Positions 1-64,000 of a DNA stretch of 64,000 nt are shown one piece after another. The notes under the pieces are model-generated. The model was not told the DNA's origin and did not search any database. It worked only from the letters and a program-made list of their open reading frames with translations. The translations under genes and the position numbers were made by a program. The DNA comes from Ascidiella aspersa (Eukaryota), in contig OZ004609.1 of assembly GCA_963924565.1 (NCBI GenBank), positions 7,998,001 through 8,062,000 on the forward strand, given 5' to 3'. Numbering within the stretch: the stretch's first letter is position 1; each line of letters begins with the position of its first letter.

Positions 1-221
1 TAGTATGTAAAACCTCAAAATAAGTAATTAGTGCACCATTTAACCAGTATAAAGTATATTCATCACACAACAGTACAAAACTGTGAGGCATCACTTATAC
101 ATTATATTGAAACGAAGTGTTGGTAGGTAATTACCGTAATTATTGTGCATTAAAAATAAAATAGGTTGCTATTGCATATAAATAAAACAAAACTATAACA
201 GGTGAACATTTAAAGAAAAAG

Positions 222-3022
222 CTACAATTTCGCTGATTTACTTAAAACTGTTGATGATTTGCATACCAGAATTGGTACTCTTATGAAAGTTGCAATCCTG
301 TTTGCAGTCTTTTGAAGCTTGGTGTAATTTACCACTGCCACTTTTTGATTTCCATTCTAAAATATAAGCAAACAAATTTAGTTACATAGGCATAAACACA
401 GATAGCAGCTTTGTATATACACTCTAACAAAAACTTTTTTTAAATGGTGATATGACAATCTCAATGTTTTTTTAAAGAATGTAGATATTGTTTATCGCAG
501 ATTAATGTTACGAAAAGCAACATTTCTTCTGCTAAAATGACATGCCTACTATTGTAAAAAAAATTTGTCTTTCTTGTATATTAGACAGAATTTAAAGTGA
601 ACCACTTCTGTTTAAAAAAATAATTATACAGATTTGTTTATAAATACACTGGAGAGCAGGATTGTTTTATTTACAAATTTCTCCCAAAGATTGCAAATCA
701 CTGGCTAAAGGTTCACCTTACTTACCTTGTGAACAATTAGGTCTTTTGAATCAACAAGGGCGTGCACACAATTTGAGATAAGATTTAGTGACAGCATTTC
801 TTGTTGAACACCGTCAGTTTGCAAATGTCCAGCAATCCACCGCTGGATCTGATTAAAAAGAAATAAATTAATTAATTTTTTTCCAAAACTTTTAATGTCA
901 AACCTAATAGTCTTTTGTGTAAACTACTGATAGTGCCAATCACTATAACCACACTTTACTGCCTTTTAATTTGTGCAACTATTGTTAAATGCTTAACATA
1001 TTAACACACAAATTCGGATTATAACGAAAATATATATAAATATATAAACAAACACCAATATATGGTGCTGAGTACATTAAGGGCATTTAGAGGATTGGCA
1101 AATCATTACTATTTCAAAACACTAGGTACATTAATCAATAGAAAGTTTATATATGTGATTTATATATATAGTGGAAAAATCTCTGAAAAAAAAAATTGTA
1201 ATACCTGTGAGGGGAGGGTATGTAACTGGTTTGAAGGTGACATGTTCAGTAGAAATTGGCAGCACATCCAGTAGCCTGAAAGGAATAGGGTGAACGTGGA
1301 TCGAAGAAAAACAAGCAACCGGTCTGCATGCTCTTCGATGTGGTACAAGCCACCATTTTGAGAGGTAATGACGCCACATTCTACAAGAAAGTTAATTCCA
1401 TTATTAAAATCCAGACTGTCTTTTACCGGCTCGAAAATGAAATCTTTCTTGAGAAGCTGTTGCAGGAATGTAAAGTCTTCTTTGAGTACATCTGGCTCGA
1501 TGAACTGTTTGGTAGGTTCATGTTGTTTAAGCTTATGGATGGAAAACGAAACCAAAGCCGGCCGGATAAAATTGTGAAGCATCTGGTTCCGGTAGTTGCC
1601 AAGCATGATGTGGTTCACCGTTTCTTCGATAACAGATGAATCGAGGAGACTTGACTTCATGGAGCCCTTTACCTTCGACTTGCTTCCAGCGACAAAAATT
1701 TTATCAGCTTTGCGGGGGTCGGTGTGCGTTTGTAGGTGCACGACATGTTGAAAGCGATGCAAATTGATGAGGACTATTTCGCGCATGGAACCTGCAGGCC
1801 ATATCACTGCAACTCTGCATTTGCCAAGAATCTGTCGGAACCAAAGCATTTCAAGCACAAATCTATCTAGAGAAATGCCCTGGGGATGTTGGGAGAGCAC
1901 CACAGCCATCGCTGCCCAAGCGGTGAAGATCATGTTTTGTTGCTGCCTAAGGATAAGTGTGTACCCGAGCAGTTCCATGTTTTGTTGCTCAGTGTTTGAC
2001 AAACGCAGCATGTATCTTGGATAGCAGGCATGGATTCCGCGATCCAAATGACCAAAGTAGTTCCTGAGTGAAATAGGTTCACAAAAATGCAAGTGAACAC
2101 CACCGTAGTTGTCATTAAGGATAGAACTGGCCTTCATTAGTCCAGATGTCGATTCTTTTGGCTTTGGAATGCCGAGGAGTTCATAAGCGTACAAGTTTTC
2201 CTCGACCAAGCGGTCATAGGAGATACTGATTGGAACTATCATCACATCGAATGTCTGAGCCTTGAGGTAAGGCTCTGCAATCACGGAAAGTAATCCGAAC
2301 TTTGGATTTAGAGACTTGCCAGTTCGACTCCTTGTACCTTCAATAAAGAACTCCATCGGTCTGTCACCGTTGATAATAATAGTGTGAACATACTCAGTAA
2401 ACAAGGCCCAGTAAAGTCTGTCAGAGCCGAAAGAGCGCCGCATAAAGAAGGCACCACAGGCACGAAGAGCAGAACCAATTCCTTTCATGGACATGAAATC
2501 CATTCCTGCGGCAATGGCAGGCAGTGGAAGTTGCAGGTAAAAGCAGACGAGTGTCACGATCAAAAAGTCCATGTAACTTCTGTGGCTTGGCATTAAAACA
2601 ACAGGATGGTGTTTGACCAAGTCTGCTAACTTGCTTACCATGTCCCTGTTGATTAGAACACCATCATGATAGATTTGGCTTACAACAGTGTACAGAGCAT
2701 AGCCAAGCATTCGTACCACGGTCATGTGGTCTGTATAAGCAAGCTCTTTTAGGATATTTGTCGCTTCTTTAATTACATCCTCTTCTTTTCTGTCTTCCTC
2801 GCGGACCATTTGTCTGATAATCCACTGAACACGGTCAGAGTGCAGCGCCTTTTTCCAAACATCGCTAGAAGTTCGCTTTTGGTGGTGGACATATTTTGGA
2901 GGGTGGAATTCCTGGGTTGCGAATCTCAAACCCCCAAAGCTGTGCCTTTGCAGATCCTTTATCATATCCACATACCCATCGTCGTTAATCACTGATTGTT
3001 TTTGATCATACAACAAGTCCAT
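222..3022 (-). CDS. GNPAT: Dihydroxyacetone phosphate acyltransferase (peroxisomal glyceronephosphate O-acyltransferase); coding exons 3022-1205, 848-726, 356-222; about 691 aa
   Basis: ORF 1160..3052 carries the acyltransferase motifs SHRSYMDF (HxxxxD), GAFFMRR and FFIEGTRSRTGK. Phase-0 GT-AG introns (CAG|GTATTA at 1205, AAG|GTAAGT at 726) join two more exons ending ...SKSAKL*, a PTS1 signal typical of GNPAT rather than mitochondrial GPAT. The ATG at 3022 follows an acceptor AG at 3064-3063. Confidence 0.93.
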
Positions 3023-3343
3023 CACTATTTTGTTTTTGTAAAAAGATGACAATTTATAGTACCTGGTAATAAATTTTTTTAAAAATATATACAGTCATTA
3101 ACTATTTTGAAAACTATGTTAGACCTAATAAAAATTAGTTACTATAGTGTACAGCATAACATATGGCCTGATGTAAAAATATTTTTCGATTTACAGTACT
3201 TAGTAATTAAGTGCAGATTTTCTTGTGTATTGCGCGATCACATATGATTGTTGCAATGATAAGCCAAGTGTAACTTGAACTATAAGTCGCAGTTAAAACA
3301 GTTAAGAATTACGTAGTTGAAAAAAATTAATAACTAAAATTTG

Positions 3344-3545
3344 GGCGCTGGTCTAGAATCCTACCACAACGCGCATTATTTGGGTTAGGTTGCGGGTTAG
3401 CGTTTGGGTTAAGGTGGGTCAAGTATTATTATTAAATAAAGAATATAATAATACTTGACCCACCCACACCCAAACGCTAACCAGCACCCTAACTCAAATT
3501 TTGTGCGTTGATTTCATAACTGTGGTAGGATTCTAGACCAGCGCC
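3344..3545. mobile_element. Fold-back MITE, Merlin-like (TIR begins GG, 8-bp TSD)
   Basis: Perfect 25-bp TIR GGCGCTGGTCTAGAATCCTACCACA (3344-3368 / 3521-3545); the interior is also nearly palindromic; TSD AAAATTTG at 3336-3343 and 3546-3553. Superfamily is inferred from the termini and TSD length. Confidence 0.8.
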
Positions 3546-5582
3546 AAAATTTGTATAGTCGCGGCTAAAGTTTTTGCTGATATATTGCATGGTGTTTTAT
3601 GCGCAAAGCGGCAGCGCATGTATGGATTGGGAAATTCTTCATAGCTGTCCTGCAGCAACTATTATCAAACTTGACAAACTGAGTTTATGATTTTTATAAT
3701 TTTGTCATATTTTTGGAAAAAGTGTTTCACCTAAACTAAAGACAAACATCGCAATAAACTTTTAAACATCTTTAAGAACGTTGAGTTTTGAAGATTAAGG
3801 GATTCCCCAGAGTTGAACTTTGTAATTTTCTTATACCTAGCGGGTTTGATTTTAAGGTTTTCCTAGAAATCCTGTTTTATGAAGAAGCTTCAAAAAGTTG
3901 CAAGCATCGTAATATTCTTATAAAACAAATGACCAGAAGTATGAATTACCAATGTGAATAGACACCGAAAATTACCGCAATTCGTACTATATAATATGTT
4001 CGCATCCGTAAACTTAGCCTATAGTCCAATAGTTACTTAAAATATTGACTTGCTTAACAATTTTTAGTTAGCCTACTACACACAAATCGAGTATCCTAAT
4101 GTAAATTTATTTACGTAACCGCGAAAAAGTTCACTCATTAGCCTACTTTACATTTCAGCAAAATTTGTAACAATGGTAGTCTACACATGTCACATGACGT
4201 AATAATAAATGGAAATTAAATTACAACTCGATTTGCTGCAGTAACCAGTTTAACAAGTTTCTTGTTTAATAATTTTAAAAATCTCTGGGGAATATGCTTG
4301 ATATAAACTGTTTTAGCACTTATAGTTGTTGTGGCCTTTTAGCAAAAGCAACCTAAAAACTTTCTATTATTTTATGATTCAAGGTCATTGCTAGCATATC
4401 TTAAGGCTATAAGGCTTAGGCTATCTGCACTACAGTTGTATAGGTGCCATTTGTTCTTCCTTGAAAGCGCACCGTTTTTTGTTTAGTGATATCCACGTTT
4501 CATAAAAAGCACTTCGGCTTTTAAAACACCTTTGATTGCTACAGAAGTGACCTTTGAACCACTTAAGCGTTTAAATAAAATGTTGGACCTTGAACTATTG
4601 AAGCCAACTAATGCTACAGCATATAGGCTACTGCTGTTTATTTTATTACCACCAGGTTAGAAACTACTATTAAAAAGTGTAATGAAACTACTTTGAGAAA
4701 ACGCGATAAATTTTATAGTTAATCTATTTTGGTGTTTGTTAACCATTTGGGGCACACCTGGCGAGCGAAGCGAGAGCGATTTTTTTGGTATGTCGGTATT
4801 TCTTTTAAATTTCTTGTTTTTGTTACATTAAAAAAAAATGGTTAAAAAATATATGTCGATTATGTTTAAATACGTTTTCCGTTTGTCCGCGACGCACTTG
4901 GCAGCTTTCCACGGCGCAACAGTAAAGAAGCGCTGATCTAGTTCAAAAAGAGCATCAAAACGTAAACACACTGGATGTATAAAGATCATTAGCGCGGAGG
5001 GCGAAAATTTTACGCATTTACACACTTAAAATAGTCAAAAAGTATTTAAAATGGACTCGTGTCTAATTTGATTTGCACTAACAACACAAAAGCTTTTAAT
5101 TGTACTTGGATTTAAGTTAGTTATTATAAAGTCGAGGTCAGCGTACGGTCACTTAAGCCGTCGATGCAAATCTGAAATACGCCGCTTTGCGAATCTGAAA
5201 AACGCCGCTTTGCGAATTTTTGAAATATTCATTATATGGCGCCATAAGCTCGTACACCACTACCTATTAAGTAAAAAAAATGTAAAAATGTACATATTTT
5301 ATAATTTGGGGGGGGGGGGGGGGGGGACCATGGCCATATCGCCCCGACCCCCCCCCCTCCCCCCCTAGATCCGCCCCTGACCATCAACCGTCAAATTTTT
5401 AACATTTGCAACGCATTTTTAAGACGTCAAGATTTCGCATCAAATCTTGTAATATAATAGCTTAACGTACTGATCTGAGAGAATTATAGCGATAAGGGTA
5501 AACAACATTAATAAACCTTGTTGGACACTTCTCGCATAATATTTCGGGCTCAAGTTTGACTTATGAAAATCAATGTTTAGTG

Positions 5583-6688
5583 CAGGGTTTGTCAACCGTG
5601 GCCCTGGAATTGCGAAACCAAAAGCATCACTGATATCGAAATTTGCAAGTTAACTTAAACGTGTCATTTTTATTATGACTGTAAAACTTTCTGGTAACGT
5701 TCGTAACAAATTTTTCTGACACGTTCTTTGACGCGTCAGTAGGCATGTTTAAAGTATACTGGATTCGTTCTATCACGAAAAGTTACGATTAATCGAACGT
5801 TCGCCATTGGCCAGTTTGGATAAAGGCCGATCGCTATGGCTAAACAATTACTTTATATGTAGCCAAGTAGTGCGTGCCAAATGTGGCTCTGAGAGTGCCG
5901 GTCAAGCTATATTTTTTTGCCAACTTATATGTGAACGCAAAAATTTTGTCGCGCTTCGCGCGTAACCTGTTTTCTTCGTTTTATATCATCATTATGGCTT
6001 GCCGATGTTTTCGATATCAAGGCGCCGTGTAAGTCGTGTGACTTATAACTATACAGTTCAATTTCTGTATACTATAAATTATTTTTTCGAATCCTTTCAG
6101 GGGCCATATGCGTCACGTATATCCACTGTTTTAGAAGTGATTTTACGTAGTGGGACTCTGTAAAGCGTACTTTAGGCAACGACAAAAAAAATTGCCGAAT
6201 ACTGGTGTAGCCTAATGCCATCAGTTGCAGAAATTCACAATTTTCTTAAAGGGCGTTAACTTGCAAAACAAACTCGTAAAACGCAAGTATGGTGCAAGGT
6301 TACTCAAGGTCAATTTTAGACCAATATTTACCGAGGTTATGCACAGCGTATTTCTCAAGTAATAGTAACGCATTTATAAAACGAAAATTCAGAAAGCATC
6401 TCGAATATTATAGCAGATAAAGCTTTGTAATGACTACTATGTTAATTTAAATTAAAATGACTGGTTTGTTATTTTTTAGAAAATTACTGATTTTGTTAAA
6501 TTTTTAGAAGTCTTTAAACTGAGTACATTTATTCGTTGATTAATAGCCATACTTGCTATTAAGGTAAAGAAAGAAGTAAAACAAGTACAAACAGTTAAAC
6601 ACAACGCTAAGTATTTTTAAGTAGGGTGGCACGAGGGCCGATAGCCTTTCAAAGGGTACCACGAACCATAGAAGGTTAAGAACCACTG
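5583..6688. mobile_element. Non-autonomous hAT DNA transposon, about 1.1 kb
   Basis: Termini CAGGGTTTGTCAACC ... GGTTAAGAACCACTG; perfect 8-bp TSD GTTTAGTG (5575-5582 / 6689-6696). Confidence 0.8.
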
Positions 6689-9534
6689 GTTTAGTGGAAA
6701 CATGTGAAGTATTTTCATTTTCATGTTATGGCAAAATGATCAATTTTTGTTTTTTTAACGTTATTGTATTTATTTTCGAACGTTCGTGTATTGGCTTTCG
6801 ATGTTATTAATAATAACAGGTCATAGTGTGAAAACAAGACAAATATAATAATATATTGAGAAAACAGCAATAAATCAATTAAACCAATGGGCTAAAAAAC
6901 TGTTTTTCCAAGAACGAAATTACATAAAATTCCTAATATAGTATAGAAGTGTATATATTTGCGTCATACGCTATAATTGTTACAGCTTAAATTTGTGGAC
7001 TCCTTAATGTGGGCAAGACAAATCCGACGCTTACTTTATCTATGTTCAACATTGACAATCCAGGAAAGAAGTCAAACCTGACGTTTTTATGGTGTTGGTG
7101 TTTCGCCAGTAAAAATCGTTGCCGAGCGCAATTTTCTATTACGAACTTTCAGGCTTGATTTATCATGTTTTCTTCTCGAACACTGTACATGCCGACATGA
7201 CTTCATTAACCTTTGGTTGCATTGCCATAAAAACATTAAACATTTCGTTTTGTCTCACGATTTGTTAATAAAAGGATCATGTAAATGGCTTTTCAACCGT
7301 GTGTGGCCCTAATGTGAAAAACGACAGAAAACGAGATTTTTCTCTATTTGGGCAACGTTTAATTGGGATGTCACATTAATTACTTAAAGAAATAACAGAC
7401 TATCGTTATCTGCCAACGGATTAAGGCTGGTCGTAGCAATATTTACCCGAAACCTGACTAATATGTATACACATCGCTGATAACAAGGTTGTTATATTTA
7501 CATCTCAGGGCAATTAGGCGGGCCCGCCCGGAACAACATACGGGATGAATTTGACCCACAGGGCGTTTATTAATATCCAAACTTTGGCATGGCTAAAGTT
7601 TAATTAGTTTTCGTTTAATAACAATCCAAATTTAAAGTAAAATGAAAACGCAGAGACATCTTGGAAAATGACTTGATTGTATTGTTTTCGAAGACAGTGC
7701 CCTTCAAGCATAAACCTTTTGGTAGACGCTGTAAATTTCTCATTAAAATAATAAATAATTATCTATTAGATAAACACACATTTGCCAGTGGAATATTAGA
7801 GGCCATTTGTATTTTTAGCCCGTTTATATTTCACGGTCTACACATTAGATTAGGCATTGGATTTTTTCTTAGTATCGTACTATAATTAGTTCTATAAACA
7901 ATGCGTTTTAGATTGAATTTTGGTTATATTCGTTACTTTTTCAGGGAACAAATTGTACTCAATAACAGCACGTAATTTTTTGAATAAATCAGTCTAATGA
8001 TAAATAATACTCTACCTAATGGAAAATGCTGAAATGATTGGAATTTGACAAATTTGACTGTTAGTGCGCAATGCAAACCTATATAGTTGTGAAACAAACT
8101 CATTTGAAATTTTACGACCACACCATCTGGACGTTAAACAACCTTTTAACATGTTGTCAATCATTATTTCCTGTAAATAAACAGGTGCCTAACTTATTTT
8201 TTAGTAAAGTTAACCTGATGTTAAAAGATGAATTTAAACTATTCTTTATATAGCCGACGCTAAGTTCTGTAATTTGCAAAGATTTTACCGAACACGACGC
8301 ACCGCTCAGAAACCGCGTGGTGTTTGCGTCGTTGATTCTCCACTATATATACATCAAAAATATCAAATGACTCGATACCAATTGGGGCCTAATAGCTGTC
8401 TAGACTTTTAGAATTGCTATAAAACTATTTCATAGATAGAAATGACTCAGAAATGTTTACAGGGCGAGATGCCTCCTAACATACAAAATTGGCAGCATAA
8501 ATTTTATCAAAAAATGTTATGCTTTTATTCAAAATTATTAGGTTACCAACTTTGCGCAAATAGGTTATAGATTGGCGTATCGCGATGAGAAATGATCTGC
8601 TTAATAACTATTTTATTTTGTATTCGCGAACTATTGTGGCTTTCGTTCAATCGAAAGAAACAGAATGACCGGTTAAAATAACAATGACTGTTGCTTAGCA
8701 AGAAATAACTGCCAGGTTGTATTTTTGCTTCAATACACTATTTCGATCAGTTGGAACGCCATACTTATAAGACCATAGAGGAACCGATATTTGCGCTATT
8801 ATAATCCCATTTTAGATGTATTGTCATAGTAGTCGTGCCTTTACTTGGATGACTCGGCTGTTAAACTTTTGCCCCAGGGATTCAACAATGACACATTAGT
8901 TTACGGGCTTTACGCCATTTTTAAATATTTTTACATTTTTTTTATTTTTACAGTTGTTTGTAATTGCAGACAACTTGGATTTTGTTTGAAGTACTTTCTA
9001 ACTAATGAATTGCGACGCAAATTTGAGTCGCCGACTGCAGAAATAGTCTCTCGGTTAGTTTTGCCAAAGTAGATTCTGACCAACATTTTATACAATACTT
9101 GAGTAAAATGCTGGGTTTGTAGACACGAATCATTTTAATAAAATTGAAATCAACTTATTTATGCTAATTGCACATGCTTTGTTAACTTACAAAAAGTTCA
9201 GTGAACAAACCAAATGCTTAGCTGTTATACTTACGCGTAACATTTGAGCCTCCGCTAAAAATAGTTTGATAAACAGTGGTTTAGGGCAACCTGCTTCTTT
9301 CACTCGACTATAGAGTTTCGAAAAGTTTCAGTTTTACCCCATTACACCATAAACAATCGTCAGCCATTTGAATCGATTGTACACATTGTGTTAGCTTAAA
9401 ATTGACCAATTGCAACTACATTTATTTTCTTGTCGCCGGGAATCCCCTTTTCGTGTTTTTATGAATCGAATTGGCGTGAACGACGTTATGCGTCAGCAGC
9501 AGGACAAACTTCTTCGCTCGGCTCGGCCGTAGTT

Positions 9535-9910
9535 TATAAAGCGCCGGTGTCCAGGGCCCCGAGGGTTATTAGCGAGCTGTAGTCAACTTGAAGTTGAGAT
9601 ACTGTTGCGCTGAAGATTGCTGTAGCAAAGGTGCAATGCCCTACGTCAGCCACTTAAACTGTTCTCTGCTTGACGGGCAACGTTGGCTATGGTTAATGCG
9701 ATTAGTTAATTACCGACTTCTTTCTCGCGTTGGAAGTTTAGGAGTGCGGCCAGAATGTCTAAAAAAGGGCTTTCCCAGTCAGTGTAAGCGAAACCAGGTG
9801 CCACAGCACTCGTTCATTTTGTGAGCTTGACTTATGACAAAGATCGAGGTCGTAATTTCGACCGTAATTACGACTCGTGTTTCCGCGACTGTTTTGTCGC
9901 CGGCGCTAAG
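9535..9910 (+). promoter_or_regulatory. Candidate TATA box and non-coding first exon of the MAM-protease gene
   Basis: TATAAA at 9535-9540 in a GC/CpG-richer patch with upstream TGCGTCA. A strong donor AAG|GTAAGC at 9910/9911 could join the acceptor TTTTTTCAACAG at 11095 that precedes the ATG exon. Confidence 0.45.
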
Positions 9911-11165
9911 GTAAGCTTGAATGCCGCCGTTCGAAGGTAACATGCAATTGAAGTGGCGGTTAAAGTGCCACGAGCGGTACGCTCCGGTTTAGACCTTTTT
10001 CAATTGAACTTTTCGAAACAGTTACCAAGGGTTAAAAATCGTAAAAAGGTAGTAACGTATTTGGCATTTACAATTTATGCTGGTATTCCAAAATCACTGA
10101 ATATGCTGTTGCCGCCAGGCATTGTTCCAATTGTAAACTTGTTCTTCCGGCAAAATTCCGAAATCGTTTATAAACTTCAAACTTATTTGTCCATTTGTCG
10201 GGTCTTGAATCTACCCCGCAATATATCGCAGATGCCAAGCGCTTTCAAATGGATCATCATGTGCACATTTAAATATAACAGTTGTACGTATTAGAGCGGG
10301 AGAGGTGAAACATAAGTCCCGGAACATTTTGTGAGGCTTGTTCCGGTGGTTAAATCGTAAAGAGGCGTTAATCATATTTCCTATAATAGAAAACATCAAG
10401 TAATGGGTTATTTGTATTAATTTACATGTTAGATTTTTCTATAAGTTCATTATTCCAATTCACATTTTGCATATAAGGGTATAGTTATGCAATACGCTTC
10501 CTGATGTGAAGATTTTTTTGCTTACTGCTTGCAGAATAATCAATCTTCCGAACCTCCTGTTCAGTCGGAAGTCGTTTACGTTCGGTCTGACCCGTGTTTG
10601 GCTGCTTTCTGCTTTACCCTTATTTGCCCAAAAGTGGAGTTTCTGCCCTATTTGGTGTCAGATTTGGATTTCGTTGAATGCTACGCGCACTTACTGCACG
10701 TTAAACAATTAGCGAATGTCATGCGAAGTTCAAAGCCAGTAAAGGCACAGGGCGTTTTGACAATATCATAACAGTTATAACACATGACAGGCCGACTCTT
10801 TTTATGCTCATCCAGCCCAGGTTATTGTATTGTTTTTCAAATTTTACAACATTACAAACCGCAAAGCAAATGCCCATGCTGATTTCATAAGGAGTTTATT
10901 CAAGTATTTTTAATTTTTTTCCAAGGTGTTTTCCCGCTGTACAGTTTTGTCTCAATAAATAGATGTTTCTCATTCTTAAATTAGGAATTCAACGCATAGG
11001 TTAAGTGTTTATTTTTATATATTGAACATCCGCGATTTTTTGCTTGCTTGCAAGATTAAAATCATGTTATAAATTATATTCGTTTTTTTCAACAGATTCC
11101 GACGCCGAACCAACGATCGGCAACGTGTTTTATCTTTAGTTTTTATTTATTACCGTGCTGCTGAA

Positions 11166-14100
11166 ATGTGCAATTTGTTTTTGTCGTTTGTCTTCGTCGC
11201 GATCCTCTTTGGAACGGCAACGCAATGCCAGGAAACGAACGAAAGAGGTAAAAAACTAATAAGAATATCAAAACCTATACTGAAGTATCGAGATGGGAAA
11301 TTTCACTTAAATCTCGGTGTTGAAAATGAATAAAGAGTTATTCGAAACGTTCAAAATGATACCTACTTCTGTAAGGGCTTTGATATTCTTATTACGTCTT
11401 ACTACAACCTCCAAGCATTATGTTCCAAGGTAAAAATCTGTTTTTGGCAAATATACGCAGTGCTAAAAGTAGTCCAAAACGGTCCGGAACCGCTTTCGGT
11501 TAAAAAAATATTCGTTTGCACCAGGCCATATTCATTCTTCACCCGACCACCCCATATCTTCATAAATGTATTCAATCTAAGATTTAAGTTTTGAATTGGT
11601 GCACCACATATGATACCCCCAGGCTCCCTTAGGTTACTTGTTTAGACGTTCACTTATGACGTAACTCTCTGACGTCATTTCTGAAACTTTTTTTGCATTC
11701 CGATAAGAAATTTATTCTACTTCCACCCCTGCGTTTGATATGTATTACATTTTCAAGGTATTTACAAAGTAACAGTGTAGTACATGTTTCACCGAGGAAA
11801 GTATACGCCCTTACTAAGCATCAAATATTACCATATAAACAAGATTATTTTTGATAATTTGATTAAACCGCAATTTTTTAAAAGAAAGCACGTATTTTCA
11901 AATTGTAAAAGGAAAATTAAAATGTTTTTTTAATGCGACCAATTCTCACTGAAATTGGAGAAATGTGTTTCACCTGCAGTGGAAAAAGCGGTGTTTTATG
12001 ACTCATTATTTGCGTCAATAGGATTTACGTAGTCATGCAAATATTCGTAATTAATCTCTGTTTTGTCCTACACATTTCCTCATACACCTGTGATTGCGTA
12101 AAAACACTGTATATACTGCCAAGTTGTACAATACATACCATTTTTTTACAAACACCACGTTGTTAGCACGTTTTTAGAAGGCATAAACTATTATATTCAG
12201 GGTCACATGTTTTTCATTCACTCGTAGATTATTATTTATTTAAAGTTTTTTTTTTTTTGATAATCCACTTAGTAACAAATAACATTCAAAACTATCAATT
12301 TTAGTCAATTGAATGCACGTCAGTAAGACATAATTTGAATGCATTAGCAAAGGCGTTATATTTGCCCATAAAAGGGCTTATTTACCGAACAAACCGAACA
12401 CGACTATTTTCATTTCGCAGCCAAACGGAGCAGCGGACCCAGTGCAAGAGTGACGTCATCAAACCGTACGTCATTCTCGTGTGATTTCGACGTGGGTTAT
12501 TGCGGCTGGGAAAACGACACCACCTCGGATTTCTCCTGGCTTCGCATTAAGGGGGAAACACCGTCCAAACACACTGGCCCACCGTGGGATCACACGACTC
12601 GAGGTAGTTAACAAGTTGTTGACCAGTGCTTTATTAGAGTAATTTGTGAAACGTTGAATGTGACATATCTTGATTGACAACGCTGTTATATATAATCGAT
12701 AAGCTTGTTCATGGGTAATTTTTTTTTTTTTTTGTGGGTTTCAATAAAAATATGAAAACCATAATATTCGAAAAACGACATGTCGGAAGTTACAGACGTT
12801 TCAGACGTTTCAGTCTGTAAATTCCGATATGTCGTTTTTATCGAATATTATGAATTTTATATTTTTATTGAAATTACTAAAGAAACCCGTGTATTGTGTT
12901 CCAAAGTTTGTGGGTTTGATCCTGATATGACAAAGCTGTTAGACGCAATGTAACGTATGCTCAAAGTTTCGCATTTAAAAATGGTCATATTAAGTTTAAT
13001 TGTCGAATTTGGTTGTTAAAATAGTGCTATTTACGCACTTTATATCACAACTGTTAATCGGGTGGGCCTAGGATTTTATTTGGCAACTAAAAAACGAAAC
13101 AGACTAACGATCAGACTAACTGATAACACTAATTTCCATTACATTTATCAACTCGGTGTTTATTTATGTAGGAAATTGTGTGCGCGCTTGATTACAGTTA
13201 GCTTTTTAAAGCTGAACTAAATTCCTGAGGCAAAAGCTATTTTTCCAAAGCCAAACCTTTCGGTTGCACCTGTCATGTATGACTAAGCCTGTGTTAAACT
13301 TATTCCCCATAAGTTTAACACAGGCTTACTGGTACATGACAGGTGCAACCGAAATGCATAGTTCTTTTCAACTGATGAATTGTTATTATTTTATGAAAAC
13401 TGTGGATAAATTTTACCACATAAGAACAACAACGAATCGCATAGACTTCAGCTACAACGAATTACAAAACCGGAGATAGAGCTAAAGATGCCATTTGTGT
13501 ACAAAACTGTATTCCCTATTATTTTAACTGACGTATTTTACATGTAAATCGCTGAAAAAACCCTTAGTTTTAAATGGTCTGATATAGTCTTCAAATATTC
13601 CAGGAAATCGTTGAAATACGCGAAGTCCAAAAATTCCTCGAGACAATTAACTCCGTGGTCGACGTTTAAATTCGCCTTAACTGGCCGGGAACAGACAAAC
13701 AAGAGTTTTACTTGGGTCGCCGGCGGCGCAATTAATCGGGATGCAATTAAAACCCGACGCCGCCATTATGCGTAATGCATTTACGTCACTGTCGCAATGG
13801 CGCGCGCGTTCGCACTGACGCATCTAGACAAATAGCGACGCATCATCATTGGCGTTTTACTGCGAATGTGCCGCGATTTTATTGCCGCAAAAGGCATCGC
13901 TTTATTTAAGGCGTTTCCGTCGAATTCGCCCCCCTACGGTTATGGAGCAATTTCGAAAGCCGCCTGGCAACACTTTGTAACCGACCTTAAATTGCTCGAG
14001 TTCAGCTTGTTAAATTGTAGCCGTTGGATGTGGCTGTATTCGACGAGGCGGTTTTCTTTCTGTCAATAAAACAGTGTATTTTGGTTCGGTCGTGACCGGC

Positions 14101-17100
14101 CGAAATGGCTAATGGCAGCCATTTTGCCATTTTCGAAGGGTTGGTCATGCGATTTTGTAACGGGGGGGGGGGGTCATTTGTGGTGCCAGTAAACTACTAG
14201 CGCTGCTTTCTAAAAATTTGGTTGTGAATTCAAATATATATAAAAATATATATCTAACATTGTAAACTTTTTCGGTTCCGTGTCAGTCATTTGTTTTAAT
14301 TATTTATTGTTATTATGCTCTTTTTATATTTGACTTAATCATTTTATGCTATTTTTTAGATTTTATTATTATATGCTTTTTATTGGATTTCGTTATTATA
14401 TATTATTTTTATTTTGAATTTTATCTTTAATTGCTATTTTGTGTTTTACCATTATATGTTATATTAAATACGACTAAACCTGAGTCGTAAAATGGGAGCT
14501 AAAGTAGATATTAAAATACAAACCGACTATAGCATCGGTTTTTGCACGTGGAGAGGTTTTGACGACAACGAAAACTTTTTTGTCGTTTTCATTCACAAAA
14601 TAACACGACCGGGTGTTTCCCTCTAGGTTGCCATTAGCGTAAACAAAGCTGGAGGCGTGAAAACCTCTTTGAACTCACACATTTAACCATATACGGCATT
14701 ATCTTTCAGATAACGGTTTCCTAAACTTTTTTAAATCGCTTTTTTAAAAACTCCGGAAAAAAGGAAAAAAAAACGTTTTGGATATCAAGAACCTTTTTCA
14801 CGAAACTTCTTTTTTGAAATTAAAAAACTTAAAACCTGATTTTAGTTATTAGATAAACACAATTTGCAATTTTCATGAACACCATTGGCGTTCTCAATAA
14901 ACACGGGTCTTGTACAGTGTACATCACAGCAAAATAGCATTACACAAGAAAGAAAAGACGGCACATTGCCACCAATATAACATATGACAACGTTTGTTTC
15001 GCAAACTACCCAAATATATTCTTCAACCAACGATCTCTAATCCGCAGGCGCAATACGTTATTGTCTTTAGAGCATATTGGTTGGATGTTGTAGTTAGACG
15101 TAATAAGAATTTCGAAGCTCATACAGAAGTAGCTATTATTTTAACCGTTTCAAATAAGTTTTCATTCATTATTAACATTGAAAATGAAGATGTTGAAAAT
15201 GAATAACGAGTTTTTCGAAACGTTTAAAATGTTACCTACTTCTGTATGATTGATATTGGTATTTTCTTTATTTTGTGAAACATCTCGCTTGCTTTGCAGA
15301 GAAGAACGGTGGCTACTACATCTACATCGAGACGTCTCACCCGCGAAAAAGAGGCGATAAGGCGAGAATAATGAGCCCTGCCATCACTCGGCCCGGAAAT
15401 TACTGCCTCAGGTATCTTTAAGTGGATTGCGTCATCGGTAAAACCGGACCTGAAATTGTTGATCAGTTCCACGTTGATTATATATGCAAAACACCGAAGA
15501 GTTCATTAATGTATTTTTAGATATTTCCCAAAGGAGACGATCGCCCATAATTTTGTTGTTATTTTTTTGTTCAAAAATAGCATTTTTTAGGATTCCTTAA
15601 GGTTCTGACGTTGCTGCGGAAAGTTCTCATTAATCAATTATTTTGTAGCAACATCTGAATTGTTTAGTTGGCAAAAATTATACACAAATTCAGATTTCGA
15701 AAGCAAACGCACCTTTGTCATCGCCTATATTCATGCTTTTCTAATGGCCCGTTATAGTTCTATGTATGTATATCTGAATTGTGAACACAAACATATCTTA
15801 CCTTGTAGCAAACCATCGCGAATTCACCACTCTAGTCAGACACACAATAGCCCGACTTCATAGGCCTAATGCTGTATTTGAAGTTATGCTTACAAAAATA
15901 TGCAAAGTAAATTGTATTTTAAACATGTAAATAAAATGTGATTGATAGTAGTTAGGGCTTTCAGTTTGAGAATCTAGCACTTCAAGTCAAATAGGCAATT
16001 TTAGACCAAGGAGTCAAAAGGCAATTTTAAACATTTCTCGCAACTTGATTTTGATGTACAGAGACTTGAGCTCACTTCAGCGACAAACTACTGAACTCTT
16101 TGCAAACTGGAGTTTGTTATATAGTTATCCACAAACTAATTTTTTTTGGTGATGCCACCGAGTACCGCGTTACATTGCAAAAAAAACCTTTCGCAATTTC
16201 AAACCGGCAGCTATGTTATAAACATTTTTCTTTTATATATTAGCTTTTGGCATCACATGCACGGATCCGACATCCGGGACCTCAACGTGTACACGCGCGA
16301 AATGACGTCACGGCTTCAAGACATGATCGTCCATTTGTCCGGTCCCTGGTCAGTGGAAACGGCCAATCAGAAGCTGATATTCGGACAAGACGGCGACTGG
16401 TGGAATCGGCAACAAACTCAATTCGCAGTCGTCAAACCAACGCGGGTAAGAAGAATAGGTTATTCGGACCCGATATAGCACATTACAAAATCGATAGTAT
16501 TCGCAGCATAATTCCTACAAAAACACTTTTTTTTACAATCGCCTTGTTGCAATAGACAAGGCAATATATAAACTGTTGCTACCAGGCATAGTAATATAAA
16601 TCGAAAAGCTTCTCCTCTGGTATTTGTAATTGCAATTCCAGACAAGCCAATAGAAAATGTCCAAATGTTAACTTTTTTTTCCTGGTATCATTTGCATTTC
16701 ATTTATATTTTCGCAGTATTCAGGGTTGCGATACAAAACGGTTAACTTCCAAAATAACAAAAAGTCACAACGCCTGAGAACTCTTCGAGACAATCTTTTA
16801 AGAAACACGGATTTAAATTTAAAAAATAAAAAAACAAACCATTATGTTACAGGGACCATAATCTCTTGGTTAAGCAGATTACTTTTCACGGCGCAAAACA
16901 TTTATGACATATTTCCTTTAAGGGACACGAATAACATTCCAAGAAATCAAAAAAGTACAATTTTCAAGGAATGCATTGTTTCGGGGCACGACTTAAAATA
17001 ACAAGCAAAAGTTACATTTCAAGAGCGCAAAACATTCAAGGCTACAAACTTTAAGGTATAAATCAAATTTAAACATGAAACAATCACAGGCGCAATAATT

Positions 17101-20100
17101 ACATACAGAGGTGCATTGGCCTACTACATTTATGAGACAAATACACTCGGAAGCGCAACTTTAACGTTTTAGGGGAACAAAAAACATGTAAGGTAAAAAA
17201 GCAACCTGCGTTTTTTTCTTGAAACAAAGTAGGAAAAAGTTTAATTTAACAAACGAAGAGACTTTTAAAGCAGTCTACTTGGTTTTTCGTTGCAAATTCA
17301 CCTTAATAACTTGAAATCACCCGAACTTGCTTGGGAAGTGTCCTATGTTGACAAGTGGGTACCGGTATTAAAAAAAAAAAAACTAAATGATTGTCACTGA
17401 ACCCGTTTTGTGAGATTTGGTATTGAGAAAATAAAACGTGAACAGGGCGAAAATCTATTAAGTGTTTCGCGCGATGAACAGCATGCGTGAAAAGGAAGTT
17501 ACCTCATCGACCACACATTTGCGGGTTATTCTAAACCGGCGCCTTTCGCTGCTTCGGATTCTGCGGCTCGGCTAATTACAAAGCACCCAGTGATAATTCT
17601 GCTAAACCCTAAGGCTACCTGTACACTGTACAGACCTTGATTACTTGCAGATAACGCTTAATGGGCCGTGTTCAGGCCCAAATGTGCTAATTTTCCGCTA
17701 GTTTTTGATTCAACTTGCCAAGGTCATGGAAATGCCTATAGGTTATTTTTCTGCTTTCGAATATATTACGACATGGTTCGTCGTACGAAAACGGCACATT
17801 TGAAGGCATTATGTCATCATATTAGGAGTAGAAGACGACGTACCGTATACCAAAGTACGAAGCATATGCTGGAATAGTGACGTTTTCATTCATTTGAAAA
17901 GTGACGCTTTCATTCAATTGAATATAGGATACACAGATAAGTTAATAGTTTGAGAGAAAATTGTTAAGGCAAACATGTTTGAGTCATTGCATAAAACCTG
18001 CGTTTTATTTTCGAAAAAGCGGATGGTCGCGACCAAATTGAATGCTGTCGTTAAGTGTGTTTTAATAGGTAAATTTGTTTTTGTGAGTAAGGAATGCACT
18101 TTGAAACAATTTTTTCCGCCCTTGGAATAAAAATGTATGTTGGCGGCACGTAGCGAAGACAGCATTACGCTTACCACCGATTCAATTATTCCAATTGAAA
18201 CCTAATTTGAAATTTTGGAATTTTTTAATTTGAGTTGATTTTGGCAAACGATTTTAAGGTGTTATTCTAATTAATTAGTGTGTCAATGCATTTGGTTGAA
18301 GACAAGCGAGTTTAAAGGGCGACGTCATTCTAAAATGAATCCACTAAAGGTTAAAATATGTAAATCTTACTATAAACTGACTTTCTAATGTGGTTAGTAT
18401 TCTGTACAACAGCATTTTAGCCTAAAAACGACGATTTAGCTGTAACTTTTGTTGCTTTCTATTTCACTGAACATTTTTTTTAAATATTTGTCGATTTATT
18501 TTTTGAAACTCGAAGGTTTGCATTCTAAGTTGCGCAAAACGTCACTTTGCGGTTTCCGGGCGTGTCCGTGACTTTGCTGTTGCAACAAACGCAGAGTGCT
18601 GCCGGCAAAAACAAGCTTGACACACATATCAGCCTCCTGGCGTATAAACTTATACCGCTATAAATATGCTGTTGCTACCAGGCATAGTATATTTAAAACA
18701 GGTTCCTCTGGCAATATATATTATTATATTGCCAGAGGAACCTGTTTTAATTATACCGCTAGAATGTGAGCATTGCTACCGTTTTGTGGACTATATCGCT
18801 TGAAATGTGGCATTCTCTTTACGAATGATCTCTCGAAAGACCATTTCCTATGCAACATTTTCCTATGCACCTTCAGTGCAAACTTTAACATATTATAAAT
18901 CAACGCTACAACACTAAACGATTGATTACAACTTGGCGCGTTCGAACCCACTTTTAGGCTGCTGCGTTGGCATTTTTTCCTTAAGACTTATACTTTTATT
19001 CGGACAATCAAACATATATTTATGGCGTGCAATACTCATTTGAAGTGTGGGATATAGATCACTGCTTTATCCACTTATACCAGATGTATTACCATGTTCC
19101 TTCCCACGATTGTTTTAATATCTCTCGTTAGACACATGAAGATATAGATGCAATGTTATACCTACCTTATTTAAACAAAATGGCCGAAAAAATCATCCGT
19201 ACTCCCTTAAGCAGGAGAGAAACCAGTTTTTGTCATGTGGAATCACGCATCGCAATATTTATAAAGATCTTGTTACTATTTTGTACATTACAGAAAGGTT
19301 TGTCTAAGGTTTTATTTTAAAACGTTATCATATGCGGTATGTAAGGTTCTTCTATAAACCTAATGATTTCTTTTTTGCAAACACTGATAATGTTAAAACA
19401 ACAGTAATTGATTGCTCGATTTTCAGATTATTTTCGAGGCGATTTACGGAGAAAATTACCGCGGAGACATCGCTGTCGACGACATCGCGATATCGGCAGC
19501 TCCTTGCGTCAGAGGTCAGTAGAAAATAAAAGGTCTTTGGAAAGAAAAGCCAAAAATAGTCTTTTTCACTTTTGCGAAGAATTTGTTTTAGGGCCCAGGT
19601 TAAATTGCATAGACGAAACAAAAATCACAAATAACAAGCGCAATTCAATCGTGCATTATCTTTTACATAGTGTTTATATAACTGTGATCCCGGTGGATGA
19701 TGTATGATTCATAATAAACTTGAGGAAATCATTTAAAGTGTTTGCCCAGATTGTAGATTTTTCCCGCCCAAAAAATTGACAATAAATCCAGAAACCTGTA
19801 AAAGTTTTGCAAGCCATCGATCGAGAAGCGCTGTGTAATGTTTTCATTCCTCTTCACACTGGTCTTGGTACTTCTTCAATTTATACCACAACCTAAACGC
19901 CGTTCAAGTGCAAAAAGTCGAAACGTTTTTAGGACGAAAATCGTGTACAGACAGTTTCTAGCATTTTTGGTCAAGCAAGGCCCTAATATTGGCTTTGAGA
20001 TTGCCTTTTTTGTGGTCTTAATAACCGACAAGATCCGAAGTATAACAGAACTTGGCCACTAAATTTATTGAATAATAAAATTAAAAAAAAAATAGAACTG

Positions 20101-23100
20101 AATTTAGAAGTTTTCCGTTTGCCCAAATTTTAGATTAGGATTTAAACTTTTAGATTCGCAAAATCTAGAAATAAACTAAATTTTAAACTAAAAGTATAGT
20201 TTAATTCCGTTCGAGGTCAATTTAAATTAATTATTTTTCTTATCGAAATTCGAATGGCAATGATTCGTTTAACTCTTTAACTGAAAACTTGTTGCGACTG
20301 AGAAACTGAAAAACATCGTTGGACAAATTACAATTTTCCGTAATATGAAACTCTTAGGCAAATATCTACAATTGTTTAATTACCCAAGTATGTTTGTCAG
20401 TCAGCATTTTGATACTCTTACTTTTGCAGCTTCGATCGATTGCAACTTCGAAAACAACACCTGTGGTTGGATGCAGATGTCCGACGATGATTTCAACTGG
20501 ATGCCGAACCAAGGACAAACCGGTACCGTCTCCACTGGTCCTGATCGTGACCATACGATAGGCAATAAAGGTTGGTTTGTTCGTTTTATAGTAACAGAAT
20601 AAAGTTGTGCAAAAACGAAACGGAAGACAACGTCTACTCAACTTTAATTATTAGGATTTTTACTGCATGTAGCCATTAGGAAATTTTAGTTAAAACCTTA
20701 ATTGGATTTGAGCACGGATTTCTCTATTGTTTCAATGATGTTCAAATGTCTTTAAACGATTACCTCGAACGCTGGTTCTAAGAGTTTTAGCAACAAAATG
20801 TCCTCGTTTACTTATAGTTGAATAGCTTAAAAGATATTTCGTTTCTTACGTAATTGGTTTATTGTTTAGAATTTGGATTCTTAATCGGTAAATAAACAAA
20901 TTAAGTCAGCCCTAGTAACTCATGACCACACAATTAAAATAGAGTGATTTAGAGGAAGCCGTGAGAACCTTAACTATATACAAAAAACGACAATGACACC
21001 ATGTGTTATATTGTTTAACACTGGTTTTGCTTACGATCTACAGATCAGATAGAAACTAGAGATAACAAACCATAAAAACAAAATGAAATGAACAAGTGAT
21101 TAATAGGAAAACGGTGTAAGCAAAAGCAAAGTGTTAAATTTGTAAAACTAATTCTGCTGGACAATAGAATTTTTTGTAATGGTCTGTCTTATTTATTTTG
21201 CTGGTGGCATGTCAGAGACGGACTGATGTACCAAAATGGCAAATGTTTCCAACTAAACGCACTTACACTGCACTTCGCCAACTCTTACCTATCTGAACAA
21301 AGGAATTCATTTAGACGGAATGTCAAGTTGAAAACTCAAGTATTTTCAAACCTGCTCAGCAATTGCTGCTGCAGTTTCGCGGAAATTGGAATTTGCGGCC
21401 TGCGATAGATTTCAATCCGAAGTGGTTCGAATAAATATTTATACTCCTGTGCAGATTAAAACTTCGCCGTCGATTCGACAGTCGAGCGCGCCATGCCGAT
21501 TTAATGCGTTAATTGCATGTAGTTGCCGTGGTATTACGAGATAATTTCGCACAACTGTGGTGAACGAACGCGCTGCGGTCGGAAACGGTCTAAAGAGAAG
21601 CGGCCTGATTCGAATATTTCCTTCCGCACAACCTGGCTACGAGTTTGGTCGGAATTTCGCGAAAACTACAATTATTCCGTACCTTAAAAATGGTAAAGAT
21701 TTCTGTAACATATACTTGGCACTTAGCTTGCATCCATCCGGCCTTAACCGACTAAAACGCTGACCGAAACGCAAAGATGCATATTATAGTAGGTATACCA
21801 TTTGACTTCTTGCATATTTGCAAAGAAACGCAACATTGCCTTCGTCATTGCTGGGTGATTACCATTTTTTATAGCGTATGAGGTTAAAAATCTCAGTCAG
21901 TTAACTCTATTCCACCAGCCTTTCTTTTTATGACAAACTACTGACAAGTGTATATAAAATAATTTTGCAGGCGGCACATATTCATACAAGATTTTCGACC
22001 AAAAAAAGAATTCCTAAGACGATGTTGTTCAGCTGTACGTCGAAATAAGTTAGGATATTTTGCCAAAACATTGTTTTGTAGAAATTAAAATCATGAAACA
22101 TCAAACCTCGCCGACATTTCCTAATGGACAACAATAGACAAAATGTTGTGCAACCTATAAAATCACTAAGATTAAGGCATGCTAAGCAGTTAACGCAAAT
22201 GCCACGTTTTCCGAGGGTTGTGAGTTCGAGTCCTACGGCAGGTAGTTTGTTGCTGACCTCGTTTTGCTTGCGCATGAGAGCTTAGAAAAGAATCTGAGCC
22301 AACCAAAAAGACCAGGCTACAAAAAAGTATTTCAGGGTTTGATTTAAACGGTGGTAGTTTCTCTGAGGGGTAGATTATATATCAAAACGTAGAGTTAACT
22401 GGACGATTTGTTAACAGAATAATTTTTATTTAAAAAAACAACAACTGGTAAATGTAAAATTTTTGATGAGATAAGTTTGGTAAGAGAATAGTGATTTCTT
22501 AAGGACGAATATATTATGGTATATCATATAGTTCTTTTATCTTAGTTTTACTCTACGTTAAAAATCGTAAAGTATACGTGTCTGTGTGGCAAGGGCGGTT
22601 GCTTAGCGTCATGCAGGGTGACGATTCTTAACAAAATTAAACCTCACGCGATAATATGACAAGAATCTTTTGTGCACAGACGGGCGGTACATGTACGCGG
22701 AAGCATCCTGGCCAAGAGAAGAAGGCCACAAAGCAAGGTTCCTCTCACCGCCGGTCACTTGTGTGGAAAACGCGAGGCCAACCTTTCAATTTTGGTTAGT
22801 AACAAGCTCTGTTAGTATGCTTTTTTATGTTCAATACCACGTTGTATCCCGATTATTATAGTTTTCGGGTAAAATACCACCAATGATGTCGTTATTGGTT
22901 TACGAGGCGATTAAGATTGATCTCCAAATGACGTCGTTCGTATAGCCAAATAAAAAAAGTTGATATAGTTGAACAAAATTATTTCCAGGTTATTAGGGAA
23001 CGAAGCGTCAAAATGGTGACTTACCATAAAATGCTGGGCGAGAAGTAAAGTCAATTAAGTAGTAAATGGTCAGTCGTCAAACCAATCAGGATTATTACAA

Positions 23101-26100
23101 TGATTTAATAATAATATTATTTTCATTGCTTTTTTGGTTTCACAAATTATGGCGATGTCTTAGCACATATGGCAATATTTTTCAGTGTCTATATAGCCGC
23201 TTAAAAGTAGAGATTGGAGCAACAGATATTAGTTAGGTTTAGGTTTTTTGAGGTGCACGTTTTTGGAGGTACACGTATTGATGCTTAGTAAAATAGTTTC
23301 ACTTCTTTAAGAGTTAGTAAGGGTACTTCCCAACATGCGCTCGTCGAAAAATATGTCGTTTAAGACACATGGTGACTACCCCACTAGTATCATGCGTTTT
23401 ACAATCTTTCAAAATTGATTGGCGTCGGTATAAATATATCTGTAAGTTGTAACTGACTGAAAATATGCGTCTCAAACTAGCTTAACTCTGAAAGAGGATC
23501 TACATTTCTTCGATTGTTTCGAATAAGAAATTGTTTAATTTTTATTTGTAGAGGCTAAACGACGGCGCCACAGTCAATATTTATCACTTATTTTAGCAAA
23601 TATCACAAGATCGTGACCTTTGTCTTGCGTACAGGTACCACATGCACGGGGTTAGCGTTGGGCCACTCCGCGTATTCATCGTGGAACAGGGAAACGTCCA
23701 CAATCTCGTCGATCCAGCTTGGATGCTTAGAGGGGAGCAGGGCGGCAGATGGAAAGAGGCCGACGTCCAGATTCCCACCGAAGTGCTCGACAGGCCATTT
23801 CAGGTAAACACCACACAATTCGTGTTGGATATGGTGAAAATGAATAAACCTATATGCGAAAAGTTCAAAATGCTACCTATACTTCTGTGTATGAGACCGT
23901 TATGCTTCACAATGGTGTCGAAATACTGCATTTTTAAGACGGTAAGTCGTATAGTTAAAATGTACCTAACTGTTCAACGAAATGGTAAATCCTTCGTCTT
24001 TTTTGCTACAATATTTATTGACGTTTTGTTTAATTTTAAGGCAGTATTGTAATATTTATAATAAACATCCACACGTTGATCTTAAGCTCAACTATATAGA
24101 TAGTAAGTATTATATTGGATCAACTGAATCTGTCACATGGAATGAAAAAACATATATTATATATATACTGTATTGCTTCTTTATCTAACTGACTTTGTTC
24201 ATTCTCTTCCATTGGGTTCAGATTTGTCTTTGTTTTGTCTTAGTATAAGTGTGTGCGCACTTGCTTGCTAACCACCTAACATGATCTATTTTTCACAGAT
24301 AACACTATATACGTCAATATCGTAAAATTAAATCAAAACGATTAAAAACTAAACCTATATGCTCCGCCTATAGATTATAATCGAATCCGAGAGGAAAGAA
24401 TACCGCGGTGACGTGGCAATCGATGACGTCAGGCTTCTAGGCTGCTACGCAATCGGGTCGGGTGACCAGGATCCCCTAGTCGAGACCCGGGTCACCCCCG
24501 AGGAGGCGACGGTACATTCGGGCCCCGAGGTGATCTCCAAAGTCACCCCCAATATCGAACTGAGCGAAAAGGGAGCAAAGCTGCCAGGTCAGTTGTGTTA
24601 GATTGTTGTTAGAGGTTACCTTAACCACCTTGATGAGGGTTTAAATGTTGCAGTGCTTGAAGTAAGCCAAAAACTTCCTAGAAGAATCTTTGTATATTGC
24701 CGTATTTGTCTAATTCTAAATAGAGAAATCAGGTGGCACTGTATAAAGACAAATTGTATTTGATTCTCTATATTATACTTTTTGAAGTATATTATACTTT
24801 GACCTGATGAAGCACGGTTGTGCGAAAGCTTGTCGGGAATCAAATACAATTTGTCTTTTTACAGTGCCACCTGATTTCTCTCTTCCTAGAAGAAAATATC
24901 GATTTTTTTAAATCCTATAAAAATGTGGAAAAATTTACAGAATTACTCTCCGTTGAATTCGGATGATAAACAGTGACAGAATTTATTTGGATGAGCTAAA
25001 AAATGAAAGCGAAAATTTTAGTTTGACAATCGCAATATACACATTGTGTCAAAGCACAATTCAACTTAGGCTTTTATACTACAGGAAATTTCTATTTGGA
25101 TTATTTTTATAAAACAAACCAGGTGTACACGTGGTCATACGTTTGTAATCGCATTAGTAAATCATAAACTTGTATGTGATGTTCTAGCAATGGAAATTCC
25201 CAAATCATATCAATTGTTTATTTCTTGTTCCAAATTTAAGTAAATTGACATTAAACGATCTAAATCGTTCACGAAACCTTCCAGTTAGTGTTATTTAATG
25301 GAAATGTACTGACGAACTTAAGTGTCGATCATGACTACCTTTGTTGAACGTGGTCGTTGTCGGACGCCAAATATAGTCCTAAGACCGATTAGAGGCTTTG
25401 GAAACATTCACAAGACAAAGGCTAGTGTTGACTTCGCAAACATGTTCCTCTAGATTCGAGTAAATATAAAAACACTCCGGTTAGGCGAAAAGGCATTAAT
25501 ACGTGCGGAAAGTTTTATGCTGATTACAGATTATCTTGTTTGAGGTCCGCTTTGTCATCACACTTCCATTGTTGTTTTGCGCGATTTATGCTTCTTGGCA
25601 AACACAGGGATATTCCGATTCTTATCTGTATGTCTTGAATAGGTTTCTATGTTTATAATCGGATTAAACTGGAAAATTCAATGTGGCAAATAAAACATCA
25701 CGATTTCTTGCGTTGCTGATCGAATCAGCTCGTTTAGCTTTTGGGAATGATTGTGTATTTGTCGGGTTAATTTTATCGCTTGCATAATCCTTGAAACAAC
25801 AGTTGTTTCGTAACGCGACATGTTACAACGACTACTCGAATAAAAAATAAATGTGAATGACCTTTTTCGATAAACAACTGAAAATATATTTTTCCGAAAA
25901 CATCTCTGCAAAAAACTCTAAAAACAGTTATATATATACGCATTGAATCTTTCCCACGCGGATTTACAATTCGTCCAACTTAACTTCAAAGCTCTTTTAC
26001 CTGGTGTTTAAGTCCACTTACAAAGTTGCGGTTTGTGTTAAGAGCTTCGAGGTGTGCTACCGGTTTAGATTGGTGTTTTAACAATGCCACTCTCGGGCTT

Positions 26101-29100
26101 GTAATTTGTTGCAAATCACCCTATTTAACGCGGAATGCGCCTTGCGAAATAAACTATTGTTATTTTTTACTCGCGCGAATCAGACCTGGAGAAACAACCA
26201 AAATGAAGATCACACCGCTTGCCTAAAAAAAAGCGCTCTAATCGAAAAATTAACATAATGTTTCGATAAATGAACAAAAAACTCTTGGGTGTTTATTTGC
26301 CTAGTCGGTATCGCACCATGTTGGAAAAACGTAGATTATTTTTTGAAAGATAATAATACGGCAATTTTTCAATTGCAAATATATATTTGCACAAAACTTA
26401 TGACGCTGAAATGTCACCACAATTTTAAATGAAAGTAAATGAATACTTCCTAATACAGTTTAATTCATTTTATGAATGCCTTCTTAAAACAAACTTGTTA
26501 ATTCTCGCTGTCTTGAATCAATTCTCGTTTGCACTAGATTTGTTAACATCGGATTCAACAGCAAACGTAATCTGCTTTGCTCTCTTAACATGGATCGCTA
26601 ACATGTACTTGTCATCCGGTTTCCAAGAAGACATGACCTGACCTGAATTTACGTGTTAGATTCGTGCCAGACGGGTATCGGTCCTATACAATGTGTTTTT
26701 TTCGCGGTCGCACCGTAGTCCTCAACGCTATTTTGCATGTCATCAAGCCTAACGACGACGGAAGTATAGGCGCACGGTGGCACCGGACTGGAAGCTGCGA
26801 GCTAAACGACGTCCGTGCGAGGCACAACAGAGTTTTCCGGGCCCAAAACATTGTTCCCGCAGCGTGATTGACAGAGGCAATCCTTGCGAAGATTTCCTAG
26901 CGTTTTGCCAAGTCTCTTGACCATATATGAAGGACAGAAATAACGTTGTAGCCCCTAGGTCCTAAAACGGAGCCTAGCACATCAATACACGAACTCTATA
27001 AGGACGTGAATTGAGGTGATATCGCTTTTGGCGACGGCTTATTCTGGCACAAACAAGTGATTTTTGAAAAATACCTTTGTATCGGAAACCAAATTTTAAA
27101 CAGGTTTTATGGAGAAGGGACCCGTTGACGCTTTTCTATTTTCGATGCCAGGTTGTACTTGCCCGGATAACGCTCAAAGCAAAGGTTTTTCGACGCATCA
27201 CGCCAGGTTTCAAGCATAAACAACATCCTTTTGTTTCTTTATTCATCAATCTGCTTTTGAGTAACACGAAGTATTACCTTGTTCGCAATTTCAATGATTC
27301 AAAACACCGACCCTGTAGACATCAGTCAACATAAAAGAGCGTTTCAATATCTTTTGGGATATTGAGTGTTAATCTTTTTAAGGACATAGACTGTGAAGTG
27401 TTTTTACTTTGATTGAATACTATTTGCTTTTTTAACTGTGTTTTCTTTTAAAAATAGGTTTAACTCACAACTCACAATATACTGACGCCATCCACACAGA
27501 ATGTACCAGATACAGCTATCCACAAACTGTAGAACAAGGGCAAGTTTAAAAAATAGTTTATATGTATCTACGAAGCCCTTAGTAGACTGTTGCATCTCTA
27601 ATGTTACCTTTTTTCTTTATTCGAATGAAACTGTTTAATTGGAAAAACTTTTTGAGGCAATGCTTGTTTTGAAAAGTCAAAACGTTTGATCCAAGTTCTT
27701 AAACACATATTTTTCTGATGGACAAATGAAAACATGTAAATTGATCTGAGGACAGCATTGCATGAGAAGGTAAAAAGCCAATTATCGAAGACAAAAATGT
27801 AGGAATACTCCGATTTATCATGCATCTCTTTATGACATTACCATCAATAGTTGCGCCTATTTTTACGCCTGATTTGATTGTTTATCATTTAGCTTGTCCT
27901 TGTTCTGCTGCCACACAGCAACTTTGAAAAGTATAAAAGAGCCATTTGTTCTATTTTCCTTAAGAATTAAAAACTTCTTGGAGACAACTCATAATTATCT
28001 ACTGTATATAGGTAAAACAGAAACCGAACGCTAATTTAACGAATGCTTAGGTCTAACACACAAAGACACAACCATGATACAATTATTATTAAGCGCTAAT
28101 AATACGCTTTTATATAGTCCCCGCAAAAATCAATATACTATCCTAAACAGGAAATCGTCAACATATGTGATAAGTATGAAGTTTGGGGCAATACACTGGG
28201 TATAGTAGCTATAACATTTGTAGAAATAAACATTTCTTACAAAAAACTCAGTTGTAAGCACACATATATGTGTGTACATATGTTTCATTCTTACAAAAAA
28301 GTAACAAAACCAAAAATGTATTCACGTTTTCTTCTCAATGAGCTTAATGTATCTGAGTGGCGGGAGCGAGCGCACGGAGATGAAAAAGCCGCCGATTGCC
28401 GACCGTTGTGTAATATTAGGCCTACACGACCATCTGAATGCGCAACTTACTGCTTTGAAAAAAATACATTTACGCAGGGTATATTCTTCTGCCTGAGAGA
28501 CACTAAAACAAATTAGGAACTAAAGGAATTGAAAACGGTCAACAGCACATTGCGCGCAGAGCAAAGTGCCCCCACTGGCCAAACTTGTGAAGCGACCTTT
28601 ATTTCTTTGCACCAAACAACGAAAAAAAAACTTTGTAGAAATTGAGTATAGTCAAAGTTGAACTTACACAATCGTTAAAAATACAGTTATTTGTTTTCGA
28701 AATATTATATGCGTTCCAGTATAACAAATTACGACATATATTTACTTATATAAAGCCCTGGTTAAAATTAGTTTATCGAAGGTATATGGAATCTTATTGT
28801 GCAGAGAGGTACTCGTTTAAAAGAAAAGTTTTTTGTAGCATGAGGGCTTATTGAGTACTGAGATCTTGCTGTGTGGCAACGAAAACGTTGCCTACGCAAA
28901 AATGTACACCCACCTCAGACTCGAAATGACGCTTGTCTGCAGACGAATATTTCAACGACGATTAAAAGCAATTGGATTTCTATTTTAAACGTGCTCCTAT
29001 AGCGCGAGCGTTGATTGGATGGATACTACAGTTTTAGATTTCTATAGTTTAGGTTTGCGATTGGTCTTTTTCTGACGCCTACGTGACCTTTTACGTCGAC

Positions 29101-32100
29101 GACCTTTCGGCGTTTTGCGTCACCGACAACATGACCTTTCGTGCGTCGACGTGACATTCGGTAATTGCAAAGTCAACGCATTTTTTATGCGCTTGCGATA
29201 GTTTGAGCGCGAAACAGCCCCGTTACAGGCGTCAACTTTGCGGGTATTCCTAAGCCGGAAGCTATATCAGACTAAGCGTGATAATCCAACACAAATTGAA
29301 CTAGATTTATCGACGACCTAGGCTTTGGCGCGATAGGTGCGAGTTTCACTATAGCCTTATTCAAAATAAGTGGATGTCTCTTGCGGGCCCACGACGTATT
29401 TTGCCCTAAATTTTCATGTGCAAGTTTTTTGACCCCTGACTGGATAATTAATCGTCCAATTTCTCCACGATGATATTGACTGTAACTCCCTTTTAAACTA
29501 TCGAAAGCAAACTTTAGTTTGATTAATTTTATTTAAACGAACATTAAAGAGAACTTTAACACAGGACCGTTCTGATATAATGAATAAGGTTCCGGCCGGA
29601 GTATACTAAAATTCTTTGAAGCACCTTCATTTCTTTAGCTATTTGTTTTCTGGTAAAACGCGCCAGTCTGAACGGCGCATCTTTCTCTTATAAGTGGTCG
29701 CAGGTCAATTGAAGATATTTCATTTAAGGAACCCAATACGGGGAGGTTTTGGCAAATACGGGGAGGTTTTGGCAGAAGGGCAATTTAGATTGACAATACT
29801 GGAATAATTACGAGGCTTATTTACGCAGGCGATAGTATCTTAACGCCACAAAGATTTCTTGACAGACTGGCTTGGGCTGTGTCGCAAACCGTAAACAGGT
29901 TATTCAGGTTCTTACTGTTAATAATATTATTGCAAGTTTGACTGCAGTGTCTATGCTGCCGCTTATCGAATTCCAATCAACGACTACAACCAACAAATGT
30001 CTTATGTTCTGCGCACCCACGCAGTAGTCAGCGGTATGTCATGTAGGCGCGCCTCGCCGCCGTGCTTCTATTTTTCAGAACGAAAATCAAAAAGTGAAAT
30101 CGCCAGCCCAAATAAACAGGATCAAAGCCAATGTTTAACCACGCAAAATTGTTTTTTTAGGAATAACACATATTGCAGTGCGCAGGAGCAGCACTTACCT
30201 TCTTCTTAATTCCATACCTATATTACCTAAAATTAAAAAAAATACGTTTAAATTGAATTCGTTTGAGCGGTAAACCGACCAAAACTCTAAATCAACTGAA
30301 TTCCTAATGTTCTGAGGTTGGCCCACGCATCACTTTATAATATACAGAGTGGGTGCGGCAAAACTTGTTAACGGAATAATGCGATCGGTTGTACCACCAT
30401 GGCTCGGTATTATACATCTTGGTTCATTCGAACTTTTTTCTCAAAGGTTTAAAAATAAAATTAGAACTTTTCAGTTTCCCAAATTAGATTACATAAGTTA
30501 AATTACCGAATTAGCGAACACTAGAAATTAAAGGAAATTCAAAACCCATTTAAATGGAAAACGAAAATTTTTCTGTAAAATTTAAATGGCAAAGATTATC
30601 AGACTGCAACCTTTTTCTTTAAAAACCGAAAAACAAACAAACTAAAAGGACACTAAGAATATCAAAGCCCATACAGAAATAGGTATCATTTTGAACGTTT
30701 CGAATAACTCTTTATTCATTTTCATGATGTTGAAAATGAATAAAGAGTTATTCCAAACGTTCAAAATGATACCTACTTCTGTATGGGCTTTGATATTCTT
30801 ACTACGTCTTACTACAACCTCCAACCATTATGCTCTAAAAGGACACTAAATCAAATAAAAAAATCAACCAGAATCATGTTTAGATATGTGATGCTCAATT
30901 TGTGAAGTATTAGCAGGGTGGAAGTAAAATAATTTTCTGACCAGACCGTGACCCGTTCGCTCGCATGAAATTTTCAGAAATGTCACAAATTGTCCCTATA
31001 ACTGGACTTCTAAACAAAGTAACCTTCGAAAACCTATACGGTTATCTTCTTTAATTCAGGCTTACCTTCACCACTGCGCATTAGGCAAATATAATTGTCT
31101 ATATAGTGAGCGTCTAGAGCAGCGGTTCTCAACCAGTGGGCATGGCTCACTAGTGGGCCATGGGAACATTTTGAGTGGACCATAGACCAAATTTATAAAC
31201 CTAGTTTTAATGAAGAATTAGGTTTTATTTGTGTCACTACACTTAATTTTACAGAAATAATGGCTTGGGAAGGAATTTAGAAGGAATGTAAATTTATCGT
31301 TCACCAGCTAGTATCTCACCAATGCACGGTTAAAGAAATAATCTGTTTTGAAACATGTTGTGCTGTGTTTTGTTCTAAACCTATTTCATAGTTGTTTTTT
31401 TCATTTTTCAACATTTATTGGACCACAGAATTTTTGTGCAACGAAAATGGGCCACGAAAGAAAAAAGGTTGAGAACCACTGGTCTAGAGTTTCTTGGTAT
31501 TCTGCTAAACTTTGGGTATTGTGCCCTTACAGTCATATGTTACGCATTTTCCAGACGAAATAAGCTGCAACTTCGACGAAGGATTTTGTAAGTGGAAGCC
31601 GAACAAGCACTCTGACTTTGACTGGACGCTGAACCGCGGGAAAACCGCTTCACTGAAAACCGGCCCGGAGCATGACCACACATCGGGAGGTTAGTGCACT
31701 CTAGTTTGATAATGCTAAATTTTTTAAGCCCAACATGGACTTTATAATAATTAAAACATCTCTTCTGGTAATTGTAATGGTTAACTTTTTTCCTTTTTGT
31801 GTTTTCCATATATTGTGTATTACGAGCGTTCGGTGCCATTTACCTTGACGAAATCAATTTAAATAGGTTGCCGAAACGTTGGTTAACAATTACAATCACC
31901 AGAAGTACTATTTGTTAGTGTTATTACTATTTCTAGCAAGTTTATATATATTTTCAAAGGTGTAGTGCAAAAGTTTAAGGCTATATATGCTACAGTTTAT
32001 ATGCAGTGTTTACGAGCTAACAAAAGTGTCAGCTTCACCGCTAAATTCGTTCGGTTTAATTTGTGCCACGTAGTAATTTACATACGATCCAATCGTCGGA

Positions 32101-35100
32101 GTATTTGATTGGCATGTTATAGTTTTAGTCTTGAGTTTTCCTGATCCAAGACTTCTATGTGGTCATAATTCGTCAGTAAGCACACCTATTAATCCGATTT
32201 ATTAATGTAATCCCGTTGTTGAAATAAATACCGGGTGTCACGATAGAAATACAACCGATTACAAGTTACCTCAGCAATCGTTAAAATTGCACCCGGTGTT
32301 AAGTAAACAAATACGTAAACTGCTAAGAAACAATATTCCGGTGATAACGTTTCGTGATGTAGGTAGTTTTTTGCAGCTATTTACGGGACACGTTTATTTA
32401 GTCGAATCCCCGTCTTGGACAAATATTACATTGTTGAAAGAAAATTGGTAAAAAAATTGGATTTTACGAAGAGTATTTTCTTTGTAACACAATACACGGG
32501 CTTTCCCAGCCACTTTTAAATATAAAAGTCGCCAAACAACATACTTTCTTCTCTCTTCGAACGTTTTGGTAATATCTCATGTTATTAGCAGTGCAAACAA
32601 AATGAAGATAAAATCATTGAAACGTGATAAACACTGGTTAAAAAGACAAGGCGAAACGTTTTGCCTTGGAAAGGTGGGGCATTTTTTTGTCTATACTGTA
32701 TATGGATTAGGGCTTATGTGTTTTGCGAGGTTAGTCTTTATTGGGAATTTTGCAGAGAACATCATTCCCATTTTTGTTTAATCGAAGCAAAATCTACCCC
32801 AAATCCTGTTTTTGCGACAACAATTTAATACGATAACATCTGATAACTTTTTCACATACGATAACATTAAATTATATTCGAATTTTCCCCATTACATATC
32901 ATAAAAAAAATTGAATATAATGACCAGACTAAAACACAAGAGAACATGAACCCATGAACTTCAGCTGGGAGGCTTACAATTGTATTCGATTTTTCCTAAT
33001 AGCAAACTACCTATTATACCCTAACACAATTATTGTCAACCTCTTATGGACTACGGCGTTGAGTATTTTGCTGAAATGTCACTATAAATGGAACTGGGAC
33101 AACACAATTAAAAAACAATTTGATACATAAATAGTTGTGCCAAAGAAGCTTACCAATTGAGCAAAAATCAGATTCTTAAAAAATCTTAAATACCTATCGA
33201 CACCCTTAAGCATTAAAAATGGCACACCAGGGCGCCGCAGCACCCCGGCTGAGAACCACTGCTCTATCAAACTGTCGATGTGTTCCAGACGGCTATTACA
33301 TGTTCACCGAGGCTTCGTCGCCGCGGTCAGCTGGTCAAATGGCCACCATCTCCAGTCCAGTCGTTTCTTCGCAACTGCGCGTCTGCGTACGATTCCACTT
33401 CCACATGTACGGCGAAACGATGGGCAAGCTCGAAGTGCTCACCACCAAGCCGGGCAGTGACAGGTCGGTGACGTCATGTAGTGACGTATTTCTCATTACG
33501 TCATAGTTGGTCTATATCAGACTAATTATAATTGGCTGAGCAAGACTCTAATTTACAGACAAACAGTTGTACAAATAAATATATCGCCGGTTGCTTGAAT
33601 TTATTTTGTAGCTATTTTATGTATTTAGTACACATTTTGTTTACCTATTAGACAAAACAATATACTTTAATAGAATTAAATACACGAGACATTAAACATC
33701 GATAAGTGTTTCGTCGGTTGAATAACTATAATCATTACTTTGAAAACGTTATTTTTTTAAAACACTTATATTTTAAATAACGAAGCCTTTGACTGGTTTA
33801 TACATTTGTATATATAGCATTAGACTGATTCATACCATTGGAAGGATTTTCTTGAAGGGTCGAATTTGATTTAAAGCTACGCAGTAATTTGAATATTTTG
33901 GCCAGCTGAAATACGCACGCTTCTAACCTACTCCTTTAATAGTTAAAAAAAATTCAAATAATTAAATTTAATTTTGAACCCTCAAATAAAAAAAGTTGTT
34001 TCAACATTTACAAACCACCCCTTTGTGCTTACCTGCATTTTGCTTTATTGTCACAAAAGAAATGAGATTAAGGAGGAACGTTTCGTTAGACGGATAAAAT
34101 ACATAGCCGTTAACCAGGAATGTGTACAATTTTAGGTTTAAATCACACCTTTGAATTAGGTCATTGTTTCCTGATTGGTCAATCGTCGTTACGTCACTTT
34201 GTCCGACCACTGTCACGAAAAGGAAGTTACTTAACTTATTTACCGGGGATGGTCGCCGGGGATTTAAAGCAATTCCGGATTATTCGTTCCTTCTCCGAGA
34301 TTAAGCGCAATGATTATAGTTCTCACGCGTGGTTTTAGCACGTGTTAAAATAACAACATGGAGATCAATTTTCACGAACAATACCGCGGTTGTCGAATAA
34401 CTTTTTACTTTGAAGTTTAAAGAGACACGTTCTTTGTGGGCTACTTACATGTCTTATAGCGATAAAAGCATAGTATACCTAACAATTGCGTTTATGCGAT
34501 TGGTGGTCGTTTAGGATTTTGTATTACATCTGACACTATTAGAAGCTTGTAAGTTAAGCCACCATTTAAACTACCAGATTAGTTGACGTAATACGACAGT
34601 TTTCTTAGATATTTGCATTGAAAACCTTTCTAATGTGTTTTCTTTATCTCAAGTTGTTTTTCACAATATAAACAAGTTCAAGGTTTTAGCTTCAAACTAA
34701 TTAAGCTAAATAAATGGTGGTCCTCAAACTGGGGTCCGCGGTCCTTTTGGGGTCCGCGAGACAATTTTCTGGGTTTCCCGTCCCATTGATACCATTAAAA
34801 AAACGTGTTATTTTGTGTTTATTTGTTTATATTTTCAATGGACCGTGAGCAATTTAAAAAATTTTTGGGGGACCGTTGCGTAATTTTTTTAAAAAAGTTT
34901 GAGAGCCACTGGGCTAAGGCAACTTGCTTAGATATGGTTGGAATTAACTTGATTTCAAGAGACTAAAACGCAAAAAAGTCAACTTAAACACACAAAATAA
35001 AAACAATATTTTTTAACTATCTCGTCCTACGAATCTTTGCTATTTATGATCTTACGAAAATAAATTGTAACTTTGTCTAACCTAATTTTGGTTTGAATTT

Positions 35101-38100
35101 GATTTGATTAAAATTATTCTCGGTAAAATTTTGGTTCTATGGATTGTTTTAACGAAATCGGTTTGTAAGTTTCTAATCCAGTGTGGAAAATTTCGGCTGC
35201 ATTATAGTTTTGCCTCCCTTAGAAATATAAGTGATTAGGTTGACGCAAGGGATAAACTTAAAAAAAAATAGAATTATAAAAACACCCCCGGAACAAATCA
35301 AATCTAATCATTCAGGTTCTTCCACAAATGGTCGGCCGATGGACAAAAAAGTACCAACGAGTACGATTGGAGATTCGCTCAAGTCGACATTTCTGAGTCC
35401 TTCAACTTTCAGATCGTCTTCCGCGCGATTCTGGGCACCAACTTTTACTCGGACATAGCAGTCGATGACGTCATCGTTAGTCCAACGTCATGCCGTGAGT
35501 GACGTAATGAAAATGTTAGCCGTTAATATGGAAAGTATATAATATTGCTGCGCAAATTTAAGAGTTATTACGTTATTAATGTAGATGGTTAGAATATCGT
35601 GATTTCTTTTTATAATTAAATATGCTAGTTTGGACGACCCCATCGTTTAACTAGTGCTTATAGTTAACCTCCATATAGTATATCGTCTTCTATTCGTCAG
35701 CATGGGGTATACAACACGTCATACAATCAACATATATTTTTCATAAGATGTGCATTAATTGTAAGCGTCGGAATAACTAATAACAAGCGTTTAGCCTACG
35801 TGATAACTGGATTTAAATTTATACTGTGATTCAAATCAAAAATATTGAATTTTCATAATGGCTCGCATAGCTAGATGTATATCAAAAATTTAATAACAGT
35901 TACGCCGAACTTACAAAAAAGGTAGCACTGAACATGTGATATCGAAAATCACCTTGTTTATACCTTACAAGATAAATGTCGACCTTAATTCTTGAGCAGT
36001 AACAGCAGACTACTCTACAAAGCTAGGAATTCAGGTCAGACACTATTACAAAATATCATTTTAATAGTGAAAAGATCTTTTAATGTAGATTGTTTAATAG
36101 TATCTGACCTATTGATAGGTTTGCTATATTATTCTACTATTCCCACAAGGGATAAAATCACTTAAAAATGAGAGATGCATATTTGGGAGCAAGAACAGCT
36201 AACAGTAAAGTGGGGAGAAAAATGTCGTTGGCCTTATCCAAAATCGTTATTCGCCATTATCGAAATTAGGTTGGCTTAAAAAGCAAAAACAAAAGTCTTG
36301 CGTTTTCTATTCCAGGTTCTAGCCCTAAACAAGTTCAGTCTGTGAGCAGGCCGCCGCCCACAAGCCGCCAAATCGCACCGACCAGCTTCATGCAAGGTTT
36401 GTCCCACAAAAACAAGAACAAAATTATATTGAACACAACAAGTGAATATCATTAGTGTTATAAAACTATTTATTTAAAAAAATTGCAATCGACTTAGTTT
36501 AGAATTGAAGTAGCAATTGACTGTTGTATTTTTAACCAGTTGTCAATATTTCGTGATCCTGGAATAATACCTGTATTGTAGATTTAATTACTTCGTACGT
36601 TTGGATTCGGCCGTTCAAACAATTTGTTAACAGAAAAATAACTGAATATAATTTGTCTTTTTAAAGTCAAGCAGATTCGCTAAACTTGCCTTGCTATAAC
36701 ATTTTAGGAGCATTTAGAATTGAATTTCATATCTGATTAAAATCGGTGAATCTGCCTGCATTATAGATTTAATTACTTTGTAAGTTTGGTTTCAACAGTA
36801 TATGTCATTTGTAAACAAAAAAAACGACTGAATTAAAATGGCCATTTAAAGGCAAAGAGGTATACTAGCTAAACTTTTAGGAGGTAGCGTAAAGTTCATA
36901 TTTGACTAAAATGTGGGAATGTCCCCGTATTATAAATTTAGTTCCTTCGTATGTTTGGTCAACAGTTTAAACAATTTGCAAACCGAACAACGATTGAATT
37001 TAAATGCTAAACTTGCCTTGCTACACAATTTTAGGAGACAGCCTTCGATGTGATTTCGAGACATCTCATTTGTGCGGCTGGACGCAACCGGTCTACGACC
37101 AATTCGACTGGACCATTTCGAACAAGACACCATCACCAAACACGGGGCCGCTAAAAGATCATAAAGGTGGTGTACTTAAACTGCAGCCTCGTAAAACTAA
37201 AAGACCATAACGGAGGCATACTTGATCCCATCTCATAAAACTAGTTCTTTCAGCACGAAAAAGAGAAGCGGCATGTCTTCGTGGGAACATATAAGAAACA
37301 CTTCAAGTTTTTACCTGTATCTCACCTCTGTTGTTTATACCTCATTCAAACTTTTCGCAAAGCCCACATCGACATATTACCCTAACAACTCTTTTAGTCA
37401 ATCTTGCTAAACATTTTTAGATAAAGAAGGAAAGTTTGCCTTTATCGAAGCCTCTTCAAAAAGTCCCCGGGACAAAGCAAGGCTACAGAGTTCCTTCTTC
37501 ACTCTTCCAAACCCCGCCTGCTTTACCATGTGGTACCACATGTACGGCAACTGTAAGTATTAAGTGTGCATCTAAATGCGTTTAAGTCGACGTCAAGCAT
37601 TAGTGCGAAATAATGCGTCATGGAGATAAAATTAGATGTAAATTCAGCTTTAGTACTCAGGCTCTCCAGGAGCTTATGTCCACACAAGACATATATTGTG
37701 TGTTTGTTTGATTTTGACCACAAGTAGTATACACAATGTGAATTAGTAATTGGTATATCAAGTAGTGCTACCGAACAAACGTGTTCCGCAATCCACTGCA
37801 TTGTACTTCTCCGAATCTTTCTTGGGAATCATTGTATTGTATACCCGTGTTTTAGACCCCTTTAATGTGAAGTTGCCTGTACTAACAGAATGAGCAAGCA
37901 TTTGGCGTCTCGACTCGCTCCTCTCTGAGCCTTTGTAACTCAGTTGATAGAGGGGTGGTCCCGGTATGACCGAGGTCGTGAGATCGAACCTCACTGCAGG
38001 CTAGTTGTTTTTCTAGCCTGCTCTGCTTGCATCATTGATCGACAGATTTAGTGATTCGGCAAAGGCCTTCGTTATACTAATGATACGTAAGTGCGTAATC

Positions 38101-41100
38101 GTTTGCCTAAAGGCAGCTTCATAAGGGCTAGATCACAGTTGTTAACACACATATGTGTGTGTGCATTTTTCTTTCATTTTTTTGTGCATCTTTCTTTTCA
38201 CTTTTAGTGTTTGTTTTTAATTTGAAAAACTTAACCAAGCTTAAACACGTTTTTTTAGCCACTGGCTCGTTGTCCATCTACAGCGTCACCCAAGGGAATT
38301 CTACGAGCGAAGTTATGGATCGCCGTCAACTGACCAATGAGTTGCTATGGCAACGATCCGGTAACCATGGCGACAAGTGGAACAAACTTTTCCTCAATTT
38401 AAAGGTTCGGTAATTTTCTCCGCCCATCAACAAATCAACATTTAATTATTCTTAAACCTTAATATTGCATATATATTCATTTTAAATTAAACTTAATCGA
38501 CATTTTTCTTGACACCATAGTCTTTACCCAGCTTGCTTCAAACTATTAATTTTGTTTACTATTTACTTCGCTTCGTCCGTCGATAAATAAGCAATTAATC
38601 AATTTTCAACATTATTTGTCATTGCATATATATCCATTTTTAAAATCTTAATCAACATTTTTTTTCTTTACATCCTAATCGAGTATGATCCTAGCTATTT
38701 ACTTTCTTTAGATGCTATTAAAATGATAAATCCAAGGTAGAACTTCTTAAAACGACACAATTTTTTGATTAAATTTTAATTTTGTTTTTCATATTTTTGC
38801 ATGATTTTTAATTTAATGGCACTGATCAGTTGTTAGTCCATTCAAGAAATTCTGTGCGACTAAATCTTTTAAGAAGTGTACATTAACGCCAAATTCGAAG
38901 AACCTATTTGTTTACCGCAAATCTCACTTTAAACTGTTTATTTTTCACAGGAGTCGTCGGGTATGCGGCTTGCCATAGAGGGTGAACGGGGTCTTGGGTG
39001 GAAGGGTGACATCGCAATCGACGACATTGAAGTCTTACCGAATGAATGCCGTAAGTCGTTTGAGCTCTTTTCCATAGTATAGGTGGTGACTTTTTAGCAG
39101 TATTGTACAACCGCCCGATACAGTTAATTTAAAGTATTCAAATAGATAATATATTTTTGTTCTGAGGATAGTATCACATGGCAATCGTTGAAAAGCATAA
39201 TACCTTGCAACACTATTTTAAACGTTAAATAAAAGTTAATACCCCGTTTCAAATATGAATCTAAATAAAACTTTTAGTTTTTTGCTAATCGTTTGCATAA
39301 ATGACTTATGTCCAAGTCAAATCAACTCTTCAAAATAATTCAAAACAAGTCAACATTGCAAGCATCTTAATTATTAGCTTACATCAAGTAGCCTTCCTAT
39401 AATTTAACATTTGTTTTCAGTAATACACTACTTTAAAACAGAAATTAATTTTTATATTTTTGTTAATGCAAGCATCTTCCTACAATTTTTTTATCTATCT
39501 CGGCACTCTGTTGCCCATAAAACCCAAAAATGCTTGATCCTTCAAAGATGCGTAACGTAATATAAAACCCCAGAGGGAAGATTGGCTAAGCTCTATCTGG
39601 TTTCATATGCGCATTTATTAAAAAAAAAGGTTAAAAAGACCACCGGTGAAGTATAATACAGGGTGGCATAGGCTGCAAACCAGGTGGTAAATATGGAGCA
39701 GAGATAATCATTTATGTTTGCGCTCAGTGAGAGCTTTCACATTTCTCGCCTTATCAAGTTCCCGGGCAATTATTAACCCGCATCCGAAGGCAATCGGTTT
39801 TTGAGTGTCCCGCCTTCCAAAAGCCTCTTATTGGTTCGTTGTAGAGGTTTACAGAAATAAATGCGGGACCCGAAGCGGTTGTGGCCGCCGCGAAACAATA
39901 ACAACGCCACCTCGAAAACGGAAAATCCCTTCCGCCTTTAAAACAATGCGGCCTTGTGTGCTGCCTCGAAATATGCCTCATCTAGATTTAAATGAATGGT
40001 TCCTGTCGCCGTCTGATGTTTGAATGACACGAAAGTAGGTTAAAAAGTGGATGCCAAAGCCGTGTAATCTTGACTGAAATCGGCTTACATTTAAACCAGT
40101 TTGTCAATACGACCACAGGATTTTTCATTCTTTTGTTTTCTGCTCAGACAAGCATTTAATATCGGTATAATATTGTTGTACGATGGTTGGAGATTCATAA
40201 GATTTATTATGCAGTAAATATTACCTATCTATAGAGTATGGGGACCTTTTTAGCTTCAAAATGAATCGTACGCCTTTAAATATTGAAAATAAGGTTAAAG
40301 CAAATTGACATTATAATACTGCAAAAGTACTAACACGTTTTTGCCACTTTGTTGCTTCCTAAAACTTCGTTTCTTTCATTGCAGCCATTTTCAATTGCAC
40401 GTTCGACACAAATTTGTGCGGTTGGAGGCAAAACAAAAAACAGGACGACTTCGATTGGACGAGGACCAACAACGTCACGCCCTCCGCCAACACAGGGCCG
40501 AGATTCGATCACACGAGACGAGGTGTGTGACTTCATAATCCTCAATTATGGATGCTTACATCGTTATAGGAGACTACTTCTGTAATATCACATTCTTCCC
40601 TAAAAAACCTATGTACTTAGTTATGGATCCATGAATTGAAAAATGTGTCTAAGGCCATAGGACAACAATGTGGTGTATTGTTCATGAAAACATATAAGCC
40701 ATTGACAACACGTTTAAGCTTCTATTACCCCTCTTGCGCCGCAATAAACTAGTAAAACTTTATTCGAACTAAGGAACTGTAAATGCTACTTGGTTGAATT
40801 ACATATTCCCTTTAACCAAAATCTGATTATGTACTTTTCTTATATTTTTGCACAGGTTTACTTGATGATGGCGTCATATGCGTTTTGAACCCAAATAAAA
40901 ATCGGCTACTGTTTTCTTTCAGGATTGCTGGGACACGGACACTACCTGTTTGTCGAATCATCTAAACCTCGAGAAAAGGGAGACAGGGCCAAGCTAACTA
41001 GTCCGCTCGTGAAACCGGGAAATAACCCAAGTAAGTGATTAAAAAAAGTCTCAGTGTGCAATTTCTTGAAACTGGCACATTTTAAAATGAGGGGCCTAAT

Positions 41101-44100
41101 TAGCGTTTATCGTTAGAATAAAAAAGTTTTCGGTAAAACTGTCTTTTATTGTTTAAACTGGTTTTGCTAACCTCTTTCTGTTAACCGGTTTTTGTGCGCC
41201 TGTACCTTTATGCTATACCCGGTCAATTTGGCGTTAAACCTGGCAATTCACAATCATACTTTTCTCACGACTAATATAACCTGCCTGATTTTTATCCAGA
41301 CAAGTGCCTGAGCTTCTGGTACCACAGCCATGGAAGCAACATCGGCCAGTTGAACGTTTACAAGCGCGAAAGGGGAAACACCAACCCCTTCCTGGACACG
41401 GTTGAGTGGTTCCACGAGCGTGACGAAGGTGACCGCTGGCTCTTTGCCAAGGTCGACATCGACGATGTAAACCCATACCAGGTTAGGACATCTTCTTAGC
41501 TTGGAATTGATTTTCCGATAATATCGGATAGAAGCCGATAACAGGTGTCAAGTTACACCCTACTTAGATACCTATTTATTGTCCGATAATATCGTATCGA
41601 ATACGATAACAGGTGTCAAGTTATACCCTACATAGATTTGTAATTATTGTCCGTTAATATCGTATCAAAGTCGATACCTGATGTCAATTTATCAGCGTTG
41701 TAAATAGGTCATGTTAAAATGACTTAAGCCCCAGTCAAGTCATTTGTAGGATAACTTAAGTCCAAGTTAAGCCTTTTCGAATAAATAACAAGTCAAGTAC
41801 GAGTCCAAGTCATCAGTTGCGCAAGTCAAATTACGAAGAATAACTGAACTAAAAAATTGAGTTGTTTTTTGTGCAAAAATTTGGACAAATAGCTCAAATT
41901 TATAAAAAGAAAATACTTAAAGAAATGCTTTATTTAAACCAAAGTCATTTGTTCAAAAGACTTAAGTCAAGTCAAGTCATTTGAAACCAGTGACTTAAGT
42001 GCACTTAAGTCAAGTCATTGACTTAAGTCATTACAACACTGCAATGTATAGCCTACTTAGGTTGGAATAATCCAGCCAGAGACAATGAGCCATTTTTTTG
42101 CCACAACTTGCACATGACAGAAATCAATGCTTGCCTGTTTCTTCCTCACAATCAAACATGTCTATGTTCACCTAGATTGCTTTTAAATGTTGCACGCTAA
42201 AAACGTTGCGTTGCGAATTTTGATTGTACTACAGGACTCTTTAGTAAATGCCATCATGCAAGTTTCTAAAATGTGTTGACTTATTTCAACAAAAGTTATA
42301 GAAGCCTACTTAGATTGGTATGCATTCAGAACCTTTCACACACAAAGCATCCGAAAAGTCTACACCTAAACCACAACACGAACCCTTGTATATATATTTT
42401 CATAAACATTATAATACTTTGGTTATATTGCTGCTGAACGTATGGAAAATGTTTATTTTTCTTAGATTTCTATGAAAGACATCAGAAAATCTTATTAAAT
42501 AGATCAACCATTTTATATGTTTAAGCAATGTGACTTTTTTAGGCACATTTGTTTGCACTTACCGTTTGCTGTTTGTTGAATCTCAGATCGATTATTGCTC
42601 GCCATTCTCACAACGACGGTTGCCCCCTTTTTTTCTTTTTTTTGCCCCTTTTTTGCAGATTATTTTTAGGGGGGTAAAATCTACAAATTTGAGTTTAACT
42701 ACAAGTTTGAGTTTTTTACTCGATATCTTGATTCTTGAAACTTGGGTTTGCTGTTGTACGACAGAGCGTGATATAGTCAGGAGCTTTTAAAAGGCCTTTG
42801 GAGAAGAAGCGCCATTTTAGCACAAAATTTTAGATGTTAAAGCAATGTGACTTGTTTAACCCCATTTGTTTGAACTTTTTGGTACACTATACACGGATCT
42901 GTAATGTAGCTTGATACTGAATTGGTAATCCAAAAAGGTCGAGTAGATCGACATCATCTTGATTACGACGTTTCACCTTAACTAAAGATGATACAAGCTG
43001 GTTTGGAAACGTCTTAATCAATATGATATTGATCTACTCGACGTTTATGGCTTAGCTATTCATTATCAAGTTATTATTTGCTGTTTGTTAATTCTCAGAA
43101 TCGATTATATTGCTCGCCAACTCACAACAACGTCGTTTTTGCAGATCATTAATAGAACGTAATAGCGAAAAGACGGCGAAAACAACACACAACAAACGAT
43201 AAAATATTATTTGCAACACTTTTATCTGCTAATTCTCAGGATCGATTATATTGTTTGCTTCAACTGCACTTTTTCGCAGATCATTTTCGAAGGGGTACGC
43301 GGCGAAGGCTTCAGCGGCGATATTGCAATCGATGACGTCACAATCGCTGACGGGATGTGCGACAAGTGTTGCGGCGTTGACGTGTTCCAGTGCGGGAACG
43401 GATATTGCGTCCCGGCGTCGCAAAGATGCAACAACGTACAAGACTGCGGGGACGGAAGTGACGAGTCGGAATGTGGAGGTTTGCATTTCATTATTTATGT
43501 TGCAATACTATTTTATTTTTTGATAATAAATTGCAAAGGCAAAAAGGTAGATTAGATCGACAGCATCTTGATCAAGACGTTTCGATACGAACTTGTATCC
43601 TCTTCAGTTAATGTGACTGAGAATCAAATCAAAGAATCCCTTATAAATGGTGGAACACAATTGTTATTATCTGAGTTTGTATAGTTGAATCATAATTTAG
43701 AACCTTGTCGACGTTCAATTCAGGGCTGCAGTCTTGAATAGACAGAGACTTGAGTAACCGCAATCTAAACACGTCTGAAGCCCCTCCGGTTTGCAAAAAT
43801 CAATCTTATGGTCCGAGTGCTGCAGAAGATGTCTGCAAACCTCTGATTTTTCATCCACTCTATGTTCTTTGACCCTCGTTGAAAGATTTCGTCGGGTTTG
43901 ACCAAGGAAGCACCACATGAACACGTTAATTTATACAAGACACTAGATCGCGACAAATGTTCTTGGCGATCCTTCTTTCAAAACGATTTCGTCATTTTGG
44001 TTGTGTCATGGATCAATCGAAGCACAACCTTGCCACTAGTAGAGCGGAGTACAAACCTGCGTATTTCACGACTTATATGGTGTGAACCTTGGCCTATGTA

Positions 44101-47100
44101 TGGTAGTCGCATCAATATATAACGTAATTCTTTTTCTTTGCATTGTACTAAAGGTGCTTTTCCATCTCGGTGTTTATTATTAAAGAAATGCTCGATGCAT
44201 CTGTCGAGAAATTCCAACGGATATCCGTTACGTAGTAACATTAGTTTGATCTTGCTAATGTCCACATGGATGACTTTATAGGAGTAGGAGGCGATACTTT
44301 AAGCGTAATGGATAACTATAACATTTATAGTGGTGTAACAGGGCTTCCAAATGTATTGTTTTTTATGTGTGTAATGTACACTTGCTGTTCGTATTGTCAA
44401 CGTGCCGCTTTAAACGCGCTACCATGAATCTAAACAGTTACACAAATATTGGACGCAGGTTGCGGGAAGCCGGTGATTCTTCCGCGAACAAGTTCGTCGT
44501 TTGGTGGCTCTACTGAGCTCGGATCCCTGCAAATCTCGGTTTCTCCAGTGAGCGCCCGAAGATCGAACAACCAGGTGCGATAATGAGCGGGTTAACTGGT
44601 TATTGCTGACGATAAAGTTAGCAGGAAACTTTGAGTACTCGTCAGTACGACCTGGTTGACAATAATTAGTATATCATTAAAATCTTAACAAGTCTTAGTT
44701 ATTGGCACTGATCGGGGAACGTCATTACCAAATTTTTACAGTGTGAACTTAACTCCGATTTTTTGCCGAAAAAGAATCCGAACAAATACTACAATATAGG
44801 CCAACACAGCGTTAAGTCTAAAAACGAAATAAATATGTTTTATTTTAAGAAATAAAAATAATATATTTTTGCGGTTTAATCTATACTTAAAAATTGTGGA
44901 CGAAATAGCCATCTTTAATTCCATCATTCGAAAAATTGACTGAGCTTTACAATAACATTGATTTTCAATCGGTGTTAGTTTAATTTTCACTGACGTAAGG
45001 ACCCTTGCAAGGTAAAAGTCGATCTTAATTCCTGATCAGTAACAGCAAAATACTCTAGCAAAGCTAGTAATTCAGGTCAGACACAATTAACAGATCGTAA
45101 AAGATGTACATATATTTCGTTTAAAAAGGCATCGTAACACGTCAGTATATGTTAATTCGAATGAATCTCAACTTAAAATCTCAAGTTGGCCTCTCTGCCA
45201 ATAGTCACTAACTACTCGTGGTACATCAGTCAAATTAAAAAATTCTTACATCGGTCAAAAAAAACAAAAAACACGGGTTATAAATGACTGTTATTGTAAA
45301 GCTAATCACTTTTCACAAAACAAAAGGCTAGCTTTCAGCATTACAGAAGTCAAGATAAATCCCCCCAAATATATTTCGTTCATCTAAGTTGGACTCTTTG
45401 CCTATAGTTGTTAACCTTGAAAGCTTTTTTCTGCAGAGTCGCACAAACTACTCGGCGATTGCGAGTCCGCGTCGCGTCGCCCAACTTCCTTCCCAGCAAG
45501 TGAAACGAATCCGACTCCCGAACCTCCGTTGGTCCAAACTCCCACAGCTGAGCACAGGTATCCGGACCGAGATCAGGATGATACCGAACCGGGGACTTGG
45601 TCATCCGGCTGAGATCGTGCCGAGCCGAAGGAGGAGGGGTCTTCCGTGGGAGGAGCGCAGAGAGGGACATTGGGGAAGAGAAGAAGAGCAACGGAAGAGC
45701 CACGAGGTTGGGGAAGATGAGGAGAATGAGCAAGAGGAGAGGCAGGAGCGCAAAGAGGAACACAGTGATCGCGAAGAAGAGCAAAGGAAGAGCGAGGAAG
45801 ATGTAGAAGATCAAGAAGATGAGAAAGAGGAAAGAGAGGATCGGGAAGATAATGAAGATGACAAAGATAATCCAAGAGAAGATGAGGATGTTGAAGAAGA
45901 AGAAGAAGAAGACGAACAACCTAGCAACCGTCGCCATTCCAGACCCCGCGGCTTCACCAGCATTCTTTGGCGTTTCATCCGACCGGTCCGCAAGTCGGTG
46001 AGGAAGGTTCCCATCGTTATCACCACCAGGAAGCCCATCGTCAACATCCGGATGTTCGGCCGTAGACCGCGTCCAACTCCTCCGCGGATGTCACGACGGC
46101 CGGAGCCGATCCCGACCTGGCAGTGGAGGCTGATCCGAAGCTCGCTGAACCGCGACAGGACCGCAACCAGGTCAAACATAGAAACCTAAAGTCTTGTTGA
46201 AATCTTCAAAGCACGAATTATTTAAGAACAGTTGTTTCCAAATTTTCTCGGGACACCCGAGCCAAATTAGAATATTGTAAACATCTCGCGACACACACGA
46301 CACAGACCACTAAGTTTTGTTGAAACTCCAAAGCACGAGTTGTTCTAGAACTGTGGTTCCCCAACTTTTTAGTGTTAAACAAATCACAGTACTGTGAACA
46401 TCTCGCAACACACAGAAAACGAGGTCGTAAGTTTGAACCTCATTACAGGCTAGTTTCACGATTAGGATGCATAAGGCAACGGTGAAATGGTATGTTTAAG
46501 GTCATGCGTTTAATAGGAAGAAAATCGGGTTAATGAATTGTATCAGTGTATGAATTGATAACAATGTTATAATAACTTAGTTTTTATTAAATTTAGTCCA
46601 TCATATACAGTCTGTTTAAATTACCATACTGCCAATTAATCAGCTATTTGTCTAATTTGCCAGAAATTGCTCGTTGTAGAGTTTAAGGCCCTTTAATGTA
46701 AATGAATTTCGTAAAACGGACGAAAAAAAATAACGTGACGACCTATACATTGCGAACTGCTGTTCTAGAACATGTAAAGCATAACATATTGTTAGGCACT
46801 GATCGATTAGTGAATAAATTTGGAGTGATTGCTGACAGATTAATATCTAAAGTTGCTATTTAAATATTAGAGCATCAAGGTATGGTTGGACATTGAAATC
46901 CACATTATAACAACACCATCATAAGAATGGACCTCTAAATCATCCTAAAACATTTTGTTTTTAAAGTATCGTTTTGACGCCTTTGTTATCACTTTATTTC
47001 TGATACCCACGGGTTAAATACAAACAACCATCAGAGGTAGATGATTTCAACTAGTAACTTCGAAAATTATATTTCAGGGGGAACCTGCTATACAGGATCA

Positions 47101-50100
47101 AGCGTTCGGCCTTGAAAAAGATAAGCGGTGGTAATAAAGCAAAAGCACACAGTTGGCCATGGCAGGTAATTTTGTTAACATTTAATGGTTGTTATTAATC
47201 TTTGCTCGTAGTAGTATTCATTTTGTTTAAAACTTGTGATTTGAGGAAACTGTTGAAAGACAAATTGGAAAGGCTTTTAAAAGGACATTTTTACATTAGG
47301 TAATAATAAAACCACTTTACAAGGCAAAAATGAAAAGATTTCCCAAACAGCATTTTCAAATATCTTTACTTCTAGGCGCACTGTTTGCAAATTTTATTAA
47401 CTCGATTGAGCCTTGCACTTTTAGCGTGACCGTTGAATCTCGATTTCCCAGTGTTGTAAACAAATCATTTCAAAAAGAAGTAAGTTCCAGTCAAGCTAAT
47501 TGCAAAACAACTTAAGTCAAAGCAAATTCGTTTGCAAAAACTAGTCAAGTTCTATTCCAAATCCAGAAGTAAAGTCCTTTTTAAAGCAAGTCAACGTCAG
47601 GTCAAGTTGTTGACACTAAAGTAAAACGATAAGCTATTAAAATTGGTAGCCTTTTTCAATAATGAACATTACCTCAATCGAAAATCACTTAAGTCAATTC
47701 ATTGATTTGAATCATTACAACACATCCATTTTCAGTCGCTAAACCCACAGGGACTAAATATTACAACCCAGACCCTGCAAGTCTCTCAACCATTTTGCGA
47801 TTTTCGTGTAGGTCGCCTACTACGTATCTGACACCAACACTAAAACCATTTACTTTTGCGGAGGAACGCTTATCCATCGCTACTGGATTCTTACAGCCGC
47901 GCATTGCCCGACATTGTAAGTGAGCCTTTGTTTTGAGTCGACCCATTTTGTGTTTTTTTTTTTCGGCATATAAATGTAATTTATAAATTTACTTAACTTC
48001 ATTATTGCAGGATCTCAACAATAGGAATATTCGTATATTATGACGCTATAATGGGTATACCAACATTTAAGTGTAGCCTACATAACTAGTGGCCTGTTTT
48101 ATGTAAACGACTGTAAGAGTAAACCGAAAAAACTTCTGCTTGCATGTCGTGCCGAATCATTATACAGCCTAATTATTTCTATACTTTAAATAAAAGTTGA
48201 TCTGTTCTGAGCAATCTACATAAGCGTGAAACATTTTGAACTTAGTTCGTTAGTTTTAACCTAGTTAAAAAATGGCGCTGGTATACAATCCTACCGCAAT
48301 GCACATCATTTGGGTTAGGGGTGCGAGTTAGTGTTTGAGTTGGGTTAAAGTTTAAGTAATATTGGTAAATAAAAATACTTGTCCTACACTCACACAAACA
48401 TTAACAGACACCCTAACCCAAATAATGTGCGTTTGTTTCAACACTGTGCTAGGATTGGCGCCAAAAGTTTTAACCTAGTAAATTAGTTTTACTCTAGTAA
48501 ATTAGTTTTAACCTAGTAAAATGCCCTTAAATTTACTTATATTCAATTTGCATTGCAGAGGCGATGATCACTCGGTGGTGGTCGGAGCTCATGACATTTA
48601 TGACGTGGATGGCAATGCACAGGAGGTCAAGGTCGACGTGGTTTACATCAATAAGGTTTACCAGTTCTCCGAAGATTTGGTCGGCGACATTGCTCTTGTC
48701 AAGCTCCGGTGAGAACTTGTGCAGTCAATCATGACCTCATATTGCTGTTTTTTTTACGGTAGTGCCCGGGGATTTTGTGACTATAAATGACTGTCGTAAT
48801 AATTTATTTAAATAAAGGAGAATTTTTGGTTTAATCCAGCCTGAATGCAAGGTTATATTTAAAGGGATCTTTCTCTATGTATTTCAAGAATATCATACTT
48901 ATTTTCAAACGATTGTGAGCTTCTCGTGTCTGTTGTTGGTATTTTCTGTTGTGTTCCAACAAGTTAAGTTGAACAACTTTTAATAGCATTGTAAAAACAA
49001 GATTTCATTTTTTTTAATTGAAACAGAACATCTTGACAAATACGTTTTTCCAAATTTTCTACTCATCATAGCAATACTTATCACAATTCAATCGGTCGGT
49101 GGTGTAGAATCCCATAAAAGTGATCACTGGGTTTCTAAATTGTAGATCATACGTCTTTAGGAATACATTGAATTGTAACGCAACGATGTTACTAACCTCG
49201 AGTTATTCACAAGTGCAGTTCGCTTTCTCACAGTTGAGTTTGCGATGAAGGACGTTATTACAATTAAACGAACTCGGGTTGTCCGATACGTGAATTTTAT
49301 TCTGATTCCGATACCCGCTTATTTGAAAAAAATTAACGCAATCCAATCCGGTACCAGAATGAATCAGGTCAAACAAGCAAAATTGATCAAATTGAAACTT
49401 TCAAATGTTATTTTTTCCAAATTGTTTGGCCCCCCCCAAAAGTTTACATTAGCGTTAATACGTTAAGTTATTCCATATTGTCAACTTACTTTGTTTAGAT
49501 ATAATATACGTTTATAGAATAGCAGCGTTAGTTTGCAAATCATGAGTGAAAATCGTATATTTGGGCACCAATATCAATCAAGTATCGGACAAGTACCGAA
49601 ACTTCTACTGATCGAGTATCGCTAAACCAGGGTTTTTTTAACTGGGGTCCATGAACCCCTTGGGGCTCCTTGGACTAGTTTTAGGGGTTCTATGAATCCC
49701 TAATTTAACTATTAGTGTATGCTTGAAAAGTAATCATTTTTTAAAAGAAAAAGTGTAGTTAAAAATAAAACCTTTTCGCACTGATTGAATATTTAGACTC
49801 TATTTCACTTTTAAATATTTTGGGCTGATAATAGCAGATTCCTAAAAATTATTTCTATTCTGACGTCAATTTATGACGTCTTCGTATACATTTTCTTTCC
49901 CACCGTGGTCCACGCAAAGCAAAAAATTATAGAGGTACGCGGTAAAAAAATTTTAAGAACCCCTGCTCTAAACGGAGATATCGTGACGTCACGTTTGTTT
50001 CCAGATACCCTGTGGTGACGACGAATGCGGTCCAGCCGGCGTGCTTGCTCAACATGGATGACGAGCGGTTCGGGCCAGGTCACGTGTGTGCCACAACTGG

Positions 50101-52292
50101 CTGGGGAAGAACCGAAGCCCACGGTAATTACAATTTTGAAATGTGGATGTGGTACGCGGTCGTCAATAATTTCATCCATTTTTTTAACTAAATGCTCAAA
50201 CTTAAAGTAAACATTTAGACAACCAAAGTTTGTTGTTTTAAAACTGTTTTGATTCATCCACTGCAATAGAGCTTCTACCAAATTGGTTTAAACCATTAAA
50301 AGATTGGCTGTGGATTTGTTAAACTTGCTTGCTTGCTTGGTTCCTAACATCCGTGAGAATTCTATTTTTCGTGACCGAAATTTAGTGGTTTCAACAAACT
50401 AATGGACAGGTTAATATTGTCTGTAAAAAAGATACAGCAGCAAGTTTGAATTATTATTAACAAGCAATTTAATGTACGTCACCCTTGTGTCGTTCTCGCT
50501 GATGAAATTCTAGTTCGTGACCAAGGCTATAAAAAGGTTCGCCTTACCTAGGCTATGGCTAAAACAGAATCACCAAAATAGATTGATATAGCCGGATGTC
50601 GTGAGTTCGAACCTCACTGAAGGCTAGTTGTTTTTCTAGCCTGCCCTGCTTGCATCATTAATCGACAGATTCGAAGAGTCTGGAATAGGTTTCGTAGTGA
50701 AGTGAAGGCGCGTAAGCCGTTGTCGTTGATCAAAAAGCAGCTTCAGAAGGGCTAGATCCCAGTTGTTGATCAGATATGTGTCTGTTTCCTTTATTGAAAT
50801 ATGATATGATACTTTAGATCTCGTTCAATGTGAAGTTGCTTGTTCTTACAGAATGTAGCAAGTATTGGAGTATGGTTGTTTTGCAAATCGCTCTTCTCCG
50901 AGCCTGTGTAGCTCAGTCGGTTTAATTACCGGTATGGCATAACGGCGTGAGTTCGATATATGTGTGTATCAAATCAGAATTATGTTTCTGCAGCTGCAGG
51001 AGTTGAACAGATCCTTCGCCAGGGCGAGGTTCCCATTATCAGCCACGAGATCTGCCAGACCAAGTTCTGGTCCGACTACGTCATTCACGATTCCATGGTT
51101 TGTGCGGGAGCGACCGGCGCCAACACGTGCTTGGTAAGATGATCATGACAGCTTTAAATATATTTGTAACATATTGTTTCCTTTATAAGATAACTTAAAC
51201 AAATATTGTAAATTTAATTGTTCAAAATGACCTTTTCAAGGTTTAGATGACACTTGCTCTGGCGGTATTCACGTTAATATAATAAAAATAAAGTGTTTGG
51301 TAATATTTTCTTGTCACAATCAACAATTTTTAAAAAGTTAAAATATTTGTTTATATTCATAAGTCTTTCAAATAGTACACCAGAAGCCATCGCAGACTAA
51401 CCGAGTATGCCGATGAATGATACAAGCAAGGCAGGCTAGAAAAACAACTATAGCCTGCAGTGAGGTTCAAACTCACGACCCCCGGTCATACCGGGTCCGT
51501 CGCTCAACCAACTGAGCTATACAGGCTCAGAGGAGCTAAATAATCATAAGGCGTCAAATTTGAATTTGATTGGTGATCCTTTTCAAATTGTCAAAAATTG
51601 TTAAGCTATTAAATTACGTTAAAATAATTCATTATTGCGAAAAACAATAAACCGCATTCTGTACCAGAAGTTTAAGTGTTGTAAACTAGGTTTTCGACCT
51701 AAGTCCCGGTCAAGTCATTTTCAAAATTAGTAAGTCAAGTCTTAAGCAAAATCATTGCCATAACCGGAAAATTTCAAGTCACATCGTATGGTCATATAAA
51801 ATAATTGTTATACGGCACACGTTTCATTCTAAGCAATATTTGGCATGGCAAACATGAAAAATGAAACCAACAGCAAGACAACTTTTTTTAATATATATTT
51901 CACAACCAAAAAAGTTTCTCATCGCACCTCTTGTTTATTTAGTGAATTGGTCTTACCAACACTTTACACTATCGAGACTTCAGAATGTTTTTTCAAGTGT
52001 CGTCAGATTTGTTTTTGACTGTCGCTGCTTTTGCATATTATAATGCTGCTTCTAGTGGTATTGGAAATGCTTTATTCTTACTGCCATATATACCTAACAA
52101 CCTGCTATTTTGGGACAGGGCGATTCGGGAGGTCCGTTGATGTGCAAACGGAAGGACAAGTACTACCTGGTGGGCATCACCAGCTGGGGAGACACGAAAT
52201 GCAAGGCGACCATTCCTGGCATTTACACGCGCGTGCAGAGCTACTTCCAGTGGATTAACAAGATCATTAACTCGAAAAAATGCACACCCTGA
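11166..52292 (+). CDS. Secreted mosaic serine protease (signal peptide - 5x MAM - LDLa - long activation segment - S1A protease), about 1545 aa. Coding exons: 11166-11247, 12421-12603, 15300-15411, 16244-16445, 19427-19514, 20430-20570, 22680-22794, 23635-23803, 24374-24587, 31555-31689, 33289-33463, 35316-35494, 36316-36396, 37035-37166, 37421-37552, 38259-38404, 38951-39050, 40385-40522, 40923-41030, 41300-41481, 43280-43478, 44459-44574, 45437-46170, 47078-47165, 47812-47915, 48559-48708, 50005-50123, 50994-51133, 52119-52292
   Basis: All introns are GT-AG with compatible phases; the summed CDS is 4638 nt and open throughout. Signal peptide [21 protein letters not shown]; five MAM repeats (CxF..CxW, TGP..DH, HMxG-like, DIA/DVAxDD); LDLa (FQC..C...C....DCGDGSDE..C); protease motifs ISGG...SWPWQV, CGGTLI, LTAAHC, DIALVKL, GWG, GDSGGP, PGIYTRV. 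Confidence 0.85.
11260..11427. mobile_element. Hairpin-plus-tail mini-element, family A (copy just after the exon-1 donor)
   Basis: Matches the 30657-30834 element (TGTTGAAAATGAATAAAGAGTTATTCGAAACGTTCAAAATGATACCTACTTCTG...ACTACAACCTCCAA); flanked by AGGTAAAAA direct repeats. Confidence 0.7.
12710..12931. mobile_element. Long hairpin element with tail and GAAACGTC core
   Basis: Inverted repeat TTTCAATAAAAATATGAAAACCATAATATTCGA..CGACATGTCGGAA / TTCCGATATGTCG..TCGAATATTATG..ATATTTTTATTGAAA; the centre reads CTGAAACGTCTGAAACGTC on the minus strand. Confidence 0.6.
15070..15259 (-). mobile_element. Hairpin-plus-tail mini-element, family A (reverse orientation, diverged)
   Basis: Reverse-complement tail GAGCATATTGGTTGGATGTTGTAG, then the family A hairpin; near-TSD TATTGTCTTTA / TATTTTCTTTA. 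Confidence 0.65.
18661..18750. mobile_element. Hairpin-plus-tail mini-element, family C
   Basis: Perfect 26-bp stem (18693-18718 / 18725-18750), 32-nt unpaired tail, 11-bp TSD TTATACCGCTA (18650-18660 / 18751-18761); related fragment at about 16573-16620. Confidence 0.7.
20430..24587 (+). other. MAM domain 2 plus linker (exons 6-9)
   Basis: [12 protein letters not shown]...TGPDRDHT / YMYAEAS / WYHMHG / [11 protein letters not shown]. Confidence 0.85.
24687..24881 (+). mobile_element. Hairpin-plus-tail mini-element, family B, containing a minimal hammerhead ribozyme motif
   Basis: About 46-bp inverted repeat (24722-24767 / 24835-24881), 35-nt tail, 13-bp TSD CTTCCTAGAAGAA (24674-24686 / 24882-24894). 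Confidence 0.75.
24799..24836 (+). ncRNA. Minimal type I hammerhead ribozyme motif (Penelope/retrozyme type)
   Basis: GAC-CTGATGA-A-GCAC[GGTT]GTGC-GAAA-GCTT-GTC: CUGANGA and GAAA cores, 4-bp stem II, stem I GAC/GTC extended by G-U pairs, palindromic AAGCTT in place of stem III. Confidence 0.65.
30657..30834. mobile_element. Hairpin-plus-tail mini-element, family A (best-preserved copy)
   Basis: About 70-bp near-perfect inverted repeat, 34-nt tail, 15-bp direct repeat CTAAAAGGACACTAA at 30642-30656 and 30835-30849; further fragment at about 23830-23895. Confidence 0.8.
31120..31481. mobile_element. hAT (Charlie/Buster-type) MITE
   Basis: TIR CAGCGGTTCTCAACC / GGTTGAGAACCACTG; perfect 8-bp TSD GTCTAGAG (31112-31119 / 31482-31489). 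Confidence 0.9.
31555..36396 (+). other. MAM domain 3 plus Pro/Ser linker (exons 10-13)
   Basis: [12 protein letters not shown]...TGPEHDHT / YYMFTEAS / [10 protein letters not shown] / SDIAVDDV..C. Confidence 0.85.
34715..34911. mobile_element. hAT MITE (diverged)
   Basis: TGGTGGTCCTCAAACTGGGGTCCGCG ... AAAAAGTTTGAGAGCCACTG termini. Confidence 0.65.
37035..39050 (+). other. MAM domain 4 (exons 14-17)
   Basis: [13 protein letters not shown]...TGPLKDH / FAFIEAS / [10 protein letters not shown] / [10 protein letters not shown]. Confidence 0.85.
37927..38162 (+). mobile_element. tRNA-derived SINE
   Basis: A-box-like TAACTCAGTTGA, B-box-like GAGATCGAACC, conserved body CAGGCTAGTTGTTTTTCTAGCCTG...GCAGCTTCATAAGGGCTAGATC and a (TG)n tail; the body recurs at about 50590-50785 and on the minus strand at about 51410-51535. 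Confidence 0.75.
41515..41692. repeat. Tandem repeat, about 3 copies of a 67-68-bp unit
   Basis: CCGATAATATCG(G/T)AT..A...CGATA.C.G.TGTCAA.TTA recurs at about 41515, 41583 and 41651. Confidence 0.75.
41693..42041. mobile_element. hAT-like MITE rich in AAGTC subterminal repeats
   Basis: TIR CAGCGTTGTAA / TTACAACACTG, near-TSD CAATTTAT / CAATGTAT; related copies at about 47449-47724 and from about 51675. Confidence 0.7.
42910..43070. mobile_element. Fold-back derivative of the Penelope-like element terminus with a decayed hammerhead
   Basis: Inverted repeat CTTGATACTGAATTGG..GGTCGAGTAGATC / GATCTACTCGAC..TTCATTATCAAG; shares TAGATCGAC..CATCTTGAT..GACGTTTC with 43554-43583; loop CTAAAGATGATACAAG...GGAAACGTC. 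Confidence 0.65.
43545..44275 (-). pseudogene. 5'-truncated, decayed Penelope-like retroelement (RT C-terminal region plus GIY-YIG endonuclease) in intron 21 of the protease gene
   Basis: LLRNGYP..F...[19 protein letters not shown] / [21 protein letters not shown] (GIY-YIG); one in-frame stop at 43980-43978 and a frameshift near 43905; 3' hammerhead motif. Confidence 0.88.
43571..43612 (-). ncRNA. Minimal type I hammerhead ribozyme of the Penelope-like element
   Basis: Minus strand reads ATTAA-CTGAAGA-G-GATAC[AAGTTC]GTATC-GAAA-CGTC-TTGAT: cores intact, 5-bp stem II, 5-bp stem I, palindromic ACGT stem III, GUC cleavage triplet. Confidence 0.75.
48274..48462. mobile_element. Second, diverged copy of the Merlin-like fold-back MITE
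   Basis: GGCGCTGGTATACAATCCTACC...TTTGGGTTAGG...CCCTAACCCAAA...TAGGATTGGCGCC, homologous to 3344-3545. Confidence 0.75.
49628..49965. mobile_element. hAT MITE
   Basis: TIR CAGGGTTTTTTAA / TTAAGAACCCCTG; near-TSD CGCTAAAC / CTCTAAAC. Confidence 0.75.
50590..50785 (+). mobile_element. tRNA-derived SINE copy (5'-truncated)
   Basis: GTCGTGAGTTCGAACCTCACTGAAGGCTAGTTGTTTTTCTAGCCTG...GGGCTAGATC, homologous to 37927-38162; a separate head fragment lies at about 50899-50958. Confidence 0.7.
51410..51535 (-). mobile_element. tRNA-derived SINE copy, minus strand
   Basis: Reverse complement reads GAGCCTGTATAGCTCAGTTGG...CCGGTATGACCGGGGGTCGTGAGTTTGAACCTCACTGCAGGCTA. Confidence 0.75.
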
Positions 52293-52516
52293 TCACACCT
52301 TGAACGCATCGGTTCTGTGTCTCGTTTGGTGCGCGACATCGCCCCGCTTTCGTTAATTTTCCTTGTAAAGTCAGCTTTCGCTTTTCCCCGTTTTGTAAAA
52401 GTTTCTCTGTGTTGAGCCCTCGTGCTATCGGTAATTTTTTTTATCCGTCTTTGCGTCGTGTTTTGCTTTTTTATTTATTTGAGCGCCTTTTATTTAAGCG
52501 TCCGCGTACATTGTTC

Positions 52517-52522
52517 AATAAA
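52517..52522 (+). terminator. Polyadenylation signal of the protease gene
   Basis: First AATAAA downstream of the stop at 52292, after a T-rich 3' UTR. Confidence 0.55.
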
Positions 52523-54521
52523 AGCATAGCTTCCTTAAAGTTTCCTTAAATCAACGGTGTTCAACCTGCGGCTGCACAACCGCATGCAGAATGTCTATGC
52601 GGCCGTTAACACATATTTTAATAAGCATGTGTCGGCGGCCGTGCCCGTCCTGCCATGCGTTAATGCTTGATATGCTAAATAAAGATTAATATTAAAATAA
52701 GTTGATTTCATTAATTAGTTGATGCACAAAGAAATCAGCGTAGGAGATGTGTAACAATCTGAATTGTGATGTAACATAGAGATAAAATAAGAATTGACGA
52801 TACATAATAATTAACGGCTGAACAGGCATTAGTATGCGAGTTATGAATGGAATTATGGAAAAACTGTGGGTCGTTTGAGCGGTAGTTATAGAAAGCTTTG
52901 GTTAAACGAAAAAGATTGTGTGAATGTATCCTAAATTGTTATTTAGCAAATGGAGAGAGAATAGATGGAGGATTAAATTGCCAGACACACAAATATTTCT
53001 GTATTTTGTTATTAGCAAACCACGACAGTAGCTGCAGTGGCCATACGTTGATACAAACTTACATTTTCCTTATGCTGAAACAGATTGGCTAAGAGCATTG
53101 TAAGCGGGGTGGATCCAGAGGGGGGCACCTGACCATGTCCCTAAAATATATATTTTTTGCAAATTTCTATGTAAATAAAATTTTTTTTCTTTTTTGCCAA
53201 ATTTAAATCTAACAAACGTTTTTTTTTCTCGCTTCGCGCGATTGCATTGCATTTCAGTATCATATTGTTCCACGAGTTTGTAAGACAACAAAACGTCTTT
53301 TTAAGATTAATTTTTTTTTATGACGTCACGTTTTGACAACTTTCTGAGTAATCCCTACAAAAATTCAACTGGTGGCCGTGAGAAAACTGTAGATTGTCAA
53401 AGCGGCCATCACGAGCTAAAACGTTGGGCACCCCTCGCTCAAACCGTTTAACAACATTTTTTTTGGTTTTCGACCGTATTATCATTACACGATTTAAGTG
53501 TGAAAAAATGTCCAGCCGTTCTATAGTTTACACAATCCTGTAAGCATAAGATTCGGATAGGATAGGATATAAATCCTATCAGAATAAGTGTCAGACTCTG
53601 CAAACTATGAAAAGCTTCAGTACAACTGAGGTTCCCAACCGGGTGAAATTCCCCAATACAGGGTGAGGAGTGGATGAAGTTTCAATGGGAGAAATCTGTT
53701 GGTTTTGTTAGAAATTGTATTTATTTGAAGAGACTATCGTCAGTGTTGGCATTATTGATACAAACACCCTTTTTCCTTTCTGCTAATTATTTTCATTAAC
53801 ACTCTTTTTATTTTTTCTCTTAATTGTTTTTTTTATTAGGGCAAGGCCATCCCTCTTTTATGAGGGCAAACGTCATCTATATTCACATAAGACTGCGCTT
53901 GAAAGTGGGGTAAATCAACGGGTAAAGGTTGGGTGGTTCAAATTGGAAGCCTCGAGGTAACATAATGTTCACAAACCTGGGAAATGACAGACCATTGAGG
54001 ATTAACGATGATACCGTAAACAAAACCTTTTTTACGAAAACGTTAACGCATAAATAGTGGATTATGGGCATATTATCAACGACACAGTTGAGTATTGGCC
54101 CTACGATAATCTCACATAAACTAGTACAGTTTTTCCCTAACAGTAAAACAATTTTAGAACATAGTAAACTAGTTTCGGCCATCCCTGGAACATGTTTAAC
54201 TAATTATAACATTGCCGATATAATGCCTATGAAGACGCCAGTCATTTCAGACACATTTTGAACTTTCTAAAGCAGAAATCACTATTCTCTCTCTGTCATC
54301 TTTGGTGAAAGGCCAATTGAATAATGGTAAAGTTTTAATAGTTGGCAATGTATGACACGGTAAAAATTTCGTGTGTTGATTTATTTTATTTTTACATTTC
54401 GCTCAATTTACATCTTCAGATTTTAAATTGGTAACAATGCAAAGAAAACGATTAGCACATGAATAAATTTTGTAACGTGTCAAAGAAATTTACAATCGAA
54501 ATTATATGGAAATCAATGTTT

Positions 54522-57500
54522 TCACGCCCCATGTCTATTACGCATTTCCTTGACAAATTCGTCGAACAAGCTGGTGTCCACCTTTACCACGTCGGCCAGA
54601 GTGTACTGCGTTTTCTCACCCAGCTCATTGATTTTGCGATCCAATCGTTGCTCGTCAAAGGTTCTGGTCAAAACAATAATGTTTGTCTCGCTGACAATCA
54701 TTCTTGGAATATTTTTTGGTAAAGCAAACAGCTTTACCGTCTAGGGTATAATTATCCAAATACATAAGTTGTTAAGAATATAGAAAAAAATATTCGTTAA
54801 AATCGGAACGTTACCGGGGATTCTCAGCATAAAATATGTAGGCCTAATGATAAAATTGACCATGAACAGCATCCTAACGCAAAAGGCAAAATTCAACCAC
54901 CTAACGTGAAAATTATGATTATTGTAGCCTACTTATCAATTTGATCAATATTGAACTTTTGAACATGGTCATGGCGTTTTATCGCGGCAATAATCGTCGC
55001 CAAAAATTATCGTGTATCAGTATCTAAATAAAATACCAAGTGTCAGACATGCCTATACAACAATGGAAAACAAACTAAAATACTTAAATCCAGTGCAAAA
55101 ATTGGGTATATTGTTGTTTTCTACACCTACTCACTTATTGTACACCTGTATGAAAAAATAAAATTGAAGCCGAAACACGGGGAGCCGGTAGAGCTTTTAC
55201 CACTTAATACCTTAAATAAAGTGGGCCTATATCGTAAAATCGACCCCTGAAAAAAGAAGGTAGTTCTATGTCTATCAATGTGTTCAAGAATTGGCGTTCA
55301 TAATTTATTTTGTTAATATGTCATTTTATATAACCTTGATCCAAATATACCTGTAAACAATGCTTGCGAAACCTCCAATGAGATTAGTCATTTCTGTTTT
55401 TGATAAGGAGTTGTCATCATCTATGTCAGCCTGAGACAAAGGAGCATATTTAGCAAGTACTTACGCAAAAACCGAAAAATGCGCTTTGATTTAGGTCCGA
55501 TAATAATGTCAAAATATATTTATAGCATCTTTAAATGACTATCGCTGCAGTTCAAAACCCCCAAAATCCCCAAAACAGAATGTTATTTCGTTGTTTATTC
55601 TTGTGTGCCGACATCTGTTTTTTTTTCATTTTTCCTTTAGTATATAGTACCCGGCGAAGCGGCAACCCACATATAAGGCCTTGCGACCCGCGTGGAATTC
55701 GCGACCCTCAGTTTGAAAACCACTGTAGACAGAACATAATTATTAGAGCAGATAGTCTTGGCGTAGCATATTATAATGATATAAAAACGGCTGTGTTTAA
55801 ACGACCCTAGTACAGCAAATGGTCTATTAATGATCTAAAATAATATTGTTGATGGGCAATTTGATGCTGATGTGGCTCTGTCAATATGCAAACAAACTCG
55901 AAAACAAACAAATGATATAATTTATGTTAAAAAACAAAATGCGTAAACCAGGGGTGTCCAACTCAAACATGCCAACGTGCCAATTTTTATCTTATAACTT
56001 CTTCCCGTGCCAAGTTTAGCAACCATTTTTTTCTAATATTTAAAGCGCTTTTATACAAAAATAAAAACATTATACTGTTATAATATCAGAAGAAATTGTT
56101 TGATGTCGTAATTGCTGGGATTGTTTTGTATTGTGAATAAACAATGACAAAAGACGAGACTATATTAGCTATGACCAAACAGTAAATAACTGGACAAAAT
56201 CTGGTTTATGTCAAGTTAACTTGTATTTGCCAGTCGTCAAGAATCTTACGGAACCACCGAAGTTAAGATATCAGTCAACACTTACGCGAACAATCAAAGC
56301 CGAGTATGAAACCACCGAACATAGGGTATATTCCTCCAACGTTAAATCTGAGTTACTGTCACGATCACAGGCCTCGAATTTCAATTTGTTTTCACCTACA
56401 AAGAATACAAATAATAAAAATAGCTTTTCCAAAATAGACCAATATTGGACAAATCGTGGTACATTTATATTTGTTCAGCCTTAAGACGCCAGGGGTAACT
56501 AACGCTTGTTCCATGCAGTATCAATGACTAAAACACAAATATACAAAAGCAACGTTTTACCGGAAAAATTTGATAATACCTCAACCACTGGCACGCATTT
56601 CAAATTTGTTCTTTTTATGAAACTCAAGTGTACGTGACTGTTGAATACACAGATATACATATTTGTACGTTGATATAAAAATATCGATCAAAATTACCTC
56701 GGTCAAGTCCAAACTTGGCCATTACTTTATCTGCCTCTTGCCTTGTTAACTTGTCATCGTTATTGGGGTTGATTATGCGAAAGGCTTTTTCAACATCCGT
56801 AGCAATGGCTCGACTCAGACTGAGCACTGCAACACGTCACCTTAGTTGATGTTTGTTAACAAATACCCTATTTTGTATGATTTTTTTGATCAACTTTAAG
56901 TGTAGTACGGGAAAAACAATATGGCGGGGAAGTGATTAAGGGAGAAGAAATGAAAAAATGGTGTATTTTATGGGATACGATAGCACGTCATACCCTAAAT
57001 ATCACGAATTTAGAAAAATATAATGCAAACATAATACATAAACGCCCTACTCAAAGAAAAGAAAAAAATTAGTTAACCAATAATCCTTTTTTATTTTGTT
57101 GTTTTAAAAATTAAAAAAAAATTGTTTAAAACGAAGTTTATTTTAAACTAAAGAAGTCACCAAACTTAGGATGTATAGGGTTTGTCACAATACTATCATA
57201 AATATTATGACGTAATGTGAATTTTAGTTTAATTTAAAGATGCATCCGACAACTTTACCAATTGTCATTTAATCAAGGCTGTTTAACCTATACATAAGCA
57301 TCATGCAGCGAGTCGTTAAAATAAACTTTCAGCCCAGTATCTTGCATGCGGAGTTTGGTGACCTAGGATTTAGGCAATACGGATTTGCTAATATTATAAA
57401 GAGAACTTTATAGCCACGAAGAAGTTTTAAAATATTTATGCATAAACATTCTTAGAAGCTGTAATGCTTACCGTTTGGGCATTGAAGTATAGAGCGAAAT

Positions 57501-58589
57501 TCTTCCGATATTGATGGGTTTATGTGATCTGCATTCAATAATGTTCTATTAAAAGTTTGAATAAATATCTAGCTTAATTTTGTGGTTTTGCGTATCCTGA
57601 GGACAGTCAGTAACATAACATGTTTAATCACTAAAATACACCGGAGGGTATGTTGATTGAAAACAATTAATATATACCAGTGTCTCTCAACCTATGGGTC
57701 GCGAACAAAGCAAAAATATGTTTTTTGTTTAATTTATTTTAAAAAGCAGAAAATATTGACTCAGATTGAAACCAAACAATAAAATTTACTTAATCACATG
57801 TATTTCATTTTTACACAAGTTTTTTCAAAAGTCACGACCGTGTCAAAGTGACGATAAACCGACTAAAATTGCAGATAACTAAAATATATTTAGTGAGTTT
57901 TGTTTTAAATTATACATTTCTTCAAAGTTTTTAAAACTGTAGGACAAAACCGAAGGCAGGGATGTATTAATTAAATTTATCTATGCGGATGACGTATGAT
58001 TTGTTCACCAAACAAAAACTTAAGTGGAAAGAATTGTTTCGTAAAAATATTGCTGTTTTCTTAAGCTAAGTATTTGGATCGTCACGACAAAAAATTGAAA
58101 AAATACTGATATATTATACAAACCAAATTTATCAACTGATTATTTTCTATCTTAACCCCCGCATTATGCTGTTAATTTTATAATTTAAAAAATGTTTGAA
58201 GCGCCATTACTTAAGCGACGGAAACTCGAAATTATATAGAGAAGACTTTTCCACAGCCAAATGTGTAATAAAAAATCGACAGAAGCCTAGTATGATTTAA
58301 CATAATTATCCTTCCGCTTCGAATCCGCTGTGCGTGTTCAAACATAAAGGCATTCAAAGCTGACAATTCGAATTTCTATAGCTCAGATATGCAACTTACC
58401 TGATGGACAGTTAAGGTAGCGGCGAACCCGTGCCGCATCAAAGTTAATAGCGAGAGAGGCGCCTGTAAGAAAACATATTTTAGCGTACACAACTACTAAT
58501 GTATAGATGAAAACAAATGAGTTTTATCAACGTCAATCACCTGCCAGATACAACAGTCCGAGTAAGGCATAAAACCGCATGACAGCCAT
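54522..58589 (-). CDS. Small secreted EF-hand calcium-binding protein, about 182 aa; coding exons 58589-58541, 58462-58400, 57528-57472, 56826-56669 (3' end uncertain), 55430-55351, 54663-54522
   Basis: Signal peptide MAVMRFYALLGLLYLAGASLA; EF loops NPNNDDKLTRQE and DIDDDNSLSKTE about 35 residues apart; GT-AG introns with matching phases; stop after ...EMRNRHGA; AATAAA on the minus strand near 54385. Confidence 0.7.
57678..58108. mobile_element. hAT MITE (diverged) in an intron of the EF-hand gene
   Basis: CAGTGTCTCTCAACC ... TTGAAAAATACTG termini; near-TSD ATATATAC / ATATATTA. Confidence 0.6.
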
Positions 58590-59969
58590 TTGTTCGCAAA
58601 CTTTTTAAAAGTTATTTTCCAGGGCTAACCACACGTAGCTGAAGTCGCGATAAAATGTCGCTCTACCTTTCAGACGGTGTTTAAGTGGCCAGACCGATTA
58701 ATTATCACCACGGGTCTCTCGAACTAACAGGCAAACAAATCAAAGGGCATTTCAATCGGCACAAACATGTTTACTAGCTGCCAGTCAGCTATTGTGCATT
58801 TTACCTTCAGTCAGCAGTTTCTGTCGTCAACAAACGGCTTGACTTTTAAAAGTCACGACACAAGTTTGTTTTCTTATTAAATCGTCAAACATTGTACCCA
58901 CATATGTAACAGCTGCTTCAGCCAGAAAACATACACCAGACATGCACAACATACGGCCCGCAACCATTAATGGGCGTTTTTTTACGCCGATTTGATTTAA
59001 ATGAGCACTTGCTTAAATGCCCGTGTATTGCAATAATTCAACAATAAGACACTATAGTAGTACGTTCGTTCGAAAGTGATCTCAGAAAGTGGACGATATT
59101 GCATCGTGTACATCAGTGTTTTTTAACCTTTTTGGGGCCACCGACAATTTATGCGTTATGTTAAATGTGGAATACAAAAATAAACTTTATAATACTGCAT
59201 TGAAACAAACAACTCAGCAGCAATTCAATCTCTTTCATTTTTTTTAGTGTGATATCTGGGCCGGCATGGATGAGAACAAAATTGATATTGGAGCTGTAAT
59301 ACTGTGCAACTACAAGGCCACAGTCTTATATTATTACACAGCACGTCTTTTTATTATACAACAATTGTTAAAATACCTCATAAAGAGAATTCAAACTGGT
59401 GATAGCTCTCATTAAACGAAAACTACTTACGCCCGTTTGTTAAAACTTAGTTTTGACCGGTGTTCCATAAAACATCAGTCAAATTAATAAGTTTCTTGCA
59501 GAACGCCTGACGATAATTCACGGAACACCGTTCAAATCACTAGTGTACTGTACCATATGTTACAATAATTACCCTCAACGTAAGCATGTTGCCTGCTGAT
59601 ATTAATTTTTAGTGGCGGCATTGTAGTAAAGTGATCTAATTAATTAAGAATATTATTGCGTCACGTAAACTTAGCCGTTGTGCCTTTTTCCATTCCTAGT
59701 TGCGCAGTCATATCCAGTGACTTCTCTCTCTCTCTCCACTCTTAGTGTTTCCTTTTACTCTCACTCTCTCTCTCGTGGTTGTGAGTTGAACTTGTTCGTC
59801 AGACGAGTAATGCCAAACTACAAGGAGCAGCCCTTTTGTAGGCTATTAAATCGGACTCGTGAATTAAGGAGTATTGGGTCGCTGTTACCCACCTTCTGAT
59901 AGGAATTACATATAAGGAGTCTTAGGGACCTAACAAAATTCCCAATAAACCTAAGGCATTAACCTAACT

Positions 59970-60181
59970 CAGTGTTTCTCAAACAGGTGAATGGTGAACC
60001 AACCAAAAGGGATGAATAAGGGTGAACCGTCAGAAACCAATGATAGCTTGCGAAATAACTCAAGTAATTTTGTGCTGTTATATATAGACGAAATAGTTTA
60101 TCATATCATGAGACAAGGTTAAATGAAATCTGGAGATAGATGCTAGGGGTGAACAAAACTAAAAAAGTTCAAGAAGCACTG
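59970..60181. mobile_element. hAT MITE
   Basis: CAGTGTTTCTCAAAC ... GTTCAAGAAGCACTG termini; near-TSD ACCTAACT / CCCTAACT. Confidence 0.7.
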
Positions 60182-62314
60182 CCCTAACTCACTACAGCTC
60201 CACTTGGAGTTGTACAGGGTATTTAATCGGTAATGCAGGTAGCAGTAAGAGGGCCACCTAGCTAACACGAAAGGTCAATACCAATGTTAAAGGTTATCGT
60301 GCTGCTAAACGTATACAATTTGGATTAGCGACCAAATTTGTATAGGTATTTTTAAACCTTAATTAAAAAAGTATTTTGTAAAAATCATTTAGGGTTCCCC
60401 TTGGCAATTAAATTAAGGTCATTGGGTGGTTGATATACGCACCAGTGTCCGACTTTGCAAAACTTTACAGCCTTCTTGCCAGTAGTGTTTTTTTAAAAGG
60501 TTATTTTTGGCATTATAGCTTTTATTGTAGCAAAGCTTTCGGTCATCTGACAATGTCACTTGTTACTGACAACAAACAAGAAACAACATCTTTTGCCAAG
60601 TCAGTCGACAAAACGAGACACTCATGCTACAAAAATTGTAAAACTTTTCCGATACACTATACGATAACTAAATATTTGAACTCTGTACAGTTCTACTCTT
60701 TTAGTTGAATACATCTCTGTAACTTTTAAATAAAATTTGGGTGCAAACCCATAAAAGTAATCACAAGGTAAACTCTAGCATTTACAGTAGCGGTTTTAAC
60801 ATCTGGGGCGCGAAGGGTAAAAAATACATTTTTACCATGTTTTCGTCGGCTTTACGAAATTCATTTACCCTAACTTCCCTAAATTCTACAAAGAAAAAAA
60901 TCTTTTAATGTAGACAAGTAGCCGATATTTTCAGCAATACGGGAATCTCTTTTATGCCTCGCATTATTTTAATTTTTAGGTCTAACCAATTTTAACCAAA
61001 CAAACGCAATTTATTTTCGCGCTTCACGTGATTAGACTTCTCTTCTTTTACATTTCGCCCACATGTTTTAAAAGATTAATTGTTTTATGACTTAACCTTT
61101 TGACGTCATGCCTGAAAAAATCGGTGTGGTAAAATGTCATGAAACTCAAACTATTGCTTATCATTCACTGAATTCACTAAAAACTATAACATACACTGTA
61201 CCATACTGGTCTGTGTCTTAGGTCGCGCGTTACTCACAATACTTTACTTAGTATTGCGCTGAAAAAAGTTTGGGGACCACTAATTTAGAGTCTTCATTTA
61301 GTTGTGCATTCCAGCACAAGTTTCTTGGCCAATTTCTGTTTCGCAAGGGAATCGTTTAAGCCCGAAGAATGCGGTATATTGAGTTCGATTTGATGCTTTG
61401 AGAGAAAACGTTAACAGCATAAGGGCACAATGCCGAAAATTTCTCATTTATTTGACTAAAATTACTAAAAACTATGTTATGCATTACAATGTATGTTTGG
61501 AATTTAAACATTTAAGGTATATACGCCTACAAATTGATGCCACGCTATTTAAAAGATTCGCTTCTTTTTTAAATGATAGGGTTAAATATTTATAGGTCGC
61601 TGTCTAACTTTAAATCCATAAAAAATATTGTGACGTTTGACTCACTTATTATCTTAATCTACGAAATGATAACAAACACTTTCAAACAGTGACCTATATT
61701 AATTACAGTTATGACTAACCAAATATATTACACTAGTAGCAACATATTCCATTATGCGGTAGATCTATATACGCCACTGCGTTTGAAAGTTTAAATCTTT
61801 CAAAAATAGTCACTTTCCTAGGTTTTAAAATTTACTCAGGTATTAATTTAATCCAACAAGCACTCGCTTCTAAATAATGACCTAACTGGTCCAATTATAC
61901 CTAGCCAAAGATGGACACCAAGTTGTTAACCGTGACAAATTCATTCAGTTAAATCTATATGCAGTACAAAAAAGTTTTCAAAATTTGATGAATAAAGATC
62001 GCTCTTTTGGTGTAAACGAAGTTATTGAACGGAAGTTTCGGCGTCATATCTGAGAAGACCTCTTTAGGATAAAAAAATTAATCGAGAATACGTTAGCCAG
62101 CTCATATTCTGTTGAAACAGTACAACAAAAGTACAATAGATTAATAATTGCTGAAAGTATACGATAAGCGCGCCAAAGTGTTACGGTGAAAAATTACATC
62201 ATTAAACAACGTGTTGTTGATCAGTCATGGCGTTCAGCTACATCGCTAAGGTGATCCGTTGGTAAATACTTTTATCTACAGCCGAAAAGCTATTTTAATC
62301 TGTTCATATGTTGC

Positions 62315-63973
62315 CTAGTGAAGCGTTTGCGCCTTTAGCTCATATAGCGGGCATAATTTTTCTCCCGGGTCGCCGCGCGTGGCGGTAGACTTCACCCAAT
62401 AGCGCTTCCGCGTCATTTTCGCTGCTTGTTGGACGGTCTGAGGCAGCGGGACGCCTTTGGTTTCTGGCAGAAACGCGCAGCCAATCGCGCTGACTAAGAC
62501 CAAGGCGGAAACGACGAGCGAAGGGATCAGATTGTCGCCTTCTTCGCCGAGGTAGTTGAGAAACGGCGCCAGAATTCCACCGAGCCTTGACGCCACAATG
62601 ACAAGACTCATAATCGTTTGTCTTGCCTTGGTGGGAAAATACTCAAGAAGGTGAACGTAAATGATAGCGTAGGACAAGCTGGTCAGAAGCTTTCCGAGCA
62701 TATTGAGCGAAATAAGAAGCGCTGTATTGCTTTCCGGCACCAGGCAAGAAATGATCAATGAAAGTCCCAGGAGTGATGTTGAAAAGACAAAGGAAGAGAC
62801 TCTTCCCAGCAAACGATCGCACGCAATGAAGACAAAACATGCAACGATTTCCACTAAGCCGGACAGTGATATGTTGACGAACCTACTTCCGCTTAGGTTG
62901 TTGGTGTTGAAAGCCAAGGCGAAGTACACCAGACCGAAGGTAAACCATATAAGAGTCGAGATGAAAAACCTCAGGACCAAAATCGGCGCCTTGGTGATTT
63001 TGACAATGGTTTGAACGACGGTGAACGACTGTTGTGTTTTGCTTTCAAGAAGTGACTCAAACTTGTTGTCACGATTTCCATTGATCTTAGCGATCTTGTT
63101 TAATATCATCTTGGCGTCGTCCACTCTTCCAGATGCGAGAAGCCAACGCGGGGTCTCGTCTATCAGCCAATAGTAAGGGACGAAGATGAGGCCGGTAAGG
63201 CCGCAAAAGCGCAGAAACCAGCGCCAATTGCGCAGCCAGTAAGCCAGTGGAGCCATAATCGCGTATCCGAGCGCATAACCCAATAACAGCACAAAATACA
63301 TGCCAAGACGAAAGTCCTTTGTTGTCATTTCGGAGCCTATAACCGTTGCGATTGAATAGTTGACCAAGCCGCCAATGCTGCTTGAAAGAAACAGAAGAGC
63401 GTAAGACCAAACCTCAGGGGCGAAGCTCAAAGCGAAAATGGATAGAAACTGCCAAGCTGTTGATGCAAGGAACACCGGGCGCCTTCCGAATCTGTCGCCG
63501 AAGTATCCGCACGCCATAGATCCCATTATCATTCCGGCAAATTGAAGCGATGAAATGAGAGGCCTGATCCAGGCCCGGTCACACACAAGGTCGAATTCGG
63601 TAACGGCCGACACCTCGACTCCTGAATAATCCATCGATTTACAGGCAATCTTTCGAGTTACATTGCTGTCCTGGGTAGTGTTTAGGCGATATTCGAACTG
63701 GAAACACTTGCTCCTGGTAACCTCGCCTTCGCTATCGCTTTCCCAAGGAATGGTCAAGTTGAGTATTTGCTCCTTTCTCAATTCAGCGCTTTGATTGGCG
63801 AGATCACTGGTTTCGGTTTCGAAGTGGCTCAGTTCTGGGACTTGGCATCTGTAAGCTGGCGTGAACTGTAGAATGAGAACTTGAAGGGATGTGAAGGCGT
63901 TCGGGATCGAGGAAAGGATTAAAAGAAAGCAGAGGCGCTTTTCATAGTATCCTAGTTTTTCTGGCCCAGCCAT
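62315..63973 (-). CDS. SLC22-family (MFS) organic ion/carnitine transporter, single coding exon, 552 aa
   Basis: Large first extracellular loop with Cys and N-glycosylation sequons ending EFDLVCDR; GDRFGRR, DETPRWL, EYFPT..R and LPETKG signatures; about 12 hydrophobic segments. A minus-strand acceptor-like AG lies just upstream of the ATG. Confidence 0.92.
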   Translation of the reverse strand: MAGPEKLGYYEKRLCFLLILSSIPNAFTSLQVLILQFTPAYRCQVPELSHFETETSDLANQSAELRKEQILNLTIPWESDSEGEVTRSKCFQFEYRLNTTQDSNVTRKIACKSMDYSGVEVSAVTEFDLVCDRAWIRPLISSLQFAGMIMGSMACGYFGDRFGRRPVFLASTAWQFLSIFALSFAPEVWSYALLFLSSSIGGLVNYSIATVIGSEMTTKDFRLGMYFVLLLGYALGYAIMAPLAYWLRNWRWFLRFCGLTGLIFVPYYWLIDETPRWLLASGRVDDAKMILNKIAKINGNRDNKFESLLESKTQQSFTVVQTIVKITKAPILVLRFFISTLIWFTFGLVYFALAFNTNNLSGSRFVNISLSGLVEIVACFVFIACDRLLGRVSSFVFSTSLLGLSLIISCLVPESNTALLISLNMLGKLLTSLSYAIIYVHLLEYFPTKARQTIMSLVIVASRLGGILAPFLNYLGEEGDNLIPSLVVSALVLVSAIGCAFLPETKGVPLPQTVQQAAKMTRKRYWVKSTATRGDPGEKLCPLYELKAQTLH

Positions 63974-64000
63974 ATTCCTCTATAACTATATATATTTTAA

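Follow-up and report, generated by a model that had tools for sequence, protein, structure and literature searches.

Short palindromic insertions in Ascidiella aspersa are best read as abbreviated landings of Penelope-like elements

How do several short palindromes that differ in sequence come to share one architecture? The question is raised by a window of 64,000 nucleotides from Ascidiella aspersa (contig OZ004609.1, positions 7,998,001 to 8,062,000), in which the recurring unit is a hairpin with a tail of about 30-36 nt on one side only and a variable target-site duplication (TSD) of 9-20 bp (Table 1). The original prediction, that unrelated families A, B and C have this layout in common, is confirmed: the five termini recognised here, A to E, give no BLAST match to one another, and the elements at 12710 and 42910, suspected to resemble the first three, are indeed the hairpins of families D and E. 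We consider it quite probable that the hairpins are pseudo-LTR (pLTR) and tail ends of autonomous Penelope-like elements (PLEs) from five families, each hairpin likely made anew at insertion from two head-to-head target-primed cDNAs. The preferred reading is that of ordinary PLE insertions, very short ones, with the palindrome formed at each landing.

Table 1. Hairpins and related PLE sequences in the window (tail lengths in nt)
Feature	Positions	Strand	Inverted arms	Tail	Remarks
Family A hairpin	30657..30834	+	30654-30724/30731-30801	~33 (~30802-30834)	96-97% identity to parent L171
Left TSD of A hairpin	30642..30656 (right copy 30835-30849)	+			15 bp, exact direct repeats at 30642/30835, CTAAAAGGACACTAA
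Family A copy	11257..11431	+			31-nt inverted arm, ~25-nt filler, complete tail arm; TSD partial, AGGTAAAAA
Family A hairpin, older	15065..15263	-			84-86% to parent; tail at left; flank repeat 8 bp exact only
Family A fragment, decayed	23830..23888	+			81% over 59 nt
Family B hairpin	24687..24881	-	24719-24766/24837-24884	32-35 (24687-24718)	Neptune/Nematis-type parent; exact 13-bp TSD 24674/24882; tail arm up to 24768, seam, tail-less arm 24792-24884
Family C hairpin	18661..18750	-	18687-18718/18725-18756	26-32	exact 11-bp TSD 18650/18751
Family D hairpin	12742..12906	+	12739-12804/12813-12873	33 (~12874-12906)	exact 11-bp TSD 12731/12907
Family E hairpin	42878..43073	-	42907-42974/43006-43073	29 (42878-42906)	within intron of MAM/LDLa gene; tail arm to 42974, tail-less arm 42979-43073 spanning hammerhead
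Family E PLE, 5'-truncated, frameshifted	43516..44288	-			RT thumb, GIY-YIG remnant, pLTR; 3' end tail-less

The window copies vary in preservation. In the A hairpin at 30657, the tail-less arm is followed by a 2-nt seam ending in an extra G (30726), and the tail-bearing arm begins at the A of ATGTTG (30727). The copies near 11260 and 15070 belong to family A as proposed, the long TSDs expected of them being only partial (8-9 bp exact), while the copy at 23830 retains the family assignment and not the layout, as it is a decayed fragment without hairpin or tail. Both arms of the C hairpin end at a palindromic AT run, which on the parent lies ~45-50 nt downstream of the hammerhead core, and the truncation points of the D arms fall inside the hammerhead. 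The C arm and TSD overlap by 6 nt. The flanks of the E hairpin were checked for a TSD and none was clear. This hairpin had been traced to the neighbouring Penelope copy; the family is indeed the same, yet the hairpin was not copied from this neighbour, because the two are only 79-83% identical and the hairpin carries a tail that the neighbour lacks.

PLEs sharing the terminus, autonomous or coding and with reverse transcriptase (RT) and GIY-YIG, were found for all five families. Judged from the sequences, each of the A to E termini is the pLTR and tail end of its own endonuclease-bearing PLE in this genome, and the terminus-sharing loci (A L171/L172, B L212, C L210/L211, D L288/L293, E L154) show an RT with a C-terminal GIY-YIG holding a Cys pair between GIY and YIG, as in EN+ PLEs. 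Parent A (L171, L172) has an intact 843-codon stop-to-stop ORF between direct pLTRs 2666 bp apart, and the A arm corresponds to the first ~36-38 codons of this ORF. Pfam recovered RVT_1 in parent A (GIY-YIG below the cut-off), RVT_1 and GIY-YIG in parent B and RVT_1 in parent E; it gave no match for parent C and missed the PLE fragments of the window. The RT and GIY-YIG motifs of parent C were identified by eye, its RT being 29-30% identical to those of A, B and E by BLASTP, and those of parent D (L284/L288/L293) were recognised by motif. In L212, a linker C-GKSR-C-EL-C precedes GIY-YIG, congruent with the CX2-5CxxC linker between RT and EN that marks Neptune/Nematis (PMC8557442). This linker is missing in A, C, D and E, which fit Penelope/Poseidon, the clades being assigned by motifs. 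The pLTRs have the partial tandem and/or inverted arrangement of EN+ PLEs, direct in L171/L172 and as inverted arms in long and short copies, and long copies terminate either with or without the tail. The terminus-sharing parents, together with the long variable TSDs, support the Penelope origin, hammerhead link and non-MITE nature that had been put forward.

In each of the five parents, the pLTR contains a minimal hammerhead. A descriptor with a palindromic stem III matched those of A, B, C and E; that of D, with a G-U closing pair and no descriptor match, was read by eye. In the window the descriptor gave four matches (11320, 15178, 24804 and 43607), whereas 30 Markov-shuffled windows averaged 0.0. 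The full motif ascribed to B is present, with the core at 24804 on the + strand of the tail-less arm, and the core at 43607 sits in the pLTR of the truncated family E PLE. The A core, in contrast to the decay attributed to it, is complete at 11320-11351, with a covariant U3-A8 (a published variant) and an extra base 9a; the copy at 30657 has lost its core through a point change and truncation. Family C was likewise wrongly considered coreless, as the hammerhead is present in its longer members, and that of D is also found in longer members. Searching the window with Rfam returned no hammerhead family at E<=1, a search that is uninformative for minimal motifs; the hairpins match miRNA models only below threshold. 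When the hammerhead regions were folded as monomers, stem II formed in A and C, and the z-scores (0.47, 0.43, -2.62, -0.62, -2.23, -0.87) were mostly unremarkable. At the predicted cut we counted 9 of 77 5' ends in A, where ~4 were expected (p=0.023, window picked post hoc), 1 of 27 in B and 0 of 31 in C. Loose RNA-seq ends at the predicted cut were discounted, as they coincide with a polymorphic base.

We then turned to position-ordered samples from which duplicated segments had been removed, comprising 96 loci and 65 hairpins for A, 38 and 25 for B, and 30 and 13 for C, a subset of the exact tail matches (890, 149 and 221, respectively). Rows with shared flanks (L058, L059, L277, L323, L265, L276, L350) were left out, as was L377, which has the same TSD as L267 (flanks not aligned). 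A TSD was found in 49 of 65 A, 23 of 25 B and 11 of 13 C hairpins, in sum 83 of 103, versus 0 of 103 in a displaced control. The TSDs, whose lengths are upper bounds since one mismatch and microhomology were tolerated, measure 9-19, 12-18 and 13-20 bp in A, B and C (medians 13, 12 and 14), and the tails have medians of 33, 36 and 30 nt. Long and variable TSDs, as noted in the window copies, recur in the samples; TSDs (window copy E excepted) and tails agree with the variable-length TSD and optional one-sided tail of 30-40 bp of EN+ PLEs. Short, high-copy palindromes may recall DDE-transposase MITEs or foldback DNA elements, and true MITEs do occur in the window (3337-3552, 31113-31488). This origin is refuted and retains a vanishingly small probability: the ends are asymmetric, TSD, length and centre are variable rather than fixed, and the sequences are identical with PLE ends, the opposite of the fixed TSDs, symmetric TIRs and missing PLE partners that would have spoken for it. 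The MITE at 3337-3552, taken as control, kept its symmetric ends and a constant loop, varying by single bases at most, in 16 of 16 loci, 15 of which are distinct; in the loci read by eye the TSD was 8 bp long.

The original prediction also held that the hairpins are non-autonomous families moving as such, in other words that short PLE-dependent masters, retrozyme- or SINE-like and in the form of a hairpin or a monomer, are transcribed, moved in trans and propagated as independent families. Short copies do far exceed long ones, with 9 of 96 A loci extending >30 nt upstream of the ATG and 890 exact tail matches versus 123 for an upstream-spanning pattern. Moreover, the internal promoter of D. 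virilis Penelope (PMC2377424) could render a start-to-tail monomer transcribable, and non-autonomous PLE derivatives have been published (PMC8557442; bioRxiv 10.64898/2026.07.22.740005). However, the junctions are distinct in 103 of 103 hairpins (65/65 in A, 25/25 in B, 13/13 in C), repeated junctions being confined to duplicated genomic segments, the samples contain no fixed unit re-copied to new sites with a shared seam and its own subfamily, and insert lengths grade continuously from hairpins to 0.3-2.7 kb, leaving the claim unsupported. In addition, site-34 variants occur alike in long (19 C/22 T) and start-site arms (42 C/62 T), the upstream TATA is missing from short A copies, and the samples lack tandem arrays of head-to-tail units each with a hammerhead. 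RNA reads placed on the A unit continue into unlike sequence in 94% of cases, as with passengers in host transcripts. Independent mini-elements are, in our view, improbable. Signs of tandem units were limited to L056, a short tandem, and to a few back-joints in DNA contigs. In 31 of 96 A loci the inverted arm is undetectable. In one RNA-seq run (~6% of the run), the ORF had a depth of 0-5x and high depth fell on the arm only; among the rows listed there were neither circles nor a site where many molecules begin. A sequencing-run search revealed no RNA holder among the matches listed, and no empty-site alleles for B and C were seen among the joints listed for other runs, in which contigs break at repeats.

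How, then, does the palindrome arise? On the parent, the starts of the two arms lie ~30-36 nt apart. Among the 103 hairpins, the tail-less arm reaches >5 nt further 5' in 53, the tail arm in 24 and neither in 26 (p=0.0013), the excess of the tail-less arm sometimes amounting to hundreds of nt (L339, L255). Both arm types of family A preferentially end at the first base of the ORF, followed by a G that is absent from the parent: 66 of 161 A arm ends fall within -3..+2 of the ATG, and the next base is G at 32 of 43 ends at 0, 6 of 7 at -2 and 13 of 77 internal ends, while the base past this G varies among copies. TATATATA is located 32 nt upstream in this family. The extra G is likely a copied cap, start site and cap being deduced from the DNA, and untemplated 5' G has been tied to cap copying in L1 (PMC9341517). 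Family B shows a ragged 5' limit, with 20 of 63 ends falling at -2..+8, and in C no 5' limit lies near a start site.

Alternatively, a single cDNA could fold back and copy itself, or an antisense template could do so, as has been suggested for the PLEs of Adineta; copying would end ~33 nt short, and later deletions at the palindrome centre would vary the seams. Congruent with such folding back, the arms share far more variants than under permutation (36 vs 14.3 in A, 30 vs 10.7 in B, 25 vs 4.6 in C), the seams of L006, L007, L011, L012 and L021 are perfect palindromes, and antisense-template self-priming is the published interpretation (PMC3846280). Folding back nevertheless predicts a longer tail arm, whereas the reverse prevails, and a tail-less arm that reaches further 5' cannot be yielded by fold-back of the first cDNA. 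Furthermore, the start site is reached more often by the tail-less arm (38 vs 25, of 66), and the extra G, found at the inner end of 15 of 23 tail-less and 17 of 20 tail arms in family A, points to capped sense RNA as the template of both. We regard self-copying as very unlikely; asymmetry and extra G speak for two target-primed cDNAs, both copied from capped sense RNA, rather than for fold-back or self-priming on an antisense template. Arms are concordant in 22 of 22 scored pairs at B site 87 and in 28 of 37 at A site 34, including all 17 pairs <2.5% diverged, which is compatible with one RNA or one source locus and equally with fold-back. The notion of two different RNA templates, assessed through arm discordance, was unsupported, the young pairs being concordant. 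An A-to-C change at +42, present in the tail arm of 10 pairs and the tail-less arm of 1, is unexplained by the two-cDNA model. Later central deletions in palindromes could produce part of the arm asymmetry.

For the preferred two-cDNA origin, we envisage that the GIY-YIG endonuclease would nick both strands of an AT-rich target ~12-14 bp apart, and that capped sense RNA would be reverse-transcribed from each 3'-OH, with one start at the tail end and the other ~33 nt further 5', the tail representing the offset between the two priming sites. The RNA of A, and likely also of B, D and E, would start in the pLTR just before the hammerhead; a cDNA primed at the first site along the mRNA would therefore measure only 80-130 nt. 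The two cDNA ends may then be trimmed and united through end joining, with microhomology or filler. The hammerhead would be an inherited passenger, and the inserted hairpin is probably dead on arrival. More tentatively, and with slightly less than even confidence, the seams may constitute a fossil record of how PLEs integrate, namely through target-primed reverse transcription performed twice on capped sense RNA, with both cDNAs reaching the cap and leaving the extra G on both arms at two start sites. On this reading, the palindromic stem III of the minimal hammerhead might pair two RNAs and in this way provide the two templates.

The hairpins are ordinary mobile-DNA debris, yet they record a probable mode of PLE insertion. 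For annotation, PLE ends in the form of palindromes of 90-200 bp, hundreds to a few thousand per family, would be mistaken for MITEs or miRNA-like hairpins. The PLE cycle is poorly defined, and palindromes joined head to head have been interpreted in print as products of antisense self-priming; the asymmetry of the arms and the likely cap G offer a testable alternative, consistent with the in vitro priming of the anole element. If double priming on sense RNA is true, it would decide between a sense template and antisense self-priming for PLE inserts of this head-to-head kind, and MITE-like mini-insertions would be integrated strong-stop products of ordinary PLE mRNA.

In L1 twin priming, the second target nick primes a second cDNA, leading to an inversion. 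There the cDNAs come from different parts of one RNA, whereas here they cover the same stretch with starts ~33 nt apart. The layout itself, an inverted pLTR plus tail, is already known; a search of openly accessible articles for earlier accounts of PLE mini-hairpins posing as MITEs, or of double priming, yielded the general layout and paired hammerheads on opposite strands, and no article describing these stubs or a PLE cap G. EN+ PLE inserts (Penelope/Poseidon, Neptune, Nematis; Pen2a_Av of Adineta vaga; PMC3846280, PMC8557442) share the inverted 5'-truncated copy beside the pLTR, the one-sided 30-40-nt tail, the variable TSD of ~9-20 bp and a pLTR overlapping the first ORF codons. Unlike those, most insertions here consist of the two ends only (90-200 bp), MITE-like in look, with hundreds of exact tail matches per family, and their arm asymmetry and extra G speak against the antisense self-priming proposed for Adineta (PMC3846280). 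Non-LTR retrozymes (bioRxiv 10.64898/2026.07.22.740005) are likewise short, hammerhead-bearing, pLTR-related and non-coding; they are head-to-tail tandem repeats, however, as opposed to the head-to-head pairs or solos with TSDs seen here. With the minimal hammerheads of metazoan PLE pLTRs (PMC4209133), ours share the extra base between 9 and 10.1, G10.1-C11.1, the palindromic stem III (ACGU or AGCU), the U3-A8 variant and the 'dual min-HHRs 100-700 bp apart on opposite strands'. A 2-bp helix I, known from D. virilis, is also shared. A difference is that family A RNA is predicted to start only 3 nt before the core, which would leave a 2-bp stem I. Similar in priming is PAc (Poseidon, Anolis carolinensis; PMC11167929), whose ORF begins at hammerhead stem II, the AUG falling on A9-U9a-G10.1, a position it shares with families A, D and E. 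Its RT start differs, lying 111-118 nt into the ORF in vitro, and the likeness, as far as the available part of that source extends, covers priming and not an integrated two-cDNA product or a cap-derived G. Yet in vitro, PAc nicks and extends both strands of AT-rich targets and starts RT at two sites, the gap between them being the tail, a two-strand, two-site priming that matches the arm offset proposed here.

The window (G000 C3:7998001-8062000), from a 308-Mb animal genome, holds five families of hairpin-shaped inserts (A to E), in which two inverted arms meet at a seam and one arm carries a tail. The layout originally predicted is present as claimed and is backed by exact TSDs for families A to D, with no clear TSD found at the E hairpin of the window, and BLAST of the five termini against one another recovered no similarity. 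E had been read as derived from the neighbouring Penelope-like element (PLE); since it is only 79-83% identical to that copy and bears a tail that the latter lacks, it is instead a sister insertion.

Positions of hairpins and other features in the window
Feature	Position (strand)	TSD	Observation
Hairpin A	30657-30834	15 bp	
Hairpin B	24687-24881	13 bp	
Hairpin C	18661-18750	11 bp	
Hairpin D	12742-12906	11 bp	
Hairpin E	42878-43073		within second duplicated intron
Duplicated introns	42510-42618; 42827-43132		first is rough empty-site paralogue for E
Truncated PLE	43516-44288		begins directly after LDLa exon
MAM/LDLa-repeat gene exons	~38100-43480 (+)		
Decayed short fragments	10100-10156; 16573-16600; 32480-32503		two resemble family C, one D tail
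Control palindrome	3337-3552	8 bp	216 bp
Second copy of control palindrome	48273-48456		decayed
Likely hAT-type non-autonomous transposon	31113-31488		22-nt TIRs; 8-bp flank repeat GTCTAGAG
97-nt hairpin	13258-13354		46-nt arms; neither long TSD nor visible tail
Dispersed repeat, probably tRNA-derived SINE	51452-51526 (-)		tRNA-like head (Rfam tRNA, 42.4 bits); related copies 37851-38162, 50592-50917
Hammerhead-like match	51724 (-)		no palindromic stem III; chance level (null mean 0.87 per window)
GNPAT-like glycerol-phosphate acyltransferase	1160-3094 (-)		uninterrupted long ORF, 644 aa, apparently intron-poor
SLC22-like MFS transporter	62315-63979 (-)		uninterrupted long ORF, 554 aa, apparently intron-poor

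Exact-pattern searches of the genome matched at least 890 A tails, 149 B and 221 C (reversed-pattern controls, 0), and copies extending upstream led to coding parents that share termini with the hairpins of all five families, as the original prediction had proposed to check. In both A parents, L171 and L172, direct pLTRs 2666 bp apart flank an open frame of 843 codons, with RVT_1 and a below-cut-off GIY-YIG in Pfam; the A arm plus tail equals the first 38 codons of this frame. The B parent L212 combines RVT_1 and GIY-YIG with a CX4CxxC linker, in sequence a mark of Neptune/Nematis, while L210 and L211 (C) retain RT-EN with frameshifts, L284, L288 and L293 (D) have a GIY-YIG ORF at their end, with a hammerhead-like pLTR behind it, and E is represented by L152-L170 and the truncated copy in the window. 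With proteins only 25-47% identical to one another, the parents of A, B, C and E are separate families.

In positional order, we tabulated the first 100 of 890 matches for A (30 loci from the pattern search, 68 fetched in addition and 2 already available), the first 42 of 149 for B and the first 30 of 221 for C. Eight duplicated loci were dropped, leaving 96 A loci (65 hairpins), 38 B (25) and 30 C (13). Congruent with the expected long and variable TSDs, these were scored in 49 of 65 A hairpins (9-19 bp), 23 of 25 B (12-18 bp) and 11 of 13 C (13-20 bp), at 71-82% AT, and in 0 of 103 when the right flank was displaced by 200 nt. Median tails were 33, 36 and 30 nt, respectively. All 103 seams are distinct, ranging from 10-nt overlaps to fillers that are often re-copied pieces of the element, and insert lengths form a continuous grade from below 100 bp to kilobases. 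Of the non-autonomous hairpin elements first envisaged, the PLE origin thus stands by virtue of the coding parents, but the hairpin itself is not the moving unit, as every seam differs; judged on the tabulated A to C loci, neither a fixed non-autonomous unit nor a retrozyme fits. A MITE identity does not fit A to C either: the loop of the control palindrome is constant apart from single-base variants, and its ends are symmetric, in all 16 loci fetched (15 of them distinct), and the copies read by eye have 8-bp TSDs, whereas seams and TSDs of A to C vary. The control is a true, young MITE, presumably hAT-like from its TSD length, with 3826 first-look candidates across the genome. Elsewhere, a B hairpin (L076, G000:C4:31772658-31772849) lies within an older A arm, its TSD made of A sequence, and six inverted A pairs with identical 265-bp spacing near contig ends (G000 C2:448353, C2:827624, C2:39706254, C3:314988, C3:39258472 and C5:33178) are probably a single insertion spread through subtelomeric duplication.

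Each arm, on its own strand, reads like a cDNA from the target end towards the 5' end of the RNA. On family A, tail arms start at about +107 to +115 and tail-less arms at about +70 to +83. Among all 103 hairpins of A to C, 53 have a tail-less arm that extends further 5', 24 have a tail arm that does, and in 26 the two are equal (p=0.0013). Fold-back of the first cDNA is less favoured, as it predicts the tail arm to be the longer. In family A, 66 of 161 arm ends fall within -3 to +2 of the first ATG, and the base just past the end is G in 32 of the 43 that stop at 0 and in 6 of the 7 at -2, positions where the parent has T. Internal ends show a G there in 13 of 77 cases, and the base past the G varies. 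TATATATA lies 32 nt upstream. From this DNA we infer that the A RNA may have two start sites and a cap copied as G; cap copying is proposed for L1 in PMC9341517. Family B has a looser 5' limit (20 of 63 ends at -2 to +8) at a TCATTT motif that appears initiator-like, and in family C 10 of 43 ends gather at a palindrome of A and T. For an anole PLE in vitro, PMC11167929 describes both strands nicked and extended, with reverse transcription starting at two sites whose gap forms the tail. Taken together, the arm asymmetry, the extra G and the anole data favour a model in which capped sense RNA templates two target-primed cDNAs that are then joined head to head into the hairpin, rather than the self-priming on antisense RNA that PMC3846280 proposes. 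If reverse transcriptase often began at the initiation site met first on an ordinary mRNA, some 110 nt from the cap, this would account for the high share of short copies.

Several points weigh against the two-cDNA reading. Arms of a hairpin share variants (22 of 22 B pairs, 17 of 17 young A pairs), which fits a single RNA or source locus as well as fold-back, and deletions after insertion may add to the asymmetry. The RNA-seq run displayed no transcription start sites among the rows listed, and 94% of its reads on the A unit run on into unlike sequence, as expected of passengers. An A-to-C change at +42 of family A (L171:3424) is likewise counted here: 10 hairpins have it on the tail arm and 1 on the tail-less arm (p=0.012). 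It is confined to copies with a divergence of 2% or more, occurs on both backgrounds of the subfamily-diagnostic site 34 and makes up 22% of contig depth in sequencing run X1; repeats within the tail may have served as its template. Promoter-keeping, ORF-less copies could also serve in trans as non-autonomous templates; for D. virilis Penelope, PMC2377424 describes a promoter of the internal type.

Searched with a descriptor for minimal hammerheads whose stem III is palindromic, the window gave 4 matches against a mean of 0.0 in 30 shuffled windows, and we regard the hammerheads of A to E as candidate ribozymes. The A core, previously considered decayed, reads U3 U4 G5 A6 A7 A8 A9, an extra U and a stem II of 6 bp with G10.1-C11.1 as its closing pair, and then GAAA, palindromic ACGU, a GUU or GUC cut triplet and a 2-bp stem I. 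It follows the PLE pattern of U3-A8 covariation, extra base and 2-bp helix I in PMC4209133; the same paper notes dual motifs that lie 100-700 bp from each other on opposite strands. For family C, thought to have no visible core, a hammerhead lies immediately upstream of the short unit in L210 and L211. At the predicted A cut (+34 to +37), arm 5' ends are in slight excess (9 of 77 versus about 4 expected; p=0.023, post hoc), whereas neither B nor C shows such an excess.

Families A, D and E have an AUG at A9-U9a-G10.1, likewise its position in the anole PLE (PMC11167929). The main value of the hairpins lies in the cap-G and arm-asymmetry evidence on PLE insertion; their architecture is already known for PLEs, for which an inverted pLTR with a 30-40-bp tail is published (PMC8557442, PMC3846280, PMC8969392), and A to E are further examples of this same layout, cut down to its ends.

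What the first reader, a model, noticed from the sequence alone, without database searches (positions are those of the whole stretch)
44459..47165. Protease zymogen with an approximately 296-residue, charge-balanced basic/acidic/basic activation segment studded with convertase sites
Seen in the sequence: after the LDLa repeat comes CGKPVILP, which looks like the Cys that bonds to Cys122 of the catalytic domain (PAC, exon 27). The activation site KK|ISGG lies about 296 aa later, whereas in typical S1A zymogens such as chymotrypsinogen this spacing is roughly 10-20 aa. By hand count the insert is a triblock: a basic block (net about +16) ending in RRRR (45626-45637); an acidic block (51 D/E in about 97 aa, net about -35, with a duplicated REEEQRKS unit); and an Arg/Pro/Trp-rich block (net about +21) between RRHSRPR and RIKR. 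The charges nearly cancel. Inference: furin/PC-type cleavage would excise the insert as separate polyanionic and polycationic peptides while the MAM-LDLa chain stays disulfide-linked to the protease. This would be a protease/polyprotein hybrid in which the insert drives granule condensation or matrix coacervation, or keeps the cationic peptides masked until activation.
Basis: partly seen in the sequence, partly recalled or inferred. Interest (0 to 1): 0.85.

Follow-up and report, generated by a model that had tools for sequence, protein, structure and literature searches.

The report
Sea-squirt protease with long charged linker
A sea-squirt gene for a secreted multi-domain serine protease appears to carry a species-specific, roughly 245-residue disordered basic/acidic/basic exon just before the enzyme's activation cut, but no transcript or relative confirms this, and very long linkers at this position are already known in vertebrate clotting proteases.

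Summary
The sequence facts hold. A GC-rich 734-nt open exon (B, 45437-46170) lies between the exon with the inter-chain Cys (CGKPVILP) and the exon with the activation site (KK|ISGG). The splice phases fit. The Cys-to-Ile distance is 297 residues. The charge blocks are +16, -35 and +27.

Exon B is single-copy and has exon-like composition. It is the best candidate to restore the reading frame, because the two flanking exons cannot join in frame through their strong splice sites. The nearest paralogues encode the same stretch in one exon with 18-19 residues, so the insert is specific to this gene.

Weak points:
- Exon B has a weak donor (gtcaaa).
- A route without B exists through a weak acceptor.
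- No homologue of the insert exists among 1.84 billion representative proteins.

Convertase-type motifs are no more frequent than the Arg-rich composition predicts; only RRRR and RIKR are canonical.

Long activation-peptide linkers, some with convertase sites, are already described: 245 and 388 residues in sloth and armadillo protein C (PMC9669250).

The polyprotein, coacervate and masking ideas are untested. I rate this a new variant of a known kind, of modest interest. The scan also noted the cationic tail on this same window (s1-793446).

The parts
11166..11247 (+). Probable first coding exon: Met followed by a hydrophobic signal-peptide-like segment. The donor GAG|gtaaaa (1 trailing nt) fits the acceptor at 12421 (2 leading nt).
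   Evidence: sequence and phases; inferred, no transcript
12421..43366 (+). Run of MAM-domain exons. MAM N-terminal exons lie near 12480, 31566, 37049 and 40396. Further MAM-type exons lie at 15254, 16140, 19412, 22655, 23597, 24374, 33210, 35308, 37411, 38933, 40889 and 41275.
   Evidence: Pfam PF00629 hits; open frames
43280..43478 (+). Exon with the end of the last MAM domain and one LDL-receptor class A module. It leaves 1 nt, which is completed by the GT that opens exon A.
   Evidence: Pfam PF00057 E=4e-10 and PF00629; boundaries
44459..44574 (+). Exon A: the inter-chain Cys motif (CGKPVILP) and the start of basic block 1. The donor is CAG|gtgcga, phase 0.
44575..45436 (+). Intron A|B, GC about 0.33. 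It holds a multi-copy element of about 170 bp at 45000-45171.
45437..46170 (+). Exon B, the insert: 244 codons plus 2 nt, GC 0.56, single copy, no homologue. The acceptor is good (ttttttctgcag|AG) and the donor is weak (CAG|gtcaaa). An alternative in-frame acceptor lies at 45497.
45437..45637 (+). Basic block 1 within exon B, ending in RRRR (45626-45637). GC3 is 0.63.
45638..45928 (+). Acidic block: 97 aa with 51 D/E. It includes the in-frame 93-nt tandem duplication at 45648-45740 and 45741-45833 and GAA/GAT-type micro-repeats. AlphaFold2 predicts one long helix here.
45929..46170 (+). Basic block 2, rich in Arg, Pro and Trp, beginning with RRHSRPR. GC3 is 0.75.
46171..47077 (+). Intron B|C. 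It holds a local duplication of about 120 bp (46201-46297 and 46323-46414) and a multi-copy unit of about 78 bp at 46420-46497. That unit contains the rival 41-nt mini-exon 46449-46489.
47078..47165 (+). Exon C: the end of the linker, with RIKR and the activation site KK|ISGG (cut between 47120 and 47121), then the protease N-terminus up to WPWQ.
47812..47915 (+). Protease exon with the catalytic His57 motif (TAAHC) and the Cys42-Cys58 pair.
48559..48708 (+). Protease exon with the catalytic Asp102 (DIALVKL).
   Evidence: Pfam PF00089
50005..50123 (+). Protease exon with Cys122 (QPAC), the expected partner of the linker Cys.
   Evidence: Pfam PF00089
50994..51133 (+). Protease exon ending in ANTCL. 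S1-pocket residue 189 is Asn, not Asp.
   Evidence: Pfam PF00089
52119..52292 (+). Last exon: GDSGGP with Ser195, an extra Cys near the C-terminus, and the stop codon.
   Evidence: Pfam PF00089 E=3e-14; PDB hits to plasma kallikrein, chymotrypsin and plasminogen at about 1e-13

Best explanation
The locus is one gene for a secreted mosaic S1A serine protease: signal peptide, several MAM domains, one LDLa module, a linker and a trypsin-fold domain.

The activation-peptide linker is the stretch between the Cys that bonds to Cys122 and the new N-terminus Ile16. In this gene it has been enlarged from the ancestral 18-19 residues or so to 297 residues. The enlargement came from a lineage-specific coding exon (B) and was then expanded by an in-frame 31-codon duplication and GAA/GAT slippage.

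The insert is an intrinsically disordered, charge-segregated polyampholyte, with basic, acidic and basic blocks.

The most likely mechanism, which is inferred and not shown, has four steps:
1. The linker acts as a long flexible activation peptide.
2. A Lys/Arg-specific activator cuts at KK|ISGG. The enzyme itself has Asn at S1 position 189, so self-activation is unlikely.
3. Furin-type enzymes may also cut at RRRR and RIKR.
4. The intervening piece is then released while the MAM-LDLa chain stays disulfide-bonded to the protease, as in factor X and protein C.

Electrostatic pairing of the acidic block with the basic blocks would keep the linker compact and could slow access to the activation site.
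For: Reading frame:
- Exon A ends in phase 0, and the strong acceptor of exon C needs 2 preceding nt. Only an exon of length 3n+2 fits.
- Of 308 candidates in the interval, nearly all the best-scoring ones lie in the exon B open frame.

Coding signal of exon B:
- B is a 276-codon open frame, P about 0.0025 in block-wise dinucleotide shuffles.
- Its GC is 0.56 and the GC3 of the two basic blocks is 0.63 and 0.75. Known exons of the gene give 0.54 and 0.65; introns have GC 0.33.
- Synonymous-codon scores in frame are 0.35 and 0.46, against a mean of 0.32 for known exons.
- B is single copy, whereas both flanking introns hold interspersed repeats.
- The internal duplication is 93 nt, so it preserves the frame.

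Gene context:
- There is no Met or signal-peptide exon between B and C, so the protease is not a separate secreted gene.
- The rest of the gene is intact, with His57, Asp102, Ser195 and Cys122.
- Paralogues have the Cys and the activation site in one exon, 18-19 residues apart.

Disorder and charge pattern:
- AlphaFold2 gives a mean pLDDT of 55. Only one helix is predicted, in the acidic part.
- The fraction of charged residues is 0.40, the net charge per residue is +0.03, and kappa is 0.30 against 0.15 in shuffles.

Precedent: long, convertase-processed activation-peptide linkers exist in vertebrate clotting zymogens (PMC9669250).
Against:
- The donor of B (gtcaaa) is the weakest in the gene.
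- An in-frame route without B exists from 44574 or 44547 to a weak acceptor at 47103.
- A 41-nt mini-exon also restores the frame.
- The insert has no homologue in the protein collections searched and no Pfam family. Selection on it therefore cannot be shown.
- The whole-codon log-likelihood does not separate the reading frame from other frames in the basic blocks.
- Convertase motifs are not enriched.
- The Cys pairing is assigned by homology only. The protein has an extra C-terminal Cys and extra Cys residues before the LDLa module.
Confidence: 0.55

Rival explanations
1. Exon B is an alternative (cassette) or mis-modelled exon. The main protease mRNA would join exon A to the activation exon another way, either through the phase-0 acceptor at 47103 or through a small exon. 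That gives an ordinary linker of 35-60 residues, with B included rarely or never.
For: - The donor of B is weak, CAG|gtcaaa.
- An in-frame route from A to 47103 exists.
- The 41-nt exon 46449-46489 scores as well as B on generic splice matrices.
- The insert has no homologue.
- The paralogues manage with 18-19 residues.
Against: - The acceptor at 47103 (aag|C, no pyrimidine tract) is poor, while 47078 is a textbook acceptor that requires an exon of length 3n+2.
- The mini-exon sits inside a multi-copy repeat.
- The long open frame and the exon-like GC and GC3 of B would be left unexplained.
Confidence: 0.22
2. The activation exon of this gene was broken by an insertion and the gene is decaying or non-functional. 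On this view the open frame of B is a by-product of GA-rich, T-poor composition.
For: - Relative to the paralogues, a single exon has been split by about 2.6 kb of extra DNA.
- T is only 16% of the stretch, and shuffles reach 244 or more codons in 2% of trials.
- The Asp codon choice in the acidic block (GAT 79%) differs from the rest of the gene (GAC 71%).
Against: - All other exons examined are open, with correct phases, an intact triad and the conserved cysteines.
- The full 276-codon frame has P about 0.0025.
- The two basic blocks, which are not GA-rich, have GC3 of 0.63 and 0.75, as coding sequence does.
Confidence: 0.1
3. The locus is two transcription units. A MAM-LDLa protein would end in B by reading through the donor to the stop at 46187-46189. 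The alternative is that B is a nested, independent gene for a small highly charged protein, and the protease is made separately.
For: - The B frame runs on only 5 codons past the donor to a stop.
- The basic/acidic/basic layout resembles nuclear and nucleolar proteins. The only Pfam hits are weak compositional ones to Nop14 and CDC45.
Against: - Exon C has no Met. No Met or signal-peptide exon exists in 46190-47077.
- Cys122 of the protease needs a partner from an upstream chain.
- No poly(A) signal lies within about 600 nt after the stop.
- B itself has no in-frame ATG until codon 48 of the exon, and no homologue.
Confidence: 0.08

Closest known systems
Activation-peptide (AP) linkers of vertebrate vitamin-K-dependent zymogens: factor X, factor IX and protein C, including the 245- and 388-residue linkers of sloth and armadillo protein C (PMC9669250)
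   Same: - The position is the same: between the Cys that bridges to the protease domain and the cleavage at residue 15/16.
- Basic convertase-type sites lie inside the linker.
- The piece between the cuts would be released while the two chains stay disulfide-linked.
- Lineage-specific lengthening occurred by internal repetition.
   Different: - The non-catalytic domains differ: MAM and LDLa instead of Gla and EGF.
- The composition differs: a basic/acidic/basic triblock instead of glycosylated or XQ-repeat sequence.
- The insert sits on its own exon.
- Cleavage and release are not shown here.
LDLa-containing mosaic S1A proteases whose last module is followed by a short Cys...R/K|IVGG linker (enteropeptidase, matriptase/TMPRSS, corin, complement factor I; recalled from general knowledge), and the two nearest paralogues in this genome (L016, L017)
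   Same: - The LDLa module lies directly upstream.
- The CG-type Cys motif is present.
- P1 is basic, the new N-terminus has the I-x-G-G form, and WPWQ lies at the exon end.
- Cys122 is present.
   Different: These proteases have linkers of about 10-20 residues encoded in one exon. This gene has 297 residues over three exons. S1 residue 189 is Asn here, not Asp.
Anionic pro-pieces that neutralise cationic cargo (defensin and eosinophil major basic protein precursors; recalled from general knowledge)
   Same: An acidic block lies next to strongly cationic, Arg/Pro-rich sequence, and the total charge nearly cancels.
   Different: Those are small dedicated precursors. Here the segment lies inside a protease zymogen. 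No cationic peptide product, repeat of a peptide unit or conservation is shown.

Membership tests
S1A (chymotrypsin-fold) serine protease, Pfam PF00089 | Sequence match to the trypsin domain across the catalytic exons | tested here: met
   PF00089 hits on four exons, best E=3e-14. PDB hits to plasma kallikrein, chymotrypsin and plasminogen at about 1e-13.
S1A (chymotrypsin-fold) serine protease, Pfam PF00089 | Catalytic triad His57, Asp102, Ser195 in their motifs | tested here: met
   TAAHC lies in 47812-47915, DIALVKL in 48559-48708 and GDSGGP in 52119-52292.
S1A (chymotrypsin-fold) serine protease, Pfam PF00089 | Zymogen activation site: basic P1 followed by an I-x-G-G N-terminus | tested here: met
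   KK|ISGG lies at 47115-47132. It aligns to K|IVGG of the nearest paralogue. Cleavage itself was not tested.
Two-chain zymogens with an excised activation-peptide linker (factor X / protein C type) | A Cys N-terminal of the linker that bridges to Cys122 of the protease | tested here: inconclusive
   The CGKP-type Cys is shared with a paralogue and Cys122 (QPAC) is present. The pairing is inferred only, and extra cysteines exist at the C-terminus and before the LDLa module.
Two-chain zymogens with an excised activation-peptide linker (factor X / protein C type) | Proprotein-convertase site (R-X-K/R-R) inside the linker, used in vivo | tested here: inconclusive
   Two motifs, RRRR and RIKR, are present but not above composition-matched chance. 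Their use cannot be tested with these tools.
Two-chain zymogens with an excised activation-peptide linker (factor X / protein C type) | The linker is part of the mature mRNA and precursor protein | not tested
Support comes only from frame logic and composition.
MAM / LDLa mosaic extracellular protein | MAM (PF00629) and LDL-receptor class A (PF00057) modules upstream in the same reading direction, with a signal peptide | tested here: met
   PF00629 on exons at 12372, 31509, 37004, 40363 and 43211, and PF00057 at E=4e-10. The signal-like first exon was read by eye.
Polyprotein or prohormone-type precursor | Repeated or conserved peptide units bounded by basic processing sites that are enriched over chance | tested here: not met
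   The only repeat is in the acidic block. The cationic blocks have no repeat. Basic-site counts are not above shuffles. There is no conservation.
Intrinsically disordered, charge-segregated polyampholyte | High fraction of charged residues, near-zero net charge, charge patterning above random, no confident fold | tested here: met
   The fraction of charged residues is 0.40, the net charge per residue is +0.03, and kappa is 0.30 against 0.153 +/- 0.026 in shuffles. AlphaFold2 mean pLDDT is 55 with one helix only. There is no Pfam family.

The most novel reading that the evidence does not exclude
The insert is a functional cargo rather than a spacer. On activation, convertase-type and activator cuts would release an Arg/Pro/Trp-rich cationic peptide (antimicrobial or matrix-binding) that the adjacent polyanionic block had kept neutral. 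One gene would then deliver both a protease and charge-masked peptides, a protease/pro-peptide hybrid not described for S1A zymogens.
Probability: 0.06. Interest if true: 0.7.

Novelty: new variant of a known kind. Interest (0 to 1): 0.3.

Why it matters
If exon B is truly in the mRNA, this would be one of the longest activation-peptide linkers known in a chymotrypsin-fold zymogen. It would also be the first with a clean basic/acidic/basic charge layout.

It would serve as a natural test case for two questions. The first is how a disordered, self-neutralising segment affects access to an activation site. The second is how new coding exons arise inside an old exon in fast-evolving tunicate genomes.

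It does not open a long-standing question. Huge lineage-specific expansions of this same linker are already documented without a known function, and disordered charged inserts are common in animal proteins.

Tried and rejected
I did not resend it or parts of it, so read laying could not be used.

Homologues of the insert:
- The word-index protein search found none.
- A full HMMER scan of 1.84 billion representatives gave only two low-complexity acidic matches, to a WAP/antistasin protein and a zinc-ribbon protein.
- The own genome gave only the insert itself.
- The ESM Atlas gave no usable hit.

Orthologues of the whole gene could not be sought. Exons were searched apart by reference, and each is too short for the length window of the protein search. 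In-script joins were used only to count residues and charges.

Paralogues with the same exon type:
- The best MAM-end plus LDLa match (C1:34.84 Mb) is a protein of alternating MAM and LDLa modules with no protease nearby.
- It gave no comparison for the linker.

Codon tests:
- The whole-codon likelihood did not separate the frames in the GC-rich basic blocks.
- Only synonymous-codon scores, GC3 and open-frame length were informative.

Introner idea. I tested whether both new introns are whole transposon insertions. They only contain small interspersed repeats and are not bounded by them.

I redid it with coordinates only.

Literature searches for an ascidian MAM protease gave nothing specific.


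Full report
WHAT IS THERE

The window comes from a sea-squirt assembly (G000, 308.6 Mb, contig C3). Earlier notes of the scan call it an ascidian. I did not test this.

A multi-exon gene runs along the + strand from about 11.2 kb to 52.3 kb:
- A probable first exon (11166-11247) starts with Met and a hydrophobic signal-like segment. Its phase fits the next exon at 12421.
- Several MAM domains follow, each spread over about four exons (Pfam PF00629).
- One exon (43280-43478) ends the last MAM domain and encodes an LDL-receptor class A module (PF00057, E=4e-10).
- The 3' end is a complete chymotrypsin-fold protease in six exons (47078-52292; PF00089). It has TAAHC, DIALVKL, GDSGGP, the usual internal cysteine pairs and Cys122 (QPAC).
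- By sequence the nearest solved structures are plasma kallikrein, chymotrypsin and plasminogen.
- S1-pocket residue 189 is Asn (ANTCLGDSGGP), so the enzyme is unlikely to have trypsin-like specificity.

THE OBSERVATION

- Exon A (44459-44574) opens with GT, which completes a Gly codon from the LDLa exon. It then reads CGKPVILP and ends in phase 0.
- Exon B (45437-46170) has a good acceptor, 244 codons plus two bases, and the donor CAG|gtcaaa.
- Exon C (47078-47165) supplies the third base of an Arg codon. It then reads through RIKR and KK|ISGG to WPWQ, the usual exon end in this family.

From the Cys to the Ile is 297 residues. The hand counts are right:
- Block 1 is +16 over 105 residues, ending in RRRR.
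- Block 2 is -35 over 97 residues, with 51 D/E.
- Block 3 is +27 over 95 residues.
- The overall net charge is +8.

The repeated REEEQRKS unit is part of a 93-nt tandem duplication (45648-45740 and 45741-45833, 75% identity). This is 31 codons, so the frame is kept.

Charge segregation is well beyond chance. Kappa is 0.30 against 0.153 +/- 0.026, and no shuffle of 500 exceeded 0.243.

One part of the title does not hold as a non-random feature. The linker has two canonical R-X-[KR]-R motifs, ten RxxR and eighteen dibasic pairs. Shuffles within each block give similar numbers (P from 0.08 to 1.0). The sites follow from the Arg content.

IS EXON B REALLY CODING, AND IN THIS mRNA?

Evidence for:
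- Exon A cannot be joined in frame to the strong acceptor of exon C. An exon of length 3n+2 is required. Of 308 possible exons in the interval, the best-scoring ones are almost all variants within the B open frame.
- The open frame spans 276 codons. Block-wise dinucleotide shuffles reach that length in 0.25% of trials.
- Composition is exon-like. GC is 0.56 against 0.54 for 983 training codons of the same gene and 0.33 for introns. The two basic blocks have GC3 of 0.63 and 0.75 against 0.65, and in-frame synonymous-codon scores in the range of known exons.
- B is single copy in the genome, while both flanking introns contain interspersed repeats.
- There is no Met or signal exon between B and C, so the protease cannot be a separate secreted gene.

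Evidence against:
- There are no RNA data.
- The donor of B is the weakest in the gene.
- An in-frame route without B exists through a poor acceptor at 47103.
- A 41-nt mini-exon (46449-46489) also restores the frame, although it lies inside a multi-copy repeat.
- The whole-codon likelihood does not separate frames in the GC-rich blocks.

I put the odds that B is a regular coding exon of the protease mRNA at roughly 55-65%.

COMPARISON INSIDE AND OUTSIDE THE GENOME

Inside the genome:
- The two nearest protease paralogues are 54-56% identical in the last exon.
- Both encode the Cys and the activation site in one exon with 18-19 residues between them. One reads CGKP...K|IVGG, much like the ends of exons A and C.
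- The split into three exons and the insert are therefore derived and specific to this gene.

Outside the genome:
- The insert has no detectable relative. The word-indexed search found nothing.
- Only two compositional hits to the acidic part appeared among 1.84 billion representatives.
- There is no Pfam family and no Atlas neighbour.
- Orthologues of the whole gene could not be sought. Each exon is too short for the length window of the protein search.

HOW IT MOST LIKELY WORKS

Shown:
- The gene encodes a secreted mosaic zymogen with an intact active site.
- It has a basic P1 activation site.
- If B is spliced in, it has a very long, disordered, charge-segregated linker. AlphaFold2 gives a mean pLDDT of 55 with a single long helix in the E/R/K-rich acidic part.

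Inferred:
- The linker Cys bonds to Cys122, as in relatives.
- Activation at KK|I needs another, Lys/Arg-specific protease, because residue 189 is Asn.
- Furin-type cuts at RRRR and RIKR are possible.
- The pieces between cuts would leave, while the MAM-LDLa chain stays attached.
- Pairing of the acidic block with the basic blocks would compact the linker and might gate the activation site.

This is the logic of the activation-peptide linker of factor X and protein C. There, a convertase cuts inside the linker and the peptide is released on activation. Lineage-specific repeat expansions there have produced linkers of 245 and 388 residues in sloth and armadillo protein C, with no known function (PMC9669250).

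The sequence allows them, but nothing I could test supports them. The polyprotein criteria I could test were not met: there are no repeated cationic units, no site enrichment and no conservation.

VERDICT

- The best reading is a species-specific expansion of a known element, the activation-peptide linker, with an unusual triblock charge pattern.
- I class it as a new variant of a known kind, conditional on transcript confirmation.
- Interest is modest (0.3).
- The same window's cationic tail was also noted by the scan (s1-793446). That note is not independent evidence.

Noticed in passing
window 50994-51133 and 52119-52292: The protease has Asn at S1-pocket position 189 (ANTCLGDSGGP) with Gly216 and Gly226, so its specificity is probably not trypsin-like although its own activation site has Lys at P1. 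It also has an extra Cys four residues from the C-terminus that the nearest paralogue lacks.
   Followed up: partly
window 45000-45171 (intron A|B): An interspersed element of about 170 bp has more than 1000 first-look candidates in the genome at 82-89% identity. At other loci it often has an inverted partial copy next to it, so it looks MITE- or SINE-like.
   Followed up: partly
window 46201-46497 (intron B|C): There is a local duplication of about 120 bp (46201-46297 and 46323-46414, 76-83% identity). It is followed by a unit of about 78 bp (46420-46497) that occurs elsewhere both dispersed and in tandem arrays, for example at C3:36.92-36.94 Mb.
   Followed up: partly
window 43715-44265, minus strand (intron between the LDLa exon and exon A): Two adjacent open frames of 69 and 95 aa have no Pfam match. 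From memory, one has a motif reminiscent of GIY-YIG nucleases of Penelope-like retroelements. This is probably a transposon remnant.
   Followed up: partly
window 1163-3094, minus strand: A single 644-codon open frame encodes a glycerol-3-phosphate acyltransferase-type protein (PF01553 and PF19277, E=1e-43).
   Followed up: partly
window 62318-63979, minus strand: A 554-codon open frame encodes a major-facilitator / sugar-transporter-type protein that looks like an SLC22 transporter (PF07690, PF00083).
   Followed up: partly
L015 (G000:C1:34843000-34852999): A paralogous gene has alternating MAM and LDLa modules (MALRD1-like layout) and no protease within the 10 kb read. Its MAM-end plus LDLa exon is 46% identical to exon 43280-43478.
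   Followed up: partly
L017:3703-4047 (G000:C6:5941800-5942150): A tandem array of a 31-bp unit lies in an intron of a CUB-trypsin paralogue, directly after its activation exon.
   Followed up: no
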